Positions 1-64,000 of a DNA stretch of 64,000 nt are shown one piece after another. The notes beneath the pieces were generated by a model that was not told the origin of the DNA, searched no databases, and worked only from the letters and a program-made list of their open reading frames with translations. The stretch spans positions 146,209-210,208 of the IMG/VR virus record IMGVR_UViG_3300035698_022190; one strand, written 5' to 3'. Position numbers and translations under genes: made by a program. Every line of letters starts with the position of its first letter. Within the stretch, counting starts at the first letter, position 1.

Positions 1-324
1 GGTGGGTTGGCCAGCCCTAATATGCCCTCTTTTGGGGGCATTTGTGGGTAACTGACATTGTTGGGCAGTTAAACTGAAGTTAAACTGTAGTTAAACTCTG
101 ACGTGACCTGTAAGTTTCTAGATAAATTCTCTAAGCTGGTCGCTGGGGTATGTAGCTATCAATTAGGAACTTAGACAGTTTAGTTAAAGTGCGGGTAGTT
201 TTACCCACAAAAAAAACGTTTTTTGTTGCTTAAAATGTTCTCTGAACACTGTTAATATTGAAAGTATCACTTGAAGTCTTTTTAGGTTAAGTTGTTGGTA
301 TTGTTAGAAGTTAGGTTGTTTTCT

Positions 325-746
325 CGACTACCGTAACTACTTTTTCGACTACTTTTTTGAACAGCATGTAAATGTCTGATAGATAGAGAGATAGAGAAGT
401 TCATTCCGTTTTCGACTACAATCAATTGTAGTCGTGTTAACTTCTTATATAATAGTATGTTAGATAGGGTAAATCAGTCGTAACTACCAAAAGCGCACAT
501 AAACCCCCTGTACAGATACGCATTTCGTTTTTAAATTAAAAATGTGAAATATTCAGTTACATAGGGGTCTTATACGGCTTTTTGGTAGTTAGGGGTCGTT
601 TTTGGCTGTAAGTCTTGATATTGCTTGATTTGTTCGACTACAATTGTTGGTAGTCGTGTTTTTGAAAATCTCTTGTAAGTTATTGATAAATAAGGTAGTT
701 GCTCGACTACAATTTTTTGTAGTCGAAACGGCTCTTTTTGTAGTCG
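325..746. repeat. Iteron-like CGACTAC/GTAGTCG repeat array (putative origin or packaging site)
   Basis: Nine heptamer copies; three CGACTAC-N8-GTAGTCG palindromes (413-434, 635-656, 704-725); IHF-consensus site at 676-688 (minus TATCAATAACTTA); non-coding AT-rich context. Confidence 0.7.
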
Positions 747-903
747 AGATGGCTTAAGTACTGTGTTATCAATATGATTAACACTGTTCAGAAAATTTAA
801 GTAAGAAAAAACGCTTAGCCGTAGGCAATGAAAGTGCCATAGCAAACAAAAAAACGTTTTTTCTATCTTATTCTCAAAGATTTTTCCAGAGACCCCACTC
901 GAC

Positions 904-1020
904 CAGTAGAGCATAGATGGACAATTGCTAGAAGGAGGTAGCCCAACCTCATAATTTATATGTGCCATCGGTAACCGATCCTACCCCTGCGGGAGCCGGT
1001 TATTCCGAATAGCTATACTG
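904..1020. ncRNA. Putative multi-stem structured RNA
   Basis: Closing stem CAGTAGAGC/GCTATACTG enclosing GATGG.CA/TG.CCATC, GAGGT/ACCTC and TAACCG/CGGTTA helices. Confidence 0.35.
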
Positions 1021-1022
1021 CT

Positions 1023-1364
1023 TTACTGACCTATTTTACTTATTAGATCAAGTGCTTCTTCATTAGCAGCTAGTCTATGTGCGGCATCAACTTTTCTCAT
1101 ATCTTGTCCACATCCACATGGACACTCAAAGAATGTAGCCCATACTTCAGGGAAACACCTTTGACAAAAACTATAGCCTGTGTAGATCCTACGTACTTCG
1201 TCGTAACCTCGCTCGGTAACCTCATGATCTTGATCATGAAGTCTCCGGCCACAACAGGTCGTGCCTAAGTGATCTTCATCTCTACTTAGCATTGTAGCGG
1301 GCGTAGATTTATGTACTTTTCTTAATCCGAAAGGTATCCAGAGTCTGTCAAGAGGTTGCTTCAT
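1023..1364 (-). CDS. Hypothetical Cys-rich (zinc-binding) phage protein
   Basis: CxxC, CPCGC motifs; start overlaps upstream stop (ATGA). Confidence 0.7.
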   Translation of the reverse strand: MKQPLDRLWIPFGLRKVHKSTPATMLSRDEDHLGTTCCGRRLHDQDHEVTERGYDEVRRIYTGYSFCQRCFPEVWATFFECPCGCGQDMRKVDAAHRLAANEEALDLISKIGQ

Positions 1365-1618
1365 AATGGCAATCTATTCTTTTGATATTCATCATAGCTC
1401 TCTTTCCATCCTAAGGCTTCTTTAGTAGTTTTAGCCTCCAGGTAAGTATTAAGGAATGATTCAATATCTTGCATCAATCCTGATTCGCCTTTAATGTCAT
1501 CTTCGAAACCGCTCTCCATAACTATATGAAGGACACTCTGGTTATTTGTGGAGAGCATTAAGTTATATATGTCTATGTGATCGATATTAACAAATGTGCC
1601 GGCTAAGTTAACTATCAT
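1361..1618 (-). CDS. Hypothetical protein (TGA stop in ATGA overlap)
   Basis: RBS-like GGAG upstream; coupled to both neighbours. Confidence 0.7.
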   Translation of the reverse strand: MIVNLAGTFVNIDHIDIYNLMLSTNNQSVLHIVMESGFEDDIKGESGLMQDIESFLNTYLEAKTTKEALGWKESYDEYQKNRLPL

Positions 1619-1973
1619 CTCTTAACTCCTTCAGCAGCATATCTGTAATGTTAATAACATCTCGTCTCTCTGCGTCTACATATATAATTTGATGTTCCAT
1701 CTCAATAATGCTCGGACAAGTGAATTGTAGTATACCAAATCCTTTGTCTACCATTTCTTCAATATCTTTGACCGAGAACCAGGATAATAGGCCAGCTTTA
1801 TCAGCTACTGCGGTTTTCCAGTTCTTGCCATCAGTTTGGTGGATTGGATCATAAGGCATTGGCAAATTAAGCAATCTGTCATCTGACAACTGCTCAAGTA
1901 CCAGTTTACCATCAATTTTTGTAGTCCACATTCCATTTGATTCATCTAAATGTTCTATTCTACACAACCTCAT
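1608..1973 (-). CDS. Hypothetical phage protein
   Basis: 121-aa ORF overlapping both neighbours in an operon. Confidence 0.7.
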   Translation of the reverse strand: MRLCRIEHLDESNGMWTTKIDGKLVLEQLSDDRLLNLPMPYDPIHQTDGKNWKTAVADKAGLLSWFSVKDIEEMVDKGFGILQFTCPSIIEMEHQIIYVDAERRDVINITDMLLKELRDDS

Positions 1974-2328
1974 CTCGTAATTCCTTATATTTACCGGCTA
2001 TTACTCCTAAGCGTTGCTTTTCAAGAGTAAAGCCATGTTCAGCAGGATTTTCTGTCATATATGTAGCTGCTAACTGCTCAGTAGCAAATACCTGAAAATC
2101 TGTATCTATTCCGTCCCAGCCCATATCAATATAGACTAACCATACTTCTTGGTGATAGGCTAATTGATGACTAGCACCAATTAATGCTACGTTTAGGCTG
2201 GATAAAGCTTTATCTTTGGCGTCTTTTAGTCTTTTATCACTCATACATTTTAAGCAAAGATCTTCAGACCACCACACTGCATTAGATATTGTACTGCTGC
2301 ATTCTCTGCAGATCTTTTCTTCTGCCAT
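1960..2328 (-). CDS. Hypothetical protein with N-terminal CxxC..CxxC; start reassigned to 2328
   Basis: AGGAGA RBS before MAEEKICREC; the longer ORF overlaps a tRNA-like gene. Confidence 0.7.
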   Translation of the reverse strand: MAEEKICRECSSTISNAVWWSEDLCLKCMSDKRLKDAKDKALSSLNVALIGASHQLAYHQEVWLVYIDMGWDGIDTDFQVFATEQLAATYMTENPAEHGFTLEKQRLGVIAGKYKELRDEVV

Positions 2329-2348
2329 TTGCGTCTCCTTTAAAATTG

Positions 2349-2414
2349 CTAAGTATGCCGGAATCGAACCGGCGTCACTCGTTTGTGAGTATATTACCCC
2401 TCTACCAATACTTA
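2349..2414 (-). tRNA. Minimal/degenerate tRNA-like RNA, no assignable anticodon
   Basis: Acceptor TAAGTAT/ATACTTA, T-arm GCCGG-TTCGATT-CCGGC, D-loop with GG; anticodon arm only ACTC-ACAAAC-GAGT; followed by CAA. Confidence 0.65.
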
Positions 2415-2462
2415 GGTTCATCTGGTCGCGAACCAGAGTCTTCTTTGACGTCAGTCAAAATT

Positions 2463-2578
2463 TTACGAGCATGCAAGTATGTGTTGGATCAGGGCACATT
2501 TAGCCGACATCCTAGGTCTCGACGTATTCTATCCGATGCACCTTGGATACATTGTATCCACGGCACTTGCGCCCGTAA
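2463..2578 (-). ncRNA. Structured RNA, unknown family
   Basis: Long closing helix TTACGGGC.GCAAGT/ACTTGC.GCTCGTAA with internal hairpins. Confidence 0.4.
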
Positions 2579-2600
2579 TAAGGCTATATTCCAAAATTTG

Positions 2601-2766
2601 TGACCAGTGGAGGATTTGAACCCCCGATTATAGAGACTAGTGAGTTTCGCTCTATTAGCCTGCTGCTTACTACGCAGCGCTACACTTGAATACCCGGCTC
2701 ACTACTATCGAATATTACCGTGCGAATGTTTTAAAGAGTCTCGCCCTCTAAAACATAAAACTGGTC
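2601..2766 (-). ncRNA. 166-nt expanded tRNA-like RNA
   Basis: Perfect acceptor GACCAGT/ACTGGTC, discriminator A then CAA; T-arm GGGGG-TTCAAAT-CCTCC; 13-bp hairpin in the D-arm position; branched interior. Confidence 0.7.
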
Positions 2767-2777
2767 ATTGCAATGTA

Positions 2778-2999
2778 TTATTTCTTCGGAGGAAGTCCAA
2801 GACTATCTTGACGCTCAAGATAATGTTCAAGGGCCTCCGTTACTACCCAGGAGAATCTTTTTGTGGTAAGACGTTTCCATCCGAATAGTCTCTTTAAAGA
2901 ATTCTTTAGAGCAGGCTCAATAGTACATTCCCACTCAACGAAGTCTCCATCGATCTCTACTTCTTTGATAATTTTAAAACTTCCTAACTTTTTCTCCAT
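2778..2999 (-). CDS. Small hypothetical protein embedded in the RNA cluster (possibly ribbon-helix-helix-like)
   Basis: AAGGA RBS; C-terminal SWVVTEALEHYLE helix. Confidence 0.6.
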   Translation of the reverse strand: MEKKLGSFKIIKEVEIDGDFVEWECTIEPALKNSLKRLFGWKRLTTKRFSWVVTEALEHYLERQDSLGLPPKK

Positions 3000-3033
3000 A
3001 TGAATATCCTTTAATTTAAAGTATTAGGAATAA

Positions 3034-3142
3034 GGCTTAACTTTTCACCGGCGACTTTCAGGATTCGAGTATGAAATGTCCCGCCCGACTTAGAGGGGCC
3101 TCCTTGCAATGATCAACCTGCACGAGCTATCTGGGTTAAGCC
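3034..3142 (-). ncRNA. 109-nt structured RNA, unknown family
   Basis: Terminal stem GGCTTAAC/GTTAAGCC, GC-rich interior, AT-rich flanks. Confidence 0.45.
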
Positions 3143-3162
3143 ATAAGTTCCTACGAAATTAA

Positions 3163-3431
3163 TTGAGACTGTCCCCGCCTGTCGGTCTTGGGTACAGTTG
3201 GACCGGCCTAGTTAGTGGCTAACTCGTAATACAGTATCGGCAATACCCCATCAGGGGTATCTGCTCTCTTCGGGTTCTCTATATAGGCTCAGTGTACAGC
3301 TATCTTCCGGACTCTGTACTCGATTACTCTATATATTTCCATCCCCGTCCTGTTAACTGAACAAAGGGGATCTGCACTAGGTTAGTATCTTACGGCCAGA
3401 TTCTGTTAGGCTACAATGCCTACAGTCTCAA
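3163..3431 (-). ncRNA. 269-nt structured RNA, unknown family
   Basis: 10-bp terminal stem TTGAGACTGT/ACAGTCTCAA and several internal helices; abuts the tRNA-Gln-like gene. Confidence 0.6.
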
Positions 3432-3436
3432 ATTTG

Positions 3437-3528
3437 ATGAATAGACAGGGTTCGAACCTGCATAGTACCGTTCAAAGCGGCGACATTTCCGAATGCACCT
3501 GCATAGTGCCATTTTATGCTACTATTCA
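3437..3528 (-). tRNA. tRNA-Gln(TTG)-like with an extra hairpin between D and anticodon arms
   Basis: Acceptor TGAATAG/CTATTCA (U1-A72); D-stem GCAT/ATGC; loop CT-TTG-AA in GCCG/CGGT; T-arm GCAGG-TTCGAAC-CCTGT; insert GCATT-CGGA-AATGT. Confidence 0.7.
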
Positions 3529-3531
3529 TTT

Positions 3532-3608
3532 TGGTATATGGGCCGCGTTGCAACCTCATGCATGCATACATGTGTATCCAAGCACAGGGACACATCCTTA
3601 CATATACC
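3532..3608 (-). ncRNA. 77-nt tRNA-His-like mimic lacking canonical D and T arms
   Basis: 8-bp terminal stem GGTATATG/CATATACC; hairpin GTGTCC-CTGTGCTT-GGATAC presenting CT-GTG. Confidence 0.4.
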
Positions 3609-3690
3609 GAGTTCGGGGCAGGCATTGAATGGACGAGTCCACTCTTACCGCCTCCACCATTCTCACCGAAGTGAAAATTTATTTGTAAAT

Positions 3691-3875
3691 TATTGTAGTG
3701 GGCAATCTGAGCTGCTCCGCTGTCACGGACACAGGCATATAATGTTCAGGGTGAATAATATACCAACAGGGTCTTATCCTATACTATGACCGACTCCCTT
3801 AATGAAACCGGCTTTTGTCCGCTGCAGAGTTAACTCGTTGCGGTTCTTGGCGGAAAATAGATTGACATTATAATA
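3691..3875. ncRNA. 185-nt structured RNA, unknown family
   Basis: Long closing helix plus TCCGCT/GGCGGA, CGGACA/TGTCCG and CTGCA/TGCGG; G-U pairs favour the plus strand. Confidence 0.4.
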
Positions 3876-3962
3876 TTGCTAGGGCACAACCCCTGCAGCT
3901 CGTACGATCGCTAGGAAGAGCGGCCTGCCGTTGGCCTATGAAGGTCCATTAATTGAATAGCG

Positions 3963-4120
3963 GACCCGCAACTGGGATCGAACCAGTGTCTCTCTTTTGA
4001 TCGGAATGACCTTTTGTGAGTTATTACATTCCTGATCCCATTTTCATGGGTGTCTCATCCTGCTCTAGTCACTAGGATAATGCTGTCGGAAGCAATTCCC
4101 AACATTTTGACTACGTGAAT
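3963..4120 (-). ncRNA. 158-nt expanded tRNA-like RNA
   Basis: T-arm ACTGG-TTCGATC-CCAGT; weak acceptor ATTCACG/TGCGGGT; D-stem TAGTCA/TGACTA with inserted hairpin. Confidence 0.55.
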
Positions 4121-4548
4121 TTTGTTTCCATATTAACATCCGTAGGTTTGTTCCTGGGCACGTATAAGTTTTACAAAATATACAGTGATTTGATGTTGCT
4201 CCTATTAGTGCGATACCTTTTACGCAAAGCGCCATGTTAATAAAACTATTCTTGATGAGATACGCTCATCTATTCTTTCTAACGTAGTAGTTGGTAGCCC
4301 GGTATACTTAATTGCTTCCAAGTTTGAAATTGTTCGCGAGGGCGGATTGATTCCCGAAGGGGTCACCGCCAACCTCCACCTCACCATACAGTCGCGTGAA
4401 CTGTACTTATGGTAAGACTTTGGATTCAAGTCGCCACCTGAATGCATGTGCTGCACTAGTTTGTTGCCAGCCAGCTTCTGCTTCTCACTTACGTTTAATA
4501 AAGGTTTTGTTCCGGTCTGTTGTTCAGTAGACATTATGGAACAGTTTT

Positions 4549-4556
4549 CTTATACC
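4549..4556 (-). promoter_or_regulatory. GGTATAAG motif heading the RNA operon (one of 17 copies, 4549-28537)
   Basis: Plus-strand CTTATACC/CTTATCCC at 4549, 6236, 6503, 7449, 7523, 8496, 15410, 18535, 20361, 20775, 21331, 23315, 24484, 27226, 27552, 27682, 28530. Confidence 0.75.
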
Positions 4557-4632
4557 AAAAAGAGCCCATAAAATTGAAAAACCCACTTCTAAGAAATGGG
4601 TGAAAGGAGGTCATTTTATGGGCCCAATAAAT

Positions 4633-4821
4633 CTAATGTTGTATAAGTTGATCCATAGTGAACTCGGTGTGGTGTTCACAGGTTCCTGCTTGTTTGCAGC
4701 TAGGGGGCAATGGAACTTTGCAATCCTTTGTAGTACATCTCAAACGACGTTTAAATTCTGCCTGTGTCATTATGTATACTATTACTTTTTCTTTCGGTTC
4801 GTTTGTAAATATATTAGTCAT
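4633..4821 (-). CDS. Small Cys-rich hypothetical protein
   Basis: 62-aa ORF with four Cys. Confidence 0.5.
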   Translation of the reverse strand: MTNIFTNEPKEKVIVYIMTQAEFKRRLRCTTKDCKVPLPPSCKQAGTCEHHTEFTMDQLIQH

Positions 4822-4843
4822 TCACTAGTGTTGATTTGTCTGT

Positions 4844-5245
4844 TTATATGTTGCTGAGAACTTGGTTACTTGACTCTGGTTGTAATAGAGTTTCTGTAAT
4901 AGGTTTATCATCAACTACGCCGACCTTGACTTTAGGGCCGGATTCTTTTAATTTTGCCTTCGAAGCTGTTTTAGTCTTCTTAGCGTCACGCTTTGTAATT
5001 AGATTGTCAAGAAAATCATTTATGTTAACTCCTTCTTTCTTTGGAGTGCCTAAAGTTTTGGCACGCCATTTATCAATAGCAGCTTGCGTGTGTAGATTTT
5101 GCGTGTCTTGACAGTTGAAACACAGCGTATCAGAAAGACCCATGGGTAGGGGTGATGTACACCCCGGTGCAATACATATATCGCGATTCTTGAACTCTGT
5201 CTGTGTCTCCACGTTAATTAATATGCGTTTTGGCTTATCGCTCAT
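4844..5245 (-). CDS. Hypothetical protein with N-terminal zinc finger
   Basis: CIAPGC..CFNC; AGGA RBS. Confidence 0.65.
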   Translation of the reverse strand: MSDKPKRILINVETQTEFKNRDICIAPGCTSPLPMGLSDTLCFNCQDTQNLHTQAAIDKWRAKTLGTPKKEGVNINDFLDNLITKRDAKKTKTASKAKLKESGPKVKVGVVDDKPITETLLQPESSNQVLSNI

Positions 5246-5307
5246 TTTCCTGTTTCCTGTTTTATAATTATTTGTTTCCCAATACTAAATCTGGATGTGT
5301 TAAAAGG

Positions 5308-6054
5308 CTACTTAGACTTACGCTTGGTCGTGGGTCTATCTTTCCCCACGTCGTTAGTCCTGGTAGTTGTTTTAGCGTTGCTGCTATTATTACTCCTTCT
5401 TTTATTGGAATCGCTTGCCACGGAATTCCCTTTCGTCCTTGCGCTTTTCGACACTCGTTTATTTGGTGTCTTATTAATCCTATCCTCTTCCGAGCGTTTC
5501 CGCACTCTGGGCAATACTTTGCGTATGGTCCCTTCTTTTGACGAGGGCACCCTCTTGCTTCGCACAATGGGCTTCCTTTTTTCGCCTGTCTTTGTCGGCG
5601 TTGCTCTCGAAGGTATGCTTTTGCGCCCTTCTTTGATCCGAATAGTGCCATTATTGTTTTCTGGTTTATTTGTTGTCGATCGTTTGTAAGGACTACGCTT
5701 AGTCCAGCTGCGATCATATCTATTTTTATAAGGTTTCTTCTTTTTATACTTAAAGTAATGGTTATCATACCTATTGTAGGTGTTCCAATTGTAGTAACTT
5801 GAGGAATACCAAGGATAATTCCAGTCCCAACCATAATAGTTCACATAATAATAGCCATAGTGAGGGTTAAACTGGTAATAATTGTATGAATATCCCGGAT
5901 TAAAAGATAACGTAAAAGAATAGGACCCCAAATCGTAATCGACATAGTCATAGTGAGGTTTCTCTACGTATAGTCTATGTCGTGTGTTCATATTAGTGTA
6001 GCAACCCGTTAAAAACAGTATTGCCATCATAAGTGTAATTAGTCTGTATTTCAT
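5308..6054 (-). CDS. Lipoprotein, Tyr/Asn-rich with basic disordered tail
   Basis: Signal peptide ending in LTGC lipobox; sigma54-type motif upstream. Confidence 0.7.
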   Translation of the reverse strand: MKYRLITLMMAILFLTGCYTNMNTRHRLYVEKPHYDYVDYDLGSYSFTLSFNPGYSYNYYQFNPHYGYYYVNYYGWDWNYPWYSSSYYNWNTYNRYDNHYFKYKKKKPYKNRYDRSWTKRSPYKRSTTNKPENNNGTIRIKEGRKSIPSRATPTKTGEKRKPIVRSKRVPSSKEGTIRKVLPRVRKRSEEDRINKTPNKRVSKSARTKGNSVASDSNKRRSNNSSNAKTTTRTNDVGKDRPTTKRKSK

Positions 6055-6090
6055 ATATATGTGTCCTGATTTATATCATAATATACTATA

Positions 6091-6111
6091 TATAGTACAA
6101 AAACTGTGCCA
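6091..6111 (-). promoter_or_regulatory. Sigma54-like -24/-12 promoter
   Basis: TGGCACAGTTTTTGTACTATA, identical to 30228-30248. Confidence 0.6.
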
Positions 6112-6517
6112 AATACTTAAATATAATAATATCAGTATATTCAGATTAAAATTCCAAGATTAGTGTCTAAATAGTATACATTAAATTGTATACTAAGTAA
6201 ACAGTGACGAATTTTAACGAGATTAGTGCGTACTTCTTATACCGGAAAGTGTAAAAAAATTGGCGTGTAATAACAAGTATTACTAATGGCTTATCTTGTA
6301 TCAGCCCTCTTACTCTAGTCGTTACCTCATAATAATAAGAACCCCTTCTTATTAATTAAAGTAATATAGCTCCTGTATTAAGGGAATTATATGACTGGAA
6401 AGATTGTTCTCCTTCGTGGAAAACAAGTCTAGTTGTTCTTCGTGTTTATCATCCAAGACGCCACCTGATAATTTTGAAGGTCGTTAACCTTCTTGCACAA
6501 TTCTTATACCAGAATAC

Positions 6518-7156
6518 CTACTTTTTACGCTTTTTTGAGGGCTTAGAGGTGTTGAAGACTTTTTTCCACCAATTATTGGCGTATCCCCGTCTTCTGTGGA
6601 AGGGCGTGGGTCCCACTGTGTTGAGGAGCTTCTTGTCATGAGCCCTGATTAACCCTTTACTAAAGTTGGGCGCAAAATCAGGGTAAAGTGCGGCAAAGCC
6701 ATGAAACAGGGCATCAGCGGTTACTTTAGCATGAATTGATGCTGCCCATACCCAAGCATCTCCACCGGTTATGCTTTTTACGCTGAAATTGGGGTGAAAT
6801 TCGCTAGAAAAGGGTTTAGCTAAGGATTCATCAGCATGAAGCTCTATTTTGCCCGTACGAAGCCGCCTAGGCAGGGATTGAATAATTCTACGTACTGCTT
6901 CAGCTGCAGCCTGATTACGAGCGCGATATACCCCGAATCGCTCAATATCTGAGGGCATTGCTAAAGAAATTACATAATGACCTATTTGAGTAAGGCTATT
7001 AAATAATTCTACTCTAGCTGCTGAGTTGATAGCCTTTGAGTCTCTGATGTTTGATGGAAGTGTGGTGCGAGTTGGACGAAGGATATATGCCGCACATACA
7101 CAGGGGCCTGCCATAGATGGGCTATAGTTTGCTTCATCGAGTCCTATAATTACCAT
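6518..7156 (-). CDS. rnhB: Ribonuclease HII
   Basis: IIGLDEA..AGP, RDSK, AASIHAKV, GPTPFHRR motifs. Confidence 0.85.
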   Translation of the reverse strand: MVIIGLDEANYSPSMAGPCVCAAYILRPTRTTLPSNIRDSKAINSAARVELFNSLTQIGHYVISLAMPSDIERFGVYRARNQAAAEAVRRIIQSLPRRLRTGKIELHADESLAKPFSSEFHPNFSVKSITGGDAWVWAASIHAKVTADALFHGFAALYPDFAPNFSKGLIRAHDKKLLNTVGPTPFHRRRGYANNWWKKVFNTSKPSKKRKK

Positions 7157-7204
7157 ACCTAAATATAAGTTAAAAGAATAGTATTACCTATTCTTTTTTA
7201 GTCG

Positions 7205-7414
7205 CTAGGTGAGGTCTAGACGTCGAGAAGGCTTTTGCATATACTGCCATACATCTGGCGTAGTGTGCTTTACAGCCCCTTTACAGTCACAACATACTTT
7301 AGCATCAGACTCACGAGTAAAAAAGGGTGAATCTCCGCTACACACTGGGTCCGGTTCTTTATAAAACGGTTCTCCGCAAGATGTGCAGATATTTACTTTT
7401 GTGTTATTAGCCAT
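7205..7414 (-). CDS. Small zinc-ribbon protein
   Basis: CTSCG..CCDC; AGGAG RBS. Confidence 0.6.
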   Translation of the reverse strand: MANNTKVNICTSCGEPFYKEPDPVCSGDSPFFTRESDAKVCCDCKGAVKHTTPDVWQYMQKPSRRLDLT

Positions 7415-7558
7415 GGGGAAAACTCCTTTACTAGTTTAGGTTACTGTTCTTATCCCAAATTTTAAGCTAAAAGAGTCAAGTTCCCAGAGGGAATTATGTG
7501 ACTTACGTTCTACGTTATTGTTCTTATACCAATAACTTATATGTAAGCCACATAATAA

Positions 7559-7978
7559 TTAACTTGAGAGCTTTTCCTTTTCAACGTCCCATTTATGCTT
7601 CAACACAATCTTATAATGGTTAAACTGTTCATGACAATATGTACCCAGATTCATAATACCCCACCCTAAGAAAGGCCAGACACATGATCCTATAACTAAT
7701 AACATTATTAACGCTAATGTTAGGTCCTCTACCCTGTGTGAATGTAGGCTTGGATCTGTGTTTATTTCGATCATCTTAGCTACGCCCCAAATAAAAACTA
7801 GACCCGCAAAAATTCCACCAAAGGCTGTTCCTGTTCGCATATTGCGTTGGTCTTTGGAACCTCTCTGGTAGTTTCCGTCAGGCTTCCAAAGCCAAGCATG
7901 AATAGTGTGAAACCACTCTACCACAAGGGTAAGAGCTAAGTTCTTTGCTACATCTGTATTAGTCGGAGTTGCTGTCAT
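7559..7978 (-). CDS. Two-TM membrane protein
   Basis: Two hydrophobic segments; architecture like the adjacent gene. Confidence 0.7.
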   Translation of the reverse strand: MTATPTNTDVAKNLALTLVVEWFHTIHAWLWKPDGNYQRGSKDQRNMRTGTAFGGIFAGLVFIWGVAKMIEINTDPSLHSHRVEDLTLALIMLLVIGSCVWPFLGWGIMNLGTYCHEQFNHYKIVLKHKWDVEKEKLSS

Positions 7979-8342
7979 GGAAGCTCTCCTTTAACTTTTC
8001 CCAAGACTCTTTGGCCTCGTCCCATTTACGTTCGCACCACCATATAAAACGTCCGGTAAGAAAGCCTATAACTCCCACACAAAACATAAGCAGCATAGCT
8101 AAGCATATCCATAGACAGAGGGTAAATATTCCCATTATAAATCCTGCCCAGTTAGGGATATCATTAGGAACTATGCCAAAGACAATAGCCCCAAAGAAGG
8201 GAAGTGATATCAATAGACCAACAACACCACCAACTGCTCCTCCTTGGTCTTCAAGATCTGAAGAGCCCCATTCATATACTATACTATCCCAGAAGTTACT
8301 TAAAGCATGCTTTAGAATTGCACCTGTTTCTGATTTATCCAT
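7959..8342 (-). CDS. Two-TM membrane protein
   Basis: Two hydrophobic segments; Trp-rich with no in-frame TGA. Confidence 0.7.
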   Translation of the reverse strand: MDKSETGAILKHALSNFWDSIVYEWGSSDLEDQGGAVGGVVGLLISLPFFGAIVFGIVPNDIPNWAGFIMGIFTLCLWICLAMLLMFCVGVIGFLTGRFIWWCERKWDEAKESWEKLKESFHDSNSD

Positions 8343-8551
8343 CTTTCTTCTTCTTCCTTATATGTAGTAAGTGTAAGTTATACTTACGTTGACTTAAGCG
8401 TTTACGTAAGGGAATCAGCCCTCTACCATTACGCTTAGAATTATTATGCATAATATCTCCTTTAATTAATACTTAATATTAAGTATACTAGATTTCTTAT
8501 ACCAAGAATTACCTTTGCTATTTGCCAAGGAAATGCTTATATTTAAGTGTT

Positions 8552-10438
8552 ATGAAAAAACGTAATGTATATTCTCCTTATTTAAAGGATAGTTTGGGCG
8601 CCAACATATCTCGAGTATTTAGAGCTGTTGTAGTTGCCATACCAAAAGAAGAGGGCACAAATCGTCGCACTATCAAGGTACGTGATCTGTCTTCGACTAT
8701 TGGACAGCTGTCTGAAACATTTACAGCATACCCCCCAAACCCCATACCGCACTCTGATACAGGGAGTGGTTTTTACTCTGTACCTGATGTAGGAACAGAA
8801 TGTGTAGTCACAGACACCCATGAAGACGGGATAGTCCAAATTTTGACATATACACCACATACGAAGACAAGTGCTTCAACCCCCCAAGGCGTTCGCCATG
8901 CTGAGAACACAGAGCCAGGGGATTTCTATTTAAAGTCAGGGGGACATATTAAAGGGGTATTGCAGCTTTCACGAGGGGGTCTTGCGAGTTTATTCGCTGG
9001 GCATTTTGCACGCTTATCTGTGAATGGCACGGATAAACTGGTTACAATAGGAAATAAGCGGTTTAAACACTTTAGTGCTGTAGGCAGGCATCTTAATACA
9101 TACCAAGAGTCAGATGATTATACCGGAGAAGATGAGTTTACTACTCACGAGGCTAGTTTTGCACGGACATTTGAACATCCGGGAAGTAGCGATCTTGATT
9201 ATGAAACTGAGATTCAACCTAAAATTATTACTACCAAGTATGTAGACAAAGCATTAGTGCGTGCCGGCGGTATACCAAACCGTAATCACGCCACAAAGTT
9301 TTACCCACAACATACTTACCAGATTGAAACTCGTCAATCAACTGGCGAGAACCCTCAAAAGAAAGATACTATAACCATCTTACGTTTAGGACACCAGGCA
9401 GGCCGTAATTTAGGAGTTTATAAGTACGGTACAGATTTATTCAACCCACCGGGGACCATGGTCGAGCTAGAAAGTAAGCGGGTGACAGCGTCTTCCTCTA
9501 GTTCGATGCTCTGGAGGTATGGAAAGTTTACAAAAGATATACAAACACGAAACCCTGATTTAGCAGCAGGAGCACCAGGCACTGACACAGATTATGTGAG
9601 TGGTGAAGTATTTCGTCATCAAGTATATGAAGGTATAACTCCGGGAGGGGGGTCCGTCTTAAACCCAATGGCAGACTCTAAGCATTATGATTTTGAATTC
9701 CCCAAAAATAAGGCTACAGAGCAACTGACTACCAGTTTCGGCACATTAACTAGTAATTTTGCGTCCGCAGATTTAAAAGGCAGTATTTGGCGTAAGCATA
9801 TTCATAGATATGATACCCCACTCACTGCAGCACCAAAAGGTTTGTCGCGAACGGAAATCTTAGGAAGAGCCTCTGAAGAATACTTGTATTCTGATGTAAT
9901 TTCACATTCACTGGGGACTACTACAGTAGATTATGAACATTATATAAAAAAAGATTTATATCAACGTATATGGACACGAGTAGCCGGGGGAACATCTAAG
10001 CTAAAGGAACAGGTGTCCGGCACAGATGATATTACTTACACCCTTACTCGATCGGACGATGACAATAGCGAAAAAATTACCTTAGAGAAGGATAAAGCTT
10101 TAATAAAAGTATTAACTAAGAGCACTACATATTTAGTTAAGCTGAATGAGGAGGCATTGACCATTTCTATTGAGGATGACACAGATAGTGGGTCAATAGA
10201 GCTAACATCGGGCGGAATCACCATAGACGCTGGAACTAGCCCTGCAAATATTATTAAGTTAGGCGGATCAGGTGGAGAGCAGCAATTAGTAACGAAGTCT
10301 TGGGTAACCAATATATTTATGAAACACATGCATCCAACAGCAGCAACCGGACCACCCTCTACACCTATCCCTTTGCCAGCAATAACTATTCCAGACTCAT
10401 CTAACTCACCCTATACTAAACAAACCAAGGCTGAATAA
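8552..10438 (+). CDS. Baseplate central spike (gpV/gp5-like)
   Basis: N-terminal OB-fold-like GFYSVPDVGTECVV, beta-repeat C-terminus, apex HMHP motif; start set after the TATATT promoter. Confidence 0.7.
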   Translation: MKKRNVYSPYLKDSLGANISRVFRAVVVAIPKEEGTNRRTIKVRDLSSTIGQLSETFTAYPPNPIPHSDTGSGFYSVPDVGTECVVTDTHEDGIVQILTYTPHTKTSASTPQGVRHAENTEPGDFYLKSGGHIKGVLQLSRGGLASLFAGHFARLSVNGTDKLVTIGNKRFKHFSAVGRHLNTYQESDDYTGEDEFTTHEASFARTFEHPGSSDLDYETEIQPKIITTKYVDKALVRAGGIPNRNHATKFYPQHTYQIETRQSTGENPQKKDTITILRLGHQAGRNLGVYKYGTDLFNPPGTMVELESKRVTASSSSSMLWRYGKFTKDIQTRNPDLAAGAPGTDTDYVSGEVFRHQVYEGITPGGGSVLNPMADSKHYDFEFPKNKATEQLTTSFGTLTSNFASADLKGSIWRKHIHRYDTPLTAAPKGLSRTEILGRASEEYLYSDVISHSLGTTTVDYEHYIKKDLYQRIWTRVAGGTSKLKEQVSGTDDITYTLTRSDDDNSEKITLEKDKALIKVLTKSTTYLVKLNEEALTISIEDDTDSGSIELTSGGITIDAGTSPANIIKLGGSGGEQQLVTKSWVTNIFMKHMHPTAATGPPSTPIPLPAITIPDSSNSPYTKQTKAE

Positions 10439-10701
10439 TGCAGACAGTAACAGAAGATAAAATATTTGAGACCTTTAAGTCTTTATATGAGTCCCAAAAC
10501 CATGAGGAAGAGGTAACGATATCGCACACCTTCAATGATGAGACGGGACAAATAACAGATGAGACAGAAGTTCAGGCATTTGATGTAAATGCAGATCTTG
10601 AAGCATTAGTACGCTCTATTATAAAAGCAATGCTAAGTGAAATTAGAAAGAATGGTATAGCTATGGGTGATTCAACTGCTACGAAAATTGAGGTCGGTTA
10701 A
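10438..10701 (+). CDS. Hypothetical baseplate-associated protein
   Basis: TAATG-coupled between spike and tip genes. Confidence 0.6.
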   Translation: MQTVTEDKIFETFKSLYESQNHEEEVTISHTFNDETGQITDETEVQAFDVNADLEALVRSIIKAMLSEIRKNGIAMGDSTATKIEVG

Positions 10702-11114
10702 TGAAGAGCTATATAGTCCATGGAGATAAGATTATATTTGAGCCTATGGCTGGGGCAGCAATAGTTACAGCCCCTCCTGCAGCATTTATTGTTACCAGCA
10801 ACATTGGGGTAGCTATGGGTAGTAAAAAGAATTTAGCAATAGAAGATGATTTAAAAAATGTAAAGGTAAGTGCTACATATATTAGTTCTGCCTTTGTTGG
10901 GGGTACGGGATTAGTTACTTTAATTAATTGGCCCAAAGTATCTAGCAAGACGACTAAGAAAAAGAAGGGGGTACTGACACATGGAGGTAAAGGAAAGTAT
11001 AAACTTAGTGTTGTAACGCCGGCTATCAATCCTTCGGGCGTGGTTGATCCAACACCTATATATAATGGGTCATTTACATCCGTTCCATCACAATTTGTAT
11101 TTACTGAGAAATAA
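10701..11114 (+). CDS. PAAR-like spike tip protein
   Basis: Position after the spike; Gly/Val/Pro-rich, VHGD start. Confidence 0.5.
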   Translation: MKSYIVHGDKIIFEPMAGAAIVTAPPAAFIVTSNIGVAMGSKKNLAIEDDLKNVKVSATYISSAFVGGTGLVTLINWPKVSSKTTKKKKGVLTHGGKGKYKLSVVTPAINPSGVVDPTPIYNGSFTSVPSQFVFTEK

Positions 11115-11209
11115 CTTGACTAAAAGGTCAAACAAGGATATATTTAGGTATAATGAAACAATTAACATCATATAACACGAGCACACGTTCATAAGGCTGG
11201 GAGACGCAA

Positions 11210-13390
11210 ATGAATAACTTATTTCTAGACAATGTTGAGTTTGAAAAGATCGGGGAGCTGATATACTTAGACAAAGATTCAACTAAGTGGATTAAAACAA
11301 TAGTAGGTGCATTCTTGGAACAATACCCAATGATGCAAGACTTGCCTATTACCCTTTCTTGGAAAAAGAAAGATACTAATAAGGGTTACGGCGTTGGTAC
11401 ACTAAACATAGCAGGAGCACAGGTTCCCGTTATTGCAAACCAATGGCAGGTATCACCTTTTGATATCATTCTTGTTTCTGGACAAACATATCCATTAAAC
11501 ACAGACATCTTACAAACTTTAATGACTGAGGCTTCACCTTTTAAAGGTGTTGCTGGGTCTGGAAAGAAACAATCTATGGCTATCTTTGGAGAACAGCTAC
11601 AGATTTCACCACAAGATGTAGGACAAACACCTATTAAATATGCGTCAGCCAATTCTTTTATTGATGCGATAGAAAATGTAGATAAGCAGGCCGTTATAAA
11701 TATTCTTAGAACTGTACAAGATAATCCTACAATTAAGCAAGGCTTTGTTGATAATGACACATATGACATAATTGAGAAAATAGCTACAAAGAAGGTAACT
11801 GACTTACAATCAACGGTGGACACATTTACTCGTGGATTAGAGATGGATCGCCAATTTGTAGCCTCAGATGCTTATGGCAATAAAATTTTAAAGCAAGCTA
11901 ATTCAGCAGTGGATGTGACATGGGATACATCCATTACTCCAGCCGAGGGTGAAACTTATGAATTGAAAACAGCTACACTACCAGAGATTGAAGATGTTAA
12001 GGTTAAAAAACCTGTCGCTATCTTTGGAACGGATACAGACACAGTCTTGCATATATATGAAGACAGATCATGGGAAATAAAAGAAGCAGAATTAAATGAA
12101 GAGCTGGAGAGTACACTTGAAAGTGATCAGCCACACACCGGTGACTTCGGAGTTTGGGCACTACATAATAAGGTAACTGCTCCTTTTGAGGTTTCTCGTA
12201 TTTACAAAACAGCTGAAGTTGATGCTGTAAATAAATATCATATTACAGATTCAGATGACTCTCTATATTTAACAAAAGAGGGTGAATGGTTCAGAACACA
12301 GGAAGAGCGCGAACAGCCACTAACATCTAATTTTGAAGCTGAAGGTGTCGACCCCAAAGTTCATGACTTTGGTGTATGGATCACTAACGATAATGTTACT
12401 GAGCCTTTTGAAATAGTTTCAATGGAAAAGATTGCTGAAATTGGTCAGTGGGAAATCACCGGACATTCAGGTCTAAAGATGACACGTTACTATCCCATTC
12501 GTACCAAGTCGGAAGAATTAGTAGAGAAAGAAAAAAATGCATACTACGTACCAGGAAATGCTAAATTTGTCAAACTAGGTGCTCAGGTAACTGAGGCTGA
12601 TACTGCAGATGTATATAAACAAGCAGCGGAACTAGCAGCTGAAACTAGCGCTGTGTGTATTGAAGGAACAGCTGATTTTCGCAAAGTTTCTTATTATCTT
12701 GAAAAAGATTGTGAGAATAAATCCTTTGTGAATCATCAAATGTATCTGGATGCAAAAGTCGTACCTGAAAAGGCAAGGTTCATTAAATTAGGCGAAAAAG
12801 CCACATATAAATTGCCCAATAGAATAAAAGAAAATGTACACAATATCCATAAAGATTCTGCAGGGCTATACAGATTAAGTGGTAGAGAGTTTGATAAATA
12901 TGCAGATAAACACGAAACTCGTGATCTGAACCATGATAGTGCTTTTTGGGCAATGGTTCACTGTGGAGTAGCCAAAGAAGATCTTCGTAAAATAGCATCA
13001 ATGCACAATGGAGAGACTATTGCGTTGATATCTAACCCAAAAGCTCCATTATCTGTAAAAGATGTGGTTGGCGCAGTAGAACGCAATTATGAAAAGCATG
13101 CAGAAACTATTGGTAAGCTAAAGATCAATTTAGTGAAGGAAGCTTCTGTGTTAAATAATAAAGGTAGTGTAGATGCTGTATTATCTTTAGGATTACTAAA
13201 GAAAAGTAATGCATTAGAATATTCTAACCTTGTACCTCAATATGAGAGTGTAATGTCAGATATGGCAAAATTACTATTAGCCACACGTCTGGGAATGCAG
13301 CAAGTTCCAGAGGAAGCAGTAAAGACGGCTATGTTATCTCTAGCTGATGTAGTGGCGGTATTAAAACAAATTGGAGCCGTAAATAAATAA
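11210..13390 (+). CDS. Large putative head/virion protein with many K-x-A motifs and an internal repeat
   Basis: EKIG, KYAS, EKIA, KTAE, KQAA, KIAS, KEAS; duplicated DFGVW..VT.PFE module. Confidence 0.65.
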   Translation: MNNLFLDNVEFEKIGELIYLDKDSTKWIKTIVGAFLEQYPMMQDLPITLSWKKKDTNKGYGVGTLNIAGAQVPVIANQWQVSPFDIILVSGQTYPLNTDILQTLMTEASPFKGVAGSGKKQSMAIFGEQLQISPQDVGQTPIKYASANSFIDAIENVDKQAVINILRTVQDNPTIKQGFVDNDTYDIIEKIATKKVTDLQSTVDTFTRGLEMDRQFVASDAYGNKILKQANSAVDVTWDTSITPAEGETYELKTATLPEIEDVKVKKPVAIFGTDTDTVLHIYEDRSWEIKEAELNEELESTLESDQPHTGDFGVWALHNKVTAPFEVSRIYKTAEVDAVNKYHITDSDDSLYLTKEGEWFRTQEEREQPLTSNFEAEGVDPKVHDFGVWITNDNVTEPFEIVSMEKIAEIGQWEITGHSGLKMTRYYPIRTKSEELVEKEKNAYYVPGNAKFVKLGAQVTEADTADVYKQAAELAAETSAVCIEGTADFRKVSYYLEKDCENKSFVNHQMYLDAKVVPEKARFIKLGEKATYKLPNRIKENVHNIHKDSAGLYRLSGREFDKYADKHETRDLNHDSAFWAMVHCGVAKEDLRKIASMHNGETIALISNPKAPLSVKDVVGAVERNYEKHAETIGKLKINLVKEASVLNNKGSVDAVLSLGLLKKSNALEYSNLVPQYESVMSDMAKLLLATRLGMQQVPEEAVKTAMLSLADVVAVLKQIGAVNK

Positions 13391-13400
13391 CGGAAATATT

Positions 13401-13694
13401 ATGAGTGAATATACAGTATACAGTAAATCAGCTACGCGTTTAAATTCTTTAGACTTAAACATAACTTATATGAGTAGCCCGGGATATACTACTAGTGGGT
13501 TACTTGAACCTGACACTTATGTTACTGAATACTCTGGTAATGTAGTAGCTACCTTCGATACTAATCTAGAAAGAGAGAATTTAACTATCCGAAAAGATTT
13601 AATGCCATTTCTTACATCGGCAGAGAAAGCAGGGATAGTTGCTATTATAACACGACTAAAGACATTAGCCGAAGGAACTATAGACAATGGGTAA
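13401..13694 (+). CDS. Hypothetical protein
   Basis: 97-aa ORF in operon. Confidence 0.6.
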   Translation: MSEYTVYSKSATRLNSLDLNITYMSSPGYTTSGLLEPDTYVTEYSGNVVATFDTNLERENLTIRKDLMPFLTSAEKAGIVAIITRLKTLAEGTIDNG

Positions 13695-13855
13695 ATTCTT
13701 TAAAAAAGTCTGGGATAACGTTAGTGCCAAGAAAGTCTAGCCAATATGAACCAGGATCTGCGCAGAGAGACAGAATTTCAGAATCTTCTTCATTTTACTT
13801 AAATTAATTAAGCAAATTAACCAATATACCTAAAATATTTAAGCACACACAAAAT

Positions 13856-14203
13856 ATGGCAAAACTTAATGCTAACCCTCCTCTAACAATATCAAAAGAG
13901 GCACATCAGGTTATAGAATCCACCCGATTGAACGCTCACAAGAAGAAAAGTGATTTTTTGCGTGTTAAGGCTACTGTTAGACCTGACACACCCACAGTAT
14001 CCTTCGATATGTTCTTCGATGATGTACTTATGAAGGGAGATATGGCATATAAGACAGAGGGAACAAAACTTTTGTTGGATAATGACACTGCATACTTACT
14101 TGTAGGGTCAAAGCTAGTCCAACTAGACTCAGGAGAGTTAAAATTCGTACATTTAGACACCACAGCATGCTTTGACATGACAGATACACCCATTATGAAC
14201 TAG
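13856..14203 (+). CDS. HesB/IscA-like protein lacking the cluster-binding Cys motifs
   Basis: TISKEA..FLRV..FDMFFDD..GD....EGTKLLLD....L.GS pattern. Confidence 0.5.
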   Translation: MAKLNANPPLTISKEAHQVIESTRLNAHKKKSDFLRVKATVRPDTPTVSFDMFFDDVLMKGDMAYKTEGTKLLLDNDTAYLLVGSKLVQLDSGELKFVHLDTTACFDMTDTPIMN

Positions 14204-14316
14204 ACACAGACAACATATTCCTTCATAAGGCCTAGACCTAATAAGTTTAGGCCTTTCTGTATCTAGACCTTACTATATTAGGCAAATACCCAAGTTTTTC
14301 ACGGAACAACAACCCA

Positions 14317-14520
14317 AGCCTCCGGCTTCGGCCTTCGGCCTCCGCCTCGGACGGTAAAGCACCGTCCTCGGACTGCCTACGGCACCGGGGGACCGTCGCG
14401 TGTGTGCAATGTGCGCAATGTGCGCTGTTGAGCGGGTGTGTGCTGTTGAGCGGGTGTTTTACCCGCGAGAGTTTTTCGAGCTGTTGCGAGCTGTATGTGC
14501 GAGCTGTGTTTTACAGCGAA
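14317..14520. repeat. GC-rich non-coding stem-loops and short tandem repeats
   Basis: GGACGGT-AAAGC-ACCGTCC; TTCGGCC x2; GCAATGTGC x2; GCTGTTGAGCGGGTGT x2; CGAGCTGT x3. Confidence 0.6.
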
Positions 14521-14860
14521 GCTTGGGTTTTATGGTGCTTATGGGCAACATTAATTGCCAATATGACGCATAACAGTGCTTATAGCCAACATGCTAATAA
14601 CCAATATATGGCCGGTTACGTCATGATATAGGCCTTAACAACCAATAAATTACCTATTAACAATCCAAACTTTTCGACAAGGATGTAGGGTCCCCTATCG
14701 GCCCCCCATAGAGTACCTAGATGTGGCCGACAAAATTACCAGGGTACTTGGTATCGCAATCTGTGATCTCAAATTTTTTTAATTTAAATTTCACAAAGGT
14801 CTCTATAGAAATTTTTAAGCTAAAGAAAAGGCTTCTTAAAATAAGCCCTTTCTATAAATG

Positions 14861-15367
14861 CTATAGAAATTCCATTTTTGTTTGTACTGATTTGAAACGG
14901 TTCCCCAGTACTTGTGCTAGCCATATTCTATTACTGAAGAATTGGTATTCATTATAAACAATATAATCCACATCTATATTTCCAAGACGTTGCGCAGCCT
15001 CTACAAACATACCAGCAACTTCAAAAATATCATCTGTAGGGATGGCTGCCCCTGTAACATATTGTCCAATTAGTAGTACACGATCACCGGGTTGGTGCAT
15101 ATCTTCTACAATGCGGCGTATCTCGGGCACGCAACAGCTGTCCAGATGGAAGTTACCCAGGGTACCACATTCAACTCCCTTTCCCATTTTTCGAGCAACA
15201 AGAGTGGCTACAGTATCTTCGGCGAAATCCGGCTCAGTAAAACGTCTGTGTAAAAAATGACGCACAGCCTTTTCTGGCGTAAGTGAAGTTTCTCCCTCAA
15301 AGGAAGCTAGTAATGGCACATTTAGATCTAAAGCTTGTACAAATCCATGTAATTCTTGAGGATTCAT
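14861..15367 (-). CDS. Hypothetical protein, possibly degenerate phosphoribosyltransferase fold
   Basis: PGDRVLLIGQYVTG resembles a PRPP loop without the DD pair. Confidence 0.4.
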   Translation of the reverse strand: MNPQELHGFVQALDLNVPLLASFEGETSLTPEKAVRHFLHRRFTEPDFAEDTVATLVARKMGKGVECGTLGNFHLDSCCVPEIRRIVEDMHQPGDRVLLIGQYVTGAAIPTDDIFEVAGMFVEAAQRLGNIDVDYIVYNEYQFFSNRIWLAQVLGNRFKSVQTKMEFL

Positions 15368-15489
15368 TTTTTGTCTCCTTTTATTTAGTTAGTAAATTAA
15401 GTTACTGTTCTTATACCTAATTTTTTTAAGATTTTGAAGTTGCCCTTTTGATTTTTTTACCTTATATTTAAACATAACCATAAAATTAT

Positions 15490-16842
15490 ATGCCTGAATC
15501 ATTTGATCTTTTTAAAAAAGAAGTCACAGAATGGCTTCTAGACAACGTTCCACAAAATGCTCGAATCCTTGATGTAGGTCCTGGTAAAGGAACCTATAGT
15601 CAGCTCCTTAAACCATATGGCTATCGCCTAGATTGTGTAGAAATATGGCAACCTTACATAGACAAGTATGAGCTATCCAGCCAATACGATCATGTATATA
15701 ATCAAGATATAATGGATTTTGAGGGCCTAGCTTTATATGATTTCATAATTCTAGGGGACGTCCTTGAACACATACCTACGATGCAGGCACAGCAACTTAT
15801 AAATAGTATAATTCAGAAAGGTATAGGATGTCTTGTAGCGGTACCATATAGTATGGAACAGGGAGAATACGATGGCAATATTTATGAGACACACCATCAA
15901 CCAGATTTAACAGAAGATGTTATGAACTATAGATATCCGAGCTTGACGCTTATATATGGTAATCAGTACTACGCATACTACACTAACAAATCTTGGAAAT
16001 ATGAAAAGGCATACGTACTCTTTACAACTGAGTCCTACTCTGATCTGGCTGATATATGTTGCCAATCAATTCGGGCTGTTAGCAAACACCCTATACTTGT
16101 ATATATGGCAAATTCTGATAAACAACTGGCGTCAGCTACCGAAACTATTCGGTGGGATTGTGATGCTAAAATTTTAGTTAATCGAGATGATTTTATACAT
16201 CGTCGAGATAAAAATATATATTTACTTCTGAAAGAAAGACCTTCAATAATGTTAGATGCTTTAAAGCGAACTGAGGTTGCAGCATATGTTGATACGGACT
16301 CTATTGCTAGTAAGCATGCGGATAGAATGTTTGCTTTTTATGATCCAACAGAGGCTTACCCCCATTTTACTAAAGGGATTTATGAGTTTCTGATGGTTGA
16401 TGGAAAAGGCGGGGTTGAGAATAGAGATGAACTTCACAAATCCTTAGAACATAATGCGTGTGATTTGTTTTCTATAGATCAAAGCACACGAAAAGATTAT
16501 AGACAAACAGGTTATTTTGTGTGTGGACAAAATACTACAGGCTTTCTTAAGGAGTGGTATTGGATGTGCCTACACCCGACAATTTTGGGAAATACTTTTA
16601 AGTATTGTCCTTTTCATGAAGAGACCATCGTAAATGTCTTATTATGGAAATATGACCTCACGTGCGGGCTCCCCTTAGTTTATGTAAACGGACTCCATAA
16701 GGATCTTACTTTTAATGGACAAGAACAGCTTTTAGAGGACTGGGTAAAGATTCCAACGCATGAGGAAAATTTACTATTCTACCATGGCGAAAAAGATATA
16801 AAGAAATTAAAGAAATTTCTGCAATATTTGAGGACTTTTTAA
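15490..16842 (+). CDS. Class I SAM methyltransferase fused to a GT-A glycosyltransferase
   Basis: ILDVGPGKG, DVLEHI; C-terminal YVDTD (DxD), FYHG. Confidence 0.8.
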   Translation: MPESFDLFKKEVTEWLLDNVPQNARILDVGPGKGTYSQLLKPYGYRLDCVEIWQPYIDKYELSSQYDHVYNQDIMDFEGLALYDFIILGDVLEHIPTMQAQQLINSIIQKGIGCLVAVPYSMEQGEYDGNIYETHHQPDLTEDVMNYRYPSLTLIYGNQYYAYYTNKSWKYEKAYVLFTTESYSDLADICCQSIRAVSKHPILVYMANSDKQLASATETIRWDCDAKILVNRDDFIHRRDKNIYLLLKERPSIMLDALKRTEVAAYVDTDSIASKHADRMFAFYDPTEAYPHFTKGIYEFLMVDGKGGVENRDELHKSLEHNACDLFSIDQSTRKDYRQTGYFVCGQNTTGFLKEWYWMCLHPTILGNTFKYCPFHEETIVNVLLWKYDLTCGLPLVYVNGLHKDLTFNGQEQLLEDWVKIPTHEENLLFYHGEKDIKKLKKFLQYLRTF

Positions 16843-16879
16843 TAGTTGCTATTCTGGGTTTTTTTAGTTATATTTAAAC

Positions 16880-17488
16880 ATGAGTTATATACTACCAAAA
16901 CACGAATCCATCTTTATTCATATTCCGAAAACAGGTGGAGGAGCAATCAAAAGATGGCTTGCATCGGAACTTCCGGGTATCCAAGTGCAAAACCATGATA
17001 CACCAGAATCACTGGTACGGTATCAAAAAGTAAGTAGAGATCTCGTTGCAGAATATTGGACGTGGGGAGTAATAAGAGACCCTTGGGCACGATTTGTTTC
17101 AGCCTGGACCTCTCGAAGTAGCACCCCAAATTTGGAGAGATATAAAAGAGGAGACACTTTTGAAGAACATCTTCTTAGTTGTTATGAAACTCCTATGGAC
17201 GAACTAATTCGGTTCGACATAATCCTAAAACCACAAATTGACTATATACGTTCTTTAGAGGATTCAAGCCTAGATATGGACTTTCTTATCAATCATGAGA
17301 ATTTTACAAAAGGTTTGAAAAAGGTAACCGATCACTTAGACATACCATTTCCAGTATTACCGAAATATAATGTTTCCGCCGATCCGGATAAACACTTTAG
17401 TACATATTACACCCCTGAAACCAGAGACATGATTGCAGAGATGTATGCTGAAGATATAGAATACGGAAAGTATACTTTCGAAATTTAA
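16880..17488 (+). CDS. Sulfotransferase (Sulfotransfer_2-like)
   Basis: FIHIPKTGG, IRDPWARFVS, YAED motifs. Confidence 0.85.
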   Translation: MSYILPKHESIFIHIPKTGGGAIKRWLASELPGIQVQNHDTPESLVRYQKVSRDLVAEYWTWGVIRDPWARFVSAWTSRSSTPNLERYKRGDTFEEHLLSCYETPMDELIRFDIILKPQIDYIRSLEDSSLDMDFLINHENFTKGLKKVTDHLDIPFPVLPKYNVSADPDKHFSTYYTPETRDMIAEMYAEDIEYGKYTFEI

Positions 17489-17526
17489 AATAAAAAAAGG
17501 GAACTAATACTTCCCTTTTTTCTTCT

Positions 17527-18147
17527 ATGCCTTTTATAATGCCAAAACAAAAAGCAATCTTTCACCACATACCAAAGACAGGTGGAACTAGTATTCGTGC
17601 ATACCTAGAAAATTATACCCATGGCAAAGATGTATATCGTCACAGACCCCCGAGCAAATGTATAGAAGATGGGCGTATCCATCCAAAATGGTTTTTCGAA
17701 TCTTTTAAATTTGCCTTTGTCAGAAACCCATTTGCGCGGGCCGTATCAGTCTGGGAATTTCGAGGACGAACGGATATTAAACGTCGGCACAACTGCGCAA
17801 CTTTTGAGGAATTTATAAAATACTATTACCCACATATGCCACTACAAGATTGGGATCCAGTAGAAGCAACTATGTGCCCACAACATCATTTTGTGATTAA
17901 TAAAAAAGATTCTCGCCTAAGTATGGATTTTGTGGGATATTATGAAAATTTACAGAAACACTTTAATAAGGTCTGTACCCGCTTGAAACTTCCTGTAGGA
18001 ACTTTAGAACACCGCAATAAAGCCTGGTCTTTAAAAAAGTATCCCCATTACAGTACCTATTACACTACAGAACTAAAACAAATGGTTACGGAAATGTACG
18101 AAGAAGATCTAGATACTTTTAAGTACACCTTTGAAAATTTAAGTTAA
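17527..18147 (+). CDS. Sulfotransferase (paralog)
   Basis: FHHIPKTGGTS, VRNPFARAVS, YEED motifs. Confidence 0.85.
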   Translation: MPFIMPKQKAIFHHIPKTGGTSIRAYLENYTHGKDVYRHRPPSKCIEDGRIHPKWFFESFKFAFVRNPFARAVSVWEFRGRTDIKRRHNCATFEEFIKYYYPHMPLQDWDPVEATMCPQHHFVINKKDSRLSMDFVGYYENLQKHFNKVCTRLKLPVGTLEHRNKAWSLKKYPHYSTYYTTELKQMVTEMYEEDLDTFKYTFENLS

Positions 18148-18177
18148 AAGAAGGGTTAACCCTTCTTTATATTTTAC

Positions 18178-18507
18178 CTACCATTGTTCGTGAGCGTGCT
18201 CTTCTGCGTAACGCATTAGTTCTTCATCAGGCCATTTGTCCATTTGTGAAAAGCGTTGCTCTTTTAATCTTTTAAGCTCTTGCTCCTCTAAAATAACTTC
18301 AAGCGCATCTCGGGTTGACATACTATGGCTAAGTATGTGTAGGTCTTCATAAACTTTGGGATAGCTATAATCAATATTAGCATTCAATATGTGGATAGCA
18401 TGTGTATCGCTAAACAATTGAGGCCCATAATTTATGAGTAGCAAGGTAAGGAAAAGGCTGCCTATAAAAGCAACCCCAAAATGTTTTCCCTTTATCGATT
18501 TGTCCAT
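18178..18507 (-). CDS. Membrane-anchored hypothetical protein
   Basis: N-terminal TM; AGGAGA RBS. Confidence 0.65.
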   Translation of the reverse strand: MDKSIKGKHFGVAFIGSLFLTLLLINYGPQLFSDTHAIHILNANIDYSYPKVYEDLHILSHSMSTRDALEVILEEQELKRLKEQRFSQMDKWPDEELMRYAEEHAHEQW

Positions 18508-18593
18508 AAGTTTTAATCTCCTTTAATTATATTTCTTATACCTTTTTCGGTATTAAAACTTGCTTTTAATACCTTTAAACGCTATATTTAAGT

Positions 18594-19256
18594 ATGATAA
18601 ATAAAAAATTTCGAGAAAATTACTTTCAGAATATAAACACTCAGAACAAGGGCTATCATCTTGGCTGGATGTATGCAGATGGAAATGTAGCAGCAACGAG
18701 TAATCAAATAGGTTTTACTATAAACCCTAAAGATATAGAACAAGTTGAAAAATTTAAGGCTGATATGGCTATTTCAAATAATCCAACTTTTCATCGTAAA
18801 GATGACAAATATGATATGGTAAGTTTTCATTTTAGTAGTAAAATTATGCGTGGAGATTTAATTAAATTGGGGTGTACTCCAAAGAAAAGTCTTACGCTTC
18901 AAGCACCCATAGATATGGATCCCCGACTTAGGCGGCACAATATTAGAGGTTATTTTGACGGAGATGGGTCAATAGGATATATGGGCAAGAATAAACAGCC
19001 CCAGGTAACTTTTGTCGGTACGGAGAAAATGCTAAAATGGATTCAAAATGAATTACCGGTACCCTCACACATTTATGCTTTTACCCATGCTCATGTAAAT
19101 ACACGCAGACTTGTTGTTACTAAACAGAAAGATGTTATAGATTTATATGACTATTTATATAAAGGAGAAACACGTTCTCTATCTCGAAAGAAAAGTAAGT
19201 TCGCAGAAATTAAGACCGACTTACAAGCTCGACACCGTAACAAGAAAAATTCTTAA
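18594..19256 (+). CDS. Free-standing LAGLIDADG homing endonuclease
   Basis: LGWMYADG and IRGYFDGDG motifs. Confidence 0.88.
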   Translation: MINKKFRENYFQNINTQNKGYHLGWMYADGNVAATSNQIGFTINPKDIEQVEKFKADMAISNNPTFHRKDDKYDMVSFHFSSKIMRGDLIKLGCTPKKSLTLQAPIDMDPRLRRHNIRGYFDGDGSIGYMGKNKQPQVTFVGTEKMLKWIQNELPVPSHIYAFTHAHVNTRRLVVTKQKDVIDLYDYLYKGETRSLSRKKSKFAEIKTDLQARHRNKKNS

Positions 19257-19260
19257 TATA

Positions 19261-19290
19261 AAAAGAGGCTTTAATCGGCCTCTTTTTTTT
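19261..19290. terminator. Bidirectional intrinsic terminator
   Basis: AAAAGAGGC-loop-GCCTCTTTTTTTT between convergent genes. Confidence 0.7.
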
Positions 19291-19397
19291 GTCTTTTCAA
19301 TGAAGACATGCATTGTCCACCCAAGTTATAACTGCTGCAAAGATTAAAATTAATACACCAATTATGTAGGGCCTACGTTTTGGAATCGACCAAAGTT

Positions 19398-19901
19398 TCA
19401 ACTATCTACCCAAGTAATCTCAGTAGGATCCGGTTTAACAACAATAATTATAGTGCTTTTCTTTATCAAGTTGCCCCATAAGAAACTTTTTTGTTGTTCC
19501 TGTTTTTTACTCACTTTATAATTGTAACTGTCTACCCTTTCATGTAAGCTGCGAAGGGTAGTGGTCATAAACTGATCAGTCGAATCCACTGCGGGTGTAA
19601 ACAACACCCAATGTGCTGAATCTGGTTCGAATAGCATCGAATCGTCGTAACTGCTTTCTATACTCATGAACTCCATAGCTAGGTTATTATCGCTAACGTT
19701 TGATAGTCCCGAAACACCTAGTACAGTAAAACTACTTACGATTAACGCTATTAGTAACACAAACTCAAAACCAAAGAACCCCTTGCTCCACGATCTAGGT
19801 TTGTCAAACATTGCAGCACCTGCCGAGTTATCGGTTACAAATCTATATATCCACAATAGTGTTGCAAAGCTCATAATGACAAATAGTGTAGTTAATATCA
19901 T
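19398..19901 (-). CDS. Membrane protein (ends at TGA)
   Basis: Two N-terminal TM segments. Confidence 0.65.
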   Translation of the reverse strand: MILTTLFVIMSFATLLWIYRFVTDNSAGAAMFDKPRSWSKGFFGFEFVLLIALIVSSFTVLGVSGLSNVSDNNLAMEFMSIESSYDDSMLFEPDSAHWVLFTPAVDSTDQFMTTTLRSLHERVDSYNYKVSKKQEQQKSFLWGNLIKKSTIIIVVKPDPTEITWVDS

Positions 19902-19924
19902 GTTAATTTCCTTTTTCTAGTTTG

Positions 19925-20323
19925 TTAATATCGATAAAGTCGTATTGACCTTGTGGACCAATTTGCTGAGGATAGGTCTACCGTGTCTCTGTCTATCCTT
20001 CGAACGGCCACTGCTTCCCGCATAGTATTGTCGTTTGTAGTAAGGGTGAATATATAATCACCAGCGCTATGGGACTTCCATGTTCCTTTTTTACATACAG
20101 GTACATCACAATATACGTTTTGCCAGAAACCTCTATCATCTATAATGATTTTGGTTTCCCAACTAATTGGTTCTGACATGGCGTAAAAAGTCATGGTTGG
20201 ATATCCCACACGATCGGGATTAGCATACCATGAACCTATTAAATAGTTCTCTATGTCTTGGCCAAACAGTGGTACTAACATTATTGTCAGTAGTACAGTA
20301 AAAAACATTTTTTTGTTTTTCAT
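19925..20323 (-). CDS. Secreted lipocalin-like protein
   Basis: Signal peptide; LIGSW and KGTW motifs. Confidence 0.55.
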   Translation of the reverse strand: MKNKKMFFTVLLTIMLVPLFGQDIENYLIGSWYANPDRVGYPTMTFYAMSEPISWETKIIIDDRGFWQNVYCDVPVCKKGTWKSHSAGDYIFTLTTNDNTMREAVAVRRIDRDTVDLSSANWSTRSIRLYRY

Positions 20324-20448
20324 GTGTTTCCTTTTTTTTTAATTAGATTATCATACAATTCTTATACCTCAAAAACACCTTCAAAACTTAAGCTAAAAAA
20401 GTGCTTAAGTAAACTTAAGCTAAAAGAAGACCGAAGTCTTCTTTGTGT

Positions 20449-20733
20449 TTACGGAGCTATATTCCTATTTAGCTCAGGCAAATCCCTGATATGAATCTTT
20501 TGATACATTTTTTTAAGCTCTGCGCGCTTAACGGGAGCAGTGCCGACCCAGGGATGACTGGTTAAGTGCCAATGCTGACAATACTTGCACCAGTAGTAAA
20601 ATAAGAAATGTGTATGTAGTTCACCGTTTCTTGTTTGATAAAAAATGGCGTCCTTTGCATCTTTTCTATTTCTATACTTTACTTTTGTGCAAGTGTCAGT
20701 TATTTTTTTAGGAATATAATTTTTTGTAATCAT
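20449..20733 (-). CDS. Phage zinc-ribbon protein (CxxC..WHLTS)
   Basis: YWCKYCQHWHLTS; paralog of 21787-22023. Confidence 0.7.
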   Translation of the reverse strand: MITKNYIPKKITDTCTKVKYRNRKDAKDAIFYQTRNGELHTHFLFYYWCKYCQHWHLTSHPWVGTAPVKRAELKKMYQKIHIRDLPELNRNIAP

Positions 20734-20861
20734 AGTATTCCTCTTTTAGTTAATTAAAAATTACTTACATATTACTTATACCAATTCTTAACCTAAAAGA
20801 GCGCTTAAATAAATTTAAGCTAAAAGAAAGACCAAGGCCTTTCTTTTTTTAGTAAACCTGC

Positions 20862-21305
20862 TTACAGAATGCCAGTATCACTGAAGCTGTAGTAACCATT
20901 CTTACCGGCTATTATGATATGATCATGTAGCATAACATCAATTGCTCTGCAAGTAATTGCAATTCTTGTTGTAGCATTAATATCATCCTGAGAAGGTTCG
21001 GTTGAATTGCTTGGATGGTTGTGTCCAACTATTATAGCGGCTGCATCTAGTTCTAGAGCTCTCTTGGCTATTTCTCTTGATGAAATAACAATAGAGGTTA
21101 AACTTCCTTTGAACATTACTTGACTAGTAATGATACGATTTTTAGCATCAAGAAAGATAACTGCAAATTGTTCTATATTTGTATCGCCGGATAGCACAAC
21201 TCTTAAGTGCTTAGATGTATCTCGAGATCCTACCAACTTATCGCCATGTAGCTTAAAAACTCTTTCTGGATTATCTTGAGGTAACGATTGAATATGTTGT
21301 TGCAT
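20862..21305 (-). CDS. radC: RadC-like JAB/MPN domain protein
   Basis: EQFAVIFLD, HNHPSNSTEPSQDD, LHDHIII. Confidence 0.9.
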   Translation of the reverse strand: MQQHIQSLPQDNPERVFKLHGDKLVGSRDTSKHLRVVLSGDTNIEQFAVIFLDAKNRIITSQVMFKGSLTSIVISSREIAKRALELDAAAIIVGHNHPSNSTEPSQDDINATTRIAITCRAIDVMLHDHIIIAGKNGYYSFSDTGIL

Positions 21306-21628
21306 GTTAACTCCTTATTTAGTTATTCTTCTTATACCTAAAAACCTCCCCAAAAGCTTCTCAAAACCTATTAATTTTTAAGCTAAAAAGCTCTTATTAA
21401 AAAACTAGCAGGGTAGCTTATACTTCCTACCCTGCTCTCGGTTTGAATAAACATGAAAATTTTATTTTTAAAATGAGCAGGGCGGATATTGTGGTCTACC
21501 CTGCTCGGTAACTAGTAAAAAACATTTTTGTTTTTCTTAGCTTCGTTAGTTGTCCTAGTAGTGAATTAACTGTATGACAGTTCTAGCTAGCCCCCGTGTA
21601 AACAAAACTGTTTTTTCGTCGTTAAATT

Positions 21629-21757
21629 TTATCTGCGTCTTCCGCCACGTCCGTTGCCATGCCCGTCTTTACGATTTGGCTTGTCGTCGCCTTTTTTACC
21701 AGTGCGTGGATTATCTCCACAGTCGCCTTTTTTAGGCGTTTCTTTTTTGTCTGCCAT
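21629..21757 (-). CDS. 42-aa basic Gly/Lys/Arg-rich peptide
   Basis: AAGGA RBS; MADKKETPKKGDCG...GRGGRRR; below ORF-track cutoff. Confidence 0.5.
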   Translation of the reverse strand: MADKKETPKKGDCGDNPRTGKKGDDKPNRKDGHGNGRGGRRR

Positions 21758-21786
21758 GTTTATAGCGTCCTTTTTTTATTGATTGA

Positions 21787-22023
21787 TTACAGTCCTCTTT
21801 TTCTTTTTCTTTTCATTGTAGGCTGCTTGGTATGGTGATAGTTATTTTTTTCCCTTTCTGGGCTTCCCCATGGGACTGATGTTAAATGCCACAATCCGCA
21901 GTGTTTGCAATGATAAAAAAACATTTTTATTCGTCTTTCACTCCTATGAGCGTTGTTGTGTTGAAAAAGAATGGTAGCCTGCTTAGCCTTTCCAGCTGAG
22001 TTGTATGGTATCTTATAGCACAT
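21787..22023 (-). CDS. Phage zinc-ribbon protein (CxxC..WHLTS)
   Basis: YHCKHCGLWHLTS. Confidence 0.7.
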   Translation of the reverse strand: MCYKIPYNSAGKAKQATILFQHNNAHRSERRIKMFFYHCKHCGLWHLTSVPWGSPEREKNNYHHTKQPTMKRKRKRGL

Positions 22024-22058
22024 TTTACTTCCTTTCTTTTAAAAAACGTTTTTGTTGT

Positions 22059-22250
22059 TTACATTAAACTAATACCTTCTGACATCTTTAATTCAACAAT
22101 GAGTGCAATGGCTACAGCCATTTGACAAATTAAAGCTATTGCCAAAAGCATCATAACTACCTTCCAATATTCACCGTCCCATTGATCCCACATTACAAAC
22201 CCCAGCGCAAGCAAAACAGCAACTAGGGCAATTACTGATATTATTGCCAT
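22059..22250 (-). CDS. Small two-TM membrane protein
   Basis: Hydrophobic throughout. Confidence 0.6.
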   Translation of the reverse strand: MAIISVIALVAVLLALGFVMWDQWDGEYWKVVMMLLAIALICQMAVAIALIVELKMSEGISLM

Positions 22251-22649
22251 TTAAAATTCCTTCCCGTCGCTTTCGATCCAGCGTTGATTGCTCACAGCAG
22301 CATGCCGAACTATAGCTTCCTGAGCTTCTTCACGGGTATTATAACGCACTTCATCAACAGCGTTATTAGTATATTTAACTAATACCTTAAAAGTACCGTT
22401 GCCGAATTCATGTATGCTATACCCGTTGACGCTACAGTATGATGGTCGCTTTTTACTACCTTCGTTAACCGGGCCTTTTAAAATCCTGTGTACAGGATCA
22501 TTTACAGGATCATTTACAGTATCCTTTACAATATTATTGGGTTTATTAAATCGTCCGCTGTTGCCCTCGAAACCAGTAGGTGGTCCATAAAACAACATTG
22601 TTAGTCCCATTATTGCAAGCATTACAATAATCACTGTGCTTGTTTTCAT
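22251..22649 (-). CDS. Membrane-anchored hypothetical protein
   Basis: N-terminal TM; ATGA overlap with upstream gene. Confidence 0.65.
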   Translation of the reverse strand: MKTSTVIIVMLAIMGLTMLFYGPPTGFEGNSGRFNKPNNIVKDTVNDPVNDPVHRILKGPVNEGSKKRPSYCSVNGYSIHEFGNGTFKVLVKYTNNAVDEVRYNTREEAQEAIVRHAAVSNQRWIESDGKEF

Positions 22650-22849
22650 ATAGTTTTTCCTTTCTGTAGTATGCCATGTTTTTTAGCTAGGTTTAAAGCT
22701 TCGCCTGGACGAAACCGGGCCAACCGACTAACTCTGCCTAACAAATTTCGATTCAAATCATATTCATAGACCCTTCCATCGATTGAAAACTTAACGGCAT
22801 CTAGACCTAAATTGTGTTTTGCGGTGCCTATTAATACTATCTTAGTCAT
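22646..22849 (-). CDS. Hypothetical protein (TGA stop in ATGA overlap)
   Basis: AGGAGG RBS. Confidence 0.65.
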   Translation of the reverse strand: MTKIVLIGTAKHNLGLDAVKFSIDGRVYEYDLNRNLLGRVSRLARFRPGEALNLAKKHGILQKGKTI

Positions 22850-22994
22850 AAGGCCTCCTTGTTATTTTGTCAGTTCTGAAATAGCGCGTTCATGACGTAA
22901 ACGTGCGATCCCCCGCTCTTTTGGTGTAAGCTTCCAATTAGTCATGCGTTTTTTATTGTCACGCATTTGCTTCATTAACCGTGCAATTTTTTCC

Positions 22995-23249
22995 CTAGTC
23001 ATGTCTGTCCACCATTTCCAACTTTACATTACTTAAAACTCTGTTTGTATCTTCCCCATCAACTAACACACAAACGCTAAAGTATCCATCGCCTTTGTCC
23101 CGATAAACATTTCGGACCAAAGCTTCTTTCCCAATTAATCCGGTGCGTTCTGTATTGTTGGAAACATCTTTTTCTTCCAGTACTAAGAGAATAGCCTTAT
23201 CATTTCTTTTCATGACTAGTCTGTTAAAACTGCAACGAGTATTATACAA
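22995..23249 (-). CDS. Hypothetical protein
   Basis: ORF in operon; true start probably slightly upstream after AGGAG. Confidence 0.55.
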   Translation of the reverse strand: MYNTRCSFNRLVMKRNDKAILLVLEEKDVSNNTERTGLIGKEALVRNVYRDKGDGYFSVCVLVDGEDTNRVLSNVKLEMVDRHD

Positions 23250-23400
23250 AGTATAATTAGCATTATCAATTGCATATTTGCTCCTTTTGCTTTTAATTAA
23301 AGTTTCACATGTTTCTTATACCTAAAAACTCTTTAAATCAACACAATTTTTAAGCTAAAAAAAAGGACCGACTAGCGATCCTTTTTTAAACTAAAATTAA

Positions 23401-23742
23401 TTAGTAGCGGCTATCTACACCACAAAGCCTGTTGAACTCGGCAATAACAATTTTCTTGCCGGCGAATTCGCGTGCTTCTTCTAGGTAACCTTCAACGATT
23501 GGAATATGGGAAAGCATATCTCTTGAAAGAGGTATCGTTGTATAATTCAATGCACCCTTAATATTGAGGGTAGGTAGCTCTTCAATTTCTTTTGCAGCAT
23601 ACCAGCTTTCGATATCACGGGTTGACAGCTCACCACTGGAAATTCTCAGTGCGTCTGATAATACGGTGTTTTCACCTTCGTCTAGGTGTCCGAGGTAAGT
23701 CTTACCACTTACTTCGACTATAATAAGATTTTTTTTGGCCAT
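23401..23742 (-). CDS. Hypothetical protein
   Basis: AAGGA RBS; terminator downstream. Confidence 0.65.
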   Translation of the reverse strand: MAKKNLIIVEVSGKTYLGHLDEGENTVLSDALRISSGELSTRDIESWYAAKEIEELPTLNIKGALNYTTIPLSRDMLSHIPIVEGYLEEAREFAGKKIVIAEFNRLCGVDSRY

Positions 23743-23768
23743 CTTATATATCCTTTTATTTTATTGTT

Positions 23769-24443
23769 TTAGAATGTTTGTTTTCTAGGCGGTCTTTTGC
23801 TACCGGGCCTAGTTGGTCTTTGTTTGATGTCTCCTGCGAAGCGTATAGTATCGCGTGGCGCAATTTTCATGTCAAGTAGATGATCAATGTCTTTTTTGCA
23901 ATAAGCTTCCATAGATTCCATGGCAGCTCTACTTGGGCTTGGTGGATAGGGCATTCCGTCCGGATCCATTTCAAATCCACCAGCATGCTTTTGTAAAAGT
24001 TCGAAAGAATTTTCGCCAATAAAGCCGCCGTATTCGCCTGATTTAGAGTTTCCTATTTTAGGGGTTACTTTGTATCCGGGCTGTGAATGTCCCCCGAATC
24101 CTCCATTGTACTCACCGCGACATACAATCCTAACTTGAACATTAAAGTCCCTGCTAGCAATGCCTGAGCCACCATGCATACCCCTTACAATATCTCCTAC
24201 TTCAAACTCATAATCCAAATCGGGCTCATTGTTACGGCCTATAGAACGTATGTGCTCTTCGGATACGTAGAAACTATCATCATCATCATCTTCCCGTACT
24301 CCGTTTGAATCGCATGCATAACAAAGGTATTCGTCGTCTCCGTCTTTTTCTTCATTAATAATAACGAAATCGCCCTCATAATATATCTGATCATCATGTT
24401 CCTCAATGACCTCACAAACATCTCCAATATCAAATTTATCCAT
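23769..24443 (-). CDS. Acidic protein with two SH3/KOW-like modules
   Basis: FDIGDVCEV and FEVGDIVRG repeats. Confidence 0.6.
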   Translation of the reverse strand: MDKFDIGDVCEVIEEHDDQIYYEGDFVIINEEKDGDDEYLCYACDSNGVREDDDDDSFYVSEEHIRSIGRNNEPDLDYEFEVGDIVRGMHGGSGIASRDFNVQVRIVCRGEYNGGFGGHSQPGYKVTPKIGNSKSGEYGGFIGENSFELLQKHAGGFEMDPDGMPYPPSPSRAAMESMEAYCKKDIDHLLDMKIAPRDTIRFAGDIKQRPTRPGSKRPPRKQTF

Positions 24444-24588
24444 ATGGTTTTATCCTTAATTTAGATATTAAATAGATACTTTCCTTATACCCTAAAATTT
24501 AAAATTTAGTATAGGATACCTTAGACATTTTAAGATCCCGTCTAAGCTAAAAAACGGGCCAACTTCGACCCGTTTAATAATGATATCC

Positions 24589-25095
24589 CTAATGTAAGGG
24601 GAATGGCGATACAACAATTTCTGGTTCTAAATAAACTAACCGTGGGTTACTCTCGGCATCAAGCATCATCAACCAAGTTGCACTAGAGCTCGTTGGCATG
24701 AAGAGCCCATTAGGATCGGCCTGTGGTAGTATTTCAAAACCACCCTGGTAAGATCTTTTGGTTCTCATAGGGTTTGTGAACTGCGCGGAGAAAGGAACGC
24801 CATATCCTAGGCATTTACCAATATACATAAGTTTTCCCTGGTAATCGCTTTTGATATAAGCATAGCAAACTATATCTTCTTGATCTTGTAATTCATAGAT
24901 CATTTTCATTAGTTTACGTTGCTGGAAATTTACAATATTTGGCATCCCAATCTGACGTTGAGATTCGGCAAGTAATAATTCTGTTGCCTCTTCTTGGATT
25001 GAATCTGTATCTGAACTCATTTCGCATGTTTCTGCAGTGAATACAAAGTAACACAGTGTTACAAGCAGTACTGCATATAATGGACGTACCCTCAT
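24589..25095 (-). CDS. Conserved phage exported/lipoprotein-like protein
   Basis: Signal peptide; QADPNGLF..SSSATW..YLEP.I.VSPFPL. Confidence 0.7.
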   Translation of the reverse strand: MRVRPLYAVLLVTLCYFVFTAETCEMSSDTDSIQEEATELLLAESQRQIGMPNIVNFQQRKLMKMIYELQDQEDIVCYAYIKSDYQGKLMYIGKCLGYGVPFSAQFTNPMRTKRSYQGGFEILPQADPNGLFMPTSSSATWLMMLDAESNPRLVYLEPEIVVSPFPLH

Positions 25096-25427
25096 TAATA
25101 GCCTCTTGTTTTTACTAAGAAATCTCTTAGTGTTTCATTGGAAATGTCTTCAGCGTTTACATCTGCAATTTGCATTTTGATTGTCGCTTCAATGGCTTTC
25201 TTGCCATCATAATCAGTATCTTGCCATTCGCCATATAGCTTTCCTAGCAATTGTTGCTGACCATGAACATATGATTTTGTATTTTCGAAAACTTCTCTAC
25301 GGATGTTTTCTTTCTTTGGAGCATACCATTTAGTAAAACTTAGGTCCATGGCTCCTGAAATGAATAGTATAAGAAATAGGCCTACAATACAAAGTAGGAC
25401 AATTACCGTGATTTTAAACGGGCTCAT
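25095..25427 (-). CDS. Membrane-anchored phage protein coupled to the next gene
   Basis: N-terminal TM; RREVFENTKSYV; TAATG coupling. Confidence 0.7.
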   Translation of the reverse strand: MSPFKITVIVLLCIVGLFLILFISGAMDLSFTKWYAPKKENIRREVFENTKSYVHGQQQLLGKLYGEWQDTDYDGKKAIEATIKMQIADVNAEDISNETLRDFLVKTRGY

Positions 25428-25660
25428 CTATTTTCCTTTTTAATTAAGTTTCTTTTTGCACCTTCACAGAAAGGATGGTCTTGATTGCCGTGACACATTA
25501 CCCGCCAGAAACTGTGCGGATAGTCTTCATCATCCTTCATGTCTATTAATTTACAATAACTTCCTGCACCATCTCGTAGATAGTGTGGACAGCTCTCTAA
25601 ATTTAAAACTTTAGGCCGACGACCACCGGCCCTACTGTTTAAATTCCTGTGGTTTCCCAT
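25424..25660 (-). CDS. Small Cys-containing hypothetical protein
   Basis: GGAG RBS; four Cys. Confidence 0.55.
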   Translation of the reverse strand: MGNHRNLNSRAGGRRPKVLNLESCPHYLRDGAGSYCKLIDMKDDEDYPHSFWRVMCHGNQDHPFCEGAKRNLIKKENR

Positions 25661-25667
25661 AGTTCTC

Positions 25668-26204
25668 CTACTTTATAGTTATTATATCTTTTTCTAATAA
25701 TTCTTTCTGATACATCTTTACTCGATCATCCATCTTCCATTTGTCATATCTTCTGAGATAACTACTATTAAGCTGATTAGGCCCTATCTTTATCTCGGAA
25801 GCCACTACCACCTCTATATAATTACCAGGAATCATATATCCTTTTGTATGGCCCCCACGATAGTCGACGGCCAGGATATAATATTCTAGATCTATGCGTC
25901 TTAAATTTATCCAATCCTCGGCATCCTGTACATTAGTAAATATATGCCAACCCATCGGGTATTCAAGTTTTGACAGAAGGACGTCTATAGTGCTTTTTTT
26001 GGAATTAGCATTGGTTCTAAAATCTTTTTCATGTAGCCACCGTTGTATAAAAAGGGGCTTATTTATATCATAGTAAATTTCTGGAAAAGGTCGACCATGA
26101 CATGACCAAAAGACTTTAACACCAAAACCACTTATATTCATTCTGGTTTCAGTAATACTTTTTAAACTCATTTTATTTCCTATGAAATGCGGCGCCCACA
26201 TCAT
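25668..26204 (-). CDS. Hypothetical protein
   Basis: ORF in operon. Confidence 0.55.
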   Translation of the reverse strand: MMWAPHFIGNKMSLKSITETRMNISGFGVKVFWSCHGRPFPEIYYDINKPLFIQRWLHEKDFRTNANSKKSTIDVLLSKLEYPMGWHIFTNVQDAEDWINLRRIDLEYYILAVDYRGGHTKGYMIPGNYIEVVVASEIKIGPNQLNSSYLRRYDKWKMDDRVKMYQKELLEKDIITIK

Positions 26205-26223
26205 TGACGTAAGCGCCTGTTAA

Positions 26224-26658
26224 TTAATTAGTTATGATTTTACCGCCACGTACTAGATCAAGAAAATCTACGCTCAAGGGCACTTCCCCGGGATAGTCTT
26301 CCCAACGATCGGCCATTAAGGTAAGATGCTCTTCAGGAATATCGTGAACTCCTTGAAATTGTCCGGTACATTTCAAAACTTTAAGATTTGCATCATACTT
26401 TTTAGCGAGATCAATATATGTCTGCATTTCCCAAATTCTTGTAAAGGTGTTTGACACTACTACGTCCATATTAAATCTCAGGGCGGTTTCACAGGCCACG
26501 ATGCAAGCTTCTGCAACGTCTTTAATCTGTGAAGGGTCGAATTCATAAACACCGTCTCTGATAAAAAACATGTCCATCTCTAAGTGTAAACATTCAAAAG
26601 ATTTAGCCATTGTAGTTTTTCCACTACCAGATAATCCCCTGATGAGTGATAACTTCAT
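26224..26658 (-). CDS. P-loop kinase (AAA_33-like)
   Basis: IRGLSGSGKTT, VVVSNTF, HDIP..M..RWE. Confidence 0.85.
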   Translation of the reverse strand: MKLSLIRGLSGSGKTTMAKSFECLHLEMDMFFIRDGVYEFDPSQIKDVAEACIVACETALRFNMDVVVSNTFTRIWEMQTYIDLAKKYDANLKVLKCTGQFQGVHDIPEEHLTLMADRWEDYPGEVPLSVDFLDLVRGGKIITN

Positions 26659-26791
26659 GCAACCTCCTATGCTACAAAAGGTCCAAGAAAAAGCTTAGCG
26701 GCTAATATTATCAATCCCACAATTGTTACTAGAATCATAATATCTATAAAACCACGCCACTTTGTTGATTTTGGTTGTCCCACATATCCTC

Positions 26792-27199
26792 CTATTTTCT
26801 AATCATTGCAAAATATACTTTTATTTCATGTTGAAATATTTCAATTTTTGTAACAACATGGCCTTTATTTTTTATGTTAGCTAAAGCTCCAACATCTTCC
26901 CAGCTCAGTGCTTTGGAATAATCTCCATTAGTATTAAAGAGATTTGTCTTACAAATTACTTCACCAAGTTTGGCAGTTTTAGCAATTTCAATTTCGTCCA
27001 GGCTCGTCCATTTTCCTTGAAAATATAGCCCAAATAGGCCACATAGAATGGCAACACCCATGCCCCACCAAAGTACTGCAGGAAGCGGAGTAAAAGAATT
27101 TTCTACATGTGTCCAAACATATAAGATTATTCCAGTTGCTATGGCCACCATCGTTCCAATAAAGATATATTCATATTTTTTATATTGCTTTATAGTCAT
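26792..27199 (-). CDS. Two-TM membrane protein
   Basis: Hydrophobic segments. Confidence 0.65.
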   Translation of the reverse strand: MTIKQYKKYEYIFIGTMVAIATGIILYVWTHVENSFTPLPAVLWWGMGVAILCGLFGLYFQGKWTSLDEIEIAKTAKLGEVICKTNLFNTNGDYSKALSWEDVGALANIKNKGHVVTKIEIFQHEIKVYFAMIRK

Positions 27200-27274
27200 T
27201 TTTATTCCTTTTTTGTTATACCATTCTTATCCCAATTTTTAAGTTAAAAAAAAGGGAGCGAGGCCCCCTTTAAT

Positions 27275-27523
27275 TTATTGTTCTTCTTTGGCTGCAGCTA
27301 TTATTTCTTCCCTGTTTTCCCACATGATTGGTGCCCAGGTTAAAGTATATCTACAAAAAGTTCTTACAAATTTGTCGATACAGTTCCATCTTGTTTGTTC
27401 AATTCCACATTTTACCATTTCTCTGCGCACTATGGATCTCATGGATTTTTCGGATTGAAGCAACAATATCCAACCTAAGAGGACGTAAAGTATTACTATT
27501 GATAACAATATGTGTATTATCAT
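27275..27523 (-). CDS. Membrane protein; start reassigned to MIIHILL
   Basis: AAGGA RBS; the longer ORF overlaps the GGTATAAG motif. Confidence 0.55.
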   Translation of the reverse strand: MIIHILLSIVILYVLLGWILLLQSEKSMRSIVRREMVKCGIEQTRWNCIDKFVRTFCRYTLTWAPIMWENREEIIAAAKEEQ

Positions 27524-27708
27524 TTTAATTTCCTTTCTATTAAGTATTCTTCTTATACCCAATCTTAACGTAAAAGAGAGCATCACTGCTCTCTTTAATT
27601 TGTAAATATCTCACCAATATTTACAGAGTTCCCCATAATAACAAACAAAGACTATATATAACTATATAGCTTTACATAATTCTTATACCTAATTGCGGTT
27701 AAAAGTGT

Positions 27709-27855
27709 CTAATGAAAATAAAAGAAATATACAATAATAAAACTCAGGAGGGCGCATACCAAACATGGTAGAAGATGGGTGTATATAAATTTACGTCGGT
27801 CCCCAGTTCGGCGGCCGAAGTGTAAGTCAATGAACTTACATAAATAGTTCTTCAT
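27709..27855 (-). CDS. 48-aa membrane peptide, apparently leaderless
   Basis: TTGCTT-N17-TATATT-N5-ATG on the minus strand. Confidence 0.45.
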   Translation of the reverse strand: MKNYLCKFIDLHFGRRTGDRRKFIYTHLLPCLVCALLSFIIVYFFYFH

Positions 27856-27946
27856 AATTTAATATACACTTTAAATAAAATAAAAGCAAGTTTAAACGTT
27901 CTTAAACTAAAAGAAGAGTTTAACCTCTTCCTTTAAGATACATCTT

Positions 27947-28228
27947 CTAAAGTACTGGTGCATTACAATCTGGGCAGTGTTTCTTTGTCAAGCCCAGTCC
28001 AGATAGCCCATTCAAAAACTTATGTGTTTTTTCATGTTTTACCGTAATGGGCTGCCATGCGGTCGTACATAGCGTGCAAAAGAAAGCGTTTGCTCCCCTG
28101 TTAGTTTTTCTTGTACTCGATTTATTTTGTAAAATAGCCTTTGATGTGTTTTTCATACTTATAAGAAATTGACAAATTGTATTATTTGTGTCTACATTTT
28201 GTGGAAAGTGTTTTGCTTGTAAAGCCAT
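27947..28228 (-). CDS. Zinc-ribbon hypothetical protein
   Basis: CTLC..CPDC; GGAG RBS. Confidence 0.6.
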   Translation of the reverse strand: MALQAKHFPQNVDTNNTICQFLISMKNTSKAILQNKSSTRKTNRGANAFFCTLCTTAWQPITVKHEKTHKFLNGLSGLGLTKKHCPDCNAPVL

Positions 28229-28243
28229 GTTATCTCCTGTTTG

Positions 28244-28492
28244 TTATTTATGGGCAATTTGCTGTCCCGGACTTAGTTTTAATTGGGAAAGCTTTTCTTG
28301 TAACTTAATAAATTCTACATCTGTGAGATGGATATCTATCTCTCGATCAGCGGTAAGAACTGATAAAACAATGGCCGATCCTGTTACTTTGCAAACTTCT
28401 CGGCTGGTATTAATCTTTATTTTGTCAGCACAAATCAGTTCTTCTTTTCTTGTAATGACAGCACTTGGGGATTTTTTCTTGGACATAGGCAT
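28244..28492 (-). CDS. Hypothetical protein
   Basis: AGGAG RBS. Confidence 0.6.
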   Translation of the reverse strand: MPMSKKKSPSAVITRKEELICADKIKINTSREVCKVTGSAIVLSVLTADREIDIHLTDVEFIKLQEKLSQLKLSPGQQIAHK

Positions 28493-28601
28493 GCTCCTTT
28501 TAGGTTAATTTAAATGACTAGTTATAATTCTTATACCATTTATATTTTAAGAAAAAATAAAGAAAAGTTGCTTTTAAAGGTATTGTATGCTATATTTAGG
28601 T

Positions 28602-28793
28602 ATGAAACCATCAGAAAAAATTTATAACGATTTGATTCGAGAGTGGAATGCCTTTGAATTAGATTACGAAAAATACTTAGAATTTGGTAACCAAGCAGCA
28701 GCACGACGTGCACGACTCTCTTTAATCAGGCTGAGAAAATTGGTGACCCCTTTTCGTTTAATAAGTGTAGCTGAATCACAAAAAAAGGGTTAG
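28602..28793 (+). CDS. Histone H1-like (Hc1-type) small basic protein
   Basis: GNQAAARRAR..L..LRKL...R..SV motif; start set after the promoter. Confidence 0.7.
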   Translation: MKPSEKIYNDLIREWNAFELDYEKYLEFGNQAAARRARLSLIRLRKLVTPFRLISVAESQKKG

Positions 28794-28794
28794 A

Positions 28795-29601
28795 ATGAAT
28801 TCATCAAAATATAAGCTTACATTAAGAAAATCTTTATTAGATTACAGAGATTGGCGTGCTGAAACAATATATAGTGCCGGACCGCTTCCTACTAAGTTTA
28901 GTTTAGAAAAGACCTTATCAAGAATAAAAGACCAAGGTAGTTTTGGGACCTGCGCAGCACAGACAGCTGCCTGCATAAAAGAAAGTCAGGAATATATAGA
29001 AGATGGCTTACTTGAGGACTTTAGTCCTATGTTTGTTTATGCACACAGAACTCCAACCAGCATAGCCGGGATGTACCCTAGAGATGTAATGAAGATTATG
29101 CAAAACTTGGGGGGCGTTGCTGAACAAGATTACCCCTACAAAGCGGCTAATAGAAATAAACAAAATATCACCACCGCTATTTACGAAGACGCCAAAAATT
29201 ATACTATTAAAAGTTATGCAAGCATATCAACAATCGATGCAGTAAAAAGAGCTTTAATAGCAGATGGCCCTGTCTTTGTAGGGCTCCCAGTATTTAATTT
29301 TGGAAATACTTTCTGGAAGGCTAATTTTGGTGACGATTCTCTTGGAGGGCATGCGGTTGCTATAGTTGGGTATGATAAAAAAGGATTTACTTTACGCAAC
29401 AGTTGGGGAACTTCTTGGGGCGATTATGGTTACGGATTCTTTCCTTATAAAGATTGGGGTGTACAATGGGAAGCATGGACAACAATTGATGACAGCTCCT
29501 TTATTATAGATAATTATAAATATAAAGCCAGCCAATCAGAGAATACAAAAAACTTTGTTTTGTTAATTCTTGAATGGATCCTAAACATTTTTAAAAAGTA
29601 A
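28795..29601 (+). CDS. Papain-family (C1) cysteine peptidase
   Basis: DQGSFGTC, GGHAVAIVGYD, RNSWG.SWG. Confidence 0.9.
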   Translation: MNSSKYKLTLRKSLLDYRDWRAETIYSAGPLPTKFSLEKTLSRIKDQGSFGTCAAQTAACIKESQEYIEDGLLEDFSPMFVYAHRTPTSIAGMYPRDVMKIMQNLGGVAEQDYPYKAANRNKQNITTAIYEDAKNYTIKSYASISTIDAVKRALIADGPVFVGLPVFNFGNTFWKANFGDDSLGGHAVAIVGYDKKGFTLRNSWGTSWGDYGYGFFPYKDWGVQWEAWTTIDDSSFIIDNYKYKASQSENTKNFVLLILEWILNIFKK

Positions 29602-29879
29602 TGAAATTAAAAAATATTAAATTAAGATATTTCTTTCTTCCTTCAATAGCTTTTATCGTAGCACTTTGGTTTGTTCCTACCCAAGCACATATGGCCGTGG
29701 GACCTGAAATAGAAGTTATGGAGATGCGCTCCTTATCTCCAGATGGAGAAGAACCACAAGTGGTTCATTTTGAAACAGAAGAATTTTCCTGGCAAAAATG
29801 GATTACTTGGATAGTAGCTACTGGTAATGGTTTATTGGGAACTGCTGTGCAAATAAAAAGAATTAAAGATAAAAAATAA
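29601..29879 (+). CDS. Small membrane protein (holin-like candidate)
   Basis: Two hydrophobic segments, basic C-terminus. Confidence 0.45.
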   Translation: MKLKNIKLRYFFLPSIAFIVALWFVPTQAHMAVGPEIEVMEMRSLSPDGEEPQVVHFETEEFSWQKWITWIVATGNGLLGTAVQIKRIKDKK

Positions 29880-29892
29880 CCAACTAATATAG

Positions 29893-30171
29893 ATGAAACG
29901 TACTAGAGAAGAAGTATATGCATTAATAGACCAAGAAAGGGCATATCAAACAAAATGGGATTTGACCAATTATCCCGGCAGGGTAAAAGATGCCGATAAA
30001 GAGGTTGAATCTTGGCTATCCTCTATGAGAGTATATCTCAGAAAATCAGAAGAAGCTGCGCTTTCAGTTGACAAAACAGAAGCATTAGAAAATATTAGAA
30101 AAGTTTTAGGTCTTGGGGTTGCTTGCTTAGAACATCACGGCGGACCATCACGAGAACAACCTGTCATATAG
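29893..30171 (+). CDS. All-alpha NTP-pyrophosphatase (MazG-like) protein
   Basis: ER.YQ..KW ... RKV..L.VACLE.HG. Confidence 0.5.
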   Translation: MKRTREEVYALIDQERAYQTKWDLTNYPGRVKDADKEVESWLSSMRVYLRKSEEAALSVDKTEALENIRKVLGLGVACLEHHGGPSREQPVI

Positions 30172-30227
30172 ACAGACCAAACTTTTGAGTAATAAAAAAC
30201 TGTGCCAAAATGACAATTCCTGGATTC

Positions 30228-30248
30228 TGGCACAGTTTTTGTACTATA
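30228..30248 (+). promoter_or_regulatory. Sigma54-like promoter of hsp20
   Basis: TGGCAC-N5-TTGT; inverted partial copy just upstream. Confidence 0.6.
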
Positions 30249-30276
30249 ATAAGCAACTAATTACATAAACAATAAT

Positions 30277-30633
30277 ATGGAGATACAAAAAATGTACTAC
30301 TTTTCAGAACTATTCGAAAACCGCGGTTTTGATTATGATTGGGAAAGCCGAACTAGTATGTCGGTAGAGACCCTTGATGATCATTTCGAAGCATATATAG
30401 CATTACCAGGGATAAAGAAAAAAGATATCAAGGCAACAGTAGATAATAATCTTTTGACCATTGAAACAGAGCAAAATGAAAAATATAAAATTAATACAGC
30501 TTACAAAAAAACATGGCGCCTTGGCGATAGTATTGATACGAGTAAAATTGATTTAAAACTTGATGCGGGAATTCTTATAATCACATTACCAAAGAAGGAA
30601 GAATCCAAGTCTATTACATTAACTGTTAAATAG
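30277..30633 (+). CDS. Small heat-shock protein Hsp20
   Basis: LPGIKKKDI, GILIITLPK alpha-crystallin motifs. Confidence 0.9.
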   Translation: MEIQKMYYFSELFENRGFDYDWESRTSMSVETLDDHFEAYIALPGIKKKDIKATVDNNLLTIETEQNEKYKINTAYKKTWRLGDSIDTSKIDLKLDAGILIITLPKKEESKSITLTVK

Positions 30634-30653
30634 CCGTCAGTTTTTTTTAATTT

Positions 30654-30685
30654 AAAAACAGGGAATGTTGGTTCCCTGTTTTTTT
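30654..30685 (+). terminator. Intrinsic terminator
   Basis: ACAGGGAA-loop-TTCCCTGTTTTTTT. Confidence 0.7.
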
Positions 30686-30734
30686 ATGCCCGAAACCACT
30701 TGACTTTCTGCAAGTAAAAACGTTATATTTAGAT

Positions 30735-30944
30735 ATGACTAAAGCACAGAAAATATTTTTTAAGTATGCCCAAACAGCACCTTTAAAAACCATAATTAAG
30801 GCAACTACAAAAGTTGTACAAAAAGGTGTAGGGACTGTTCCCCCAAAAGGAATTAAGAGTGTTGGTTTTAAAGGAAAACACTTGCCCAATAAAAATGCTT
30901 TTGAAGGGGCAGATAAAATTGGAAAAGGCGCTCCACGCCCCTAA
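30735..30944 (+). CDS. Small basic protein with FFKYA leader
   Basis: Leaderless start; K-x-A leader. Confidence 0.6.
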   Translation: MTKAQKIFFKYAQTAPLKTIIKATTKVVQKGVGTVPPKGIKSVGFKGKHLPNKNAFEGADKIGKGAPRP

Positions 30945-30946
30945 GT

Positions 30947-32302
30947 ATGTCGTCTAAAGCCAAAGGCATTCCCGATAGATCTAAGTATCTACAAATGCCG
31001 GTTACTAAGAATAATGAGTGGCTTGGCAATATTCAGTCCCACAAGGCAAACAAGGCAGGGCAACATTTTGATTTACGTATAAATGATCCAAAAACTTCGC
31101 ATGCATATTCTTGAGCACTTCGTAGTTTACCAGAACCTGGACAAAAGGTATTAGCCGTTGAACAGCCCACTCATACAAAATCTTATATGGGGTGGTCTGG
31201 TATAATAGAATCCGGCTACGGGGCAGGGACAGTAGAAAGTACTTTTCATGATAAAATAGAAGTGCTAGAATCTGGCACAGATAGAGTCACCTTTAATATG
31301 TATGGACCGGGACAAAAAGTACATCGTTATATGCTTATGCGGATGGATAACAAAGATTGGCTACTTTATAACTATACTGCTACAACAGACACACCATTAA
31401 TACCAAAACATAAACGTTCTTATAAAGAAATATCATATGATAAAGTTGAAACTAATAGAGATAATGAGTGGATGGCGCCCAAGATGGACGGTGCCCACAA
31501 TACAGTTCTTCTTAGACCTGAAAAACGCATTGACGTATATTCTCATAGGCTAAGTAAAAAAGGCTCAGAAAGAATTGATCATTCATATAGAACAGATTTA
31601 TATAAAACGAAAAGTCCTAAGGAATTAGGAGTAACGGTAGTTCGTTCTGAATTATATTTACCAAAACAAGATAGTTCTATAGTAGGAAGTTTGTTGACTC
31701 CTACTGTTTGGAAATCAAGACTAAAGCAAAGAACTCTTGGTAAATTACAAAATGTTATTTTTGATGTGGATCGTTATAAAGGACAAGACATGACTGACGC
31801 GCCATACAGTGAAAAATGGCGAATATTGCAAAAAATTAATAAACTTATTCCTGCGCTACATTTACCCGAACTGGCTAAAACTCCAGAGCAAAAAAAAGCT
31901 ATGTTAAGATCGGTTCGTGATAATACCCATTCAGAAACAGGCGAAGGTATTGTTATTTATAAACTTAACAAATCTATTCCTATCAAAGCAAAAGCTGTAA
32001 GTGACTACGATGTAAAAATAACCGGAACTTATCCAGCACTTCCTGGATCAAAATATGATGGAAAAGCTGTTGGAGGTTTCACGGCTACCCCAGAGTATGA
32101 CAGCAATGTTGAGATTAGAGTGGGTACTGGCTTAAAAGATGTAGAACGAATGGAAGTTTATAAGCATCCTGAAAAATATATAGGCCAATGGGCTAAAGTC
32201 CAGGGACTAAAAAAAACGAAATCGGGCAAGATTAGAATGCCCGTATATAAAGGACTTCGTTTTGAAAAATATCTTGGCAAATTTTTTAACCAAAAAACAT
32301 AA
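30947..32302 (+). CDS. LigD-type 3'-phosphoesterase fused to ATP-dependent DNA ligase (1 TGA=Trp)
   Basis: HFDLR..YS*A..LP.PG..LAVEQPTH; KMDG adenylation motif, EGIV, OB domain VGTG; TGA at 31112. Confidence 0.85.
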
Positions 32303-32754
32303 TGGAAAACATAGCAAACTACTTTTATTCTGAAATGCTTGCAAATATGATATCACAAGCACGATATACTGTTAAAAGCTTAAAAAAACAGAACTATTTA
32401 TATTCCCCATCTTCGGCGGCGTGGGAGTATCAAACTATTCACTTTGGAGGGATGCGCGGATCTGGCCATAACACAGCTATGGAAGCCTTGTCCCATGTTT
32501 TTAAATGTGAAATTGTTTGCGCAATCGCCGCACATACCAAGCTTTTTCCTGAGGCAAAAAAAGGTACGTCAATTACTTGGCTTGACCATGTGCTACAGCC
32601 GGGAACTCATAGACATAAATTTGAAGTAGTGTTTCTAGATAACTGGGCCACCATGATGTTACAGGCATACCCAGATGTGGAAAGCATGATTCACCAACTA
32701 GAGCCCATATATAGAGCATACACAAATAGCACTATTTTTGTATTAATACACTAG
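32302..32754 (+). CDS. Hypothetical protein with degenerate P-loop
   Basis: GGMRGSGHNT, VVFLD. Confidence 0.55.
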   Translation: MENIANYFYSEMLANMISQARYTVKSLKKQNYLYSPSSAAWEYQTIHFGGMRGSGHNTAMEALSHVFKCEIVCAIAAHTKLFPEAKKGTSITWLDHVLQPGTHRHKFEVVFLDNWATMMLQAYPDVESMIHQLEPIYRAYTNSTIFVLIH

Positions 32755-32773
32755 AGGATGAAATAAAAAATAT

Positions 32774-34936
32774 ATGAGTTTTAATTTAAATAAAGTTGAG
32801 TATAAAGACCATTTAAAAGGGTTTTGAGCGGGCAATTTAATAGCTAATTGGAAAGCGTTGCCGAGCGAGTTCAAGAAATTTGAGCCACCATTTTTTACCA
32901 CAAAGGATGATATACTGTTTCCCTATAACTGGCAAGTGAACTGGAAAGCTGACGACGACAATGATATTGAGTATATGTATTTACACTTAATGAATAAACA
33001 TAAAACATTGCAGCTGTCAGCAAATCAAATTCGAGATGGATGATTAGAACATATAAACGATGATTATTTGTGGGTTGCCAATCAGCGTGCTTATGATTTA
33101 ATGAAAACAGGCATGGTTCCCCCAAGCACAGGAATGGCGTGTAATAATGAGTTTTCTGACAAGATTGATGCCCAAATAGAGTGTGAAATCTTTGGTGTAT
33201 TTTATCCCGATGAGCCACACAAGGCATTAAATATAGCAGATTTGCCAATTAGAACAGTTGGCGAAGGTATTGCTTATCACGCCTCAAGAGTTTATGTGGC
33301 GATGTATTCTTTAGCTTTAAACAGTCAATCGCCATTAGAGTTGTTAGATAAAGCAATCCAATATGGGAATGATAAAACAAGTGAGATTTATAATTCAATA
33401 AGAGTAAGTTTCAAAAATAGTTATACTTGGGAAGAAGCGAGAGATTTCTTTTATGAAGAATATCAAAAGAACAACTCTGACTACGATTGGGCGTTAGATG
33501 CTGAGATTAATTTTGGTGCTGTTCTAATTGCTCTGTTATGGGGTGAAATGGATTACAAAAAGACTGTGATGATTGGTACTCTTGCAGGATGGGATTCAGA
33601 TTGTAATGCAGTTACAGCAGGGTCATTGGTTGGATATGTAAAAGGATTCAAACATCTTGAACAGGTTTTTGGTAGAAAGATTTATACTAATTATAATATA
33701 GCAAGAACTCGTAAGAATATGCCTGATTATTTACCTAATGTAAGTGGCGCTGAAGATACTTTTGAGTTCATGGCAGATAGAATGATTAATTTTATGACAA
33801 TAGATAATGGAGATAAAATGAAAAAAGTAATATTTTGTATTGGAGACAGTAGAACTGCTGCAGGACACAGTCCTTGGTACACACCAGCTCCCGATAGTTA
33901 TCCTTTTTTCTTACAGCAAGAAATGGGGAATGGGTATGATGTTAGACAGTGGGGACAAGGTGGCACTTCTGTAACTAAGGGAGTCCATTGGAGTATCTGG
34001 GATGGTTTTGAAGGTAACCCGGCTTTGTCTTTTCAGCATTTAAAAAATGTTCAGCAAATAGAGAGTTTCTGGGATAAAGCTTTTCCTGGAATGCCTTTTA
34101 ATGAAACTGAGATAATTAACATCGTCAATTATGGTACTAATGATGCGATGAATAATAGATGGCCTACAACTAAAGCGAACTTTAAAAGGGATTACAAAGC
34201 ATTAACTTGGCTACTAAAAGGTAAAACATACCTTTGTTTACCACAGCCAACTTTTGGTACAGGTGAAGACCATGTTTATAACTCGTCAATTTTAGAAGTG
34301 CACGCATTAATAAATGAGCTTTCCAAAGAAACAGGATGCCCCACAATAGACTTTTATACAGGTACAACAGCTAGTATGTCGCCTGTTGATGGGCTACATT
34401 TCGGAGCATTAGGCAATATGCACTTTGCTAATGCAGCAAGTAAAGAATTAAAAAATGACTCACCAATAATACCACCAATAATCGGAGAACCTATGGAAAC
34501 ACCAATAATTAAAATTGAAAATAATAAACTATCCGTAACTAATTTTGATCCAACTGTTACAAATTATAGCTGGCAGTATAGTAAAACATTGCATGGTTAT
34601 GATGAATGGCTTGGTTTTGGAACAGAAATGGACATTAAGCCGAGATTCCAAATAGATGGACATTATTTCTTTTGTTACGCAAGAGATAATACCACTGATG
34701 GTAGAACACCTGATTCTAAGAGGGTGATATATAAATCAGGCGCCCCGGCCCCAATATGCGGATGCACAGATTCGGAAGCAACAAATTATAATCCAAACGC
34801 CACAGAAGATGACGGCACATGCATATACTCTAACCCCACCAATAATGATAAAGTTGTTTTAGAGATGCGAGCACATCTTTTAACTGCTACAAATGCATTA
34901 ACTGCCATTGAAGACTTATTTGATGATATTGAGTAA
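32774..34936 (+). CDS. ADP-ribosylglycohydrolase fused to SGNH/GDSL hydrolase (2 TGA=Trp)
   Basis: GF*AG..IANW, ADDDNDIEY, IRDG*L, GWDSDCN; IGDS, YGTNDA, DGLH; GCTD..A.NYNP.AT.DDG.C repeat. Confidence 0.8.
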
Positions 34937-34949
34937 AATTTAAGGAGAC

Positions 34950-35225
34950 ATGATGAAAAAAATAGCTAATAGATTTGTGCCCTCAAGAGATTTCGTTAAG
35001 CTTTGAAACAGGCGTAGTCGTATTGCAGCACAGCTCACAAAACAGGTAGCTGAAATAGCAACTAAACGAGTAGCACCTGGACCAGAGCCATTGGGAAAAT
35101 TTATGAAAGCAATAAAAGTTCCAAGCCAACGAATCACAAAAGTTGATCAAGATATTTCTAAAGTCCAGTCAATAATAAATAAAAAAAGATATTCAAAATT
35201 ATACAAACAGTATCATGGAGCTTAA
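34950..35225 (+). CDS. Small basic protein with KKIA leader (1 TGA=Trp)
   Basis: AGGAG RBS; open to TAA under TGA read-through. Confidence 0.6.
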
Positions 35226-35568
35226 ATTAAAATATATTTTCACTACCGAGACAGATCGTCAAGAGGGGCTTATGCAGAAGGCCCCTCTTGCACAGAACGA
35301 AGGTGCTTTATTTATCTGGCAAAAGCCCGTTGTAAATTATGTTTGGAATAAGAACGTATCCTTTCCAATAGATGTCGGATTTTTTTCTGAATCACACTCT
35401 CTTATTAATATAGAGCATTTAAGAGCTTATCAAGAAAGTCCAGTATATTCAGTTGGGCGCTATCAATTTATCTTAGAAACCCCTCATAGTTGGTTTATTA
35501 AACACAAAATAAAAGTGTTTACCAACTTAATTAAACTTTTAGACCCTATACCCAAAGAATTATCTTGA
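35215..35568 (+). CDS. DUF192 family protein
   Basis: GLM...L....G.LF, NVSFPIDVGF, ILE...WF; would extend to 35586 if TGA is read. Confidence 0.75.
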   Translation: MELKLKYIFTTETDRQEGLMQKAPLAQNEGALFIWQKPVVNYVWNKNVSFPIDVGFFSESHSLINIEHLRAYQESPVYSVGRYQFILETPHSWFIKHKIKVFTNLIKLLDPIPKELS

Positions 35569-35598
35569 CAAACTGCTAAAAATTAACTATCTTAAAGT

Positions 35599-36096
35599 AT
35601 GTTAAATCCTGCGACTGATAAGACACAACCTTCCGAATATACGAAGGCCCTCAAACTAAAAAATAAACTTGATATTGCTATACGCAATAAAGAGCTCCAA
35701 AACATTTCTCATAATGTTCGAGCAATGGTTGATGGAAAAGAAAGTAACAAATCTTTTGCTAAGAGTGTTAGCAAACATACCGCCACAGGTGCTGTAGTAG
35801 GCGCTGCCGCTGGTGGGGTTGCCTCTGTTCCCCTATCTTTAATATCAAAAGGTTTTAGAGGTTTAAGACATAAGCCCATTGGCATGGCTACAGTGGCTGC
35901 CTCAACTGCAATCGGTGCAGTTGCGCTTGGCGGAAATCGCCTTAGACAGGGAAAACGTCCAATTCAAATTAGACAACACGACGCAGATTTAATGCATTTA
36001 AAAGGCTTAAGACAAGAATTAAAAAACACAGAATCACCTGCTTATACAGCATATGTTAAACATAACAGAAAGTTGAGCAGGACTGTGGATGTTTAA
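35599..36096 (+). CDS. Basic protein with Gly/Ala hydrophobic hairpin (putative virion cargo)
   Basis: TATGAVVGAAAGG; leaderless start. Confidence 0.65.
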   Translation: MLNPATDKTQPSEYTKALKLKNKLDIAIRNKELQNISHNVRAMVDGKESNKSFAKSVSKHTATGAVVGAAAGGVASVPLSLISKGFRGLRHKPIGMATVAASTAIGAVALGGNRLRQGKRPIQIRQHDADLMHLKGLRQELKNTESPAYTAYVKHNRKLSRTVDV

Positions 36097-36556
36097 AGTC
36101 AATGCTGTTTCACATAAAAATTTTTCAGAAATACAAAAAGAAGTTTTAGATCAAACGATTGTTAAGCTCGAAACGGTATTTAATAGTCAAAAATTTAAAG
36201 AACAAGTAGTAAACTTTAAATGTCCTTTAACAGGAAAGGAAGAATTTCTTGAAAATTTAGGACATTCAAATGAACAGTTGTATGACAAGTTGATGAGCGG
36301 AGCCACACTCCACGTAGAAATTGATACCGACCTACCCAGTCGCAGGGTTATCGGATATACATATCCCAAAGGGGTTACAATTTATACATATAAGTGGTGG
36401 TTTGATAAATATGCAAAAAAATATTATGCTGCTCATTTAGCGCATGAATGGTGCCATAAACTAAACTTTGACCATACAGCACGTCGTAAGAAACGGTGGA
36501 AGTATACTGTACCATATATGATAGGAAATATAGTAGAAGAGTTAACTAATGAGTAA
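36089..36556 (+). CDS. Zinc metallopeptidase (HExxH)
   Basis: IGYT, LAHEWCHKLNFDH, VPY.IG. Confidence 0.75.
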   Translation: MFKVNAVSHKNFSEIQKEVLDQTIVKLETVFNSQKFKEQVVNFKCPLTGKEEFLENLGHSNEQLYDKLMSGATLHVEIDTDLPSRRVIGYTYPKGVTIYTYKWWFDKYAKKYYAAHLAHEWCHKLNFDHTARRKKRWKYTVPYMIGNIVEELTNE

Positions 36557-39200
36557 AGCCAAAGATATTTGATCTAAGACTAAAAAACAAGTTGGACAGA
36601 AAGTCGAACAGATTGAGAAAAAAGATATAGCTATTGGTACTGGTGTAGGACTTGGCGCTGGGACAATAGCCCAGAAAATAGACAAACCTAAACGTTTGTT
36701 TGCCGGTGGAGTCCATCAAGGTAAAAAATTAGTCTACTATAATCCTTTTGTAGCAAAGTATCCTTTTAAAATACAAGGTAAGTTCAAAGAGACAAAGCGA
36801 AAAATTAATCGAGCAGCTACATTTATTTCCAGAAAAAAGGCTCAGATTAGACACCCCGCAATTCCCGTTTACACAGATTCCCAAAAAATACCAAAAGGCT
36901 CGGTCGCTTATAATTACTCTGAATTAGACCTTAAGGGCGGGGGCCCAAATAGGGCTCCTGTGCATAAAAGTGTATCTGTAATTAATAATATAAAAGATTC
37001 TTCTACCTTTACTGATAAGTATAATTTACAATCTAGTAAGGCTTTTTATTCACGGGGTATTTCAACAAAAACAGAAATGTTTGATGACTATGTATCACGC
37101 AAAGTAGGGAAACCCATAAAAGATATTAGCCAGCTAGAGGCTCAAAAAGTCTTTGAAAGTGCCTCTCACAAATTTGTAAAACCACGAGTCGGAACCATGA
37201 GCCAAGGAACTTATACTTCTGGTGAGAAACTTTTAACTGAATTTGATGAGACCATCGGAAAGGGTACTAACAAAAAATCAGGTAAACCAGCTTTCTTAAA
37301 GGTTTGAAATAATAAAAAGAATTTTATTGTACAAGACAAATTAGATTTTGCTGGCAAAAAAGAATATCGTATCCATGTGGGACCAGAAGGTGTAGAGCAG
37401 ACCGGTTTTAAACGTTTTGGAAGAAGAAACCCTGTAAATGCCTTTAAACATGTGGATCAAGAATTTTTAGGAAATCTTGGGGCTGCTCATAAAGAATTTC
37501 TGAAAACTAAGGGTGAGTCAAAGAACATGGTTATTGGTTATGACGTCGCGCAGACCAAAAAAGGATGGAAGGTGGTCGAAGGTAATATTATGTCAGACTT
37601 TAAAGCAGGCGGACACTGAAGAGCAAAAAATTTAAAATTTAGACATGCTGTAACAGGAAAAGGTCTTACAGGTAAAGCTATAGGTGTAGGAGCTTTAGCA
37701 GCTGTAGGCGTAACAGCATACTCTGCATTAAAGAAAGAGGCTGCAAAGAAACGGAAAGTTTCCGGAGAAACAAAAGCCACGGCATTAATGGCAGGCGGAG
37801 CAACCACTGCTGGAACATATATTCATCTTCGTAAGCCTGATTATCACACATCAAGAAACATAGCCGCACTTCAAAGAGAATCAAAAGGTAAAGTTACTTC
37901 TTTACATTATAATACTTCAAGTAAATTCCATCAATTAGCTAATAAGGCTGTATTTGGTGGATCTATGAAACATCTTGATTCTCATAAGCTGTGGTCCCAA
38001 AGAAAAGGACCTTGAAAAAAAGGAAAGAAAAAACAAATTGAAGGTACATTATATCTTAGATCACAGAAGGGGACTGCAACAAAATGAGTACCAGATGTGG
38101 GAATTAATTTAGATCCGGGACAGCACGCAAAAAAGGGCGGCAAAGGATCAGCCTGAGGTCGTTTAATAAAAAAAGAAACATTATCTGATACCCCTGCATT
38201 GAAAGGTCTGGCAGTTGAGAATTGAGATGCTGATAGGTTTCTTGAATCGAGAGGTACTACTCGAAAAGAATTTTTGTCAAAAACAAACGATGAGTGGGAA
38301 CCGCTATTTAAAAAGTGGCATAAAGAAAAGCCAGTATTTGTTAAACAAGACAGTTCCAATATGAAGGGAGTATATGGTGATTTAGATAAAATTAGACGAC
38401 ACCAAATGAAAGACATTGGGGGAAAGAAAGTATATACCCCAATCAAAACTGACAATTATGATATTCTTAGAAAGCAATTAACTAACCCACCTAAGGCAGT
38501 AAAAGGGGCTGTTAATAGAGGCACTTTCTTTTTTGGCGCAAAGATTCCAAAGGAAATGAAAGAATATCGTGTTCACACTCTTAATGGAAAGTTTTTAAAT
38601 GCTTCTCCTCGTTGGGGTGACAAAGCTCTAACAAAATGAGAAACCAATCCAGCTAAAATTAATGAAAAATCCATTCGACAGCTTGAAGCTGGTGTAACAA
38701 AGCTCCAATATGAAGAGCTCCCCAAAGAACTAAAAAAGCATAGACAGCATAAAAGATTTAAAACCTCGCCTGCTCGAATTCGTCACAAATATTTAGGGAT
38801 GGACGTTTTTATAGACCCATCTGGAAAGCATGCTCCAAAAATAGTAGAAATTAATTCTAGTCCTATGACTGCTGGTATGCCTATGACTAATTTAAGGAAG
38901 GATCAGGTAGAAGATATATTACAACAAAATAAAAGAATTAAAGGGCCTTTACCTGATACTAAAAGCAAAGCTTATAAAAAAATTGTGCGAAAGCCAAAAA
39001 ACTTCTTACTTTTAACGAAATCTCGTTTAGGTAAAATGAAAGCACAGCATAGTGAAGCAAAAGCTTTTTATACTTCTTTGACTGGAAGAAAAGAATTTAG
39101 AAATGTAGCGGTAGCCAAAGCTGGCGTAGCTGGTTTAGCAACAATTGGATTAACAGGAGCGGCAATTCATGGCCTCAAAAAAAGAAAAAAGAACAGATAA
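36549..39200 (+). CDS. 883-aa polyprotein with two RimK-like ATP-grasp domains (8 TGA=Trp)
   Basis: Five track ORFs share one frame separated only by TGA; FVKP..G, FIVQ, KEYRIH, GYDV..VVEGN; FVKQ, KEYRVH, GMDV..IVEIN. Confidence 0.75.
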
Positions 39201-40359
39201 TTTAATTTCTGCAGCAGGCGGCACGGGTGTGGGGACAGCTGCATACTTAGGTAGCAGGTCTATTGACATCTCAAATCACTCAGATGCGACACAGCAGCGT
39301 TTAATTTCTGCTCATAAAAAACGTGGTACAGGCATTGGTTTTAGAAATAAGCCTAGAGCCCTGCTAGCTAAAGTTATATATGAGCCTAAATTTAAGTATT
39401 ATACTTTAAAGTCACAGGTACGGAAAAACCCACCAGGGGTAATGTTTAGTAAATTACTTACTAAAACTGAGGGCGGTATTACTATTAATGGCCCTAAGTT
39501 ATTTAAATCTTATCGCAAAACTTTAAGTAATAAAAAGAATTACCAAAACCTTCCGCATATTGGAAAATATTTTCCGAAAACAATGGAAATGACGGATGCC
39601 TTTGCAGAAGTTGGTATTTCAAATGTATCTAAAACCACCGATAAACAGCTTTTAAAAGGCGTAGCTGATATTGAAAAGAAACACGGTAAGTTCTTTTATA
39701 AACAAAAACCAGACTTTGATAGAAATCTAGGGCACTCAATGCGTGGAGCATACGGCCATAGTGAGGATATACCTAAGGGTGTAAAACGTACAGATATTAC
39801 TCTTTGAGACCGCGTACGAAATAAAGATGTAAGATATAAAAAAGCTCCTGACATATTAAAAACAATTAGAAAAGAAGCCCCTAATGTACTAATCAGCAAT
39901 GATTGGGGAACAGGACACAAAGAATACCGTTTAGAAATTTTGGGAGATAAGCCCACACTTCTACACCGTTTTGGTCGTAAAAAAGGAATGAAGGTTAAGA
40001 TAGACAAAGAATTAAGTGAGTCTGGAAGAGCCGGGTTAAACACATTTATTGGTGACTATAAAAAATATTTAACCAACAAAGGGGCATACAAGCATCTAGA
40101 TGAAGTTCCTTTTGTTGGCGCAGATATAATTATTCCTAAGAAAGGAAGGGTAAAAGGAGTAGAGTTACAATGGAATTCAGGTTTCCCCTTCCATGCTAAG
40201 GCAATGAAACATATGGTATCTAAACCCTATGGATCAACCGGACGCATGGCCGAATATATAACGGGACGTATTTCACATCCAAAGGCATTAGCTATAGGAG
40301 GTACTGCAGCCTTAGCAGTTGGCGGCGGAATCAAAGCGTGGAGAAGACGTAACGATTAA
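39169..40359 (+). CDS. Third ATP-grasp protein (1 TGA=Trp)
   Basis: FPKT, FFYK, KEYRLE, VGADI..VELQ..SG; hydrophobic termini. Confidence 0.7.
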
Positions 40360-41246
40360 TGAAAACTTTAGTTAAATTAGGTTTTGAGGCTGCTAAACCA
40401 CGTACGCGTCTTAGACGTGTCACGGATGTAGGCACAGCGGCCTTTGCTGGGGCCTTAACGTCACTTGTACCCGGAGTCCCTATAGGAACCGGTATAGTAG
40501 CTGGGATAGCTCCTAAGGGCCATAAAACAGAAGTGGCGGCTAAAACAACAGCTGGAGGTATACTTGCCTCAGCACCCGCAGCAATGTATGGTGTGCATAG
40601 GTTAGCTAAAGATGTCAGTAATACTAATAAAGCTGATTATATGCGCTTAATAGATCGCGGACAAGAATTATATAAAGATGTAAAGACCGGGAAAGCAGGT
40701 AAGTGAAAAACGTTAAAGTATATGATGCGTCGAAGTAAAGGGGCAACTAAGAAAATGTATGCAGCCAACATTGCCTTAGGAACAATAGGAACTGGGCTAT
40801 CATATGCTGCAGCAACAAAAAATTATTATAAAAAAGCAGAACTAACTAAGCTTGGTTTCCATCCTGAGTCTTTTACGCAACCATCTCATGAAAAAGATCA
40901 GGCCTTTCTAAATTCTTTTTCGCGTGCGGGGATTAGTGGCAAAACAAGAAAAACTTTAAATAATCCACTGACTTGGGCTTTAGGTGGTATAAGTTTATTT
41001 ATGAATCATAAAAAACGTTCAGATAATCCAGAGTCAATGTGGCCTTATTTAACTGGTGGTTTGTTAGCAGCAATATCAATAAAAAGATGAAGCAACGCAA
41101 GCAAAAGAGAAAAACAAAAATTTGTAAAAGAATATAATGCTACAATGGGCACCACTTTTACTTTAAAGCATCCTAAGATGCAATCACTTTGGAATATGAC
41201 AAATGCCCATGCAAATAGGGTAGACAGGTTTAAAGGTAATGGCTAA
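40359..41246 (+). CDS. Modular basic/hydrophobic protein with KLG/KKA motifs (2 TGA=Trp)
   Basis: Continuous frame to TAA at 41244. Confidence 0.65.
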
Positions 41247-42048
41247 ATTTTTTAAAAAAGCTGAGTATGATCCAACTAAAGTACGTCAGGCCCCTGGCTA
41301 TGATGCCGGAGCTCAATATAAACATAATAGAAACACGCCTACATCACATGCTATTAGACAATTAGGGGCAGAGTGAATTTATAGAAAACCCCCAAAAGGA
41401 GTTTTTAAAGAAAGTAAAATTCCTGTAAATCAGGGATCCCATTTAAAAACAGCCGGGGTATGGGGAAAATTTACTAATGCCTTGTCAGAAGGTTTTAAAG
41501 AAAGCGACGCTGAATTAAAACAAAGTATGAATCATGGTTGAGAGACTTTAAAAGCTCATGGTAGGTATGGTAAGCATTTGAGTAAACATAAATTTTATGT
41601 TTATAAAACGGGTCGAGAGTATGGAACGCCTCGTATTCCTTTATTAAAGCACGACATGTCAAAATTTTTACCAAGTGAATGAGTTCCCTATACTAATTTT
41701 TGAGAAGGCCCTGAGGGAGTTAAAGGTACATCAAAATCTAGAACATTAAAAACTAGATATGGTCTAGCAGCTCCAGCAGTTTACGATCGTTTTCGATCTG
41801 CAGTAGACAAACATTATAGGCGTAATCCGCACCATTATCATAAAATTGGTAGAGAACGAGAACAAGATTTTAACACCAAACTTGAGATGATAGCGGATTG
41901 ATATAGTACAAGTAGGGGCATACACGAGCAAGCCTCAGATAAACCTTTTCCGGGATTTAGAGATTGGTATGGTGGAAGACGAGCGAGTTTAAAGATTGGT
42001 CCTGAAGTCATTGCTTATATTGACAATTATCTTCTCAATTCAAAATAA
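41239..42048 (+). CDS. DUF5662-like HD-type protein absent from the ORF track (5 TGA=Trp)
   Basis: MAKFFKKA leader; HDMSKFLPSE*VPY, HYRRNPHH, EMIAD*. Confidence 0.75.
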
Positions 42049-42099
42049 CTTGTAATTATGATTAAAAACATTTATATTAAATTAAAACGAGGTTAAAGT

Positions 42100-43059
42100 A
42101 TGAAAAAAGAAGCAGGAGTAGCACAAATCGCGTCAACCGCTGTAGGATCTTTAAGTGGTGGGATAGCTGGTGGTGCAATCCAAGATAAAAGATATAGAGA
42201 TTTAAGACGAAAAGGAATTATGGTTCCTCCGGAAAAGCATACGATTAAAATAATGCAAGGTATGTTGGCCGGTGGAATGGTTGGGGCCGGTGTAGGTGCC
42301 GGGGCTGCTTCTAAAGTAACAAAGGTAGTGGCAAAAAAAGTTTCTTTAAAAGCTTTGGCAGATACAGAAGATATGTTTAAAGGATTAAAATTCAAACAGC
42401 GTAAGATTGAAAAAGAAATTTTTAATACAGCTACGAAGCAATTTAGTGGTGTTTTTCCAGAAGTAAAGGATTATAAAATGAGTAAGAGTATTAAAATGAC
42501 TCCAGAAAGGATTATAAAAGATTTTACTTCGACTACTGGCGTTAGCGCAAAAAAAATGGAAAGAGAAATGATGAATGATTTTACTGACCAAACTCTCAGA
42601 CGTATCCAAAAGAATACTGCCTTATTTAGTAAGGGAGACAGAAAAAGGTCATTCAAAGCAGCACTAAAACATCAACGAATAGAAGACATAGACAATTCTA
42701 ATATGTTGACACACATTCAGGGAAGATCAAAAAAGATTTTTGGATTTGATAAAGTTGGTCAAATTACAGAAGACCAAATAATAGAGCTAATGGCTAAAAC
42801 TGCCGCACGTTATGGAGATCAAAAGTTTAAATCACAAGTACGGGAGGTTCCAGTTTCTAAACGTATTAGTAGAGCAGCGAAAACAGTTGGGATACCATCA
42901 GCAGTAGGAACAGCTGTTCTAAATACAGCCACACTTGGCAGACATTCAATAAAATGGGGTCTTGGGGTAGGTGCAGTAGCGACTGCTTTTACCGCAGCAG
43001 TAACATCGAAGAACCAACGTGTTTTTGTTCCAGTAAATGAAAAAAAGGATTTAAAATAA
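42100..43059 (+). CDS. Modular putative virion protein (KEAG/KVG/KTAA motifs, Gly-zipper segments)
   Basis: GAGG RBS; K-x-A/G motifs separate modules. Confidence 0.65.
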   Translation: MKKEAGVAQIASTAVGSLSGGIAGGAIQDKRYRDLRRKGIMVPPEKHTIKIMQGMLAGGMVGAGVGAGAASKVTKVVAKKVSLKALADTEDMFKGLKFKQRKIEKEIFNTATKQFSGVFPEVKDYKMSKSIKMTPERIIKDFTSTTGVSAKKMEREMMNDFTDQTLRRIQKNTALFSKGDRKRSFKAALKHQRIEDIDNSNMLTHIQGRSKKIFGFDKVGQITEDQIIELMAKTAARYGDQKFKSQVREVPVSKRISRAAKTVGIPSAVGTAVLNTATLGRHSIKWGLGVGAVATAFTAAVTSKNQRVFVPVNEKKDLK

Positions 43060-43466
43060 TGAATAAACATGTACAACAAGGATTTACCGCTGCACTTATA
43101 AAAGAGGCAGTAGATACAGTGAATATTTTAGAAAAAGAAGCCCAGAAAAAAAGTAAGGGTGTTGCATCAAGTGCAGCAACGGGCGCAGCAGCTATAGGAA
43201 TTCCTGCAGCAGCAATTATGGCAGGAATAGCTTTTAAAACTAGAAAGGGCATTTTACAAAAAAGTATGAAAGGCTTACAAAACATACGTAAACATACAGC
43301 TCATGGTGGTAAACTACGGGCAACACAAATGGCTGAAAGGTCAACTGCAAAAGCCTTAAAGAGCGAAACTAAAGCACAAGCGTTAGCACTTACAGCTAAA
43401 GCCGGATTAGCTGGTATTGGCGTAGGTGGGGCTGGTGGAGCAGCAATAGGAGCTATAAAAAAATAA
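43059..43466 (+). CDS. Ala/Gly-rich putative virion protein
   Basis: GFTAALIKEA and LEKEA motifs. Confidence 0.65.
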   Translation: MNKHVQQGFTAALIKEAVDTVNILEKEAQKKSKGVASSAATGAAAIGIPAAAIMAGIAFKTRKGILQKSMKGLQNIRKHTAHGGKLRATQMAERSTAKALKSETKAQALALTAKAGLAGIGVGGAGGAAIGAIKK

Positions 43467-43690
43467 TGTTTCTAATTATAGAACATTCCGGAACTCCAGA
43501 TCATTGTAAAGTCGCTGAGTATATCCAACGATATGCTGAGGATGAATATGGCCTTACAGTTCAACCAATTGTAGGCGATGAGTCGAGTCCCATAACTATA
43601 TATAAAGAAAATCTAGAAAAAATAGCTGAGTTTCCTAAATACCCGGACGAGACTGAATTAAGCTATTATCTAAACGACTTGGAAGATTAA
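43466..43690 (+). CDS. Small acidic hypothetical protein
   Basis: TAATG coupling. Confidence 0.6.
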   Translation: MFLIIEHSGTPDHCKVAEYIQRYAEDEYGLTVQPIVGDESSPITIYKENLEKIAEFPKYPDETELSYYLNDLED

Positions 43691-43691
43691 T

Positions 43692-43988
43692 ATGAAATCA
43701 GTAACAGTAAAAGACTTGGATATTAAAAAAGACGAAAAGGTTGAGACCTTTTTGAACTCAGATAGTGTATTTAAAGAAGCTTCTAAAACATATGACCTAA
43801 AAACAGATATGGGCTGTGATAGCCTTTTTTGTGACTTATATGAAGAATGGAAGCCAGAATCTTTTAAACACATGCAAGAGAAAGTTGCAGAAACTTTTGA
43901 TAAAAAATTAGACACTTCTTTTGATCGATGAACTAATCGTTTATCTTTAGATAGAAATAAACTAACTCAACTTACTCAGAACAAATAA
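43692..43988 (+). CDS. Hypothetical protein (1 TGA=Trp)
   Basis: KEAS and EKVA motifs; read-through at 43929 to TAA. Confidence 0.55.
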
Positions 43989-44018
43989 CCAAAATACGTA
44001 TGAAGTATTTAATGAACA

Positions 44019-44450
44019 TTGGCTAATGAAAAGTACCATGAGCATGGATACTCATATCTAACACAGAATCCTGACTTAATATTTTGGGATTACTCATACA
44101 ATATACATAAAAATAATAATGGCACACATTTTGATTTACGGCTCTATTGTCCCTCAGGAAGCTCAGTTGTCTATTCCTGGAGTGCACGAACGCATCTTTT
44201 GGACAAAAACAGGCCAATCCCACTTCGACGTACAAAGGACCACGATAGGTCGTGGCTAACTTTTGAAGGAGAATATATTTCAAATGCAGGTCATAAAAAT
44301 AGGATTAAAATAATTGAGCGTGACATGGCAGAACTTATAAATTTAGAAAAAGACGGTTTTACTTTTAAAACCACTCTACGTAAATTTAAAATTAAACATA
44401 TAAAGGGAAAACAGTATATGTTTGTGCCAATGGCGGGTCTTATAAAATAG
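44019..44450 (+). CDS. Stand-alone LigD 3'-phosphoesterase-like protein
   Basis: H..HFDLRL..YSWS..RTKDH..WLTFEG; start uncertain. Confidence 0.75.
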   Translation: MANEKYHEHGYSYLTQNPDLIFWDYSYNIHKNNNGTHFDLRLYCPSGSSVVYSWSARTHLLDKNRPIPLRRTKDHDRSWLTFEGEYISNAGHKNRIKIIERDMAELINLEKDGFTFKTTLRKFKIKHIKGKQYMFVPMAGLIK

Positions 44451-44457
44451 GATAAAA

Positions 44458-44874
44458 ATGCACAAAAATTTAGATAATCTACGACAAATAACTGAGAAGT
44501 TACCTGATATAAAAGAGTTATCAAGTCTAATTGCCTATGAGACTCCTACGGAAACCTGGTATAATTCTGAAAAAGGTGAAAAACTTTATGCTAAAATGTT
44601 GCACAACAATGGGTGTGGTGCTGCAGTTTTGTCTGAGATACCAAAAGGTACACGAATAAAACGTCATTCTCATGCTGCACCTGTTCGTGAATGGCTTATA
44701 GTTCTTAGCGGGGCTATTAAGTGTTTTAATGGCCAAATTGAAGGTAAAATTATAAAATGTGGTGAATCAATTTGTTTTGAAAGTGGGCAGCCCCACAGAG
44801 TTGAGGCACTGAAAAATACGGTATTATATGCAATAACGGTACCAGCAGATAAAGGATATCCCGATGGACGATAA
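44458..44874 (+). CDS. Cupin domain protein
   Basis: HSH..E.LIVLSG; G.PH.V.A. Confidence 0.8.
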   Translation: MHKNLDNLRQITEKLPDIKELSSLIAYETPTETWYNSEKGEKLYAKMLHNNGCGAAVLSEIPKGTRIKRHSHAAPVREWLIVLSGAIKCFNGQIEGKIIKCGESICFESGQPHRVEALKNTVLYAITVPADKGYPDGR

Positions 44875-45106
44875 TAGATTGCAGTTCCCTGTGAAAATAA
44901 ATGGAGAGGGTGATTGAAAAAAATGAGGTATGCACGTTTTACTTGAGCTTGAGCGTAATGAAAAAACTCACGAAAAGTTAGGGACTAAGTTAGATAAAAT
45001 TCACGACGACTTATTAATGTTAAAAACTAAAGCAGCAGTATGGGGTTCTATGACAGGAACTTTATTTGGTGTTTTAGGAGCACTGTTAATGAAAACATAT
45101 GGATAA
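44864..45106 (+). CDS. Coiled-coil plus C-terminal TM protein, holin/XhlA-like (2 TGA=Trp)
   Basis: AAGGA RBS; GD*KK*GMHVLLELER; fills the gap between neighbours exactly. Confidence 0.6.
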
Positions 45107-45108
45107 TA

Positions 45109-45927
45109 ATGCAGCTTCCCTATATTAAATATTTAGAGACATTGGTAGCTGGTAGACTATCTCCTAGCGCCATACACGATAAACTTCTGCAGGTAAATTT
45201 AAATCTTCCTTTGCCCGCAGTTCAGGTAGTATATACCACCCTATCAGCCCAAAAACCAGAATATTTTACTGATAAAACTATGCCCCCAGATATGGACTGG
45301 CTTATTGATTTAGAAATTGATAAGATGTATGGCTATATGTTTAAGGTCAATGTTCCTACTGGAATACTTGGCGTTAGTGGGGCTTTTAATGTGGTGGACG
45401 ACCCACTTATGTATCGCCTTATTACATCCTTAGCGATGGCACGAATTACCAACGAAGATATAGAATTAATAGTAAACGGTAAGTATAATATATCATATGC
45501 GGCCGAAGATATACAAGAATTTTTACATTACTTTTTTAATGTAAAAGACTGAGATCTTTCTGAGAAAAAAGAGTATGTGGAAACTATACAGGACAAACAA
45601 TTAAAAAGCTCGTACAAACTTGCCCTCAAGGGTGATAAAGATTATTTAGTTTGAAAGCTAGGAGCAGCGCCGGAAAAAAGTTTCACTAGTATGTTACGAG
45701 ACATGATGACAGATTCATATTTTAATTTCAAAGAACGGTCACGAATTGAGCCAGAGTTAGCTCAAAAATGGGGTACTCTTGCAATTCGTTTAACAGATCG
45801 TTTAGAAAAATTAGAGAAAGAGACAGAAGAAAAGAAAAATCTTTTTGATGATGTCCGCTTTAAAATACAAGAAATGACGGGAGAAGAGGACAAAAAACGA
45901 CATTTATCGGAGATAGAAAATGAGTAA
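45109..45927 (+). CDS. Helical protein, candidate small terminase (2 TGA=Trp)
   Basis: Joins two track ORFs; upstream of TerL; C-terminal coiled coil. Confidence 0.5.
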
Positions 45928-46177
45928 GTTTTTTAAAACAGCAGTTTCAATTGAATTGGTAGATCGTGCTGGTGTAGCAGCTGTAAGAAAAAGTAAAGCG
46001 GTTAAAACTTTAGTGAAGAAGAAAAAATATTTAGATCAAGCTTGAAGGTTTGAAGATGTTGTTAGACAAAAGCAATATAAAGCTTTTGAGAAGACCCATA
46101 ATGTAAAGCCAGGTCAGTACCATATGTCTTATCAGGGCAAAGCATGAAAAGCCTTAACAGGATCTTCAATAGCATAA
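45920..46177 (+). CDS. Small basic protein with FFKTA leader (2 TGA=Trp)
   Basis: Fills the gap to 46179 only with read-through. Confidence 0.6.
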
Positions 46178-46178
46178 A

Positions 46179-46976
46179 ATGTTCAATTTTTCTAAAATAG
46201 CAGGTTTATTAGATAAACCACAAAACCAACTGGCAGTGGATGTTTGGGATTCTAAGAAAAAACTTATACCACAACTAAAAGAGCATATACTTACAGAACT
46301 ATTCAAAATTTTACCAAAAAAGATAGTTAAGGCTGTTTATATTATTGGATCTATAACTGGATGGAAATACACCGATACCTCCGATATCGACATAAATGTA
46401 CACATCGACCCATTCGACGAAACAATGGATAAACAAAAATTAACCGGAGCAGTAAATGGTTTCTTGGGACTGGGTGGACGCCATCCTGTCAATTTCTTTG
46501 TGCAGCCATACAGAGAAGATACAGACTGGCAGGATGCTATGTTCGGTGTTTATGAAGCCCTAACAGACAAATGGATTAATGAGCCACCACAACGCTCAAC
46601 GGTTCGAGACCCAAAAAAACAGTTTGATGACGAAATAATTATGGCTAAAGCTGAAGCCAGAAGATTTGAAAGAAAAATTATAAAAGTTAAAAACGATTAT
46701 AAAAAGCTAAAAAACGTTTGTGTTTGTCCAGCACGTAGCTGGGAAATGGTATATTACCGTAGACAGCTCAAGCGTAACCTAATAAGAGATTTTCGTGATC
46801 TAGTGCGATTTGTAGATCGTGTAGAAAAAAACCGGAAAATGGTATATAGTGTTGGTTGGGGAGTGCCCCGACGCAATTACTATAATATAGTATTTAAATA
46901 TATTGAACATGGACCTAACGGAGATTTCTTCAAAAAACTACAACCACTCAATGTTGATGAAAAATTCATCCTATAA
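46179..46976 (+). CDS. Pol-beta-superfamily nucleotidyltransferase with FSKIA leader
   Basis: IIGSITG..TSDIDINV; HPVNFF. Confidence 0.75.
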   Translation: MFNFSKIAGLLDKPQNQLAVDVWDSKKKLIPQLKEHILTELFKILPKKIVKAVYIIGSITGWKYTDTSDIDINVHIDPFDETMDKQKLTGAVNGFLGLGGRHPVNFFVQPYREDTDWQDAMFGVYEALTDKWINEPPQRSTVRDPKKQFDDEIIMAKAEARRFERKIIKVKNDYKKLKNVCVCPARSWEMVYYRRQLKRNLIRDFRDLVRFVDRVEKNRKMVYSVGWGVPRRNYYNIVFKYIEHGPNGDFFKKLQPLNVDEKFIL

Positions 46977-47211
46977 AAAATACACGACCACTAAAAAAGA
47001 CGACGACAGACCACAAGATTTTGGACTAAAAGTCCATGTACATTATAACGATATTGGTGCAGTTGATGGGGCCTTACGAAGGCTTCGTAAACGTATGGAT
47101 ACAGAACTGGTTATGGAAGAATTTTATGAGCACACTTATTTTACAAAAAAAAGTACAAAAATACGTGAAAGTAGAAAAAGAAGCAAACATTTAGCTGGAT
47201 ATAAAAAATAA
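46957..47211 (+). CDS. rpsU: Ribosomal protein bS21 homolog
   Basis: KV.V....VDGALRRLRKR....V..E....YF.KKS..R..RKR. Confidence 0.75.
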   Translation: MKNSSYKKYTTTKKDDDRPQDFGLKVHVHYNDIGAVDGALRRLRKRMDTELVMEEFYEHTYFTKKSTKIRESRKRSKHLAGYKK

Positions 47212-47214
47212 TTA

Positions 47215-49884
47215 ATGTCGGATAAAAAAACTTTAGAGCTGCGTAGAAGCGATTTTGCGGAGAACTTTTTATACTTAGATGGTAGTTCATTTTCTTTAGA
47301 TGACTATCCACATATGCGTGCAATCTACAATGAGTCTGCAAAAAACATTGTTTTAAAGTTCAGTAGACAGACTGCAAAATCAACCACGTTGGCAAACATA
47401 ATGGTTGCGAACAGTGCGCTTATTCCCCATTTCCGAACACTTTATGTAGCGCCGACCGTTGATCAAACAAAAGTTTTCTCACGAGATCGTGTGTCCCCAG
47501 TATTGGAAACTTCTCCTTTAATGAAGCAACACTATATTAATAGTGCAATGCCTCAAAACGTTTTTATGAAGCAGCTTCTAAATTATAGCAAGATGTACCT
47601 TCGATATGCGCTTCTCTCAGCAGATCACCTCAGAGGATATTGCCAAACGGAGTCAGCTGAATATAATACCTTGCGTGGTTGGTTACCTGTGAATAGACTT
47701 ACAACAGATGATTATGTTTTAACAAAAAATGAAGAAACAGGCGAATTACAATATCAAAAACCTACAGATATTATTATAGACGATTATGATGGACCTATAC
47801 AGATTTACAAAACTCGTGGTAAACCTATTTTAGAAGTTACACCAAAACATCGAATTCACGCATCAATTTTAAAGCAAAAACATGTTGGAGCTCCTTACGG
47901 ATCAAAATGGACTACTGATAATAGATCTTATCAAATGCAAGATAAGAATTTCAGAATGGGTATAGGGGAGCAAGATGAAATCTTTTTTAAAGATGCTTCC
48001 CCTAAATATTTTGAGTTGCCTGGTTTAAAAACTAATATAAAAGCAAATGGGCTTCCCTACGCTAATGGAAAAATTAGAGAGTTTCCTAGTATTAAGTTGC
48101 CTATAAAAGAGTTTATGATTTTTATGGGCTGATGGCTTTCTGAGGGATGAACGAGTTTAGATAAGTGTAACTTAGGTGTAGCACAAGATAAAAAACACAA
48201 TTTAGAATATTGAAATGAAATAAAATCTATTTTTGACAAGTTATTTAAAAATAAATATACACTTGGAAAGGACAATATGTGTTTTAATTTAAATAGTGAA
48301 TGACGCACTCTTTATGAATATCTAAAGCCTTTAGGTAAATCTGGCGATAAGTATATTCCCAGAGAATTATTAACATATATAAAGTATCTTCCTGGCCTTT
48401 TAAATGCACTCTACAAAGGAGATGGCGATAATCCTTCTGTTCAAAAATTAAACCAAAAAGAGTATTTACGTTTAAATACTAAATCTAAAAAATTAGCAGA
48501 CACGACACAAGAAGCATGACTGCGTCTAGGTAAACTTGCAACTATAAACCACAGAGATCGTGAGTTCGGAAGGATATATACTGTTGAAGTGAAAACCTTA
48601 ACATATGTTAATTTTCTTTTTAATAAATATAAAAAAAATAAAGAGACACAATTCGAAGAAATTAAATATAAGGGTAAAATTTATTGTGTAACAGTGCCAA
48701 ACGGGAATTTTGTTACAAGACATGCCGTTACAAAATTACCTTTAGTTACTGGCAACTCAGCTGATTTTAATTTGTTTGACGAGGCACAAGATTTAAAACA
48801 AGATATTATTCCTGTTGTACAGGAAACTATGTCAAGATCCTTATATAAGCGGTCACTATATTCAGGAACACCAAAACGTACTAAAGGCACCTTAGCTGAT
48901 TTGTGGTACATGTCTTCTCAAAATGAATATATGTTAAAGTGTCCGCACTGCAATCATTGAAATCTTTTAGATGAAAAAAATATTGGCCCATACTTTTTAG
49001 TTTGTAATAATCCTCAATGTGAAAAGGAGCTTCGCCCAGAATCAGCACAAGGAGAATGGGTTTCCACCTATTCAAATTTAAGTGACAAACCTAATTTAGA
49101 AGGATACAGGGTTTGTTTATTACATTTTGCAACAGCCCCTTGGGTAAGCTGAGAAAAAGATGTAATGGGCAAAATGAAGACTTACTCAAAAGCTGCCTTT
49201 TATAATGAAGTTCTTGCTTTAGAATATGATCATGGAGTTGCCCCAATTACAAGAAGTGAGGTTATGGCATGTGCAGATACAGATTGGCCCATGCAAGAGG
49301 AGCCCACAGCTTTAGATAAATCTTATAAGTCTGTAATGGGCATTGACTATGGACCTGTAAATTCAACTAACTCTTATACAGTAGTCAGCGTAGTACAGCT
49401 TCGCGGTGATGGAAAATTTTACAATGTTTTTAGTAAAAGATTTGTGGGTAAAGATGCTGATTACGCTTTTATACACGATGAGATACCAAAGCTAATGAAT
49501 AAATGGGATTGTGATATTTTAGCAGCTGACTATGGAATGGGAGAAGCACCAAATAGCGAGATTCAAAAACGTATAGGTAATAAAGCTGTTATTGCTTTCC
49601 AGCACAATGCAGCACAAAAAGATAAAATGCGCTGAAATAAGGCTATGCCGGCATATACGTTAAATAGAAATCAAGCAATGAATGATATTTTTAGTTTAAT
49701 AAAACAACAAAAGATTGTATTCCCAAGATGGGAAGAGTCTCAGACTTTTCTAGAAGATATTTTAAATATTCAAACAGAATATAATGAAGAATTAGGCAAA
49801 AGTAAATATATTAATGTTGGACCAGATGACTTTTTGCACGCAACTTTGTTTGCAATTTTGTCCGCCCAAATGGCGTATGTTTAA
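47215..49884 (+). CDS. terL: Terminase large subunit (GpA-like) with intein (8 TGA=Trp)
   Basis: SRQTAKST Walker A, FDEAQD Walker B, GTP motif, CPHC, MGIDYG nuclease, PDD..HA. Confidence 0.9.
47641..48756 (+). mobile_element. Intein with LAGLIDADG endonuclease in TerL
   Basis: LRGY|CQTE ... YCVTVPNG..TGN|SAD; FMG*WLSEG, ALYKGDG. Confidence 0.88.
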
Positions 49885-49946
49885 CCTAAGTGTAAAAAAA
49901 ATAAAAAACTACTTGACAAAATAAGATAAGGAGACTATATTAAGTT

Positions 49947-50975
49947 ATGTTTACTGCACACGATTTGGACAGTCTGGGCAAAAAACTTTCTCAAGATTAT
50001 ACCGAACATAAGATCGAATTAACAGACAATTTGGCAAAGACGGCTACGGCACAAGGATTAAATCAATATCAGACGAGCCGTGTCGCAGAAGCAGCCAATG
50101 TTGAATCTTATTTAGTATTAATGAAGACGGCAGAAGATAAATATATCGACTTCCCCTTAGCAAATGCTAAAAAAGCTTTCGAACTCAGTCAGGGTCTTGA
50201 AAAAGAAGCCTCATCTGTCGTTTCCAACGATTATCAAAGACCTCTTGTTGAGGTTACTATACCAGAAGTATTCAACAAATTTGCAAGCTTAGAGGGGATA
50301 GAACGATCAGAAGATCAGGCAATTCCTAAAAGTGAAAGTGAATGACGTAAAGAAGCTTCTGATTATAAGGGCACTGTCCAGTTTTTAAAAGATGCCTTAT
50401 ATGAAGCTAGTGCCTCCTTTGAAACAAATTATTTAGATTTAAAGTATCACACAAAACAAGCTATGCTCCAAAATACATCGTTTGCAGATATAAAAAACAT
50501 TGTTTGTGTTGCATCCAATCCAATAGGCGAGCCTCTAAGTGACCAAATTCACACTGATTTGAAAGATGATTTAAAATTTCATGATTTCGAAAAAGAAGCT
50601 GAACACCACACATCTCCAAACCCAGAGTCCAAAATTTTTAAGAGTGCTTTAAAAACAGCCGAAAGTATTAAACGACACGAAGATATAGCGAATGCCATAG
50701 AGCATTACATCAATAAATATGAAACTCTCACGAAAGAAGCTGGTTTCAAAATACCTCAGATTATAAAAAGAGACCCTATTACCAGGACCGGTAAAGCCTT
50801 AAAAGGTTTTCTCAATTTTCCAGCCAATCATCCTATAGGTGCTGTAGCATTACCGGGAATGGTTGGAACTTACTTCTATGGAAAATCAAAAGGTAAAAAA
50901 GAACAGGGCGCTTTCTTAGCACAGGGCTATGCAAAATTAGGTCCTACAAAAAATCAACAAAAAATATTTAGGTAG
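49947..50975 (+). CDS. Head assembly/internal protein with K-x-A motifs (1 TGA=Trp)
   Basis: RVAEAAN; KTAT, KEAS, KEAG; one frame across TGA at 50343. Confidence 0.7.
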
Positions 50976-50984
50976 ATAATCAGT

Positions 50985-51470
50985 ATGATAAATTTGAAAG
51001 ATTTAAAAGGTTATTCTAAAAGTCCATTAGCAGTTGGTGCTATGATGGCGGCCGGCCTAACAATAAGTGCTAAAGCTATTGATGAAATAATTGCTTATGT
51101 AAAAGAGCGAAATATAAAAGCAAAAAGTACAAAATATTATGCAGAAATGTTAAACGCTCATCCAGAATTAAAAAAAGAGAAACCTATTGTAGTAGCACGA
51201 TACTGGGCTTCTCTTTATCATTTTGCTCCTTACATGGCACAAGATCCGTTAGCAGCTGGCGCTTTTATAAGACAGTCTTTAGCTAGAGGTCTTCCAGAAG
51301 AGTTTGGTGGTCCAGCTCCAGATACTTACAGTACTTTAACTGGTATAAATGAAAGTATCTTAAAAGCTAAAGGACAAAGTCCAGCAGGAATGGCGATGAG
51401 TGCTGGTTCTGCACGTGACACATTTGCTAACCAAGTAATTAAAGATTACATGGGTGCTAATAATAATTAA
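50985..51470 (+). CDS. Hypothetical head-module protein
   Basis: FAP.MAQDPLAAGAFIRQ; directly upstream of the protease. Confidence 0.7.
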   Translation: MINLKDLKGYSKSPLAVGAMMAAGLTISAKAIDEIIAYVKERNIKAKSTKYYAEMLNAHPELKKEKPIVVARYWASLYHFAPYMAQDPLAAGAFIRQSLARGLPEEFGGPAPDTYSTLTGINESILKAKGQSPAGMAMSAGSARDTFANQVIKDYMGANNN

Positions 51471-54371
51471 ATGATTGAAAAAACCCTAAATTATATTTAC
51501 GGTGATAATGACACGGAAGTCTTCTCTGTTATGGATAATAACATGGAGAAGCGCGCGTCGTACTCATCAGAGGTTCAAGACTATCTTGATAAGTTAGCTG
51601 AGTCTCCCGATAAGACGTATGCGCTCGTAAACGCATTGTCAGCAGGTGAATATTATGGGTCTAATCGTAATGGTGACTACTTCCCCGAAAAGGCACTAAA
51701 AGATTATCACAAAACATTTGAAGCTTTAGGGCATGTATATACCCACCATGTAAATAAAGATCCAAAGAAATCCTTAGGTTCAGTAAAATTTGCTCATTAT
51801 AATCCAACTATGAAAAGGGTTGAACTGGTTCTAGAATTAGATAATGCTAAAGCTAAGCCAGTTATTGAGCGCCTTGATAAAGGGGAACTGCCAGCAGTCA
51901 GTATGGGTTGCTTTCAAGCTGGTGTAAATATTATACTTAGCGATTTTTCAAAAAAACCCATTGAGGATATTCAAGTTGGCGACGAAGTACTAACACATAC
52001 AGGGGAAATACATAAAGTAACTGAATTGCATCCAAGAGATTATGCGGGAATAATGTATACTATTAATCCTGTGGGTAAATATAGGCCTTCAATTACGGCG
52101 ACCAAAGAGCATCCGTGGCTTGTAATTGAGCCAGACAAGTTTTTTGAAAAAGACGAAAAAGCTCGATTAAGACGAAGAAAAAAACTTTCGTTAGCTGACG
52201 CTGTATGAAAAGTATCTGAAGATTTATCTACACAAGACCACCTTTTAATTCCAAAACCTAAGAACGCGGACGTGATTGACATGCCTGTAGCAAAGGCTAA
52301 GCTTTTAGGGTGGTATTTAGCAGAAGGCCACACACATATTAAAGATAATGGAGTTGAATTTACGGTAAACAGGGCAGACCAAATAGTTAAAGATATAGAC
52401 TCTGTTTTAAAAACCTTAGGCTTACCAGAAACAGTAGTTATGGCACATAATGTTTCTAAAGAAGCTTTACGGCTAATAGTTTTCTCTGCAGATTTAAAAA
52501 AAGATGTTTTATATTATTGTGGAAAGTATAGTCATAAAAAAAGATTACATAGAAAAGTTTTTTATTGGAGTGATGAAGCTAAATTAGCATTTCTAGGTGC
52601 GTATATTTCTGGAGATGGTTTTTTTCACGAAAATCAAGCATATATTAGTTCTTGTAATCGTGAACTTTTAGAACAAATTCAGTGGCTTGGTTTTTCTTTA
52701 GGAATAAACTCAACACTTGGAAAAAATGAACACAAAGCAGGAAATGGTTTTTCTTTTGAAGATACAACAGAGTATATTTTAAGGTTTAGAGGAACACATA
52801 ATAGTATACTATCTAAGTATGCTGAAAAAATTTCAACTGTAAATAAGCAAGCAGTTGGTGGCAAAGGTGGACCTTTTGAATATGAAAATTTTTATCTTTT
52901 AGCCATTGAAGAAATAAAAGGAAATGAATATACAGGTCCTGTATATAATTTTGAAGTAGATGTAGATAATTCTTATGTGGTAGAACAATATGCAGTACAT
53001 AACTGTAGAGTTCCAAAAGATACATGTAGTATATGTGGAAACGAAGCAACAAAAATCGCAAATTATTGCGAACATTTAAAAAACAACATGAACAAAGTAA
53101 TGCCAAATGGTAAAAAGGTTTATGCTATAAATAACCAACCGAAGTTTTTTGACATTAGTGTAGTAACAATCCCAGCCGAAAAGACAGCTAGTTTTATTAA
53201 AAGAATATCTAGTAAAATTAAAGCATCTTTTGCCAAATCAGCAAATGAAATAGATGTCCCATTAACGTGGGCGCAAAGCATTGCAAAAACAGCATCGCTG
53301 GAAACACAAGCAGATATTAAAAAGAAAATAGACGTAAAATTAGATGCGGTTTCTGAAGACCCAAAGAAGTTAATCTTACTGTCACAAAAAAGGTTATCTA
53401 AAGAAACTATTGAAAAGCTATCTGAACATCCATTGGGCGAAGTATTGTCCACTTTAATTGGTTTACGAATAGTACCCGTTAAAGAAGATTTTCAAAAATT
53501 AGCTTTATATAGTATGGGGAAAGCAGAGGGTGCGGAAGAGTTAGCTGAAGCAAAAGTATGTTTTGAAGTTAATCCTAAATTACGTCCTATAATACCTGCA
53601 GACGTTTCTCTTGATTATTTTAATGAAAAAATTGCCGGGTTGTTAATAGAGGATTTGCCTGGAATGGCTTTAACAAAGCCTAATATAATCTCACGCAGCT
53701 TTTATAAAGCAGCACAAGTGGGATTTACAGAGCCAATCGCTACATCGGAGGAATTAAATCAGGCTTTTCCTGAAAAATCCAAACGTGAACGGAGCATGAT
53801 TAGCAAAGTTTTCTTTGGCCAACAAGAAGATCCAAAACTTAATTCTGTTAAAAGCCCAATAATTCCTTTAGGAGTATTGGGTAGTCTATATTACGGGTAT
53901 ATAAAAACATTTAACAATGTTAATACAGGAGAGTTTAAGAAGTTTTTAGCGCGACATCCATGAGTATTTACAGCTATGTTAGGTACCGCAGCCGGTGCGT
54001 CTATATTAGCTCAGAAGCGCGCTCACGGAATACATGCTTTAGATAAGCAGGCAGGATTAGTAGAGAATGCGGGACACGTGATAGGTGGTTTACTTATTAC
54101 AGTTCCAGGTTCTTATTATGCTGCTTCGTTCCCAGAACAAAAAGCACAGCAGGGGATTCCAATCTCATCTAGTCAGAATTTTTTGAGAAAACATCCCGCA
54201 CTTGTTGCTTTAGGCGCGTCCATTCTTGGCGTAACCGGAATTGGAACAGTGACTAAACAAATGAATAAATTAAAAACTTTGAATTCTAACTGACTTAAGT
54301 TTGCCAGCGTTCTAAATCGTTTAGACGAGGAAGCTTTAAATGTTATTTATAAGGATTTAATCATAAACTAA
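51471..54371 (+). CDS. Prohead maturation protease with intein and long C-terminal extension (3 TGA=Trp)
   Basis: NRNGDYFP, HHVN.D, VSMG|C, CSICG, FFDISVV.IPA; upstream of scaffold and capsid. Confidence 0.75.
51909..53003 (+). mobile_element. Intein with LAGLIDADG endonuclease in the prohead protease
   Basis: SMG|CFQAG..PIEDIQVGD.VLTH..T.EHP; LGWYLAEG, LGAYISGDG; VYNFEV..SYVV...VHN|C. Confidence 0.9.
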
Positions 54372-54386
54372 CGGAGGTATTACACA

Positions 54387-54965
54387 ATGCAAAAAGGTGT
54401 AAACATCGATCAAATTTTACTTGAGCTAGAGCAAGAGAAGAAAGCTGAAGATATCTTTAATGATTCCCTTCTAGAAGAGAAAAAGCCAGAAGAAGTTAAA
54501 GTAGAAGTTGAAAAAGAAGTAGAAAAAGAAGCTGAAAAAGAAGTAGAAGCTGAAGTTAAAGTAGAAGCTGAAGTTGAAAAAGAAGTAGAAGCTGAAGTTG
54601 AAAAAGAAGTAGAAGCTGAAGTTAAAGTAGAAGCTGAAGTTGAAAAAGAAGCTGAATTAACTGAAGAAGAAGCTGAAGTAAAAGCTAATCTTGAAAAACA
54701 AGGTCGTTATATGGCAAAGGGATTCTTAGCAGAATTAAATGAAGCCGCTAGTGATACTGTAGAAAAGGTTGCTGAAGAAGCTGAAAAAGAAGTAGAAAAA
54801 GAAGCTGAAAAAGAAGTAGAAGCTGAAGTAGAAGCTGAAGTAGAAGCTGAAGTTGAAAAAGAAGCTGAAGTAACCGAAGAAGAAGAAAAATGGGCAGCAT
54901 TAAGACCAGACCAACGCATTGTTCTGGGTTTATATGACCAATTTTTTCCAACGGAGGAAGAATAA
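54387..54965 (+). CDS. Acidic scaffolding protein with EKEA/EVEA repeats
   Basis: Low-complexity Glu-rich; G..MA.GF motif; position before capsid. Confidence 0.7.
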   Translation: MQKGVNIDQILLELEQEKKAEDIFNDSLLEEKKPEEVKVEVEKEVEKEAEKEVEAEVKVEAEVEKEVEAEVEKEVEAEVKVEAEVEKEAELTEEEAEVKANLEKQGRYMAKGFLAELNEAASDTVEKVAEEAEKEVEKEAEKEVEAEVEAEVEAEVEKEAEVTEEEEKWAALRPDQRIVLGLYDQFFPTEEE

Positions 54966-54968
54966 ATA

Positions 54969-55313
54969 ATGGCTAATCTATTAGAAATATATGATGACAT
55001 GGTTCAAGTTGAGCAAGAACAAGAAGCAGACGTTATCGAAAAAAACGCCGAGGCACAACTAACAACGGATCGCGTAGAAGTATTAGCAAAATATGCTACA
55101 CTTGCAGATAATATGTTAGGTGAAGAATACGGCGATGATTATAAAGAAGAAGATGTTCAAGAGTTAGCTAGCTATTTAATTGAAAATGACTCGGCTATTG
55201 AAGAACAACAAGAAAAAGTTGCTGAATATGTTCAGTTAGGAACAATCATGGCTAAAGCTTTTAAGAAAGAATTAGAAGCAGAAGCCGAAGTAGTAACAGA
55301 GGAAGAAAAATAA
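54969..55313 (+). CDS. Acidic scaffold/core protein
   Basis: EKVA..G.IMAKAF motif shared with the previous gene. Confidence 0.65.
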   Translation: MANLLEIYDDMVQVEQEQEADVIEKNAEAQLTTDRVEVLAKYATLADNMLGEEYGDDYKEEDVQELASYLIENDSAIEEQQEKVAEYVQLGTIMAKAFKKELEAEAEVVTEEEK

Positions 55314-55329
55314 CTCTTCTTTAATTATA

Positions 55330-55689
55330 ATGAGTGAACAAAGTTTAGAAAAACGAGCTGCTCTTGCTATTAGAGCTTTACAAACAGATTTGCAAGAAAG
55401 TGAACTAAGACAGCAAGAGCAGACCGCTCAGCTAGAGCACCAAAAACGTGCTCAAAAGCTGGCTACGTATTTTTTAAAAATTGGCCACATAACATTAGAA
55501 AAATTTGAGGACACAGTTGCGGACTTTTGCGAGCAACCCTCAGAACAATTAGATGTGATTGAAAAAGCAGCGGCTATGACGGAAAATGGAAATGGATCTT
55601 TTTTAGGCAAAGTTGCCGAAGATGTCGCATCTATATCACTGTCTCCAGAGGATCGCTTTATACAAAGAGCGTTGCTGGATGACGATTAA
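55330..55689 (+). CDS. Coiled-coil scaffold-like protein
   Basis: EKRA and EKAA motifs; position. Confidence 0.65.
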   Translation: MSEQSLEKRAALAIRALQTDLQESELRQQEQTAQLEHQKRAQKLATYFLKIGHITLEKFEDTVADFCEQPSEQLDVIEKAAAMTENGNGSFLGKVAEDVASISLSPEDRFIQRALLDDD

Positions 55690-55719
55690 TAGTAATAACA
55701 TTACTGGAGGAAAGTAATA

Positions 55720-56163
55720 ATGCTTAGAATGTTAACAAACTTGAATTTGGTACACCGTTTTGACGTAACAGCCGCAGCCGGCTTGTTGGCGTCAGGTTAT
55801 ACCGGAACATGGGTTGGTGGAAATACCACGACATTGGACTATATTGCCTCAGCAGGCGATTGGGCAATGGGTGTTGTATGGAACGAATCTAATCGTGACG
55901 GTACTGCGGGATTCACACCAGATACAAGAGCAGTAGCATCAGGTGGAACAGGTAAATTAACCGCTGTATACGGAAAATTCCGTGCACTAACAGATCAGTT
56001 TACAGGGACCCCCGCAGTTGGAGCCGCATTATATGCAGGCACTGACGGTACATTAAGTACCACATCAGGCAGCGGTATAATCGTTGCTTATTGTACAAAA
56101 GCAAGTCATTCAATTACTCACTTACTAACCGCCCATACTGTGATCGAATACGTTACAGTTTAA
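55720..56163 (+). CDS. Capsid decoration/cement protein
   Basis: Gly/Thr-rich, VG..LY...DG.L; immediately before the major capsid gene. Confidence 0.6.
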   Translation: MLRMLTNLNLVHRFDVTAAAGLLASGYTGTWVGGNTTTLDYIASAGDWAMGVVWNESNRDGTAGFTPDTRAVASGGTGKLTAVYGKFRALTDQFTGTPAVGAALYAGTDGTLSTTSGSGIIVAYCTKASHSITHLLTAHTVIEYVTV

Positions 56164-56179
56164 TAGGAGAAAAATAATA

Positions 56180-57076
56180 ATGGAAAACTTATCAGCAAGT
56201 ACTGTTAATGAGCTATTCATCCAGAAATTAGATTCTCCGGATGGATTAGAAAAAGTAGCAATGGAAGGATCTGCCTTTATTAGACAAAAGTTACGTGAAG
56301 TATCTTTTGCAAGAAAGGTTATTCAACCTCAGTATGTAACAAAAGCCGATTTAACGCGTTCAGTTAATCACGATGGTCTTGTAAAGATTGTTGATATTGA
56401 ACCTGATTCAAAAGCTATGACCGTTAACTTCCGTGGTGAACCCGACTGGAACTATATTGAAGGACCTCGTTATGAGATTCCTTTCTTTATGATCAGTTCA
56501 GAGGATTTCCAAAAAACCGAAGAAGAACTATTAGCTTACGAAATGCCTCTAACCGAGGTTATTGAAAAGAACTCAGTATTAGATATTCAAAAAATCGAAG
56601 ACACCTCGTTTTTAGCCCAAGTAGATGCAGCTGTTGAAACAGAAGCCAGCCAACTAGCGGAAGCTTATGGCACAGGTGGAATTATCAACAAAGAGGATTT
56701 CAAAGCTCTATTTGATGTGTTAGATGGTAATGAGTTACGTACCGAAATTATCTTAATGGATACAAAAATGTTTAATCGTCTGTTTTTATATGACGCTACA
56801 ACAGTCGGCGACGGCGTTGGATCAGAAACCCATGTAAATGGTTATTCTTATTCAACATTGTTCGGTCGTAGACTAATTGTATCTAATAAAGTTAGTTTAC
56901 TTGACAATAAAATCTACGGCTTCACAGCCCAAGAATTTATGGGTCAATTCTTAGTATTGAATGATGTAAAATTCTGGATCGAAAAGAAAAAGAATATTAT
57001 CTCATTTGCAGCCTATGAAAGTGTAGGTATGGGAATTGGTAATACCAAGTCCTGTGCTAGACTAACCTTAAGTTAG
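56180..57076 (+). CDS. Major capsid protein (HK97 fold)
   Basis: IRQKLRE.SFARK, IQK.ED..F, YE.VG..IGN; strong RBS; terminator follows. Confidence 0.8.
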   Translation: MENLSASTVNELFIQKLDSPDGLEKVAMEGSAFIRQKLREVSFARKVIQPQYVTKADLTRSVNHDGLVKIVDIEPDSKAMTVNFRGEPDWNYIEGPRYEIPFFMISSEDFQKTEEELLAYEMPLTEVIEKNSVLDIQKIEDTSFLAQVDAAVETEASQLAEAYGTGGIINKEDFKALFDVLDGNELRTEIILMDTKMFNRLFLYDATTVGDGVGSETHVNGYSYSTLFGRRLIVSNKVSLLDNKIYGFTAQEFMGQFLVLNDVKFWIEKKKNIISFAAYESVGMGIGNTKSCARLTLS

Positions 57077-57094
57077 ATAATAGTTACAGACTAT

Positions 57095-57127
57095 AAAAAA
57101 GGGACTTTTAACGAAGTCCCTTTTTTG
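57095..57127 (+). terminator. Intrinsic terminator after the capsid gene
   Basis: AAGGGACTT-TTAACG-AAGTCCCTTTTTTT. Confidence 0.85.
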
Positions 57128-57202
57128 TTTAAATGCTTGACTACTTTTCGGTAAAAGCTTATATTTAAGTATAATATAATTTAAATTTATAGGAAGATTA
57201 AA

Positions 57203-57685
57203 ATGGCCGACCCAATAGTACCAACGACATATCAAGCAAAAGTAGATCGTTTAAGACGATGGCTTGGAGATAATACAACTTTAAATCAATTATTAGGTGC
57301 TCAAGAAAGCTCAGATGTATTTTTATATGAGTGCATTGATGATGCTCTAGATAAAATTAATTATACCCCACCTAGCGACGGGACTACCTATACAATTTCT
57401 GATTTTCCCTCTTGGTCAACTTTAAAATTAGGAGCTACTTTACAAGTTTTAGTTGGAAAAGGAATTTTATCAGCACGCAATACCTTAACCTACAATGATA
57501 CGGGCGGCGTAACAATCCATGATTTTGACACTTATGGTCGATATATTAATTTCTTCAATGTTTTAGTTAATGAGTATAGAAGAGCTGTGCAAAATATGAA
57601 AATCGGCGCTAATATAGACGCTGTATATGGCGGAGTTGCTTCTGAATATTCTACTTTAATAGACGTGGACGAATACGATATTTAA
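57203..57685 (+). CDS. Head-tail adaptor (neck) protein
   Basis: LRRWLGD, RNTLTYND.GG; position after capsid. Confidence 0.6.
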   Translation: MADPIVPTTYQAKVDRLRRWLGDNTTLNQLLGAQESSDVFLYECIDDALDKINYTPPSDGTTYTISDFPSWSTLKLGATLQVLVGKGILSARNTLTYNDTGGVTIHDFDTYGRYINFFNVLVNEYRRAVQNMKIGANIDAVYGGVASEYSTLIDVDEYDI

Positions 57686-58890
57686 TGCTTATTTTAAACA
57701 GCCTTGATATCACATCTTATGATGTAAATAAATTAACTGTAAGTTGGGATCTTGATACCACCCCAGAAGCTTTGTCGGGATATTCTCTGAGTCTTTACAG
57801 ATCTGAAAATCCAGGTATTTCTGGAATTGTTGGTTTTGATTTAGTAGAATCGGGAATTGCTGCAACTACTTATCATTATGATGATTTTTCTGTTTCAGGA
57901 ATATGGGACCCACTAAGAACTTGGTATTATAAGATAAAATTTACAGAACTTGCTACTTTAGAAGAATCTGTACAACCAACTACACCCGCTTTTCGTAAAG
58001 CAACTACCACAGATAGAGCAGCAATTGAAATAGTTAGACGTAAAGGTATTGCCTTAGAAAGATATTCAGGCCGTGACTTTTTTGTTATTAAAAAACGTAC
58101 ATATGGAACACATTGTAGTGAGTGCTGGGATGCTACTTTACAAAGAATTGTAAATGATTCTTGCCCTATTTGTAAGGGTACTGGATGGGTAGACGGATAC
58201 TTTGGATCCATTTACTTAAAAGGAATGCTAAACCCAGCTCCGAAATATAACCAAATTACGATGTTTGGTGAATGGATGCCACACGATGCTTTATTTACGA
58301 TGTTAAATTTTCCGCCTATAAGAACTAGAGATATTATTATAGATGATCGGAACCAGAGGTGGATTGTAAAACAAATTAGAAAAACCGAAAAACTTGGTTA
58401 TACAATTGAACACAACGCACAATGTGCACTAATTTCATTTGACGATCAAATTTATGATTTGGAAAAAGATACTTTAGAAATTGCTTTAGCAGTTTTACAA
58501 ACTGACGTGGTTCAGGCCGCAGACCAACAAAGTGTATATGCGGTTGTGAAACAATTACTAGATAGCTATTGGTATGAATCAGATCAAGGAGAAACGGCCG
58601 TAGCGGTTCAATGGGTAAATAGTTTAAAAAGAGTAATCGGGAGCTACACGACAGCAAATACAGCAACTTTTGAAAATGTCAATATTACTGATATTTTTCA
58701 CAGCTATGGTACTGCAACCAATTTAAGTATGTGGTCTGTTTTTATTAATAGGATGGTAGCTACGAAGCAAACAATTACTTCTATTACAGATTCAGGTTCA
58801 AATATTGTAATAACTTTTAACAGTAATTTAGAATATGATTTAGTATCTGGAGATGAAATTGAGCTTTGGGGGCCAATTGATTCCTTATAA
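57685..58890 (+). CDS. Head closure/neck protein: FN3-like, zinc finger and duplicated C-terminal domain
   Basis: CSECWD..CPICKGTGW..GY; C-terminus paralogous to the next gene. Confidence 0.6.
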   Translation: MLILNSLDITSYDVNKLTVSWDLDTTPEALSGYSLSLYRSENPGISGIVGFDLVESGIAATTYHYDDFSVSGIWDPLRTWYYKIKFTELATLEESVQPTTPAFRKATTTDRAAIEIVRRKGIALERYSGRDFFVIKKRTYGTHCSECWDATLQRIVNDSCPICKGTGWVDGYFGSIYLKGMLNPAPKYNQITMFGEWMPHDALFTMLNFPPIRTRDIIIDDRNQRWIVKQIRKTEKLGYTIEHNAQCALISFDDQIYDLEKDTLEIALAVLQTDVVQAADQQSVYAVVKQLLDSYWYESDQGETAVAVQWVNSLKRVIGSYTTANTATFENVNITDIFHSYGTATNLSMWSVFINRMVATKQTITSITDSGSNIVITFNSNLEYDLVSGDEIELWGPIDSL

Positions 58891-59246
58891 TGCCTGATAA
58901 AATTAAGCATTTATTAGACGTATATTGAGGTAATCCAACAGAACAGGATACTGCAGTTTTAATTGAGTTTGTTGATTATATGACAAAGGCAACAGGCGGT
59001 TATACTAGCGCCGATTCGGCGACTATAGAAACTTATAATATTCATTCAGATTTTCATGTTAATGAAATTGCTTCAGATTTAAATTTATGGCACATAACAG
59101 TTAATAGACTCACCACTTTTAAAAATTGTATTGATTCCATTGCCAATGATGGAACAAATGTGATAATTACTTTTAATAGTAATTTAGGATATGATTTGAT
59201 AGCGGGAGATGAGATTGAACTATGGGGCCCTTTAGTAACAACATAA
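58890..59246 (+). CDS. Paralog of the preceding C-terminal domain (1 TGA=Trp)
   Basis: LLDVY* aligns with LLDSYW; shared ITFNSNL.YDL..GDEIELWGP. Confidence 0.75.
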
Positions 59247-59258
59247 CCAGTTAGCTAT

Positions 59259-60218
59259 ATGCAAACACTTTTATTTATTACCCCGCACCTTTCAACGGGC
59301 GGTTTACCACAGTATCTGCTTAAGAAGATTGAAACTTTAAAAAACGATTTTGTTGTTTATGTTCTAGAATACGCAAATGTAACAACAAGTTATCGCGTTC
59401 AGAGAGATCAGATAGAAGCCTTACTAGGCGATAGGTTTATATCACTGCCTAACGAAAATAGGTCTGCATCCTTTATTGAAGCTGTTAAACAAGTCGATCC
59501 CGACATTGTTCATTTAGAAGAACATCCCGAATGTTTCTGGTATTTCTATGAAGATGCGCCATTCATCTGGTTATATAGAAATGAACGAAAATATACAATT
59601 TTAGAAACCTGTCACAACTCTACTTTCAATGTCTCACAAAAAAAGTTTTTACCAGATCGGTTTATTTTTGTGAGCCAAGGACAAGCAGATCGATATAAAG
59701 AGCTTGATGTCCCATTTAATGTAGTAGAGTACCCAATTGAAAAACAAACTAGAATTTATTCTAAAAAAGAGGCTTGCATCAAGTTAGGAATTGACCCTCA
59801 AAAGAAAAATGCAATTACTGTTGGGCTGTTTACTTCAGGAAAAAATCAGGGGGCTATTTGGCCTATTGCCAAAGACATGATTAATGAAAAACTTCATTTT
59901 CATTTTGTTGGTAACTTAGCTGTCAATTTTGAAAAATACTGGAAACCCTTACTAAATGATTTACCAAATAATTGTACAGTATGGGGTGAAAGAACTGATG
60001 TAGATATATTTTATCAGGCCGCAGATATACTGTTGTTCCCCTCTATTCTGGAAACTAATCCCCTTGTTGTACGTGAAGCCCTATCTTGGGACCTTCCAGT
60101 GCTTATGCGTAACTTACTTATATATAATGATGCATATACATCATTAAAAAATGTTTATTATTTTGAAGCGGATATCGCAAAAGATATAAATCAAATAAAA
60201 CAAATCTTACAAAATTAA
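59259..60218 (+). CDS. GT4-type (GT-B) glycosyltransferase
   Basis: PHLSTGGLPQY, VGLFT.GKNQ, FPS..ETNPLV.REAL. Confidence 0.85.
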   Translation: MQTLLFITPHLSTGGLPQYLLKKIETLKNDFVVYVLEYANVTTSYRVQRDQIEALLGDRFISLPNENRSASFIEAVKQVDPDIVHLEEHPECFWYFYEDAPFIWLYRNERKYTILETCHNSTFNVSQKKFLPDRFIFVSQGQADRYKELDVPFNVVEYPIEKQTRIYSKKEACIKLGIDPQKKNAITVGLFTSGKNQGAIWPIAKDMINEKLHFHFVGNLAVNFEKYWKPLLNDLPNNCTVWGERTDVDIFYQAADILLFPSILETNPLVVREALSWDLPVLMRNLLIYNDAYTSLKNVYYFEADIAKDINQIKQILQN

Positions 60219-60219
60219 T

Positions 60220-63009
60220 ATGAAACATGAACTAAAAACTGCTTATAAAAGTACGAACAAAACTGAACGAAAAATAACTCTAAAATCAGCAGACATATTC
60301 TGTAATTTTTCTTTTATAGGAGGACCTAGAGTAACCTTAGTGGGAACTGGTATTAAAAAGTATAGAGTAACCTTTATAGATTTAGATAAAAATAAAATAG
60401 TGTTTGCTACTGAAATCGCAGCAGGAGAATGGGCATCCGCTAATACAAAATATTTTGTAAATTGGAAGATTGATGTATACGACGGTAGTACGTTAATTGA
60501 TTCGCATACTTTAAATTTAAAAAATAAGAATGTTTATATTCAATTTAATAGTAGTGCTCTTGGAGATACTCTCGCGTGGATTCCTTATATGGACAAATTT
60601 AAAGAAAAACATGACTGTAATTTATTTGTATCTACATTTAAAAATAATTTATTTAATAAACGTTATGTTGACTTTACACTCGTAGAGCCAGGTACACCTG
60701 TTGGGGATATTTATGCTATTTATAATATAGGTGTTTTTAGTGATTTAAATAAATCTAAAGTAGATCCCCGCACAGTTTCTTTACAAAGACTTGCAACAAT
60801 TATTCTTGGTCTCCCAGACGGAGAAGTGCAGGCACGAGTAAACCCTGTTGTGAGCCCCAGACCCATTGAAGAAAAGTATGTTTGTATAGCTCCATATGCA
60901 ACTGCCCAAGCTAAACATTGGAATAATGTTATAGGGTGGCAAGCAGTTGTTAATTATTTAAATAAGAACGGCTATAAAGTACTTCACATATCCAGCCAAG
61001 GAAGCGGTTATATGGATAACCCTAAGATAACAGGAACTGAGTATGTTGGAAACCTTTCATTAAAAGCACTAATGCCTTATATTTATCATGCTGAGGCTGT
61101 AATCGGCGTGAGTTCCGGGTTATCATGGCTCTCTTGGGCTTTAAAGCAAAAAACAATTATGATCTCTGGCTTTACAGAAGCCTGGTATGAGTTTTCTAAA
61201 AATTGTCTTAGAGTAACTGCTCCTAATGTCTGTACCGGGTGTTTTAATGACAAAGAGATTGATTTTGATAAAGGTGACTGGAATTGGTGTCCTAGACATA
61301 AAGGCACAGATAGGCAGTTTGAATGCTCTAAACAAATTGATTTTGTTAAAGTTTTACAAGCTTTTAAGGATCGCCAGAAGCTTACCTTTGAGTTCCCCAA
61401 AGGAAAAGAAAAAGATTTTGAGTATCTTTGGAACGAAATATGGAATAGAAAAGAATATTATCATGAAGAATGTCACATAGAAAAAAACGATGTTGTTGTT
61501 GATATAGGAGCAAACATAGGTGTATTTAGTGCGTGGGCCTTAGATCAAGGTGCTAAGCAGGTCTATTCGGTAGAGCCTGATATGCTTAATTATAAATCAT
61601 TGCTGGAAAACATACCAATAGGTTATAAATCTAATATTGCTATATCAAATAAAACGGGTATAGTAGACTTATATGTTGATGGAACAATAGGCGGTCATTC
61701 TATTCTTACACCACCAGAAGGCCATCCCACACAAACGGGGGACACTTATAAAGTAAAAACAAAAAGTTTAAAAGATTACTTTGCTACAAATAATTTAAAA
61801 CATGTAGACTTTTTAAAAGTGGATACGGAAGGAGCAGAAGTGGATATTCTTGCTGACTTAAATGATCTAGATACAACCATAAATAAATTGGCGCTGGAAT
61901 TCCATCACCCACTACATTCCGATGAAGTTTTTAATTCCTTTATTTCTAATTTAGAAAAATATTTTAATAAAGTTCATTTTAATCGAGGACATTATGAGTC
62001 TTTAGTATCTGCTTGGGATAGAAAAGAAAAGATAAAAATTAAAAGTATGGTGTCTGAAAATGGTCCAGTTTTAGTAGTAGGATCGCCAGCTATGGGCGAT
62101 TCTCTTTGTGCTACACCAGTTTTAAATAAACTATTTAAAGCTTATCAAGAGGTTATAACAGTATTTAGTTATGTCCCTGAGATTTTTACAAATAATCCAA
62201 GGGTAAAAGAGGTTTTTAATTTACATGAATATGAGGGGCAAAAATTGAATGATAAGTTAAGTAAATACCCAAGAAAATATGTGCATGAAACTTTTGTTGA
62301 TATATTTGATTCTAAAAATATGGTACATAACCTAACGGATATTCGACAATACCATGCCTCTTTTTTAGGGTTTTCTTTGCTACCAAATGAAATGACTTGC
62401 AATTTTTATCCTGAAAAAGATAGTAATTTAGATTTACCTGAAAAATATGTAGTACTTCATCCGGCAGTTACTTGGGACTCAAGAACTTGAGGTAGGCAAC
62501 AATGGCAAGAATTAGCTGACACTTTAGCTACCCAAGACATAGCCAGCGTTTTAATTGGAAAGGAAACTTCTGAAATATTGGCCGATAATAAAGGAACTCT
62601 AAATAAACCTTTAATGAGCTTAGATTTAAAAAAGGGCAAGGAGTATATAAATAAAACCTCCCTTTCTGAAACGTGGCACATCTTAAACAAAGCTGTTGCA
62701 GTTGTTACGATGGATTCAGGGATATTACATTTAGCAGGCACAACTAATACCCATATTATACAATTAGGAAGCTCTATTAATCCATTATTAAGAGCTCCAT
62801 ACAGGGGAGGTACACAAAGGTATAAATACTCTTATATACCCGGTAAATGTGATATATTTTGTGGTTCAAATATGTCTTATGGATTGGCAGAACATCAAGA
62901 TATAACAGGGGTTCCACTAATTTCTGAATGTTTAGAAAATAAACCAACATTTGAATGCCATCCGACTGTAAAAAATGTTGTAAATGAACTTAAAAAGGTG
63001 TATATTTAA
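60220..63009 (+). CDS. Autotransporter O-heptosyltransferase (Aah/TibC-like) + FkbM methyltransferase + GT9 domain (1 TGA=Trp)
   Basis: ALGDTLAW, SSGLSWL.W, C.GC..W.WCP..FECS; DIGANIG, LKVDTEGAE; MGD, WDSRT*, DSGILHLA. Confidence 0.85.
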
Positions 63010-63390
63010 ATGAAGATAGAAATTTCAAACGGAGAGCTAGTTGATAAAGTTTGTATTTTAAAAATTAAGCTAAAAAATATTAAAGATCCTGATAAATTAA
63101 TTAATATTCAAAAAGAGTTCGATATGCTATCGAGTAAAATGATTTCCTTTTTACCTATGAATGCTTTTCAAAAAGAACTTATAGATCTAGAGAAAGTTAA
63201 TGAAGATTTATGGGTGATTGAAGATAAACTCCGTGTTAAAGAAAAAGAACAAGAATTTGATCAAGAGTTTACTGAGTTAGCGCGCTCAGTTTATTTTACT
63301 AATGATCGTCGTTCTGATGTTAAAAAGAAGATAAACCTAATAACCAAATCAGAACTTGTAGAAGAAAAAAGTTACCAAAAATATAATTAG
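63010..63390 (+). CDS. DUF6165-like protein
   Basis: S.GELVDK..IL.IK, N..LW.IED..R, ARSVY.TND.R, EEKSY. Confidence 0.8.
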   Translation: MKIEISNGELVDKVCILKIKLKNIKDPDKLINIQKEFDMLSSKMISFLPMNAFQKELIDLEKVNEDLWVIEDKLRVKEKEQEFDQEFTELARSVYFTNDRRSDVKKKINLITKSELVEEKSYQKYN

Positions 63391-63398
63391 GAGATTTT

Positions 63399-64000
63399 AT
63401 GACACTTCCCAGAGCTGCACAGTTAAATATTGAAGTGCTGACGCACACTGAAGGTGATGCGGCATACAGCCCAAAAGATAATTTTGCTGGCCCTACTGCG
63501 CCCGTAGACCCACAAGATGGTTGAGAATGGTGGGATAGTGCTGAAGAAAAATTAAAAGTTTATAATGCCACAGACGTCCAATGGATACCTGTGGCTTCAA
63601 TATTTGTAGGAGAAGATCCACCTAATTTACCAAATGAAGGTGATTTATGATGGGACCCCGAGGACATATTAGGTGTTGGTAGTGGAACATCAGGAACTGA
63701 TGGTTCATCCGGTATTGGTGGTGGAGACGGCACAGACGGATCATCTGGCACTTCTGGAACATCGGGAACATCGGGAACATCCGGAACATCCGCCACAGAC
63801 GGAACATCCGCAACAGACGGAACATCAGGAACAAATGGCACATCCGGAACAGATGGAACTTCCGGAACAGATGGAACTTCCGGAACTTCAGGAACATCAG
63901 GAACATCGGGAACATCGGGAACATCCGCCACAGACGGAACATCAGGAACATCGGGAACATCCGCTACAGATGGGACATCAGGAACATCAGGAACATCCGC
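63399..64000 (+). CDS. Tail-fibre-like protein with Gly-Thr-Ser/Asp collagen-like repeat, 3'-truncated (2 TGA=Trp)
   Basis: GGAG RBS; P.DG*EWWD and EGDL*WD; GTS/GTD/ATD triplets to window end. Confidence 0.8.

What the first reader, a model, noticed from the sequence alone, without database searches (positions are those of the whole stretch)
1361..28537. Two codes in one genome: TGA appears to remain a stop in minus-strand genes
Seen: minus-strand genes end at TGA in coupled overlaps (ATGA at 1361-1364 and 22646-22649; TTGA at 19398-19401). None of them needs read-through, even Trp-rich ones. Inference: the host uses the standard code and the phage switches code during infection, which would need a tRNA-Trp(UCA) and/or RF2 inhibition. 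No canonical suppressor tRNA or release factor is visible in this window.
Basis: partly seen in the sequence, partly recalled or inferred. Interest (0 to 1): 0.8.

Follow-up and report, generated by a model that had tools for sequence, protein, structure and literature searches.

The report
Jumbo phage using two genetic codes
This salt-lake jumbo phage uses TGA as an ordinary stop in its block of small early-type genes but as tryptophan in its late and structural genes; this block-wise two-code layout is real here, but it is already described for other phages.

Summary
The window is the last 64 kb of a 210-kb IMG/VR phage contig from salt-lake and marine metagenomes.

- **Late block (plus strand, about 30.9-63 kb).** It carries 42 in-frame TGA against 145 TGG. 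These TGA align with Trp/TGG in 67 related phage loci (213 of 362 cells; Gly 2). Coding density rises from 0.83 to 0.96-1.0 under code 4.
- **Early block (minus strand).** It has no internal TGA in 133 genes (269 TGG), yet 28 genes end at TGA, 24 of them as ATGA. Sixteen ATGA are 4-nt stop/start overlaps, against none in the late block.
- **Homolog ends.** One in-window gene (25424..25660) and two genes just outside the window have homologs that end at the same column with TAA, TAG or TGA. The other three in-window cases are orphans.
- **Corrections.** The split follows gene module, not strand: plus-strand genes at 8.5-19.3 kb, and the capsid gene, also lack TGA. The TTGA at 19398 is not a shown coupling.
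- **Machinery.** No tRNA(UCA), RF1 or TrpRS lies in the window or in the 39 kb upstream. A tRNA array starts at the edge of what I could fetch.

Host code and a timed switch remain inference. This matches the model of Ivanova, Yutin, Borges and Pfennig: a new member of a known kind.

The parts
1..8400 (-). Early-type block 1: small, mostly orphan minus-strand genes. It continues at least 39 kb to the left of the window. Standard code suffices and TGA is used as a stop.
   Evidence: Pfam finds only RNase HII. The leftward continuation was read in L164, L165, L293 and L296.
1361..1618 (-). 85-aa gene ending at TGA. The ATGA at 1361-1364 overlaps the start of 1023..1364.
   Evidence: Its only homolog is a 99% identical copy.
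1023..1364 (-). 113-aa downstream gene whose ATG forms the ATGA junction.
   Evidence: It is the first ATG in its frame, with 3 open codons upstream.
2349..2414 (-). tRNA-like element. The acceptor stem and T arm are good, but the anticodon loop has 6 nt. It has no UCA or CCA anticodon, so it is not a recognisable suppressor.
   Evidence: Rfam RF00005 scores 41.6 bits. Fold. ARAGORN finds it only at a relaxed threshold.
8450..19300 (+). Middle block, mostly plus strand, 13 genes. It has no in-frame TGA (40 TGG) and no TGA stops.
   Evidence: One methyltransferase domain.
19398..19901 (-). 167-aa orphan gene ending at TGA, with 5 TGG and no internal TGA. The next TAA/TAG lies 12 codons on. The TTG at 19401 opens only a 34-codon ORF.
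19300..28720 (-). Early-type block 2, 23 minus-strand genes. Stops are TAA 14, TAG 6, TGA 3. There are 43 TGG and no internal TGA.
   Evidence: RadC and an AAA_33 kinase domain.
22646..22849 (-). 67-aa gene ending at TGA. The ATGA at 22646-22649 overlaps the start of 22251..22649 (132 aa).
   Evidence: No homolog in the phage collection.
25424..25660 (-). 78-aa Cys-rich gene ending at TGA. The ATGA at 25424-25427 overlaps the start of 25095..25427 (110 aa). The nearest homologs end within 0-2 residues of this point, with TAA.
30947..63009 (+). Stretch of the plus-strand block in which 17 of the 41 plus-strand-block genes (28.6-64 kb) carry in-frame TGA read as Trp: 42 TGA against 145 TGG. All of its genes end at TAA or TAG.
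47215..49884 (+). Large terminase subunit, 889 codons with 8 in-frame TGA.
   Evidence: PHROG 675 and Pfam GpA_ATPase hit its first piece. TGA positions.
36549..39200 (+). 883-codon late gene with 8 in-frame TGA. Function unknown.
   Evidence: No family hit on its pieces.
51471..54371 (+). 966-codon gene with 3 in-frame TGA and an intein (Hint domain plus LAGLIDADG endonuclease). It is 76% identical over residues 16-966 to a relative in which TGA and TGG swap.
56180..57076 (+). Major capsid protein. It has no TGA (2 TGG).
   Evidence: PHROG 2522. 34% identity to the annotated capsid protein of Salmonella phage Arash.
60220..63009 (+). One 929-codon glycosyltransferase/methyltransferase gene. 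The TGA at 62488 is Trp (TGG in relative L002), not a gene end.

Best explanation
The window comes from a roughly 210-kb tailed phage that is written in two codes, module by module.

**Early-type modules.** These hold many small orphan genes and, further left on the contig, RNA-repair, NAD-salvage and nucleotide-metabolism genes. They are written in the standard code. TGA never occurs inside a gene. TGA ends about one gene in five, usually in an ATGA overlap that couples the stop of one gene to the start of the next.

**Late module.** This holds terminase, an intein-bearing protein, a DNA ligase, glycosyltransferases and many unknowns. It ends every gene with TAA or TAG and uses TGA for about 22% of its tryptophans.

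**Most likely mechanism (inferred).** The host reads TGA as stop, so early genes are translated correctly by host machinery on entry. TGA-containing genes give only truncated products until a phage-made UGA-decoding activity builds up. That activity is most likely a tRNA(UCA) charged with Trp from the phage's tRNA array, possibly helped by interference with RF2. The recoded codon then acts as a translational lock on part of the late programme.

**Shown:** the two uses of TGA, their block-wise distribution, Trp as the meaning, and conservation of both uses in relatives.

**Inferred:** the host's code, the timing, and the decoding agent.
For: **TGA is Trp in late genes.**
- Against the syntenic relative L002, TGA and TGG swap at 15 or more aligned positions.
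- Across 67 related loci, window TGA aligns to W in 213 of 362 cells and to TGA in 38. The rest are mostly L, F, I or Y; Gly appears twice. In-frame TGA of relatives aligns to window W 173 times.
- Density is 0.83 under code 11 and 0.96-1.0 under code 4 at 30.9-54.4 kb. A TAG-as-sense control gives no gain.

**TGA is a stop in early genes.**
- 133 genes have 269 TGG and 0 internal TGA. Stops are TAA 85, TAG 20, TGA 28.
- 16 of 131 junctions are 4-nt ATGA overlaps, against 0 of 40 in the late block.
- RBS-like AGGAG or GGAG motifs lie upstream of these ATGs.

**Homolog ends.**
- The 256-aa gene at window -2979..-2209 ends at TGA. Its 66% and 54% identical homologs end one residue earlier with TAA and at the same column with TAG.
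- The 74-aa gene at -3706..-3482 and its homolog both end at an ATGA.
- For in-window 25424..25660, the nearest homologs end 2 and 0 residues from the TGA, with TAA; one of them has a TAATG junction.

**Controls and context.**
- Off-frame TGA frequency is equal in all blocks.
- A tRNA array exists on the early strand at about contig 107.4-107.6 kb.
- Published model: 10.1101/2021.08.26.457843 and 10.1101/2022.06.29.495998.
Against: - No tRNA(UCA), RF1 or TrpRS was found in the window or the 39 kb upstream. 107 kb of the contig is unread.
- The host is unidentified.
- Early or late timing rests on gene content alone. The promoter scan gave no signal.
- The lock is partial. The capsid gene and many neighbouring late genes have no TGA, while a DNA ligase and an ADP-ribosylglycohydrolase do.
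- Three of the four in-window TGA-ending genes are orphans, so their ends rest on junction anatomy and statistics only.
Confidence: 0.72

Rival explanations
1. There is no timed switch. UGA is partly suppressed throughout infection, either by a phage tRNA made from the start or by naturally leaky host decoding. Early genes simply tolerate short C-terminal extensions, and late genes are made at reduced yield.
For: - Extensions beyond early TGA stops are short: median 9 codons, maximum 42.
- The tRNA array lies on the same strand as the early-type genes.
- The most abundant late protein, the capsid, avoids TGA.
Against: - Complete absence of internal TGA in 309 early and middle Trp codons, against 22% in late genes, is hard to explain if TGA were readable from the start.
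- The extension lengths are what off-frame stop density predicts, so they give no sign of selection either way.
Confidence: 0.15
2. The host itself uses code 4 (TGA is Trp genome-wide), as in Mycoplasmatota. The early ORFs that seem to end at TGA are really read through to the next TAA or TAG.
For: - In-frame TGA aligns with Trp.
- Read-through of early genes would add only 1-42 codons.
- No suppressor tRNA was found in 103 kb.
Against: - No internal TGA among 309 Trp codons of early and middle genes.
- Code 4 gives no density gain in those blocks.
- 24 of 28 terminal TGAs sit in ATGA.
- Homologs end at the same column with TAA or TAG.
- Late genes use TGA for only 22% of Trp, whereas code-4 genomes use it for 80-90% (figure quoted in 10.1101/2022.06.29.495998).
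- Close relatives in the same clade have no in-frame TGA.
Confidence: 0.06
3. TGA codes for glycine (code 25), and the phage infects Gracilibacteria or Absconditabacteria.
For: Code-25 phages exist.
Against: - Window TGA aligns to Gly in 2 of 362 cells and to Trp in 213.
- Code-25 phages carry in-frame TGA in about 90% of genes. Here it is 17 of 41 late genes and none of the 146 early and middle genes.
Confidence: 0.01
4. The in-frame TGAs are artefacts or defects: assembly errors, pseudogenes, selenocysteine, or programmed read-through at a few sites.
For: None beyond the presence of stops inside conserved genes.
Against: - There are 42 sites in 17 genes, all TGA and never TAA or TAG.
- The same usage appears in independent assemblies of relatives, where TGA and TGG swap.
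- Logan contigs from other runs reproduce the phage sequence.
Confidence: 0.01

Closest known systems
TGA-recoded gut phages described by Borges et al. (Agate and Jade members; bioRxiv 10.1101/2021.08.26.457843, later Nat Microbiol 2022)
   Same: - TGA aligns with Trp.
- In-frame TGA is concentrated in the structural and late module and absent from other modules.
- The genome is low in GC.
- Close standard-code relatives sit in the same clade.
- The proposed meaning is the same: a translational lock on late genes in a standard-code host.
- Many such genomes also lack a detectable suppressor tRNA; only 35% of code-4 phages had one.
   Different: - The habitat is salt-lake and marine, not gut.
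- It belongs to an unrelated clade of about 205-210-kb jumbo phages.
- TGA is not depleted as a stop in the non-recoded part: 21% of early genes, against 4 of 146 genes in the standard-code Agate relative quoted.
- No RF1/TrpRS operon was found in the 103 kb read.
crAss-like phages with block-wise genetic codes (Ivanova 2014 and Yutin 2021, as cited in Pfennig, Lomsadze and Borodovsky, Mgcod, bioRxiv 10.1101/2022.06.29.495998)
   Same: - The genome divides into blocks with different codes.
- The code change roughly follows the switch of coding strand.
- The standard-code block holds early genes and the recoded block holds late genes.
   Different: - Most of those cases are TAG to Gln.
- Their early block is usually 'dual-coded', giving the same proteins under either code. 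Here about a fifth of early genes would be extended into the next gene under code 4, so the early block is code-11-specific.
- Here plus-strand modules also exist that are TGA-free.
Phages of code-4 hosts (Mycoplasma, Spiroplasma) and code-25 hosts (Absconditabacteria)
   Same: TGA is read as an amino acid inside phage genes.
   Different: Those phages use the reassigned codon across nearly all genes (about 90% of genes in code-25 phages). Here it is absent from all 146 early and middle genes, and the amino acid is Trp, not Gly.
Salmonella phage Arash (OQ632216) and Vibrio phages D69, D148 and D181: the nearest cultured relatives
   Same: - The capsid protein is 31-34% identical over 97% of its length.
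- The terminase N-terminus is 39-40% identical.
- Genomes are 181-188 kb.
   Different: They are very distant. Their genetic code was not examined here, and no nucleotide-level similarity was found.

Membership tests
Alternatively coded (stop-codon-recoded) phage, TGA to Trp | In-frame TGA in conserved genes aligns with Trp in homologs | tested here: met
   213 of 362 aligned cells are W and 38 are TGA, and TGA of relatives aligns to window W 173 times.
Alternatively coded (stop-codon-recoded) phage, TGA to Trp | Coding density and ORF length rise when TGA is read as sense, but not in a control reassignment | tested here: met
   At 30.9-54.4 kb density is 0.83 under code 11, 0.96 under code 4 and 0.84 with TAG as sense. 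Median ORF length goes from 136 to 217 aa.
Block-wise dual-code phage (standard-code early block, recoded late block) | The recoded codon is confined to one set of modules and absent inside genes of the other | tested here: met
   0 TGA against 309 TGG in early and middle genes, versus 42 against 145 in late genes, p = 7e-20. Off-frame TGA is equal in all blocks.
Block-wise dual-code phage (standard-code early block, recoded late block) | The reassigned codon still works as a terminator in the standard-code block | tested here: met
   - 28 of 133 early genes end at TGA, 24 as ATGA.
- 16 junctions are 4-nt overlaps, against 0 in the late block.
- Homologs end at the same column with TAA, TAG or TGA for three genes, one of them in-window.
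- This is sequence evidence only. Termination itself was not observed.
Block-wise dual-code phage (standard-code early block, recoded late block) | A phage-encoded suppressor tRNA(UCA), often at the 5' end of the recoded block | tested here: inconclusive
   None was found in the window or in contig 107,322-146,208 by ARAGORN or Rfam. None was found in 53 relatives' late-block loci either. A tRNA array (Pro-UGG, Glu-UUC) begins at the edge of the last fetchable locus, and 107 kb remain unread.
Block-wise dual-code phage (standard-code early block, recoded late block) | Accessory code-change genes (RF1, TrpRS) | tested here: inconclusive
   No RF or tRNA-synthetase domain appears in any protein or piece searched. 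About half of the genome was not seen. These genes are also absent from most published recoded phages.
Block-wise dual-code phage (standard-code early block, recoded late block) | The host uses the standard code | not testable with these tools
   The host is unknown. The RadC scan of 185,579 species genomes gave mixed phyla at about 40% identity. The only support is indirect, from the early-gene pattern.
Phage of a code-25 host (TGA to Gly) | TGA aligns with Gly, and nearly all genes carry it | tested here: not met
   Gly in 2 of 362 cells. 17 of 187 genes carry TGA.
Phage of a code-4 host | TGA is used for Trp throughout the genome, as the majority Trp codon | tested here: not met
   No TGA in 146 early and middle genes, and 22% of Trp codons in late genes.

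The most novel reading that the evidence does not exclude
The early block is not merely compatible with the standard code; it depends on it. A fifth of its genes stop at TGA, mostly in ATGA couplings. Once UGA is read as Trp, early proteins would gain tails and stop/start coupling would break. The code change could therefore act as a two-way switch: it would unlock late genes and at the same time corrupt or shut down early ones. A related possibility is that the decoding agent is not a canonical tRNA(UCA). In addition, this clade, with recoded members at three or more places among standard-code relatives, offers a natural series for watching a code change arise outside the gut.
Probability: 0.12. 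Interest if true: 0.7.

Novelty: new member of a known kind. Interest (0 to 1): 0.35.

Why it matters
Annotation pipelines that apply one code to this genome will fail either way. Code 11 fragments terminase and about 16 other late genes. Code 4 runs about 28 early genes into their neighbours.

Biologically, the phage extends block-wise TGA recoding to an environmental (salt-lake and marine) clade of jumbo phages of about 205-210 kb. That clade holds both standard-code and recoded members, some with nearly identical capsid genes.

It is also a clear case in which the reassigned codon is still an ordinary, frequently used terminator in the other block. That sharpens the question of what happens to early-gene termination after the switch. 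It does not change the current picture of phage recoding.

Tried and rejected
- **Homolog test for 19398..19901.** Only the protein itself was found among 5.8 billion proteins and in IMG/VR. For 1361..1618 there is only a 99% copy. For 22646..22849 there is nothing in the phage collection. Their ends therefore rest on anatomy and statistics.
- **Synteny approach.** Relatives found through the 268-aa gene at 28795 (L083) and through RadC in metagenomes (L084-L092) share no TGA-ending early gene. L294 and L295 share only the query gene. The early region is highly variable.
- **Walking the contig for a suppressor tRNA.** All 8 viral scans are spent. I reached contig position 107,322, where a tRNA array starts. 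Exact-protein look-up gave only contigs under 1 kb. The contig ends in a short-unit repeat, so no terminal-repeat trick was tried.
- **The tRNA-like element at 2349-2414 as a hidden suppressor.** Rejected: it has a 6-nt loop and no UCA or CCA. The relics at 3436-3528 and 14442-14518 appear only at relaxed thresholds.
- **Sigma-70 promoter enrichment as a sign of early genes.** No enrichment was seen.
- **Backup stops after early TGA.** The next stop comes sooner than after TAA/TAG (median 9 vs 16 codons, p = 0.009). This is confounded by the frame of the next gene and matches off-frame stop density, so it is not evidence of selection.
- **Sequence context.** The +4 to +6 bases do not separate stop TGA from sense TGA. 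Only the -1 A, which marks the ATGA overlap, does.
- **Population variants at the TGA stops.** None are listed; the phage is at low depth and near-identical in the salt-lake runs.
- **Host from RadC best hits.** No signal.
- **ESM Atlas for the 726-aa middle-block protein.** Uninformative.
- **Error corrected.** The off-frame TGA line printed (27.1 vs 10.6 per 1000), and all, were wrong. A pandas attribute clash reverse-complemented the plus-strand genes. One search gives the correct values.

Full report
**Where the window comes from**

The window is the last 64 kb of IMG/VR contig IMGVR_UViG_3300035698_022190, which is 210,208 bp long. Window position x corresponds to contig position x + 146,208.

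Near-identical sequence occurs in salt-lake and marine metagenome runs. No deposited phage genome resembles it at the DNA level. The nearest cultured relatives are very distant: Salmonella phage Arash and Vibrio phages D69, D148 and D181. Their capsid proteins are 31-34% identical and their terminase N-termini 39-40% identical.

A capsid-protein scan of IMG/VR found 67 related loci, on contigs of up to 210 kb. This is therefore a widespread clade of environmental jumbo phages.

**Layout of the window**

- Minus-strand blocks of small, mostly orphan genes lie at 1-8400 and 19300-28720.
- A mostly plus-strand block lies at 8450-19300.
- One long plus-strand block runs from 28.6 kb to the window end.

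The last block holds a DNA ligase, an ADP-ribosylglycohydrolase/GDSL protein, the large terminase, an intein-bearing 966-codon gene, the major capsid protein and glycosyltransferases. I call the minus-strand blocks 'early-type' from gene content only. A sigma-70 consensus scan showed no enrichment anywhere.

**TGA is tryptophan in the late block**

With only TAA and TAG as stops, the stretch at 30.9-54.4 kb becomes almost fully coding. Density rises from 0.83 to 0.96-1.0, and median ORF length from 136 to 217 aa. Reading TAG as sense gives no such gain.

Seventeen of the 41 genes of the plus-strand block carry 42 in-frame TGA, beside 145 TGG. Terminase (47215-49884) and the gene at 36549-39200 have eight each.

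A syntenic relative, L002/L175, is 54-91% identical at the protein level across window 51-63 kb. It has TGG where the window has TGA, and TGA where the window has TGG, at 15 or more aligned positions. This shows that 60220-63009 is one 929-codon gene, not two.

Across all 67 related loci:
- Window TGA aligns to Trp in 213 of 362 cells and to TGA in 38. The rest are mostly Leu, Phe, Ile or Tyr, and Gly appears only twice.
- In-frame TGA of relatives aligns to window Trp 173 times.

Code 4 is therefore supported, and code 25 is excluded.

**TGA is a stop in the early-type blocks**

- The two ATGA are overlaps between the TGA of an upstream ORF (85 aa and 67 aa) and the first ATG of a downstream ORF (113 aa and 132 aa).
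- The TTGA ends the 167-aa ORF 19398..19901, but its TTG opens only a 34-codon ORF. Coupling there is unproven.

I read 39 kb more of the same contig to the left (L164, L165, L293, L296) to enlarge the sample. The same-strand block continues throughout. Over window plus extension, the early-type blocks have the following features:
- 133 genes, with 269 TGG and no internal TGA.
- Stop codons TAA 85, TAG 20 and TGA 28.
- Together with the 13 middle-block genes, 0 of 309 Trp codons are TGA, against 42 of 187 in the late block (Fisher p = 7e-20). In-window only, p = 5e-11.
- The trinucleotide itself is not avoided: off-frame TGA runs at 25-32 per 1000 positions in every block.
- Code 4 gives these blocks no gain in density.
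- 24 of the 28 terminal TGA are preceded by A, against 40 of 105 TAA/TAG stops (p = 9e-6).
- 16 of 131 early junctions are 4-nt ATGA overlaps, against none of 40 late junctions (p = 0.025). The late block uses TAATG and 8-nt overlaps instead.

The early genes are very variable. Three of the four in-window TGA-ending genes have no informative homolog. Three genes could be tested:
- **In-window 25424..25660** belongs to a small Cys-rich family with 34 hits. Its two nearest members end two residues before the TGA and at the same column, both with TAA. One of them sits in a TAATG junction with the next gene.
- **The 256-aa gene at window -2979..-2209** ends in an ATGA. It has homologs of 66% and 54% identity that end one residue earlier with TAA and at the same place with TAG.
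- **The 74-aa gene at -3706..-3482** and its 66% identical homolog both end in an ATGA, and their sequences diverge at once after it.

The relative's contig L167 also has four TGA-ending genes (three of them in 4-nt overlaps with the next gene) and no internal TGA. No homolog was seen to run past a TGA.

**Code-change machinery**

- ARAGORN finds no tRNA in the window.
- Rfam finds one tRNA-like element at 2349-2414(-). It sits between genes on the early strand and has a sound acceptor stem and T arm, but a 6-nt anticodon loop and no UCA or CCA. I do not regard it as a suppressor.
- No tRNA occurs in the next 38 kb to the left. At contig position about 107.4-107.6 kb, a tRNA-Pro(UGG) and a tRNA-Glu(UUC) appear. 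The array probably continues into the 107 kb I could not read.
- No release-factor or Trp-tRNA-synthetase domain was found in any protein or ORF piece searched.
- The 53 late-block loci of relatives contain no tRNA either.

The question for the whole genome stays open.

**Mechanism**

The best-supported reading is the published one. A standard-code host translates the early modules as written, with UGA terminating about a fifth of them. Genes with in-frame UGA yield full-length protein only once a phage UGA decoder accumulates.

What is shown is the dual use of the codon, its block-wise distribution and its meaning. The host's code, the timing and the agent are inferred.

The lock is partial. 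The capsid gene and most genes at 54.4-60.2 kb lack TGA, while a ligase gene has one.

A code-4 host is unlikely for three reasons:
- Early genes avoid internal TGA completely.
- Late genes use TGA for only 22% of Trp.
- Close relatives have no in-frame TGA.

A variant with constant, partial suppression cannot be excluded. I give it 0.15.

**Clade context**

Among the relatives, some loci are strongly recoded. For example, L217 and L224 rise from density 0.67 to 0.95 and have 52 TGA against 39 TGG. Others show no sign of recoding, such as L177 on a 204-kb contig, L181 and L228.

On a capsid-protein tree, the recoded members fall in at least three places among standard-code ones. L196 and L197 differ in code use although their capsid proteins are nearly identical. 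This is a single-gene tree, and code was judged on 10-20 kb per genome. It suggests, but does not prove, repeated gain or loss. Borges et al. describe the same pattern for the Agate clade.

**Comparison with what is known**

Block-wise use of two codes, with the change near a strand switch, early genes in the standard-code block, late genes in the recoded block, and a proposed switch during infection, is described in Borges et al. (10.1101/2021.08.26.457843) and in Pfennig et al. (10.1101/2022.06.29.495998). Pfennig et al. attribute the block structure to Ivanova 2014 and Yutin 2021.

The present phage is a new member from another habitat and clade. One nuance stands out. Pfennig et al. find the non-recoded block usually 'dual-coded', and the standard-code Agate relative in Borges et al. 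ends only 4 of 146 genes at TGA. Here TGA is a common terminator (21%) of early genes and is built into stop/start couplings. The two blocks are therefore truly incompatible under a single code.

**Verdict**

- Novelty: new member of a known kind.
- Interest: 0.35.

Noticed in passing
window 2349-2414 (-): Intergenic tRNA-like element (Rfam tRNA, 41.6 bits). It has a perfect 7-8-bp acceptor stem and T arm, but a 6-nt anticodon loop and a weak D arm. A strong RBS and ATG follow at about 2326, so the annotated start of ORF 1960..2421 is probably too far upstream.
   Followed up: partly
window 2600-4200, especially 3436-3528 (-): A 1.6-kb stretch with raised G+C (0.44) and no convincing ORF. It contains a second degenerate tRNA-like sequence: the acceptor, D and T arms are intact, and the anticodon region is disrupted by about 18 extra bases. 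ORF 3428..3625 lies over it and is probably spurious.
   Followed up: partly
window 51471-54371 (+): A 966-codon late gene carries an intein: a Hint domain from about residue 147, followed by a LAGLIDADG homing endonuclease. One of its three in-frame TGA lies just after the Hint match, before the LAGLIDADG domain. The host protein (extein) matches only PHROGs of unknown function.
   Followed up: partly
window about 63400-64000 (+): The contig ends inside a run of GGAACATC-type short repeats, in an ORF that runs off the window end (stop-to-stop frame from 63387). This is probably why the assembly stops here, and the genome may be incomplete at this end.
   Followed up: no
L296:20267-20424 (contig about 107.4-107.6 kb; minus strand in window orientation): Start of a tRNA array: tRNA-Pro(UGG) and tRNA-Glu(UUC). 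Both have unusual T loops (A at position 54), and ARAGORN misses the second at default settings. The array runs off the last locus I could fetch.
   Followed up: partly
L293, L165, L164 and L296 (contig 107-146 kb): The same-strand block left of the window encodes several functional sets:
- An RNA-repair set: RtcB, an RNA ligase, the RlaP nucleotidyltransferase and a second ATP-dependent ligase.
- NAD salvage: NAPRTase, NUDIX and an isochorismatase/nicotinamidase-like protein.
- Two radical-SAM proteins, ThyX, ClpP and an SPFH protein.
All are written in the standard code.
   Followed up: partly
L173-L240 (capsid-gene relatives): The clade mixes standard-code and TGA-recoded genomes, with TGA making up anywhere from about 0% to about 60% of Trp codons. 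On the capsid tree, recoded members sit in at least 3 places. L196 and L197 have nearly identical capsid proteins but differ in TGA use.
   Followed up: partly
L084 (Ga0307992_1014096): A 3.8-kb metagenome contig shares two genes at 100% protein identity with the window (RadC and 20449..20733). It then continues with 57-60% identical homologs of genes that lie 2-5 kb further on in the window. This shows mosaic rearrangement of the early region between related phages.
   Followed up: no
window 19297-19401 (-): A 34-codon ORF starting at the TTG of the TTGA encodes a peptide with a hydrophobic, membrane-helix-like stretch. I found no evidence either way.
   Followed up: no
window 56180-57076 (+): The major capsid gene has no TGA, and its L002 homolog showed none in the alignment, although neighbouring late genes carry them. 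The most highly expressed late gene may avoid the recoded codon.
   Followed up: no

What the first reader, a model, noticed from the sequence alone, without database searches (positions are those of the whole stretch)
2346..4556. 2.2-kb operon of non-canonical tRNA-like and other structured RNAs
Seen: downstream of one GGTATAAG motif, about ten GC-rich, terminally paired units (66-290 nt) are packed end to end with short A/U linkers and only one credible ORF. Four keep an acceptor stem plus T-arm, but none is a normal cloverleaf: arms are deleted, inserted or greatly expanded. Three are followed by CAA rather than CCA. Inference: a processed polycistronic set of tRNA mimics, possibly decoys for anticodon nucleases, modulators of translation or termination linked to the code switch, or new ncRNA classes.
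Basis: partly seen in the sequence, partly recalled or inferred. Interest (0 to 1): 0.85.

Follow-up and report, generated by a model that had tools for sequence, protein, structure and literature searches.

The report
Phage RNA island with tRNA-like punctuation
A 2.2-kb nearly gene-free stretch of a 210-kb salt-lake phage, read from a phage promoter, carries three tRNA-derived elements that keep only the half of a tRNA that processing enzymes recognise, interleaved with structured RNAs that match no Rfam family. It most likely is one long transcript cut into pieces by the host's tRNA-maturation enzymes, but expression has not been shown.

Summary
The GGTATAAG motif is a real, strand-biased promoter-type motif. 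The stretch is GC-enriched (0.44 against 0.37 for the genome). It holds one conserved ORF (73 aa, 2999-2778).

Three units keep a perfect 7-bp acceptor stem and a canonical T arm: 3528-3437, 2766-2601 and 2414-2349. None has a decoding anticodon domain. Only 2414-2349 passes the Rfam tRNA threshold, and it has a 6-nt anticodon loop. Default ARAGORN finds nothing in the window.

The "CAA instead of CCA" tail is not exotic. Ten of this phage's 26 ordinary tRNA genes have the same tail.

"About ten terminally paired units" is only partly supported. The boundaries are minimum-free-energy predictions. Long inverted repeats, tetraloops and sliding z-scores are not enriched.

Two modules, A (3682-3533) and B (3152-3025), recur in related metagenomic phages with compensatory base changes. 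Neither matches any Rfam family.

Best reading: a polycistronic ncRNA/mRNA precursor punctuated by tRNA-derived "t-element"-like processing signals. Decoy or translation-modulator roles are untested. Expression is unproven; two metatranscriptome runs hold only a few words.

Verdict: a new variant of a known kind, of moderate interest.

The parts
4581..4601 (-). Intrinsic-terminator-like hairpin plus T-run that ends the upstream transcription unit
   Evidence: 9-bp stem followed by TTTTT. It is the only minus-strand terminator-like site in 1900-5300.
4549..4556 (-). GGTATAAG promoter-type motif (extended form T-rich + GGTATAAGAA)
   Evidence: 17 copies in the window against 2.4 expected; 29 in the genome, 27 on the minus strand; also upstream of the tmRNA gene and the tRNA array. 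It is conserved at the same place in relative L022.
4508..4544 (-). 5' leader hairpin (CUGUUCC ... GGAACA) right after the promoter
   Evidence: Read from the sequence. L022 has the same stem base (UUGUUC/GAACAA) around a different interior. blastn similarity between window and L022 ends at 4525.
4332..4492 (-). 161-nt predicted structured segment (boundaries from MFE only)
   Evidence: z -2.7 on the minus strand against -0.2 on the plus strand. No homolog was found.
4086..4321 (-). 236-nt predicted segment closed by a 10-12-bp terminal helix (MFE only)
   Evidence: a 10-bp perfect inverted repeat spanning 232 nt. z is -2.3 and not strand-specific. Support is weak.
3865..4083 (-). 219-nt predicted multibranch segment holding a canonical T-arm hairpin (3987-3971, ACUGG-UUCGAUC-CCAGU) with no matching acceptor stem
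3533..3682 (-). Module A: an 8-bp hairpin with a UUCG loop, the conserved linker AAUGGUGGAGG, a long irregular hairpin (core 3682-3612), then a third hairpin (3608-3533)
   Evidence: Homologs are in L004, L022 and L005. The core has 23 pairs, 95.5% of cells paired and 5 compensatory pairs, matched by 1 of 500 shuffles. The covariance model finds a single copy in the genome at 83.7 bits. No Rfam match.
3434..3528 (-). tRNA-like unit 1 (92 nt plus CAA): acceptor UGAAUAG/CUAUUCA, D-arm with GG, T arm GCAGG-UUCGAAC-CCUGU, long variable region, abnormal anticodon arm. It is derived from the phage's tRNA-Leu type.
   Evidence: The Rfam tRNA model reaches only 15.9 bits, over the T arm and 3' acceptor strand. 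Permissive ARAGORN calls a 4-nt 'anticodon'. In the alignment with the three phage tRNA-Leu genes the T-arm region is near-identical and the D-arm region looks similar, while the acceptor stem differs at most positions and still pairs 7/7.
3163..3431 (-). 269-nt predicted structured RNA closed by a 10-bp terminal helix
   Evidence: z -5.1 on the minus strand against -1.7 on the plus strand. No homolog and no Rfam match.
3025..3152 (-). Module B: a 15-bp terminal stem enclosing hairpins with the conserved loops GGUUGAUCAU and (A/C)UCGAAUCC (T-loop-like). It lies directly upstream of the RBS of the 73-aa ORF.
   Evidence: The homolog is L005 1-135, about 75% identical. There are 33 pairs, 100% of cells paired and 5 compensatory pairs, matched by 20 of 500 shuffles. 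No Rfam match.
2778..2999 (-). Conserved 73-aa protein gene (the one credible ORF), with an RBS
   Evidence: Homologs at 57-69% identity and more distant ones. No Pfam or PHROG family. A low-confidence model gives a beta-hairpin plus two helices.
2598..2766 (-). tRNA-like unit 2 (166 nt plus CAA): acceptor GACCAGU/ACUGGUC, T arm GGGGG-UUCAAAU-CCUCC, and four hairpins in place of the D and anticodon arms. One of them is an anticodon-arm look-alike (5 bp, loop GUAGUAA). The unit starts 11 nt after the ORF's stop codon.
   Evidence: z -4.7, with no shuffle folding as well. A marine relative (run X8) is about 95% identical and diverges exactly after the CAA at 2598. Its three mapped substitutions are two in loops and one C-G to U-G.
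2415..2597 (-). 183-nt predicted structured segment ending in a T-arm-like hairpin (2437-2421, loop UUCGCGA, with C where A58 normally stands)
   Evidence: z -2.1. The only candidate acceptor stem has a mismatch.
2346..2414 (-). tRNA-like unit 3 (66 nt plus CAA): near-complete tRNA with a 5-bp anticodon stem and a 6-nt loop ACAAAC (no U33). It ends about 20 nt before the start codon of the next gene (ATG at 2328).
   Evidence: Rfam tRNA 41.6 bits against a gathering score of 29. Default ARAGORN does not call it, and permissive ARAGORN gives a 2-nt 'anticodon'. It is absent at the same position in 90%-identical relatives L002 and L003.

Best explanation
The stretch is a promoter-driven, almost ORF-free RNA island at the head of a minus-strand operon of a 210-kb phage.

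Shown:
- It contains three tRNA-derived elements. Each keeps an intact acceptor-stem/T-arm 'top half' and this phage's normal 3' trailer (discriminator + CAA).
- Their anticodon halves are shortened, remodelled or expanded, so they cannot decode.
- Between them lie structured RNA modules that match no Rfam family. Two of these are conserved with compensatory changes in related phages.

Inferred:
- The long primary transcript is cut by the host tRNA-maturation enzymes. RNase P would cut at the 5' side of each tRNA-like element. RNase Z or exonucleases would trim the 3' side, possibly followed by CCA repair.
- The tRNA-like elements would therefore act as punctuation, like plant-mitochondrial t-elements or the tRNAs in the T4 tRNA/stable-RNA operon.
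- Processing would release the intervening structured RNAs. [quoted passage not shown]

What the released RNAs (Module A, Module B, the 269-nt RNA) do is not known.
For: - Promoter motif and absence of an internal terminator.
- Four canonical T-loop motifs, all on the transcribed strand, against 0.25 expected.
- Three units have 7/7 acceptor and 5/5 T-stem pairs, so 36 of 36 top-half pairs are intact. Their bottom halves score nothing, or only 15.9 bits, against the tRNA model.
- All three are followed by discriminator+CAA. Ten of the phage's 26 ARAGORN-called tRNA genes have the same tail, so 3 of 3 is very unlikely by base composition alone.
- Unit 3528-3437 aligns with the phage's tRNA-Leu genes in the T-arm region, and less clearly in the D-arm region. 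Its acceptor stem differs at most positions and still pairs fully. That argues for selection on pairing rather than neutral decay.
- In a marine relative, unit 2766-2601 ends its similarity exactly after the CAA, so it behaves as a module. Its three mapped substitutions all preserve the structure.
- Positions relative to the ORFs match the t-element arrangement described in PMC1920247.
- Modules A and B covary.
- Several units fold better on the minus strand than on the plus strand.
Against: - There is no direct evidence of transcription or of processed ends. Two metatranscriptome runs hold only 9% and 4% of the sampled words of 3020-3700, and I could not lay their reads.
- Only unit 2766-2601 has the usual U(-1)/G(+1) RNase P context.
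- The relatives' RNA islands (L004, L005, L022) have no tRNA-like units, so punctuation is not a conserved feature of these islands.
- Near relatives L002 and L003 lack unit 2414-2349 altogether.
- The first kilobase (4548-3530) has no complete tRNA-like element.
- The main tRNA array of the same phage also holds degenerate tRNA-like pieces, which fits gene birth and death.
Confidence: 0.45

Rival explanations
1. tRNA-mimic decoys or sponges. The non-decoding tRNA-like RNAs, and Module B with its T-loop and GG loop, accumulate and titrate host factors that bind or cleave tRNAs, such as anticodon nucleases or tRNA-modifying or tRNA-sensing defence proteins. This would protect the phage's own 26 tRNAs.
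For: - The elements keep the elbow-forming parts: G18G19 in the D loop of two units and canonical T loops.
- The phage invests heavily in tRNA biology. It has 26 tRNAs, a tmRNA and an RtcB RNA ligase of the kind used to repair cleaved tRNAs.
- The content of the locus changes between close relatives, as counter-defence loci often do.
Against: - Anticodon nucleases recognise the anticodon loop, which is exactly the part that is missing or altered here (6-nt loops, no U33).
- No defence-related or anti-defence protein is recognisable next to the locus.
- No expression data exist.
- I know of no experimentally shown phage tRNA decoy.
Confidence: 0.2
2. Decaying remnants. The tRNA-like units are pseudogenes left by tRNA-gene turnover, and the rest is fast-evolving spacer or remnants of lost genes. 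In this reading the predicted structures are mostly incidental.
For: - Sliding-window z-scores, long inverted repeats and tetraloop hairpins are not enriched against the rest of the window.
- The main array also holds degenerate tRNA pieces.
- The tRNA-like units are absent from the relatives.
- The 6-nt loop of unit 2414-2349 could be a single-base deletion.
Against: - All 36 top-half pairs are intact while the bottom halves have diverged beyond recognition. The acceptor stem of 3528-3437 changed with full compensation.
- Modules A and B are conserved at protein-level distances of 57-69% identity, with compensatory changes and no broken helices.
- GC is raised by 8 points over the genome.
- 2.2 kb of junk directly behind an active-type promoter is unusual in a phage that is otherwise densely packed with genes.
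Confidence: 0.2
3. Cis-acting leaders. Modules A and B and the other structures are 5'-UTR regulatory elements (riboswitch-like, antitermination or translational control) for the 73-aa gene and the downstream genes, not free-standing RNAs.
For: - Module B sits directly upstream of the RBS of the 73-aa gene in both the window and L005.
- There is no internal terminator, so all of it is co-transcribed with the genes.
- A related island has a conserved module with a terminator-like hairpin just upstream of a gene (Module M, L004/L022).
Against: - In L004 the same gene has a different upstream RNA.
- Module A stands in different neighbourhoods in the four loci.
- A 2.2-kb leader made of many independent modules is far beyond known cis-regulators.
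- No Rfam riboswitch or leader family matches.
Confidence: 0.1
4. The first hairpin of Module A is a CRISPR-repeat mimic (an RNA anti-CRISPR of type V-A).
For: - In L004, L005 and L022 the hairpin reads UUUCUAC-loop-GUAG(A/G). From my memory of Cas12a repeats (AAUUUCUACU...GUAGAU), this resembles them.
- Phage-encoded V-A repeat mimics have been shown experimentally (PMC10651486).
Against: - The resemblance is recalled from memory, not tested against a repeat database.
- The window's own copy has changed the stem sequence with compensation (UCAC/GUGA), so the shape is kept rather than the Cas12a-type sequence.
- The sequence after the hairpin is conserved and paired, unlike a free spacer end.
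- The host and its CRISPR type are unknown.
Confidence: 0.03

Closest known systems
Plant-mitochondrial t-elements (tRNA-like processing signals; PMC1920247)
   Same: Both are non-canonical cloverleafs that keep the GGTTCRANYCC T arm and an acceptor-like stem. Both lie just after or just before ORFs inside long transcripts, where RNase P and RNase Z cleavage creates mRNA ends and releases a small tRNA-like RNA.
   Different: This is a phage, not an organelle. Cleavage has not been shown here. Two of the three elements carry large expansions (92 and 166 nt). They sit among other structured RNAs rather than only between mRNAs.
Phage T4 tRNA operon with its two co-transcribed stable RNAs, species 1 and 2
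   Same: Both are phage early-type transcription units in which tRNA-shaped RNAs and other small stable RNAs of unknown function would be made from one precursor by host tRNA-processing enzymes. The tRNA genes lack an encoded CCA.
   Different: Here none of the tRNA-shaped units can decode. The real tRNA array lies 41 kb away. The non-tRNA RNAs are larger and more numerous. There is no sequence similarity to any phage in the database.
Bacterial Y RNAs (YrlA; PMC4201824)
   Same: Module B has a long stem formed by its two ends and, at the far side, hairpins with a T-loop-like loop and a GG-containing loop. This is the general YrlA layout. The phage also encodes RtcB, which is linked to Y-RNA operons in some bacteria.
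   Different: There is no Rfam Y-RNA match at E up to 10. The phage has no Ro60/TROVE gene. No Ro-binding helix motif was identified.
Canonical phage tRNA genes and tRNA pseudogenes
   Same: Unit 2414-2349 passes the Rfam tRNA threshold. Unit 3528-3437 is a recognisable derivative of the phage's tRNA-Leu genes. The 3' trailers are the same as those of the phage's tRNAs.
   Different: There are 6-nt anticodon loops without U33, or a multi-hairpin replacement of the D and anticodon arms. The top halves are perfectly kept, unlike random decay.

Membership tests
tRNA (Rfam RF00005) | 7-bp acceptor stem followed by a discriminator base | tested here: met
   7/7 pairs in 3528-3437, 2766-2601 and 2414-2349.
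tRNA (Rfam RF00005) | T arm: 5-bp stem and 7-nt loop of UUCRANY type with G53 and C61 | tested here: met
   met in the three units and in the hairpin at 3987-3971. The hairpin at 2437-2421 has C in place of A58.
tRNA (Rfam RF00005) | Anticodon arm with a 5-bp stem and a 7-nt loop carrying U33 | tested here: not met
   2414-2349 has the 6-nt loop ACAAAC. 3528-3437 has a 6-nt loop or an irregular loop. 2766-2601 has one hairpin with a 7-nt loop, GUAGUAA, but it sits in a junction of six helices.
tRNA (Rfam RF00005) | Score at or above the gathering threshold, and a call by ARAGORN | tested here: inconclusive
   Only 2414-2349 reaches 41.6 bits against 29. 3528-3437 reaches 15.9 bits. 2766-2601 gives no hit. 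Default ARAGORN calls none.
t-element-like processing signal (functional class) | Non-canonical tRNA-like fold with the GGTTCRANYCC motif and an acceptor-like stem inside a longer transcript | tested here: met
t-element-like processing signal (functional class) | RNA ends that coincide with the element's ends (RNase P/Z cleavage) | not testable with these tools
   No RNA reads could be laid. RNA runs X18 and X19 hold only a few words.
Y RNA / YrlA | Match to the Rfam Y-RNA models | tested here: not met
   No such hit at E up to 10 in 2000-5000 or in 3010-3700.
Y RNA / YrlA | Ro60 (TROVE) partner gene encoded nearby or in the genome | tested here: not met
   PF05731 has no match in the 210-kb genome. 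The host genome is unknown.
tmRNA | tRNA-like domain plus a tag reading frame, recognised by ARAGORN or Rfam | tested here: not met
   Neither default ARAGORN nor Rfam finds one in the window. Only a relaxed-threshold 'permuted tmRNA' call with an atypical tag appears. The phage's real tmRNA is at genome 95541-95943.
Large phage-associated RNAs in Rfam (ROOL and the rest of Rfam 15) | Covariance-model match | tested here: not met
   cmscan of all 4227 families finds nothing but tRNA. The dedicated ROOL search found nothing, but its control genomes also gave no match, so that search is weak.
RNA anti-CRISPR (type V-A repeat mimic) | Near-identity to the host's CRISPR repeat, including the Cas12a stem sequence | not testable with these tools
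   The host and its repeats are unknown and the resemblance is from memory. The window copy alters the stem sequence.

The most novel reading that the evidence does not exclude
The island is a phage counter-defence or host-takeover cassette made of several new classes of structured RNA. It would include expanded tRNA 'top-half' mimics and an elbow-mimicking RNA (Module B). After release by tRNA-processing enzymes, these would act in trans on host tRNA-binding machinery such as nucleases, modification or sensing systems, or the ribosome. The modules would be shuffled between related phages like protein anti-defence genes.
Probability: 0.15. Interest if true: 0.8.

Novelty: new variant of a known kind. 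Interest (0 to 1): 0.5.

Why it matters
Phage genomes are usually read as strings of protein genes plus ordinary tRNAs. This locus is 2.2 kb of promoter-driven sequence holding at least two RNA modules that match no Rfam family and are conserved with covariation. It also holds tRNA derivatives that retain only the half recognised by RNase P, RNase Z, the CCA-adding enzyme and EF-Tu.

If the punctuation model is right, phages use the tRNA-processing trick known from organelles to cut multi-RNA precursors. If the mimic or decoy model is right, it would be a new RNA-based layer of phage-host conflict.

Either way the locus gives concrete, testable RNAs with defined predicted ends. It also warns that "CAA for CCA" is just this phage's normal tRNA trailer.

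Tried and rejected
Searches for relatives that found nothing useful:
- blastn of the whole locus against 50,697 phage records: no match.
- Self-blast against the 210-kb genome: no paralogs.
- Flanking and inner proteins against IMG/VR and JGI metagenomes by protein patterns: nothing.
- Exact T-arm/acceptor pattern of unit 2766-2601 in IMG/VR: nothing.
- Module A motif in IMG/VR: one chance hit in a GC-rich coding region. In JGI metagenomes it gave 37 hits. One is a clear relative (L022), one is doubtful (L016), and the rest are chance matches, mostly in coding sequence.
- Module B pattern in 185,579 genomes: 26 hits that read as chance matches in coding sequence, for example in a ComM-type gene.
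- Promoter-plus-leader pattern in IMG/VR: apparently unrelated matches only.
- Distant homologs of the 73-aa protein lie in ordinary gene-dense contexts, so the protein is not a marker of RNA islands.
- Looking up spurious ORFs across the RNA region, to reach variant contigs: none is in the protein collection.

Other attempts:
- DNA runs X1, X2 and X5 carry the identical phage and so give no variation.
- Statistics that failed to separate the locus from the rest of the window: sliding z-scores, long perfect inverted repeats, UNCG/GNRA hairpins.
- A codon-usage log-odds scan was too weak to judge the 104-aa ORF.
- Permissive ARAGORN output (intron-containing tRNAs, permuted tmRNA) was judged to be noise.
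- I mis-remembered an Rfam accession for GOLLD; RF01998 is a group II intron domain. GOLLD was still covered by the all-family scans.
- A small conserved peptide behind the GGAGG of Module A was rejected. The frames differ between relatives (read).
Full report
**Where and what.** The window is the last 64 kb of a 210,208-bp virus record. Near-identical sequence occurs in salt-lake and marine metagenomes. The phage has an ordinary tRNA array of 25 genes at 98-107.6 kb, a tmRNA at 95.5 kb and a tRNA with anticodon UCA at 65.8 kb. Stop-free frames lengthen sharply at 50-70 kb if TGA is read as sense, so part of the genome seems TGA-recoded. Everything in the finding lies on the minus strand, from 4556 down to 2346.

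**Checking the observation: promoter and coding content.**
- GGTATAAG is a real motif. It occurs 17 times in the window against 2.4 expected and 29 times in the genome. Twenty-seven copies are on the minus strand, nearly all in intergenic positions 25-40 nt ahead of an RBS.
- The motif also stands ahead of the tmRNA gene and the tRNA array.
- Just upstream of the copy at 4556-4549 is the only minus-strand terminator-like hairpin in 1900-5300. No terminator lies inside the locus. The locus is therefore the head of a transcription unit that runs on into the protein genes from 2328 downward.
- Minus-strand frames are closed throughout, with two exceptions.
- The 73-aa ORF (2999-2778) has homologs of 57-69% identity and is real.
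- The 104-aa ORF (4534-4220) has no counterpart in the related contig L022, which has the same promoter. It has no Pfam or PHROG family and is absent from a 15-billion-protein collection. I treat it as non-coding.
- GC is 0.441 against 0.367 for the genome.

**The tRNA-like units.**
- The T-loop motif GGTTCRANYCC occurs four times in the window. All four are on the minus strand inside the locus, against 0.25 expected.
- A scan for a 5-bp/7-nt T arm directly followed by a strand that pairs 7/7 with an upstream heptamer finds three clean units: 3528-3437 (92 nt), 2766-2601 (166 nt) and 2414-2349 (66 nt).
- Two more T-arm-type hairpins, 3987-3971 and 2437-2421, have no convincing acceptor stem.
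- Only 2414-2349 is a tRNA by Rfam (41.6 bits). Its anticodon stem closes a 6-nt loop, ACAAAC, without U33.
- Default ARAGORN finds nothing in the window. At relaxed thresholds it reports 2-nt and 4-nt 'anticodons', which restates the abnormal loops.
- Unit 3528-3437 aligns with the phage's three tRNA-Leu genes. The T-arm region is near-identical and the D-arm region looks similar. Its acceptor stem differs at most positions and still pairs fully, and its anticodon arm is rebuilt.
- Unit 2766-2601 folds into acceptor, T arm and four further hairpins. Its z-score is -4.7, and no shuffle folds as well.

**The CAA tail.** All three units are followed by discriminator + CAA. This is not a substitute for CCA. 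Of the phage's 26 ARAGORN-called tRNA genes, ten have exactly this tail, four have CAU, and only seven encode CCA. So the three units carry the native tRNA-gene 3' trailer of this phage. That is the best available argument that they enter the same maturation pathway.

This is weaker than it looks.
- Long perfect inverted repeats, UNCG/GNRA hairpins and sliding-window z-scores are not enriched relative to other parts of the window.
- Unit-wise z-scores come from boundaries chosen by the fold itself.
- They are, however, clearly better on the minus strand for four units: 3431-3163 (-5.1 against -1.7), 2766-2598 (-4.6 against -1.8), 3854-3653 (-3.2 against -0.6) and 4492-4332 (-2.7 against -0.2).

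**Comparative evidence.**
- The locus has no match among 50,697 phage records and no paralog in its own genome.
- Relatives were reached in three ways. Homologs of the 73-aa protein led to L004 and L005. A motif scan of metagenomes led to L022. Laying DNA contigs gave a marine relative in run X8.
- L022 has a homolog of the window's upstream 133-aa protein, the same promoter and the same leader-hairpin base. It then has a 0.7-kb ORF-free stretch with different content. The island is therefore positionally conserved but modular.
- Module A (core 3682-3612) occurs in the window, L004, L022 and, more diverged, L005. It has 23 pairs, 95.5% of cells paired and five pairs with changes on both sides, a value reached by 1 of 500 shuffles. 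A covariance model finds one copy in the phage.
- Module B (3152-3025) occurs in the window and L005 at about 75% identity. It has 33 pairs, all paired in both sequences, and five compensatory pairs, reached by 20 of 500 shuffles.
- Both structures were derived from the same few sequences, so these numbers are supportive, not conclusive.
- Neither module matches any Rfam family at E up to 10.
- The tRNA-like units were not found in L004, L005 or L022. Two contigs whose flanking gene is 90% identical carry different sequence in place of unit 2414-2349.
- The X8 contig carries unit 2766-2601 at about 95% identity and diverges exactly after the CAA. Its three mapped changes are two loop substitutions and one C-G to U-G.

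**Mechanism.** The part of a tRNA that RNase P, RNase Z and the CCA-adding enzyme read is the acceptor/T-arm minihelix. This is established knowledge of these enzymes.
- In all three units this half is perfect (36 of 36 pairs), while the decoding half is lost.
- In one unit the acceptor stem has been rewritten with full compensation. That pattern is not expected from neutral decay.
- Unit 2766-2601 begins 11 nt after the stop codon of the 73-aa gene. Unit 2414-2349 ends about 20 nt before the start codon of the next gene, just upstream of its RBS.
- This arrangement matches plant-mitochondrial t-elements, where such non-canonical tRNA-like structures direct RNase P and RNase Z cuts that form mRNA ends (PMC1920247).
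- I therefore favour punctuation of a long ncRNA/mRNA precursor (confidence 0.45). The steps from transcription to cleavage are inferred, not shown.

**Rival explanations.**
- tRNA-mimic decoys (0.2). The phage's RtcB ligase and large tRNA set are suggestive. Against this, the anticodon loops that anticodon nucleases read are exactly what is missing.
- Decaying remnants (0.2). Degenerate tRNA pieces also occur in the main array.
- Cis-acting leaders (0.1). Module B precedes the 73-aa gene in two loci but not in L004.
- A Cas12a-repeat-like reading of Module A's first hairpin (0.03). The resemblance is recalled from memory, and the window's copy changes the stem sequence.

**Expression.** DNA runs only confirm that the phage is present. 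Two marine-sediment metatranscriptome runs hold 9% and 4% of the sampled words of 3020-3700. That could be one small RNA, a relative, or DNA carry-over. I could not lay those reads.

**Verdict.** This is a real and unusual non-coding locus. It holds tRNA-derived top-half elements with native tRNA trailers and at least two conserved structured RNA modules that match no Rfam family. "CAA instead of CCA" and "ten terminally paired units" are over-read. The decoy and recoding links are untested. Novelty: a new variant of a known kind (phage tRNA/stable-RNA operon; t-element-type punctuation). Interest: 0.5.

Noticed in passing
genome 50-70 kb (outside the window); tRNA at genome 65786-65883 (+): Coverage by stop-free frames rises from 0.61 to 1.0 (50-60 kb) and from 0.72 to 0.93 (60-70 kb) if TGA is read as sense. 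The phage carries a 98-nt tRNA with anticodon UCA and an encoded CCA. This looks like regional TGA recoding.
   Followed up: partly
genome 124536-125645 (-), outside the window: A full-length RtcB RNA ligase gene (300.9 bits plus 91.5 bits in one 395-aa frame). No Ro60/TROVE gene and no CCA-adding enzyme were found in the phage.
   Followed up: partly
genome about 100859-100783 (-), L044 about 6284-6360: Directly after tRNA-Lys(UUU) lies a tRNA-like sequence that ARAGORN and Rfam miss. It has a C1/A72 mismatch, anticodon-loop CUCAUAA (CAU) and an encoded ACCA, with a poor D arm. It may be an initiator tRNA-fMet. Other degenerate tRNA pieces lie at about 99386, 99162 and 97211-97136.
   Followed up: no
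L004 1006-1159 and L022 2038-2191: 'Module M' is a 150-nt non-coding block 88% identical between the two relatives, which is more conserved than the neighbouring protein genes (about 70%). It holds a terminator-like hairpin plus a U-run just upstream of a gene's RBS, and it is absent from the window. It may be a riboswitch-like leader.
   Followed up: no
Module A first hairpin: window 3677-3662; L004 76-95; L022 1654-1673; L005 579-598: In the three relatives the hairpin reads UUUCUAC-(3-4 nt)-GUAG(A/G), which I recall as close to Cas12a CRISPR repeats. The window copy keeps the hairpin through compensatory changes (UCAC/GUGA).
   Followed up: partly
window 1-569 (genome 145820-146777) and 451-750: There is a further 958-nt stretch without ORFs of 70 aa or more at the window's start, downstream in the same minus-strand unit. 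Windows 451-600 and 601-750 have minus-strand z-scores of -5.3 and -5.0, partly overlapping the 132-aa ORF 968-570.
   Followed up: no
L022 880-1440 and 3849-4304: The relative has two more ORF-free stretches with hairpin-rich sequence. One lies upstream of its GGTATAAG promoter and one at the contig's end. RNA islands may be multiple in this phage group.
   Followed up: no
genome 101337-101410 and 99399-99473 (-): The tRNA called Tyr(GUA) is only 74 nt, which is class I length. It shares its acceptor stem with tRNA-Thr(CGU). This suggests anticodon switching between duplicated phage tRNA genes.
   Followed up: no
window 2778-2999 (-): The 73-aa protein family is conserved in marine and salt-lake phages but has no Pfam or PHROG family. 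A low-confidence model (pLDDT 66) gives a beta-hairpin plus two helices. More distant homologs sit next to ClpP-type protease genes.
   Followed up: partly

What the first reader, a model, noticed from the sequence alone, without database searches (positions are those of the whole stretch)
2598..2766. 166-nt giant tRNA-like RNA
Seen: perfect acceptor and T-arm. The D-arm is replaced by a 13-bp hairpin. The anticodon position holds a TAGTGAG/CTCACTA helix opening into a branched domain with GCTGC/GCAGC and an unpaired UAUUCAAG. It lacks the G3-U70 of tmRNA. Speculation: the UUCAA could present a UCA anticodon after processing, but no canonical stem flanks it.
Basis: partly seen in the sequence, partly recalled or inferred. 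Interest (0 to 1): 0.7.

Follow-up and report, generated by a model that had tools for sequence, protein, structure and literature searches.

The report
Oversized tRNA-like RNA gene in phage
A jumbo phage from a salt lake carries a 166-base gene with the ends, elbow and flanks of a transfer RNA but about 90 extra structured bases and no usable anticodon, so it is probably cut out like a tRNA yet does some other, still unknown, job.

Summary
On the minus strand (2766 to 2601) there is a perfect acceptor stem, a canonical T-arm, a 13-bp hairpin and further helices, and the fold is far more stable than shuffles (z = -4.6). The gene is single-copy, in a 210-kb jumbo phage that has about 30 ordinary tRNAs and its own tmRNA. 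Its leader (CAAU|G1) and trailer (A73|CAA) match the context of the phage's real tRNAs, and its last 34 nt resemble a relative's tRNA-Val, so it is tRNA-derived and probably processed like a tRNA. No tRNA or tmRNA model recognises it. Deleting any one or two segments never gives a decoding-competent anticodon loop. The genome shows no stop-codon recoding, so the UCA-suppressor idea is unsupported. It lies in a 1.9-kb ORF-free stretch with two other anticodon-defective tRNA-likes, and related phages carry other oversized tRNA-like genes. My best reading is a non-decoding tRNA-shaped stable RNA: a natural tRNA scaffold carrying an extra domain. One untested oddity is an internal 10-codon frame ending Ala-Ala-stop-stop in a hairpin loop, as in tmRNA tags. 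Only one partial natural variant was found, and no RNA data, so the function remains inferred.

The parts
2601..2766 (-). The 166-nt tRNA-like gene (G1 = 2766, discriminator A73 = 2601)
   Evidence: Sequence read; fold z = -4.62; helices and pair probabilities; single copy in the genome.
2760..2767 (-). Acceptor 5' strand UGACCAGU (U-1 plus G1-U7), preceded by leader ...GCAAU
   Evidence: 8/8 Watson-Crick pairs with 2608-2601 (I22, 85). 16 of 29 cluster tRNAs have a leader ending AAU or AUU.
2593..2608 (-). Acceptor 3' strand ACUGGUC, discriminator A (2601) and trailer CAAAUUUU (2600-2593)
   Evidence: 'CA' follows the discriminator in 20 of 29 cluster tRNAs against a 5.8% background. Homology of the X8/X12 variant stops at 2598. 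85% identity to the 3' end of tRNA-Val(UAC) in relative G004.
2609..2625 (-). T-arm GGGGG-UUCAAAU-CCUCC
   Evidence: pair probability at least 0.91.
2726..2756 (-). H1: 13-bp hairpin AUGUUUUAGAGGG-CGAGA-CUCUUUAAAACAU inserted between acceptor and D region
   Evidence: minimum pair probability 0.79. No copy elsewhere in the genome or in GTDB genomes.
2682..2723 (-). H2 / D-like region: GCAC-GGU-AAUAUUCG ... CGGGUAUU-CAA-GUGU. It holds GG (2719-2718), the motif AUUCGA, and the loop AUAGUAGUGAGC
   Evidence: MFE and pair probabilities 0.69-0.82.
2656..2681 (-). H3: AGC-GCUGC-[GUAGUAA]-GCAGC-AG-GCU. The tip is a 5-bp stem with a 7-nt loop that has U at position 2 and A at position 6
   Evidence: probability 0.91 for the inner stem. 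Variant substitutions 2679 C>U (C-G to U.G) and 2670 G>A (in the loop), in RNA sense.
2630..2655 (-). H4: AUAGAG(C)-loop-(G)CUCUAU, in the position of a long variable arm. The loop contains CUCACUA
   Evidence: probability 0.57. Variant 2648 G>A lies in the loop.
2698..2704 (-). UAGUGAG, complementary to CUCACUA (2644-2638).
   Evidence: (I6). Forcing it as a nested helix costs 3.7 kcal/mol and it has probability about 0.01.
2667..2702 (-). Internal open frame GUG AGC CGG GUA UUC AAG UGU AGC GCU GCG UAG UAA (VSRVFKCSAA**), preceded by UAGUA
   Evidence: Read directly from the sequence. The Ala-Ala-stop-stop pattern occurs in 0.39% of 20,000 dinucleotide shuffles. Both variant changes inside it are silent. 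This part is a hypothesis only.
2349..2414 (-). Neighbouring 66-nt tRNA with a shortened anticodon arm (4-bp stem, 6-nt loop ACAAAC)
   Evidence: Rfam tRNA 41.6 bits. ARAGORN finds it only at a relaxed threshold, with a 2-base 'anticodon'. Trailer is G|CAAUUUU.
3437..3528 (-). 92-nt tRNA-like with acceptor, D-arm and T-arm intact but an aberrant 38-nt middle
   Evidence: No Rfam hit at E<5. Trailer is U|CAAAUUU.
2329..4219 (-). 1.9-kb ORF-poor 'RNA island' that holds all three elements, interrupted only by the 73-aa gene at 2778-2999
   Evidence: ORF lists. GC 0.44-0.475 against about 0.40 in the flanks. Longest open frame is 107 codons. No minus-strand terminator between 4581 and 1900.

Best explanation
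The element is a real, single-copy, tRNA-derived gene that no longer works as a decoder. SHOWN: it keeps the parts of a tRNA that processing and end-recognising enzymes read. These are a 7-bp acceptor stem with A73, a canonical T-arm, a GG-containing D-like segment that could close the elbow, and the same 5' CAAU|G1 and N73|CAA flanks as the phage's genuine tRNAs. About 90 extra nucleotides form a 13-bp hairpin and elongated arms, and there is no canonical anticodon arm at the canonical distance. INFERRED: it is transcribed with the leftward genes on either side. Host RNase P cuts its 5' end, and the machinery that finishes the phage's CCA-less tRNAs trims its 3' end and completes it to CCA. 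It then accumulates as a stable ~166-nt tRNA-shaped RNA. In that RNA the tRNA part serves as handle and stabiliser, like an engineered tRNA scaffold, and the inserted domain, or the anticodon-less mimic as a whole, does the work. The most likely work is binding, and so titrating or decoying, a protein that recognises the acceptor/T-arm/elbow of tRNAs. A side effect is that the polycistronic transcript is cut between the flanking genes. The specific partner is unknown.
For: Structure is far beyond chance and every major helix is perfect. The flanks match the phage's tRNAs: 'CA' after the discriminator in 20/29 tRNAs against 5.8% background, and an AAU/AUU leader in 16/29; the element has both. 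The last 34 nt are 85% identical to tRNA-Val(UAC) of relative G004. A natural variant in two marine runs shares the element, but its similarity ends at 2598, 3 nt past the discriminator, so the element behaves as a discrete module. The three mapped substitutions fall in two loops and one C-G to U.G pair. It is not a decoder: there is no tRNA call, no deletion gives a U33/R37 loop, and the phage already has tRNAs for all amino acids. Two neighbours share the same defect, with intact acceptor/T/D regions and an aberrant anticodon region. Relatives carry other oversized tRNA-like genes of 94-141 nt. No terminator separates it from the flanking co-directional genes.
Against: No expression, end-mapping or aminoacylation data were available; no RNA run was listed. 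No homologue was recovered that would allow covariation analysis, so only the thermodynamic model supports the inner helices. The element is absent from family-level relatives and from the closest relatives of the flanking genes, so it is dispensable for the lineage. The proposed partner or decoy function is pure inference. The phage lacks its own CCA-adding enzyme, so maturation would depend on the host.
Confidence: 0.45

Rival explanations
1. It is an intron- or insert-containing tRNA gene. The 13-bp hairpin and the inner domain are either removed (by an unknown endonuclease plus the phage's RtcB ligase) or tolerated, and the product decodes. The decoding tip would be the canonical 5-bp/7-nt tip of H3 (anticodon AGU) or a loop formed after excision.
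For: The phage encodes RtcB and a second RNA ligase. With the hairpin and a 46-nt inner segment deleted, ARAGORN accepts a class-II-like cloverleaf at its default threshold. The H3 tip has U33 and A37. Relative G001 has a 105-nt tRNA-Met(CAU) with a canonical anticodon arm and about 50 nt in place of the D-arm. Oversized phage 'pseudo-tRNAs' with enigmatic introns are reported for Lak megaphages (bioRxiv 10.1101/356790).
Against: Only 15 of 30,375 double deletions pass, and none gives U33 (the loops are CC+NGAAA). There is no group I intron or other ribozyme match, no bulge-helix-bulge motif, and no splicing endonuclease. The H3 'anticodon' differs between close variants (AGU against AAU). H3 is 4 bp longer than an anticodon arm. 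No tRNA gap needs filling. RtcB in jumbo phages is usually read as tRNA repair (PMC7824862).
Confidence: 0.15
2. It is purely a cis-acting processing signal, a tRNA-like 'punctuation' mark. It exists so that RNase P and 3' nucleases cut the operon transcript between the 73-aa and 122-aa genes, and the released RNA has no function of its own.
For: It lies between co-directional genes with no terminator. Three tRNA-likes with dispensable anticodon regions sit between ORFs outside the tRNA cluster. The flanks match tRNA processing contexts.
Against: Punctuation needs only the acceptor/T minihelix. It does not explain 90 extra nucleotides of perfect helices with z = -4.6, nor retention of the inner domain at about 95% identity in a variant that has a different downstream context.
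Confidence: 0.15
3. It is a decaying tRNA pseudogene in an accessory region, with hairpin insertions, and has no function.
For: It is absent from relatives, and the region is hypervariable. The neighbours are also defective tRNAs. The three stretches of the island outside the three elements fold only modestly better than shuffles (z = -1.7 to -2.4).
Against: The acceptor (8/8), T-arm, 13-bp hairpin and H3 have no mismatch at all. The tRNA-type leader and trailer are intact. The variant's substitutions avoid disrupting pairs. z = -4.6.
Confidence: 0.15
4. It is a miniature tmRNA-like rescue RNA. A tRNA-like domain is charged with some amino acid other than alanine. Translation then resumes on an internal frame (UAGUA|GUG AGC CGG GUA UUC AAG UGU AGC GCU GCG UAG UAA) that adds VSRVFKCSAA.
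For: The frame ends Ala-Ala plus two stops lying in a hairpin loop, as in the Rfam tmRNA consensus. That pattern occurs in 0.39% of shuffles. UAGUA lies immediately upstream, with A at -4, as in E. coli UAGUC|GCA, where A86 sets the frame and the pseudoknots are replaceable (PMC2481249). GG...AUUCGA recalls tmRNA GGAUUCGAC. Both variant substitutions in the frame are silent: AGC>AGU and UAG>UAA.
Against: There is no G3:U70, no pseudoknot, and no tmRNA hit by Rfam or ARAGORN. Only about 5 nt separate the D-like region from the resume codon. UAG is over-represented in the element (8 copies, by my count). The pattern was found post hoc among many features inspected. The phage already has a genuine tmRNA of 108.5 bits and no SmpB. 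The silent changes are equally explained by a loop position and a G.U pair.
Confidence: 0.05

Closest known systems
Oversized 'pseudo-tRNAs' with enigmatic introns in huge phages (Lak megaphages; Devoto et al., bioRxiv 10.1101/356790)
   Same: These are tRNA-like genes of large phages that are much longer than 90 nt, are rejected by bacterial tRNA finders, and have no recognised intron class. They are variable between related genomes.
   Different: In Lak phages a standard tRNA with an assignable anticodon is predicted once one insert in the anticodon loop is removed. Here two inserts are needed, and even then no U33/R37 loop results. No sequence comparison with the Lak genes was made.
tmRNA (Rfam RF00023)
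   Same: Both have a tRNA-like acceptor/T-arm domain without an anticodon, a D-region motif GG..UUCGA, and a short internal frame ending Ala-Ala-stop with the stop in a hairpin loop.
   Different: The element has no G3:U70, no pseudoknots and no long P2 helix. It is 166 nt against 403 nt for the phage's own tmRNA. The covariance model does not match. It has an extra 13-bp hairpin in the tRNA-like domain.
Engineered tRNA scaffolds for recombinant RNA (Ponchon and Dardel; PMC3753655 listed, not read)
   Same: Both have a tRNA acceptor/T/D framework with a foreign structured RNA in place of the anticodon arm, so that cellular tRNA enzymes process and stabilise it (from my knowledge of the method).
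   Different: Those are artificial constructs. This one is natural, carries a second insertion after the acceptor stem, and its cargo has no known function.
Bacterial Y RNAs (YrlA) that mimic tRNA and work with Ro60/Rsr and RtcB
   Same: Both are non-decoding RNAs with a T-arm/D-loop tRNA mimic, found in bacteria and phages, in genomes with RtcB (background knowledge).
   Different: In YrlA the RNA ends form the Ro-binding stem, not the acceptor. The phage has no TROVE/Ro protein, and no Rfam Y-RNA family matches.
Phage T4 stable RNAs species 1 and 2 (rnaC, rnaD)
   Same: These are small stable RNAs of unknown function, encoded beside phage tRNA genes and matured with them (from memory; not checked here).
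   Different: No sequence or structure comparison was possible with these tools. The T4 RNAs lie in the tRNA cluster, whereas this element lies 40 kb from it.

Membership tests
tRNA (Rfam RF00005 / ARAGORN) | 7-bp acceptor stem with discriminator, and a 5-bp T-stem with a UUCRANY loop | tested here: met
   G1-U7 pairs with A66-C72, A73 is present, and the T-arm is GGGGG-UUCAAAU-CCUCC.
tRNA (Rfam RF00005 / ARAGORN) | 5-bp anticodon stem with a 7-nt loop (U33, R37) at the canonical position, and total length about 70-95 nt | tested here: not met
   The element is 166 nt. No deletion of one or two segments yields a loop with U33. The only canonical-looking loop (GUAGUAA) tops a 9-bp arm and varies between variants.
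tRNA (Rfam RF00005 / ARAGORN) | Recognition by the covariance model or tRNA finder | tested here: not met
   No hit at Rfam E<10. ARAGORN finds nothing with or without introns, even at lowered thresholds.
tRNA (Rfam RF00005 / ARAGORN) | D-arm with G18 G19 able to pair with the T-loop | tested here: inconclusive
   GG at 2719-2718 lies in an internal loop of H2. Only a 3-bp UCG/CGA D-stem alternative exists.
tmRNA (RF00023) | G3:U70 alanine identity pair | tested here: not met
   The third pair is C3:G70, and there is no G.U anywhere in the acceptor.
tmRNA (RF00023) | Pseudoknots and a long P2 helix; recognition by the covariance model or ARAGORN | tested here: not met
   No tmRNA family hit at E<10, and ARAGORN -m finds none. 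The phage's real tmRNA scores 108.5 bits.
tmRNA (RF00023) | Internal tag frame ending in Ala-Ala plus a stop in a hairpin loop, with a conserved A four nt before the resume codon | tested here: inconclusive
   The pattern is present (UAGUA|GUG...GCU GCG UAG UAA) and occurs in 0.39% of shuffles. It was found post hoc and there is no functional evidence.
Group I or archaeal-type intron-containing tRNA | Group I intron core, or a bulge-helix-bulge motif with a splicing endonuclease | tested here: not met
   No Rfam intron or ribozyme hit. The insert helices have no 3-nt bulges. PF01974 is absent from the genome. The phage's own tmRNA points to a bacterial host (inference).
Bacterial tRNA-Sec / opal suppressor | UCA anticodon in a 7-nt loop closed by a stem; 8/5 acceptor/T geometry; 6-bp D-stem | tested here: not met
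   The 8+5 geometry is formally possible, but U-1 belongs to the common CAAU leader. UCA (2688-2686) has no flanking stem and is mostly paired in the MFE. The genome shows no TGA recoding.
Y RNA / YrlA | Ro60 (TROVE) partner and a Ro-binding stem formed by the RNA ends | tested here: not met
   PF05731 is absent. The RNA ends form an acceptor stem. There is no Rfam hit.

The most novel reading that the evidence does not exclude
The element is a miniature trans-translation RNA. It would be a 166-nt tRNA-like domain without the alanine identity pair, carrying a 10-codon tag frame (VSRVFKCSAA) with tmRNA-like upstream context and tandem stops in a hairpin loop. That would make it a pseudoknot-free, non-alanine relative or analogue of tmRNA, encoded by a phage beside its ordinary tmRNA.
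Probability: 0.05. Interest if true: 0.9.

Novelty: new variant of a known kind. Interest (0 to 1): 0.5.

Why it matters
Large phages carry many tRNA genes, and oversized, unclassifiable 'pseudo-tRNAs' have been noted in them without explanation. This element is a clean and extreme case. The tRNA parts read by processing enzymes are perfectly kept, the decoding part is gone, and about 90 nt of new structure has been added. It sits beside two other anticodon-defective tRNA-likes in a phage that also encodes RtcB, an RNA ligase and a tmRNA. If such RNAs are stable tRNA mimics, they would be a new class of phage non-coding RNA acting on tRNA-binding machinery, for example host tRNA-targeting defences. 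They would also be a natural counterpart of the tRNA scaffolds used in RNA engineering. If the tmRNA-like frame is real, it would change what is thought to be the minimal requirement for trans-translation.

Tried and rejected
- **Searches for homologues.**
  - Flanking genes: in IMG/VR, searches with both flanking proteins and the 638-aa neighbour found no relatives.
  - Element patterns in IMG/VR: three patterns from the element or its variant's flank gave no match.
  - Other collections: the JGI metagenome scan gave one chance hit in a high-GC coding region (L015). GTDB genomes gave nothing with the T-arm/acceptor or hairpin patterns. INPHARED phages gave nothing by blastn. A spurious antisense ORF used as a protein handle found nothing.
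  - Flanking-gene relatives: these relatives (L009-L014, 57-90% identity) have different non-coding DNA at the homologous place.
  - RNA polymerase route: this route gave 79 related IMG/VR loci. A single-sequence covariance model (R1) searched over 21 of those records hit only ordinary tRNAs, such as tRNA-Val in G003/G004/G005/G009. It found nothing else in the phage's own genome. The flanking genes are absent from five of those relatives.
- **RNA evidence.** No RNA run was listed. Logan contigs gave only one partial variant.
- **Gap-filling idea.** I considered that the island supplies the Asp, Glu and Met tRNAs that ARAGORN missed in the cluster. I dropped this because they are found there at a lower threshold and by Rfam.
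- **CRISPR idea.** I considered that the 13-bp hairpin (GUUUUAGAG...) mimics a CRISPR repeat. There was no matching repeat in GTDB genomes and no copy in the phage.
- **Archaeal-virus idea with bulge-helix-bulge introns.** The phage tmRNA points to a bacterial host, and there is no EndA.
- **Other giant candidates.** 181-, 294- and 456-nt 'giant' candidates in the main cluster rest on weak, GU-rich or distant acceptor pairings that are expected by chance.

Full report
**What is there.** The finding lies on the minus strand. Read 5' to 3' from 2767 to 2598, the sequence has these parts:
- leader ...GCAAU, then acceptor GACCAGU (2766-2760);
- UUU, then a perfect 13-bp hairpin (2756-2726);
- a GG-containing segment GCACGGUAAUAUUCGA;
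- a stretch holding UAGUGAG, GGGUAUUCAAGUGU and the hairpin AGC-GCUGC-GUAGUAA-GCAGC-AG-GCU;
- AUAGAGCGAAACUCACUAGUCUCUAU;
- the T-arm GGGGG-UUCAAAU-CCUCC (2625-2609);
- acceptor 3' strand ACUGGUC, discriminator A (2601), and trailer CAAAUUUU.

ARAGORN and Rfam do not call it as tRNA, tmRNA or anything else, even at E<10 or with introns allowed.

**Whose genome.** The window is bases 146209-210208 of a 210-kb virus record rated complete. It is seen in salt-lake metagenomes.
- The phage has a fused beta-beta' RNA polymerase.
- It has a tmRNA scoring 108.5 bits, which argues for a bacterial host.
- It has a cluster of about 30 tRNAs at 97-108 kb covering all amino acids once lower-scoring calls are included.
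- It has a separate 98-nt tRNA(UCA) candidate, plus RtcB and a second RNA ligase.
- It has no SmpB, Ro/TROVE, splicing endonuclease or CCA-adding enzyme.
- All three stop codons end long ORFs (TAA 100, TGA 40, TAG 25), and no recoding signal is visible.

**It is tRNA-derived and probably matured like a tRNA.** In this phage most real tRNA genes sit in a characteristic context. 'CA' follows the discriminator in 20 of 29 (background 5.8%), and the leader ends in AAU or AUU in 16 of 29. The element has both features (GCAAU|G1 ... A73|CAAAUUUU). Its two odd neighbours have the same trailer. Its last 34 nt are 85% identical to the 3' end of tRNA-Val(UAC) in a related phage. The U-1:A73 pair that makes the stem look 8 bp long is simply the last base of the common CAAU leader.

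**It is a discrete module.** Two marine metagenome runs hold a variant, 6 differences over 2598-2711. Its similarity stops at 2598, three bases past the discriminator, and different sequence follows. The three substitutions that could be placed are:
- 2670 G>A, in the GUAGUAA loop;
- 2648 G>A, in the H4 loop;
- 2679 C>U, which turns a C-G pair into U.G.

All three fit the structure, but three sites prove nothing. The closest relatives of the flanking genes carry other non-coding DNA at this spot. Family-level relatives, found through the RNA polymerase, have neither the element nor the flanking genes. The element is single-copy in its own genome.

**Secondary structure.** The minimum-energy fold is a cloverleaf-like six-way junction:
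- the acceptor;
- H1, the 13-bp extra hairpin;
- H2, in the D-arm position (GCAC/GUGU plus AAUAUUCG/CGGGUAUU, with GG in an internal loop);
- H3, in the anticodon-arm position (3+5 bp with an AG bulge and a 7-nt loop GUAGUAA);
- H4, in the variable-arm position (AUAGAG/CUCUAU);
- the T-arm.

Its two strands are exactly the loops of H2 and H4, so it could form as a 7-bp kissing contact that would tie the extra arms together. Without homologues, none of the inner helices could be tested by covariation. A single-sequence covariance model served only as a search tool.

**Not a decoder.**
- I deleted every single segment (2,091 variants), and every second segment after removing the hairpin (30,375 variants), and asked ARAGORN for a tRNA.
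- Nothing passed with one deletion. With two deletions, 15 variants passed. All used UAGUGAG/CUCACUA as the anticodon stem, and their loops were built from CC... and ...GAAA. None had U33.
- The only canonical-looking loop (G-U-AGU-A-A on H3) sits on an arm 4 bp too long. Its middle base differs in the variant (AGU against AAU), which is hard to reconcile with a fixed decoding role.

**Context.**
- The element lies in a 1.9-kb stretch (2329-4219) without credible ORFs apart from one 73-aa gene. GC there is 0.44-0.475 against about 0.40 nearby.
- The stretch also holds a 66-nt tRNA with a 4-bp/6-nt anticodon arm (Rfam 41.6 bits).
- It holds a 92-nt tRNA-like with a good acceptor, D-arm and T-arm but an aberrant middle.
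- It holds an orphan T-arm at 3987-3971.
- No minus-strand terminator separates these from the flanking co-directional genes.
- Related phages G001 and G004 have their own oversized tRNA-like genes. Examples are 141 and 122 nt long, plus a 105-nt tRNA-Met(CAU) with about 50 nt in place of the D-arm.
- Oversized phage pseudo-tRNAs with 'enigmatic introns' have been described for Lak megaphages (bioRxiv 10.1101/356790).

**Interpretation.**
- Best reading (0.45): a non-decoding, tRNA-shaped stable RNA. The tRNA parts recruit RNase P and 3'-end/CCA maturation and give stability. The added domain, or the mimic as a whole, acts by binding a tRNA-recognising factor. Its excision also cuts the operon transcript.
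- Rivals: a spliced or insert-tolerant decoding tRNA (0.15), pure processing punctuation (0.15), a decaying pseudogene (0.15), and a miniature tmRNA-like RNA (0.05).

**The tmRNA-like oddity.**
- In one frame the RNA reads UAGUA|GUG AGC CGG GUA UUC AAG UGU AGC GCU GCG UAG UAA. That is ten codons ending Ala-Ala and two stops placed in the H3 loop.
- The Rfam tmRNA consensus puts the tag's stop in a hairpin loop and has GGaUUCGAC in the D region.
- E. coli tmRNA has UAGUC before the resume codon, with a conserved A four bases upstream, and its pseudoknots are replaceable (PMC2481249).
- Ala-Ala-stop-stop occurs in 0.39% of 20,000 dinucleotide shuffles, and in 0.17% with at least 8 open codons before it.
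- The two variant changes inside the frame are silent (AGC>AGU and UAG>UAA).
- Against it: there is no G3:U70, no pseudoknot and no model match. The distance from the tRNA-like core to the resume codon is very short. UAG is enriched in the element. I found the pattern post hoc.
- I report it as the most novel reading not excluded, not as the explanation.

**Verdict.** The element is real and well delimited, and almost certainly a functional RNA of tRNA ancestry. It is a new, extreme variant of the poorly understood oversized tRNA-like genes of large phages. Its function remains inferred, because neither transcripts nor informative homologues could be obtained.

Noticed in passing
window 2349-2414 (-): A 66-nt tRNA (Rfam 41.6 bits) whose anticodon arm is 3 nt short: a 4-bp stem and a 6-nt loop ACAAAC, for which ARAGORN reports a 2-base 'anticodon'. 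It ends 20 nt before the ribosome-binding site of the next gene. The 90%-identical relative of that gene has unrelated sequence here.
   Followed up: partly
window 3437-3528 (-): A 92-nt tRNA-like with a 7-bp acceptor, a D-arm with GG, a T-arm and a U|CAAAUUU trailer. Its 38-nt middle includes an 8-bp hairpin capped by a tetraloop instead of an anticodon loop. ARAGORN's 'Asp plus 9-nt intron' call is unconvincing.
   Followed up: partly
window 3000-4219 (-): 1.2 kb with no credible ORF under code 11 or with TGA or TAG read through. GC reaches 0.475. There is an orphan T-arm ACUGG-UUCGAUC-CCAGU at 3987-3971 and no Rfam or phage-database match. The stretch folds modestly better than shuffles (z = -1.7 to -2.4).
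   Followed up: partly
window 2886-2917 against 2724-2741, 2628-2639 and 2657-2664: Three segments of the element are complementary to one 32-nt stretch inside the upstream 73-aa gene's mRNA: 18 nt at 83%, 12 nt at 92%, and 8 nt at 100%. Part of this comes from the palindrome CUUUAAAG, and significance was not assessed.
   Followed up: no
genome 95541-95943 (-), outside the window (L019:14540-14944): The phage's own tmRNA (108.5 bits) has a predicted tag GKNIPVNLLAQGQVGHSNFAYAG that does not end in the usual LAA. The relatives' tmRNAs encode GKTQFALAA and GRPAVKLAA.
   Followed up: no
genome 65786-65883 (+), outside the window: A 98-nt tRNA with anticodon UCA, a long variable arm and encoded CCA (ARAGORN calls it 'SeC'; Rfam gives 24 bits). 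Relatives also carry tRNA(CUA) and tRNA(UCA) calls. These are suppressor-like tRNAs in genomes that otherwise look like code 11.
   Followed up: partly
G001:C1:122525-122665, G001:C1:118579-118683, G001:C1:130596-130689, G004:C1:112536-112657 (all -): Related jumbo phages have their own oversized tRNA-like genes of 141, 105, 94 and 122 nt. The 105-nt one has a canonical Met(CAU) anticodon arm, variable loop and T-arm, but about 50 nt where the D-arm should be.
   Followed up: partly
L013:840-1005 and L014:680-845; L012:730-1005: Downstream of homologues of the 73-aa gene, other phages carry different structured non-coding RNAs. One is about 165 nt, conserved between L013 and L014, closed by CUCUUGC/GCAAGAG, and contains a T-arm-like CUAGG-UUAAAAU-CCUAG. 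Another is about 270 nt in L012, closed by UAGAGCAG/CUGCUCUA, with a tRNA-Leu-like D-arm. Neither has an Rfam match.
   Followed up: no
genome 124533-125717 (-) and 134492-135007 (-), outside the window: The phage encodes RtcB (two matches, 300.9 and 91.5 bits, in one 394-aa ORF) and a PF09414 RNA ligase. It has no splicing endonuclease, Ro protein, SmpB or CCA-adding enzyme.
   Followed up: yes
window 2421-2437 (-): Just upstream of the 66-nt tRNA there is a T-arm-like hairpin UCUGG-UUCGCGA-CCAGA with no acceptor partner.
   Followed up: no

What the first reader, a model, noticed from the sequence alone, without database searches (positions are those of the whole stretch)
3434..3528. tRNA-Gln(UUG) with an extra arm 5' of the anticodon stem
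Seen: all four canonical arms are present, plus a GCATT-CGGA-AATGT hairpin between the D-arm and anticodon arm. Known: extra arms normally sit 3' of the anticodon stem. Inference: a novel architecture, a mini-intron, or a shield against anticodon nucleases.
Basis: partly seen in the sequence, partly recalled or inferred. Interest (0 to 1): 0.6.

Follow-up and report, generated by a model that had tools for sequence, protein, structure and literature searches.

The report
Rearranged phage tRNA-Gln gene with insertion
A 210-kb salt-lake bacteriophage carries, besides its normal tRNA set, a second glutamine-tRNA-like gene interrupted by a 15-17-base insertion where the D arm meets the anticodon arm; the sequence is real and tRNA-derived, but it is most likely a rearranged, non-decoding copy rather than a proven new tRNA architecture.

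Summary
On the minus strand (window 3438-3528) lie a perfect 7-bp acceptor stem, a D arm, an anticodon arm with loop CUUUGAA (UUG, Gln), a 4-nt variable loop and a canonical T arm. A 15-17-nt insert sits at the D/anticodon junction. Standard detectors reject the intact sequence. Deleting the insert in silico gives ARAGORN tRNA-Gln(UUG) at 115.9, within the range of the phage's genuine tRNAs; shuffled and random controls give nothing.

The "extra arm" itself is weak: -0.9 kcal/mol, matched by 17-28% of random 17-mers. The gene carries a 17-nt internal direct repeat (15/17, p about 4e-4), which points to a rearrangement. A canonical tRNA-Gln(UUG) sits in the main cluster.

The candidate lies in a GC-rich, non-coding island that varies between strains and holds at least three other aberrant tRNA-like genes. 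No orthologue and no RNA data were found, so function is untested. A distant relative carries other tRNA-framed genes with 18-57-nt insertions.

Best reading: a rearranged tRNA paralogue, end-processed like a tRNA but not decoding. It may be a young pseudogene or a tRNA-like decoy. The class II, BHB-intron and group I readings are rejected.

The parts
3438..3528 (-). tRNA-like gene body (91 nt): a tRNA-Gln(UUG) frame plus the insert
   Evidence: Sequence. ARAGORN calls tRNA-Gln(ttg) after in-silico removal of the insert.
3522..3528 (-). Acceptor stem, 5' strand (TGAATAG)
   Evidence: Pairs 7 of 7 with 3438-3444. Found by the frame scan.
3501..3519 (-). D arm (GCAT / 11-nt loop with GG / ATGC)
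3483..3499 (-). 17-nt insert between positions 26 and 27. It can equally be read as a 15-nt insert (3482-3496) after a U27-A43 pair. It contains the weak hairpin GCATT-CGGA-AATGT (3483-3496).
   Evidence: Deletion scan; hairpin energy and controls.
3466..3482 (-). Anticodon arm, loop CTTTGAA, anticodon TTG at 3473-3475
   Evidence: (-mt reading).
3445..3461 (-). T arm GCAGG-TTCGAAC-CCTGT
3438..3444 (-). Acceptor stem, 3' strand (CTATTCA)
3434..3437 (-). Discriminator T plus CAA tail. This is the same 3' signature as 11 of 25 of the genome's Rfam tRNA hits.
3497..3513 (-). Internal direct repeat, copy 1 (AATGGCACTATGCAGGT): D loop, D stem 3' strand and the first 3 nt of the insert
   Evidence: the repeat finder family D5; local alignment 15/17, shuffle p about 4e-4.
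3456..3472 (-). Internal direct repeat, copy 2 (AACGGTACTATGCAGGT): anticodon stem 3' strand, variable loop and T stem 5' strand
2349..2414 (-). Neighbouring aberrant tRNA-like gene #2 (66 nt, 6-nt 'anticodon' loop, G-CAA tail)
   Evidence: Rfam tRNA 41.6 bits; ARAGORN only at -ps80.
2421..2437 (-). Isolated T-arm-like hairpin TCTGG-TTCGCGA-CCAGA just 5' of #2
2602..2766 (-). Neighbouring tRNA-framed RNA #4 (165 nt): 7-8-bp acceptor-like stem plus T arm enclosing four hairpins, A-CAA tail
   Evidence: Frame scan; MFE -56.8 kcal/mol, z -4.62.
3964..4051 (-). Neighbouring degenerate tRNA-like element #3. Its T arm (3971-3987) and the adjoining 3' part resemble #2; it has an imperfect acceptor.
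   Evidence: the repeat finder families D1/D2; sequence; T-arm scan.
3000..4100 (-). GC-rich (44-50%) non-coding stretch that embeds the candidate
   Evidence: No ORF cover under any stop read-through; GC profile; flanks fold with z -2.1 and -2.7.

Best explanation
This is a rearranged paralogue of the phage's own tRNA family. It is an otherwise canonical tRNA-Gln(UUG)-type gene that acquired a 15-17-nt insertion at the junction of the D stem and the anticodon stem, through an internal duplication or recombination event that left a 17-nt direct repeat.

The acceptor/T-arm minihelix, the elbow nucleotides and the N73-CAA tail are intact. If transcribed, it should therefore still be cut out by RNase P and 3' processing and receive CCA (inferred). 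The insert breaks the continuous D/anticodon coaxial stack at the hinge. That is the region contacted by 23S rRNA helix 69 in ribosome-bound tRNA (my recollection of ribosome structures, not tested here). The phage already has a normal tRNA-Gln(UUG). The candidate therefore most likely does not decode. I take it to be a young pseudo-tRNA in a strain-variable island of aberrant tRNA-like genes.

Shown: the anatomy, the redundancy, the repeat, the context and the strain variability. Inferred: processing, lack of decoding, and pseudogene status.
For: - Removing 15-17 nt restores tRNA-Gln(ttg) at ARAGORN 115.9; the intact sequence fails ARAGORN and Rfam; controls give 0 of 120.
- A 17-nt internal direct repeat (15/17, p about 4e-4) is present; none of the 26 genuine tRNAs has a comparable one.
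- The insert hairpin is no more stable than chance.
- A canonical tRNA-Gln(ttg) lies at genome 98145-98218. The set is otherwise near complete, including Asp, Glu and Met; the only Tyr(gta) call is ARAGORN's second-lowest score and only 74 nt.
- The nearest paralogues are the genome's own Thr(cgt) and ARAGORN 'Tyr(gta)' tRNAs.
- At least three further non-canonical tRNA-like elements and a T-arm remnant lie within 1.7 kb on the same strand. Truncated or degenerate tRNA hits also occur in the main cluster.
- A roughly 96%-identical variant strain loses homology exactly at the 3' end of element #2, so the island is dispensable or variable.
- The CAA tail is shared with genuine tRNA genes.
Against: - Every stem is intact, and the universal core nucleotides are nearly all present (U8, A14, GG, U33, A37, G53, TTC, A58, C61; position 21 is T rather than A). 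An old pseudogene would show point decay as well, so the event is recent or the gene is under selection.
- The island is GC-rich and structured, and contains a 165-nt tRNA-framed RNA with z -4.6. A second such RNA lies in the main cluster (z -4.0).
- A distant relative (G002/G003) carries five tRNA-framed genes with 18-57-nt insertions. This hints that insertion-bearing tRNA frames may be a maintained feature of the lineage.
- No expression or population data were available to test decay.
Confidence: 0.45

Rival explanations
1. It is a functional but non-decoding tRNA-like RNA. It would be one of a lineage-typical set of tRNA-framed RNAs carrying extra hairpins. It would be processed and stabilised through the tRNA frame, and would act as a decoy or sponge for tRNA-targeting host defences or toxins, or as a processing punctuation mark between small genes.
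For: - Minihelix, elbow and CAA tail are intact.
- The neighbouring RNA #4 and genome 97778-97955 are strongly structured tRNA-framed RNAs (z -4.62 and -3.99).
- The elements alternate with small ORFs on the same strand.
- Relatives G002/G003 carry five insertion-bearing tRNA frames.
- Phage tRNAs are known to counter tRNA-targeting defences (PMC10264068, PMC11555353).
Against: - There is no conservation of this element anywhere.
- The island is absent or replaced in a 96%-identical strain.
- The hairpin is at chance stability.
- No expression data exist.
- The odd elements share no common insert or position.
Confidence: 0.28
2. It is a genuine decoding tRNA-Gln(UUG) with a tolerated fifth arm that emerges at the hinge, opposite the site where class II variable arms emerge. 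This would be a new tRNA architecture.
For: - All four arms and the core tertiary nucleotides are canonical.
- The anticodon loop CUUUGAA is ideal, and there is a U1-A72 pair as in bacterial tRNA-Gln (the identity rule is from my own knowledge).
- The score after removing the insert is in the upper part of the genome's tRNA range.
Against: - It is redundant with a canonical Gln(UUG).
- The insert sits in the D/anticodon stack, which contacts the ribosome (general knowledge, not tested).
- The weak hairpin is not distinguishable from chance.
- The internal repeat suggests an accident rather than design.
- No orthologues were found.
Confidence: 0.1
3. The insert is a mini-intron that is excised and the halves ligated by an unknown phage or host activity, giving a normal 74-76-nt tRNA.
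For: - ARAGORN -i accepts an intron model, though as Asp(gtc) with a 9-nt intron at 104.2.
- Relatives G002/G003 have tRNA genes with 18-57-nt insertions in or beside the anticodon loop. Their removal gives scores up to 125.
Against: - No bulge-helix-bulge can be drawn here (by inspection) or in the 112-nt relative.
- The position is 26/27, not 37/38.
- 15-17 nt is too short for group I, and Rfam finds no intron family.
- The lineage is bacterial by its 93-nt class II tRNA-Tyr, a PHROG DNA-polymerase hit (phrog_17) and Shine-Dalgarno use.
- The genome already has Asp(GTC) and Gln(UUG).
Confidence: 0.07
4. It is a degenerate class II tRNA: the first hairpin is the anticodon arm (CGG, UCGG or GGA) and the CUUUGAA hairpin is a long variable arm.
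For: - ARAGORN at -ps80 reports tRNA-?(tcgg) with this layout.
- The 38 nt between the D arm and the T arm fit class II lengths.
Against: - It needs an 8-nt loop and a stem of one G-C pair, three G.U pairs and a mismatch, at -11.2 versus -17.5 kcal/mol.
- It is below the default threshold.
- Deletion variants with these anticodons score 100-109, against 115.9 for Gln.
- The second hairpin has a perfect 7-nt U33/A37 loop at exactly the class I distance from the T arm.
Confidence: 0.03

Closest known systems
Pseudo-tRNAs / degenerate tRNA genes in large phage tRNA clusters
   Same: It is tRNA-derived, rejected by standard detectors, redundant with a canonical isoacceptor, and accompanied by truncated or aberrant siblings in the same genome.
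   Different: There are no point defects. The single lesion is a clean 15-17-nt insertion at position 26/27, and it lies outside the main cluster in a separate GC-rich island.
Class II tRNAs (Leu, Ser, bacterial Tyr) with a long variable arm
   Same: A fifth helix emerges at the hinge between the D/anticodon stack and the T arm, and the overall length is similar.
   Different: The extra segment is on the 5' strand (26/27), not at 44-48. The hairpin is only marginally stable. The anticodon is Gln, a class I family.
Archaeal/eukaryal tRNA introns at non-canonical positions (bulge-helix-bulge; Thermoproteales, Cyanidioschyzon) - from my own knowledge
   Same: A short insertion lies outside position 37/38, and its removal restores a canonical tRNA.
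   Different: No BHB motif is present, the phage lineage is bacterial, and no splicing endonuclease is known in that context.
Phage T4 stable RNAs species 1 and 2 (rnaC/rnaD) in the tRNA cluster - from my own knowledge, not checked here
   Same: These are phage RNAs of unknown function encoded among tRNA genes and processed with them. This is the nearest analogue for the tRNA-framed RNAs #4 and genome 97778-97955.
   Different: No sequence relation was tested. The candidate itself is much closer to a real tRNA.
Phage tRNAs that evade tRNA-targeting defences (PMC10264068; PMC11555353)
   Same: They are phage-encoded tRNA copies that are redundant with respect to decoding.
   Different: Known evasion works through anticodon-loop substitutions. 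Here the loop is canonical and the change is an insertion outside it.
Rfam SpF41 sRNA (RF02435), a tRNA-shaped Streptococcus sRNA
   Same: The neighbouring element #2 aligns to its tRNA-like part at 26.9 bits: acceptor, a short central hairpin and a T arm.
   Different: The score is far below the gathering score of 52, there is no terminator part, and the candidate itself does not match.

Membership tests
tRNA (Rfam RF00005 / ARAGORN) | Scores above the curated threshold as an intact sequence | tested here: not met
   No hit at the gathering score or at E<=10 in 8 kb. Only a 15.9-bit local T-arm hit when searched in 2 kb. ARAGORN default finds none.
tRNA (Rfam RF00005 / ARAGORN) | Cloverleaf with canonical arm spacing once the insert is ignored | tested here: met
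   Deleting 15-17 nt gives tRNA-Gln(ttg), 115.9. Controls give 0 of 120.
tRNA (Rfam RF00005 / ARAGORN) | Conserved core nucleotides (U8, A14, G18G19, U33, R37, G53, T54-T55-C56, A58, C61) | tested here: met
   Read directly from the sequence. Position 21 is T rather than A.
tRNA (functional decoder) | Transcribed, processed, aminoacylated and used on the ribosome | not testable with these tools
   No RNA run holds the locus. Only DNA contigs could be laid.
Class II tRNA | Long arm between the anticodon stem and the T stem (positions 44-48), with a 7-nt anticodon loop in the preceding arm | tested here: not met
   That reading needs an 8-nt loop and a G.U-rich stem. It passes only at -ps80 and costs -11.2 versus -17.5 kcal/mol.
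BHB-intron tRNA (archaeal/eukaryal type) | Two 3-nt bulges separated by a 4-bp helix at the exon-intron borders | tested here: not met
   By inspection of 3466-3519, the only exon-intron 4-bp pairing (ATGC with GCAT) involves the 5' end of the insert and leaves no bulges. The 112-nt relative likewise shows none.
BHB-intron tRNA (archaeal/eukaryal type) | Host of a domain that has the tRNA splicing endonuclease | tested here: inconclusive
   The host is unknown. The lineage looks bacterial: a 93-nt class II tRNA-Tyr in relative G001, PHROG phage hits including a DNA polymerase (phrog_17), and a Shine-Dalgarno motif before the ORF at 2328.
Group I intron-containing tRNA | Intron of about 200 nt or more with a group I core, usually in the anticodon loop | tested here: not met
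   The insert is 15-17 nt and lies outside the loop. There is no Rfam intron hit at E<=10.
tmRNA | tRNA-like domain plus a tag reading frame | tested here: not met
   ARAGORN finds no tmRNA.
Anticodon-nuclease-evading phage tRNA | Anticodon-loop differences from the host isoacceptor at the cleavage site | not testable with these tools
   The host is unknown. The loop CUUUGAA is fully canonical.

The most novel reading that the evidence does not exclude
A lineage of large bacteriophages with a fused beta/beta' RNA polymerase and sense-read TGA maintains tRNA-framed RNAs that carry 15-60-nt insertions at varied sites, and these are functional. Either an unknown bacterial or phage cut-and-join activity removes the inserts, or the RNAs act as five-armed tRNA mimics. 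On this reading the candidate would be a working tRNA-Gln-shaped member with an arm at position 26/27, an architecture not described for any tRNA.
Probability: 0.12. Interest if true: 0.8.

Novelty: new variant of a known kind. Interest (0 to 1): 0.38.

Why it matters
If the insert-bearing RNA were made and used, it would show one of two things. Either the tRNA hinge can carry an extra arm on its 5' strand, or bacteria or phages have a way to remove short tRNA inserts. Either would be new tRNA biology.

As it stands, the locus is mainly useful as a caution and a lead. Standard tRNA finders miss it. It marks a strain-variable island of tRNA-shaped RNAs in an unusual phage that also seems to read TGA as sense. 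Such islands are cheap to test by small-RNA sequencing of the source lakes or of a cultured relative.

Tried and rejected
Orthologue searches all came back empty:
- blastn of 2200-4900 against GenBank phages, and tblastn of neighbouring proteins.
- Exact and degenerate DNA patterns in IMG/VR.
- A flexible acceptor/T-loop pattern in JGI metagenomes, which returned only unrelated Ser/Asn tRNAs and one unrelated odd tRNA-like sequence.
- Neighbour-protein scans of IMG/VR.
- Protein word searches and cluster look-ups, which found singletons only.

Public reads: 15 DNA runs (13 salt-lake, 2 marine metagenomes) hold part of the locus and none is recorded as RNA. The contigs laid were identical, so they gave no variation or joint information.

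Relatives found through the RNA polymerase have no orthologue of the candidate and no insert at position 26/27.

Readings rejected:
- Coding region under read-through of any of the three stop codons.
- Known large ncRNA, ribozyme or intron families.
- tmRNA.
- Class II reading.
- Asp(GTC) with a 9-nt intron: it scores lower (104-111), and a canonical Asp gene exists.
- Archaeal host, based on ARAGORN's 74-nt 'Tyr(gta)': the call is ARAGORN's second-lowest score, shares its acceptor with Thr(cgt), and has an ambiguous loop register.

The thermodynamic z-score of the candidate is not significant (-0.37). I treat this as uninformative for a tRNA.

The MAFFT alignment of #2 with #3 did not give a clean register. 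The relation between them rests on the repeat finder families D1/D2.

Full report
**Where the window lies**

The window is the last 64 kb of a 210,208-bp linear IMG/VR virus record. PHROG and Pfam hits show it is a tailed bacteriophage. They include tail sheath, ribonucleotide reductase, primase, a DNA polymerase (phrog_17), helicases and a multisubunit RNA polymerase.

Public runs that hold the locus are salt-lake and marine metagenomes, all recorded as DNA. Logan contigs of two runs cover the candidate with no difference, so the sequence is not an artefact of one assembly.

**The observation**

The element is on the minus strand. From 5' to 3' it reads:
- acceptor strand TGAATAG (3522-3528);
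- TA;
- D arm GCAT / 11-nt loop with GG / ATGC (3501-3519);
- A26;
- a 17-nt insert (3483-3499) whose last 14 nt can form GCATT-CGGA-AATGT;
- anticodon arm (3466-3482) with the 7-nt loop CTTTGAA and anticodon TTG;
- variable loop CTAT;
- T arm GCAGG-TTCGAAC-CCTGT (3445-3461);
- acceptor strand CTATTCA (3438-3444);
- discriminator T, then CAA.

The universal core nucleotides are nearly all present (position 21 is T rather than A).

**How detectors see it**

ARAGORN at default settings finds nothing in the window. Rfam's tRNA model finds nothing here at the gathering score or at E<=10, and only a 15.9-bit T-arm fragment when 2 kb is searched.

With relaxed settings ARAGORN gives three conflicting readings:
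- Asp(gtc) with a 9-nt intron;
- an 8-nt-loop '(tcgg)' tRNA whose second hairpin is taken as a variable arm;
- in mitochondrial mode, Gln(ttg).

I therefore deleted every segment of 0-25 nt at every position and re-ran ARAGORN at default thresholds. Of 351 variants that gave a call, 188 were Gln(ttg). The best score, 115.9, removes 15 nt (3482-3496), which lets U27 pair with A43. Removing the 17 nt also gives Gln(ttg). The 26 genuine tRNAs of this genome score 100.8-120.8, and the canonical Gln scores 114.5. Alternative anticodons reach 100-111. The same scan on 60 shuffles and 60 random genomic 107-mers gave no call at all.

The tRNA-Gln(UUG)-plus-insert parse is thus solid.

**Is the insert an 'arm'?**

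Only weakly. On its own it folds at -0.9 kcal/mol. 28% of its shuffles and 17% of random 17-mers from the genome fold as well. It adds about 2 kcal/mol to the cloverleaf, which at -17.5 lies 4 kcal/mol above the MFE of -21.6.

More telling is a 17-nt direct repeat inside the gene. AATGGCACTATGCAGGT (3497-3513) covers the D loop, the D stem 3' strand and the first three insert bases. AACGGTACTATGCAGGT (3456-3472) covers the anticodon stem 3' strand, the variable loop and the T stem 5' strand. They match at 15 of 17 positions, 41 nt apart. Only 0.04% of shuffles reach this score, and none of the 26 genuine tRNAs has anything comparable.

The rest of the insert also loosely resembles the T loop and T stem 3' strand (TCG..AA..TGTC). 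This is my reading, not a statistical result. The candidate's D loop and T arm resemble the phage's own Thr(cgt) and 'Tyr(gta)' genes.

I read this as the trace of an internal duplication or recombination among the phage's tRNA genes, not an evolved arm. The exact event cannot be reconstructed.

**Redundancy**

The main tRNA cluster (genome 97-107.6 kb) holds a canonical tRNA-Gln(ttg). It also holds Asp(GTC), Glu(UUC) and Met(CAT) genes that one or other detector missed. The candidate adds no decoding capacity.

**Context**

The candidate is not alone. All of the following lie on the same strand within about 1.7 kb:
- #2 at 2349-2414: 66 nt, Rfam tRNA 41.6 bits, but with a 6-nt loop and a shortened centre.
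- An isolated T-arm hairpin at 2421-2437.
- #4 at 2602-2766: a perfect 7-bp acceptor-like stem and T arm enclosing four hairpins, MFE -56.8, z -4.62.
- #3 at 3964-4051: its T arm and the adjoining 3' part resemble #2 (81% over 26 nt), with a degenerate acceptor and a longer centre.

None of these becomes a tRNA by any single deletion.

The stretch 2400-4300 has almost no ORF cover under the standard code or with any stop read through. It is 44-50% GC against about 37% around it. The flanks of the candidate fold with z -2.1 and -2.7. No Rfam family matches it.

The candidate, #2 and #4 all end with N73-CAA. Of the genome's 25 Rfam tRNA hits, which include #2, 11 have CAA there and 23 have C74. 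These elements therefore share the 3' context of real tRNA genes.

A second long tRNA-framed RNA lies in the main cluster (genome 97778-97955, z -3.99). It is unrelated in sequence to #4. The main cluster also holds truncated tRNA hits and orphan T arms.

**Strain variability**

Short contigs from three sources carry a roughly 96%-identical variant of the genes downstream of #2. They lose all similarity exactly at the 3' end of #2 (window 2347/2348). The replacing sequence is not found anywhere in this genome. The protein at 4844-5245 has no variant in 5.8 billion proteins. The island is therefore variable within the population. This fits either dispensable relics or accessory functions.

**Relatives**

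No orthologue of the candidate was found.

Through the RNA polymerase I reached relatives. P0005 is 69% identical to this phage's RNA polymerase, but no DNA could be fetched for its contig. The IMG/VR records G001 to G010 were found with P0005 as the query and match it at 28-58%.

G001 has a 93-nt class II tRNA-Tyr. That is the bacterial type (established knowledge), so the lineage infects bacteria.

G002 and G003 are identical in their tRNA region. They carry five tRNA-framed genes with insertions of 18-57 nt, in or beside the anticodon loop or in the D arm. Removing an insert raises the ARAGORN score as high as 125. One of them has an 18-nt palindromic hairpin 5' of the anticodon. None is related to the candidate, none has an insert at 26/27, and the 112-nt one shows no bulge-helix-bulge. 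G007 shows only ordinary lengths.

Insertion-bearing tRNA frames thus recur in at least two members of this phage group. That keeps a functional reading alive, but it does not show function.

**What it most likely is**

I commit to a rearranged tRNA-Gln(UUG) paralogue that no longer decodes (0.45).

Shown: the anatomy, the repeat, the redundancy, the aberrant siblings and the strain variability.

Inferred: processing by RNase P and CCA addition (from the intact minihelix and tail), and loss of decoding. The insert interrupts the D/anticodon coaxial stack at the hinge. From published ribosome structures as I recall them, that is where 23S helix 69 contacts bound tRNA.

Against a long-dead pseudogene: there are no point defects, so the event is recent or selection persists.

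The rivals are:
- a maintained, non-decoding tRNA-like RNA such as a decoy or processing module (0.28);
- a true five-armed decoder (0.10);
- an excised mini-intron (0.07);
- a class II tRNA (0.03).

**Comparison with known kinds**

It works like, and is best filed beside, the pseudo-tRNAs and tRNA-like stable RNAs of phage tRNA clusters. It fails the formal tRNA thresholds when intact, and fails the defining features of class II tRNAs, BHB introns, group I introns and tmRNA (see the membership table). Known phage strategies against tRNA-targeting defences act through anticodon-loop substitutions (PMC10264068; PMC11555353). Here the loop is canonical.

**Limits**

No RNA data and no orthologues were available, and the host is unknown. 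The read-laying run could use contigs only. TGA=W was named only as a test, after the genome itself showed an in-frame TGA aligned with Trp in a conserved gene together with a tRNA(UCA).

Noticed in passing
window 2602-2766 (-): A 165-nt RNA-like element starts right after the stop of ORF 2778-2999. It has a 7-8-bp acceptor-like stem and a canonical T arm enclosing four hairpins, one of which is a 5-bp/7-nt anticodon-like arm. MFE is -56.8 kcal/mol, z -4.62, with an A-CAA tail like real tRNA genes. It matches no Rfam family.
   Followed up: partly
L034:17778-17955 (-) = genome 97778-97955: A second long tRNA-framed RNA (178 nt; 8-bp closing stem plus T arm, six internal hairpins, z -3.99) lies inside the main tRNA cluster. 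It has no sequence similarity to the element at window 2602-2766.
   Followed up: partly
window 2349-2414 (-) and 2421-2437 (-): A 66-nt tRNA-like gene (Rfam tRNA 41.6 bits) has a 6-nt 'anticodon' loop and a shortened centre. It aligns weakly (26.9 bits) to the tRNA-shaped Streptococcus sRNA SpF41. An orphan T-arm hairpin lies directly 5' of it.
   Followed up: partly
window 3964-4051 (-): A degenerate tRNA-like element. Its T arm and the adjoining 3' part resemble the 2349-2414 element (81% over 26 nt); it has an imperfect acceptor stem and a longer centre.
   Followed up: partly
window 2347/2348; loci L038-L040: A roughly 96%-identical variant strain (ENA, JGI and Logan contigs) loses all homology exactly at the 3' end of the tRNA-like gene at 2349-2414. 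The replacing sequence is absent from this genome. All three contigs end within 90 nt of this point.
   Followed up: partly
L034:4018-9465 (+), TGA at L034:7732-7734; tRNA at L033:5786-5883 (+): The RNA polymerase beta/beta' gene is one reading frame with a single in-frame TGA. That TGA aligns with Trp in a 69%-identical fused homologue (P0005). The genome and its relatives (L066, L067) encode a 95-100-nt tRNA with anticodon UCA and a long variable arm. TGA therefore seems to be read as sense at least here, although 26 of 105 long ORFs appear to end in TGA.
   Followed up: partly
L062:689-779, 6360-6478, 6550-6657, 6662-6775, 12888-13016 (relative G003; identical in G002): Five tRNA-framed genes carry 18-57-nt insertions in or beside the anticodon loop or in the D arm. 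One has an 18-nt palindromic hairpin 5' of the anticodon. Removing an insert gives ARAGORN scores up to 125.
   Followed up: partly
window 3000-4100: This GC-rich (44-50%) stretch has no ORF under any stop read-through. The candidate's flanks fold with z -2.1 and -2.7, including a 10-bp long-range helix closing about 270 nt just 3' of the candidate. It may encode further unrecognised RNA.
   Followed up: partly
genome 101337-101410 (-), in L035: ARAGORN's 74-nt 'tRNA-Tyr(gta)' is its second-lowest score (101.3). It shares its acceptor stem with Thr(cgt) and has an ambiguous loop register, so UGU (Thr) is possible. The genome may lack a tRNA-Tyr.
   Followed up: no
window 4633-4821, 4844-5245 and 1960-2328 (-): Small ORFs flanking the tRNA-like island share a CxxC...CxxC zinc-ribbon-like N-terminus; two of them look like paralogues. 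They match no family and have no relatives in the protein collections.
   Followed up: partly
window 52272-53963 (+) and 33068-34936 (+): A LAGLIDADG homing-endonuclease-like ORF, and a fusion of ADP-ribosylglycohydrolase with a GDSL lipase/acylhydrolase domain.
   Followed up: no
L044:6148-6229 (-) and L046:5289-5370 (+) (unrelated metagenome contigs): An 82-nt tRNA-shaped sequence with a good acceptor stem and T arm that ARAGORN does not call. It was picked up by the pattern scan and is unrelated to the candidate.
   Followed up: no
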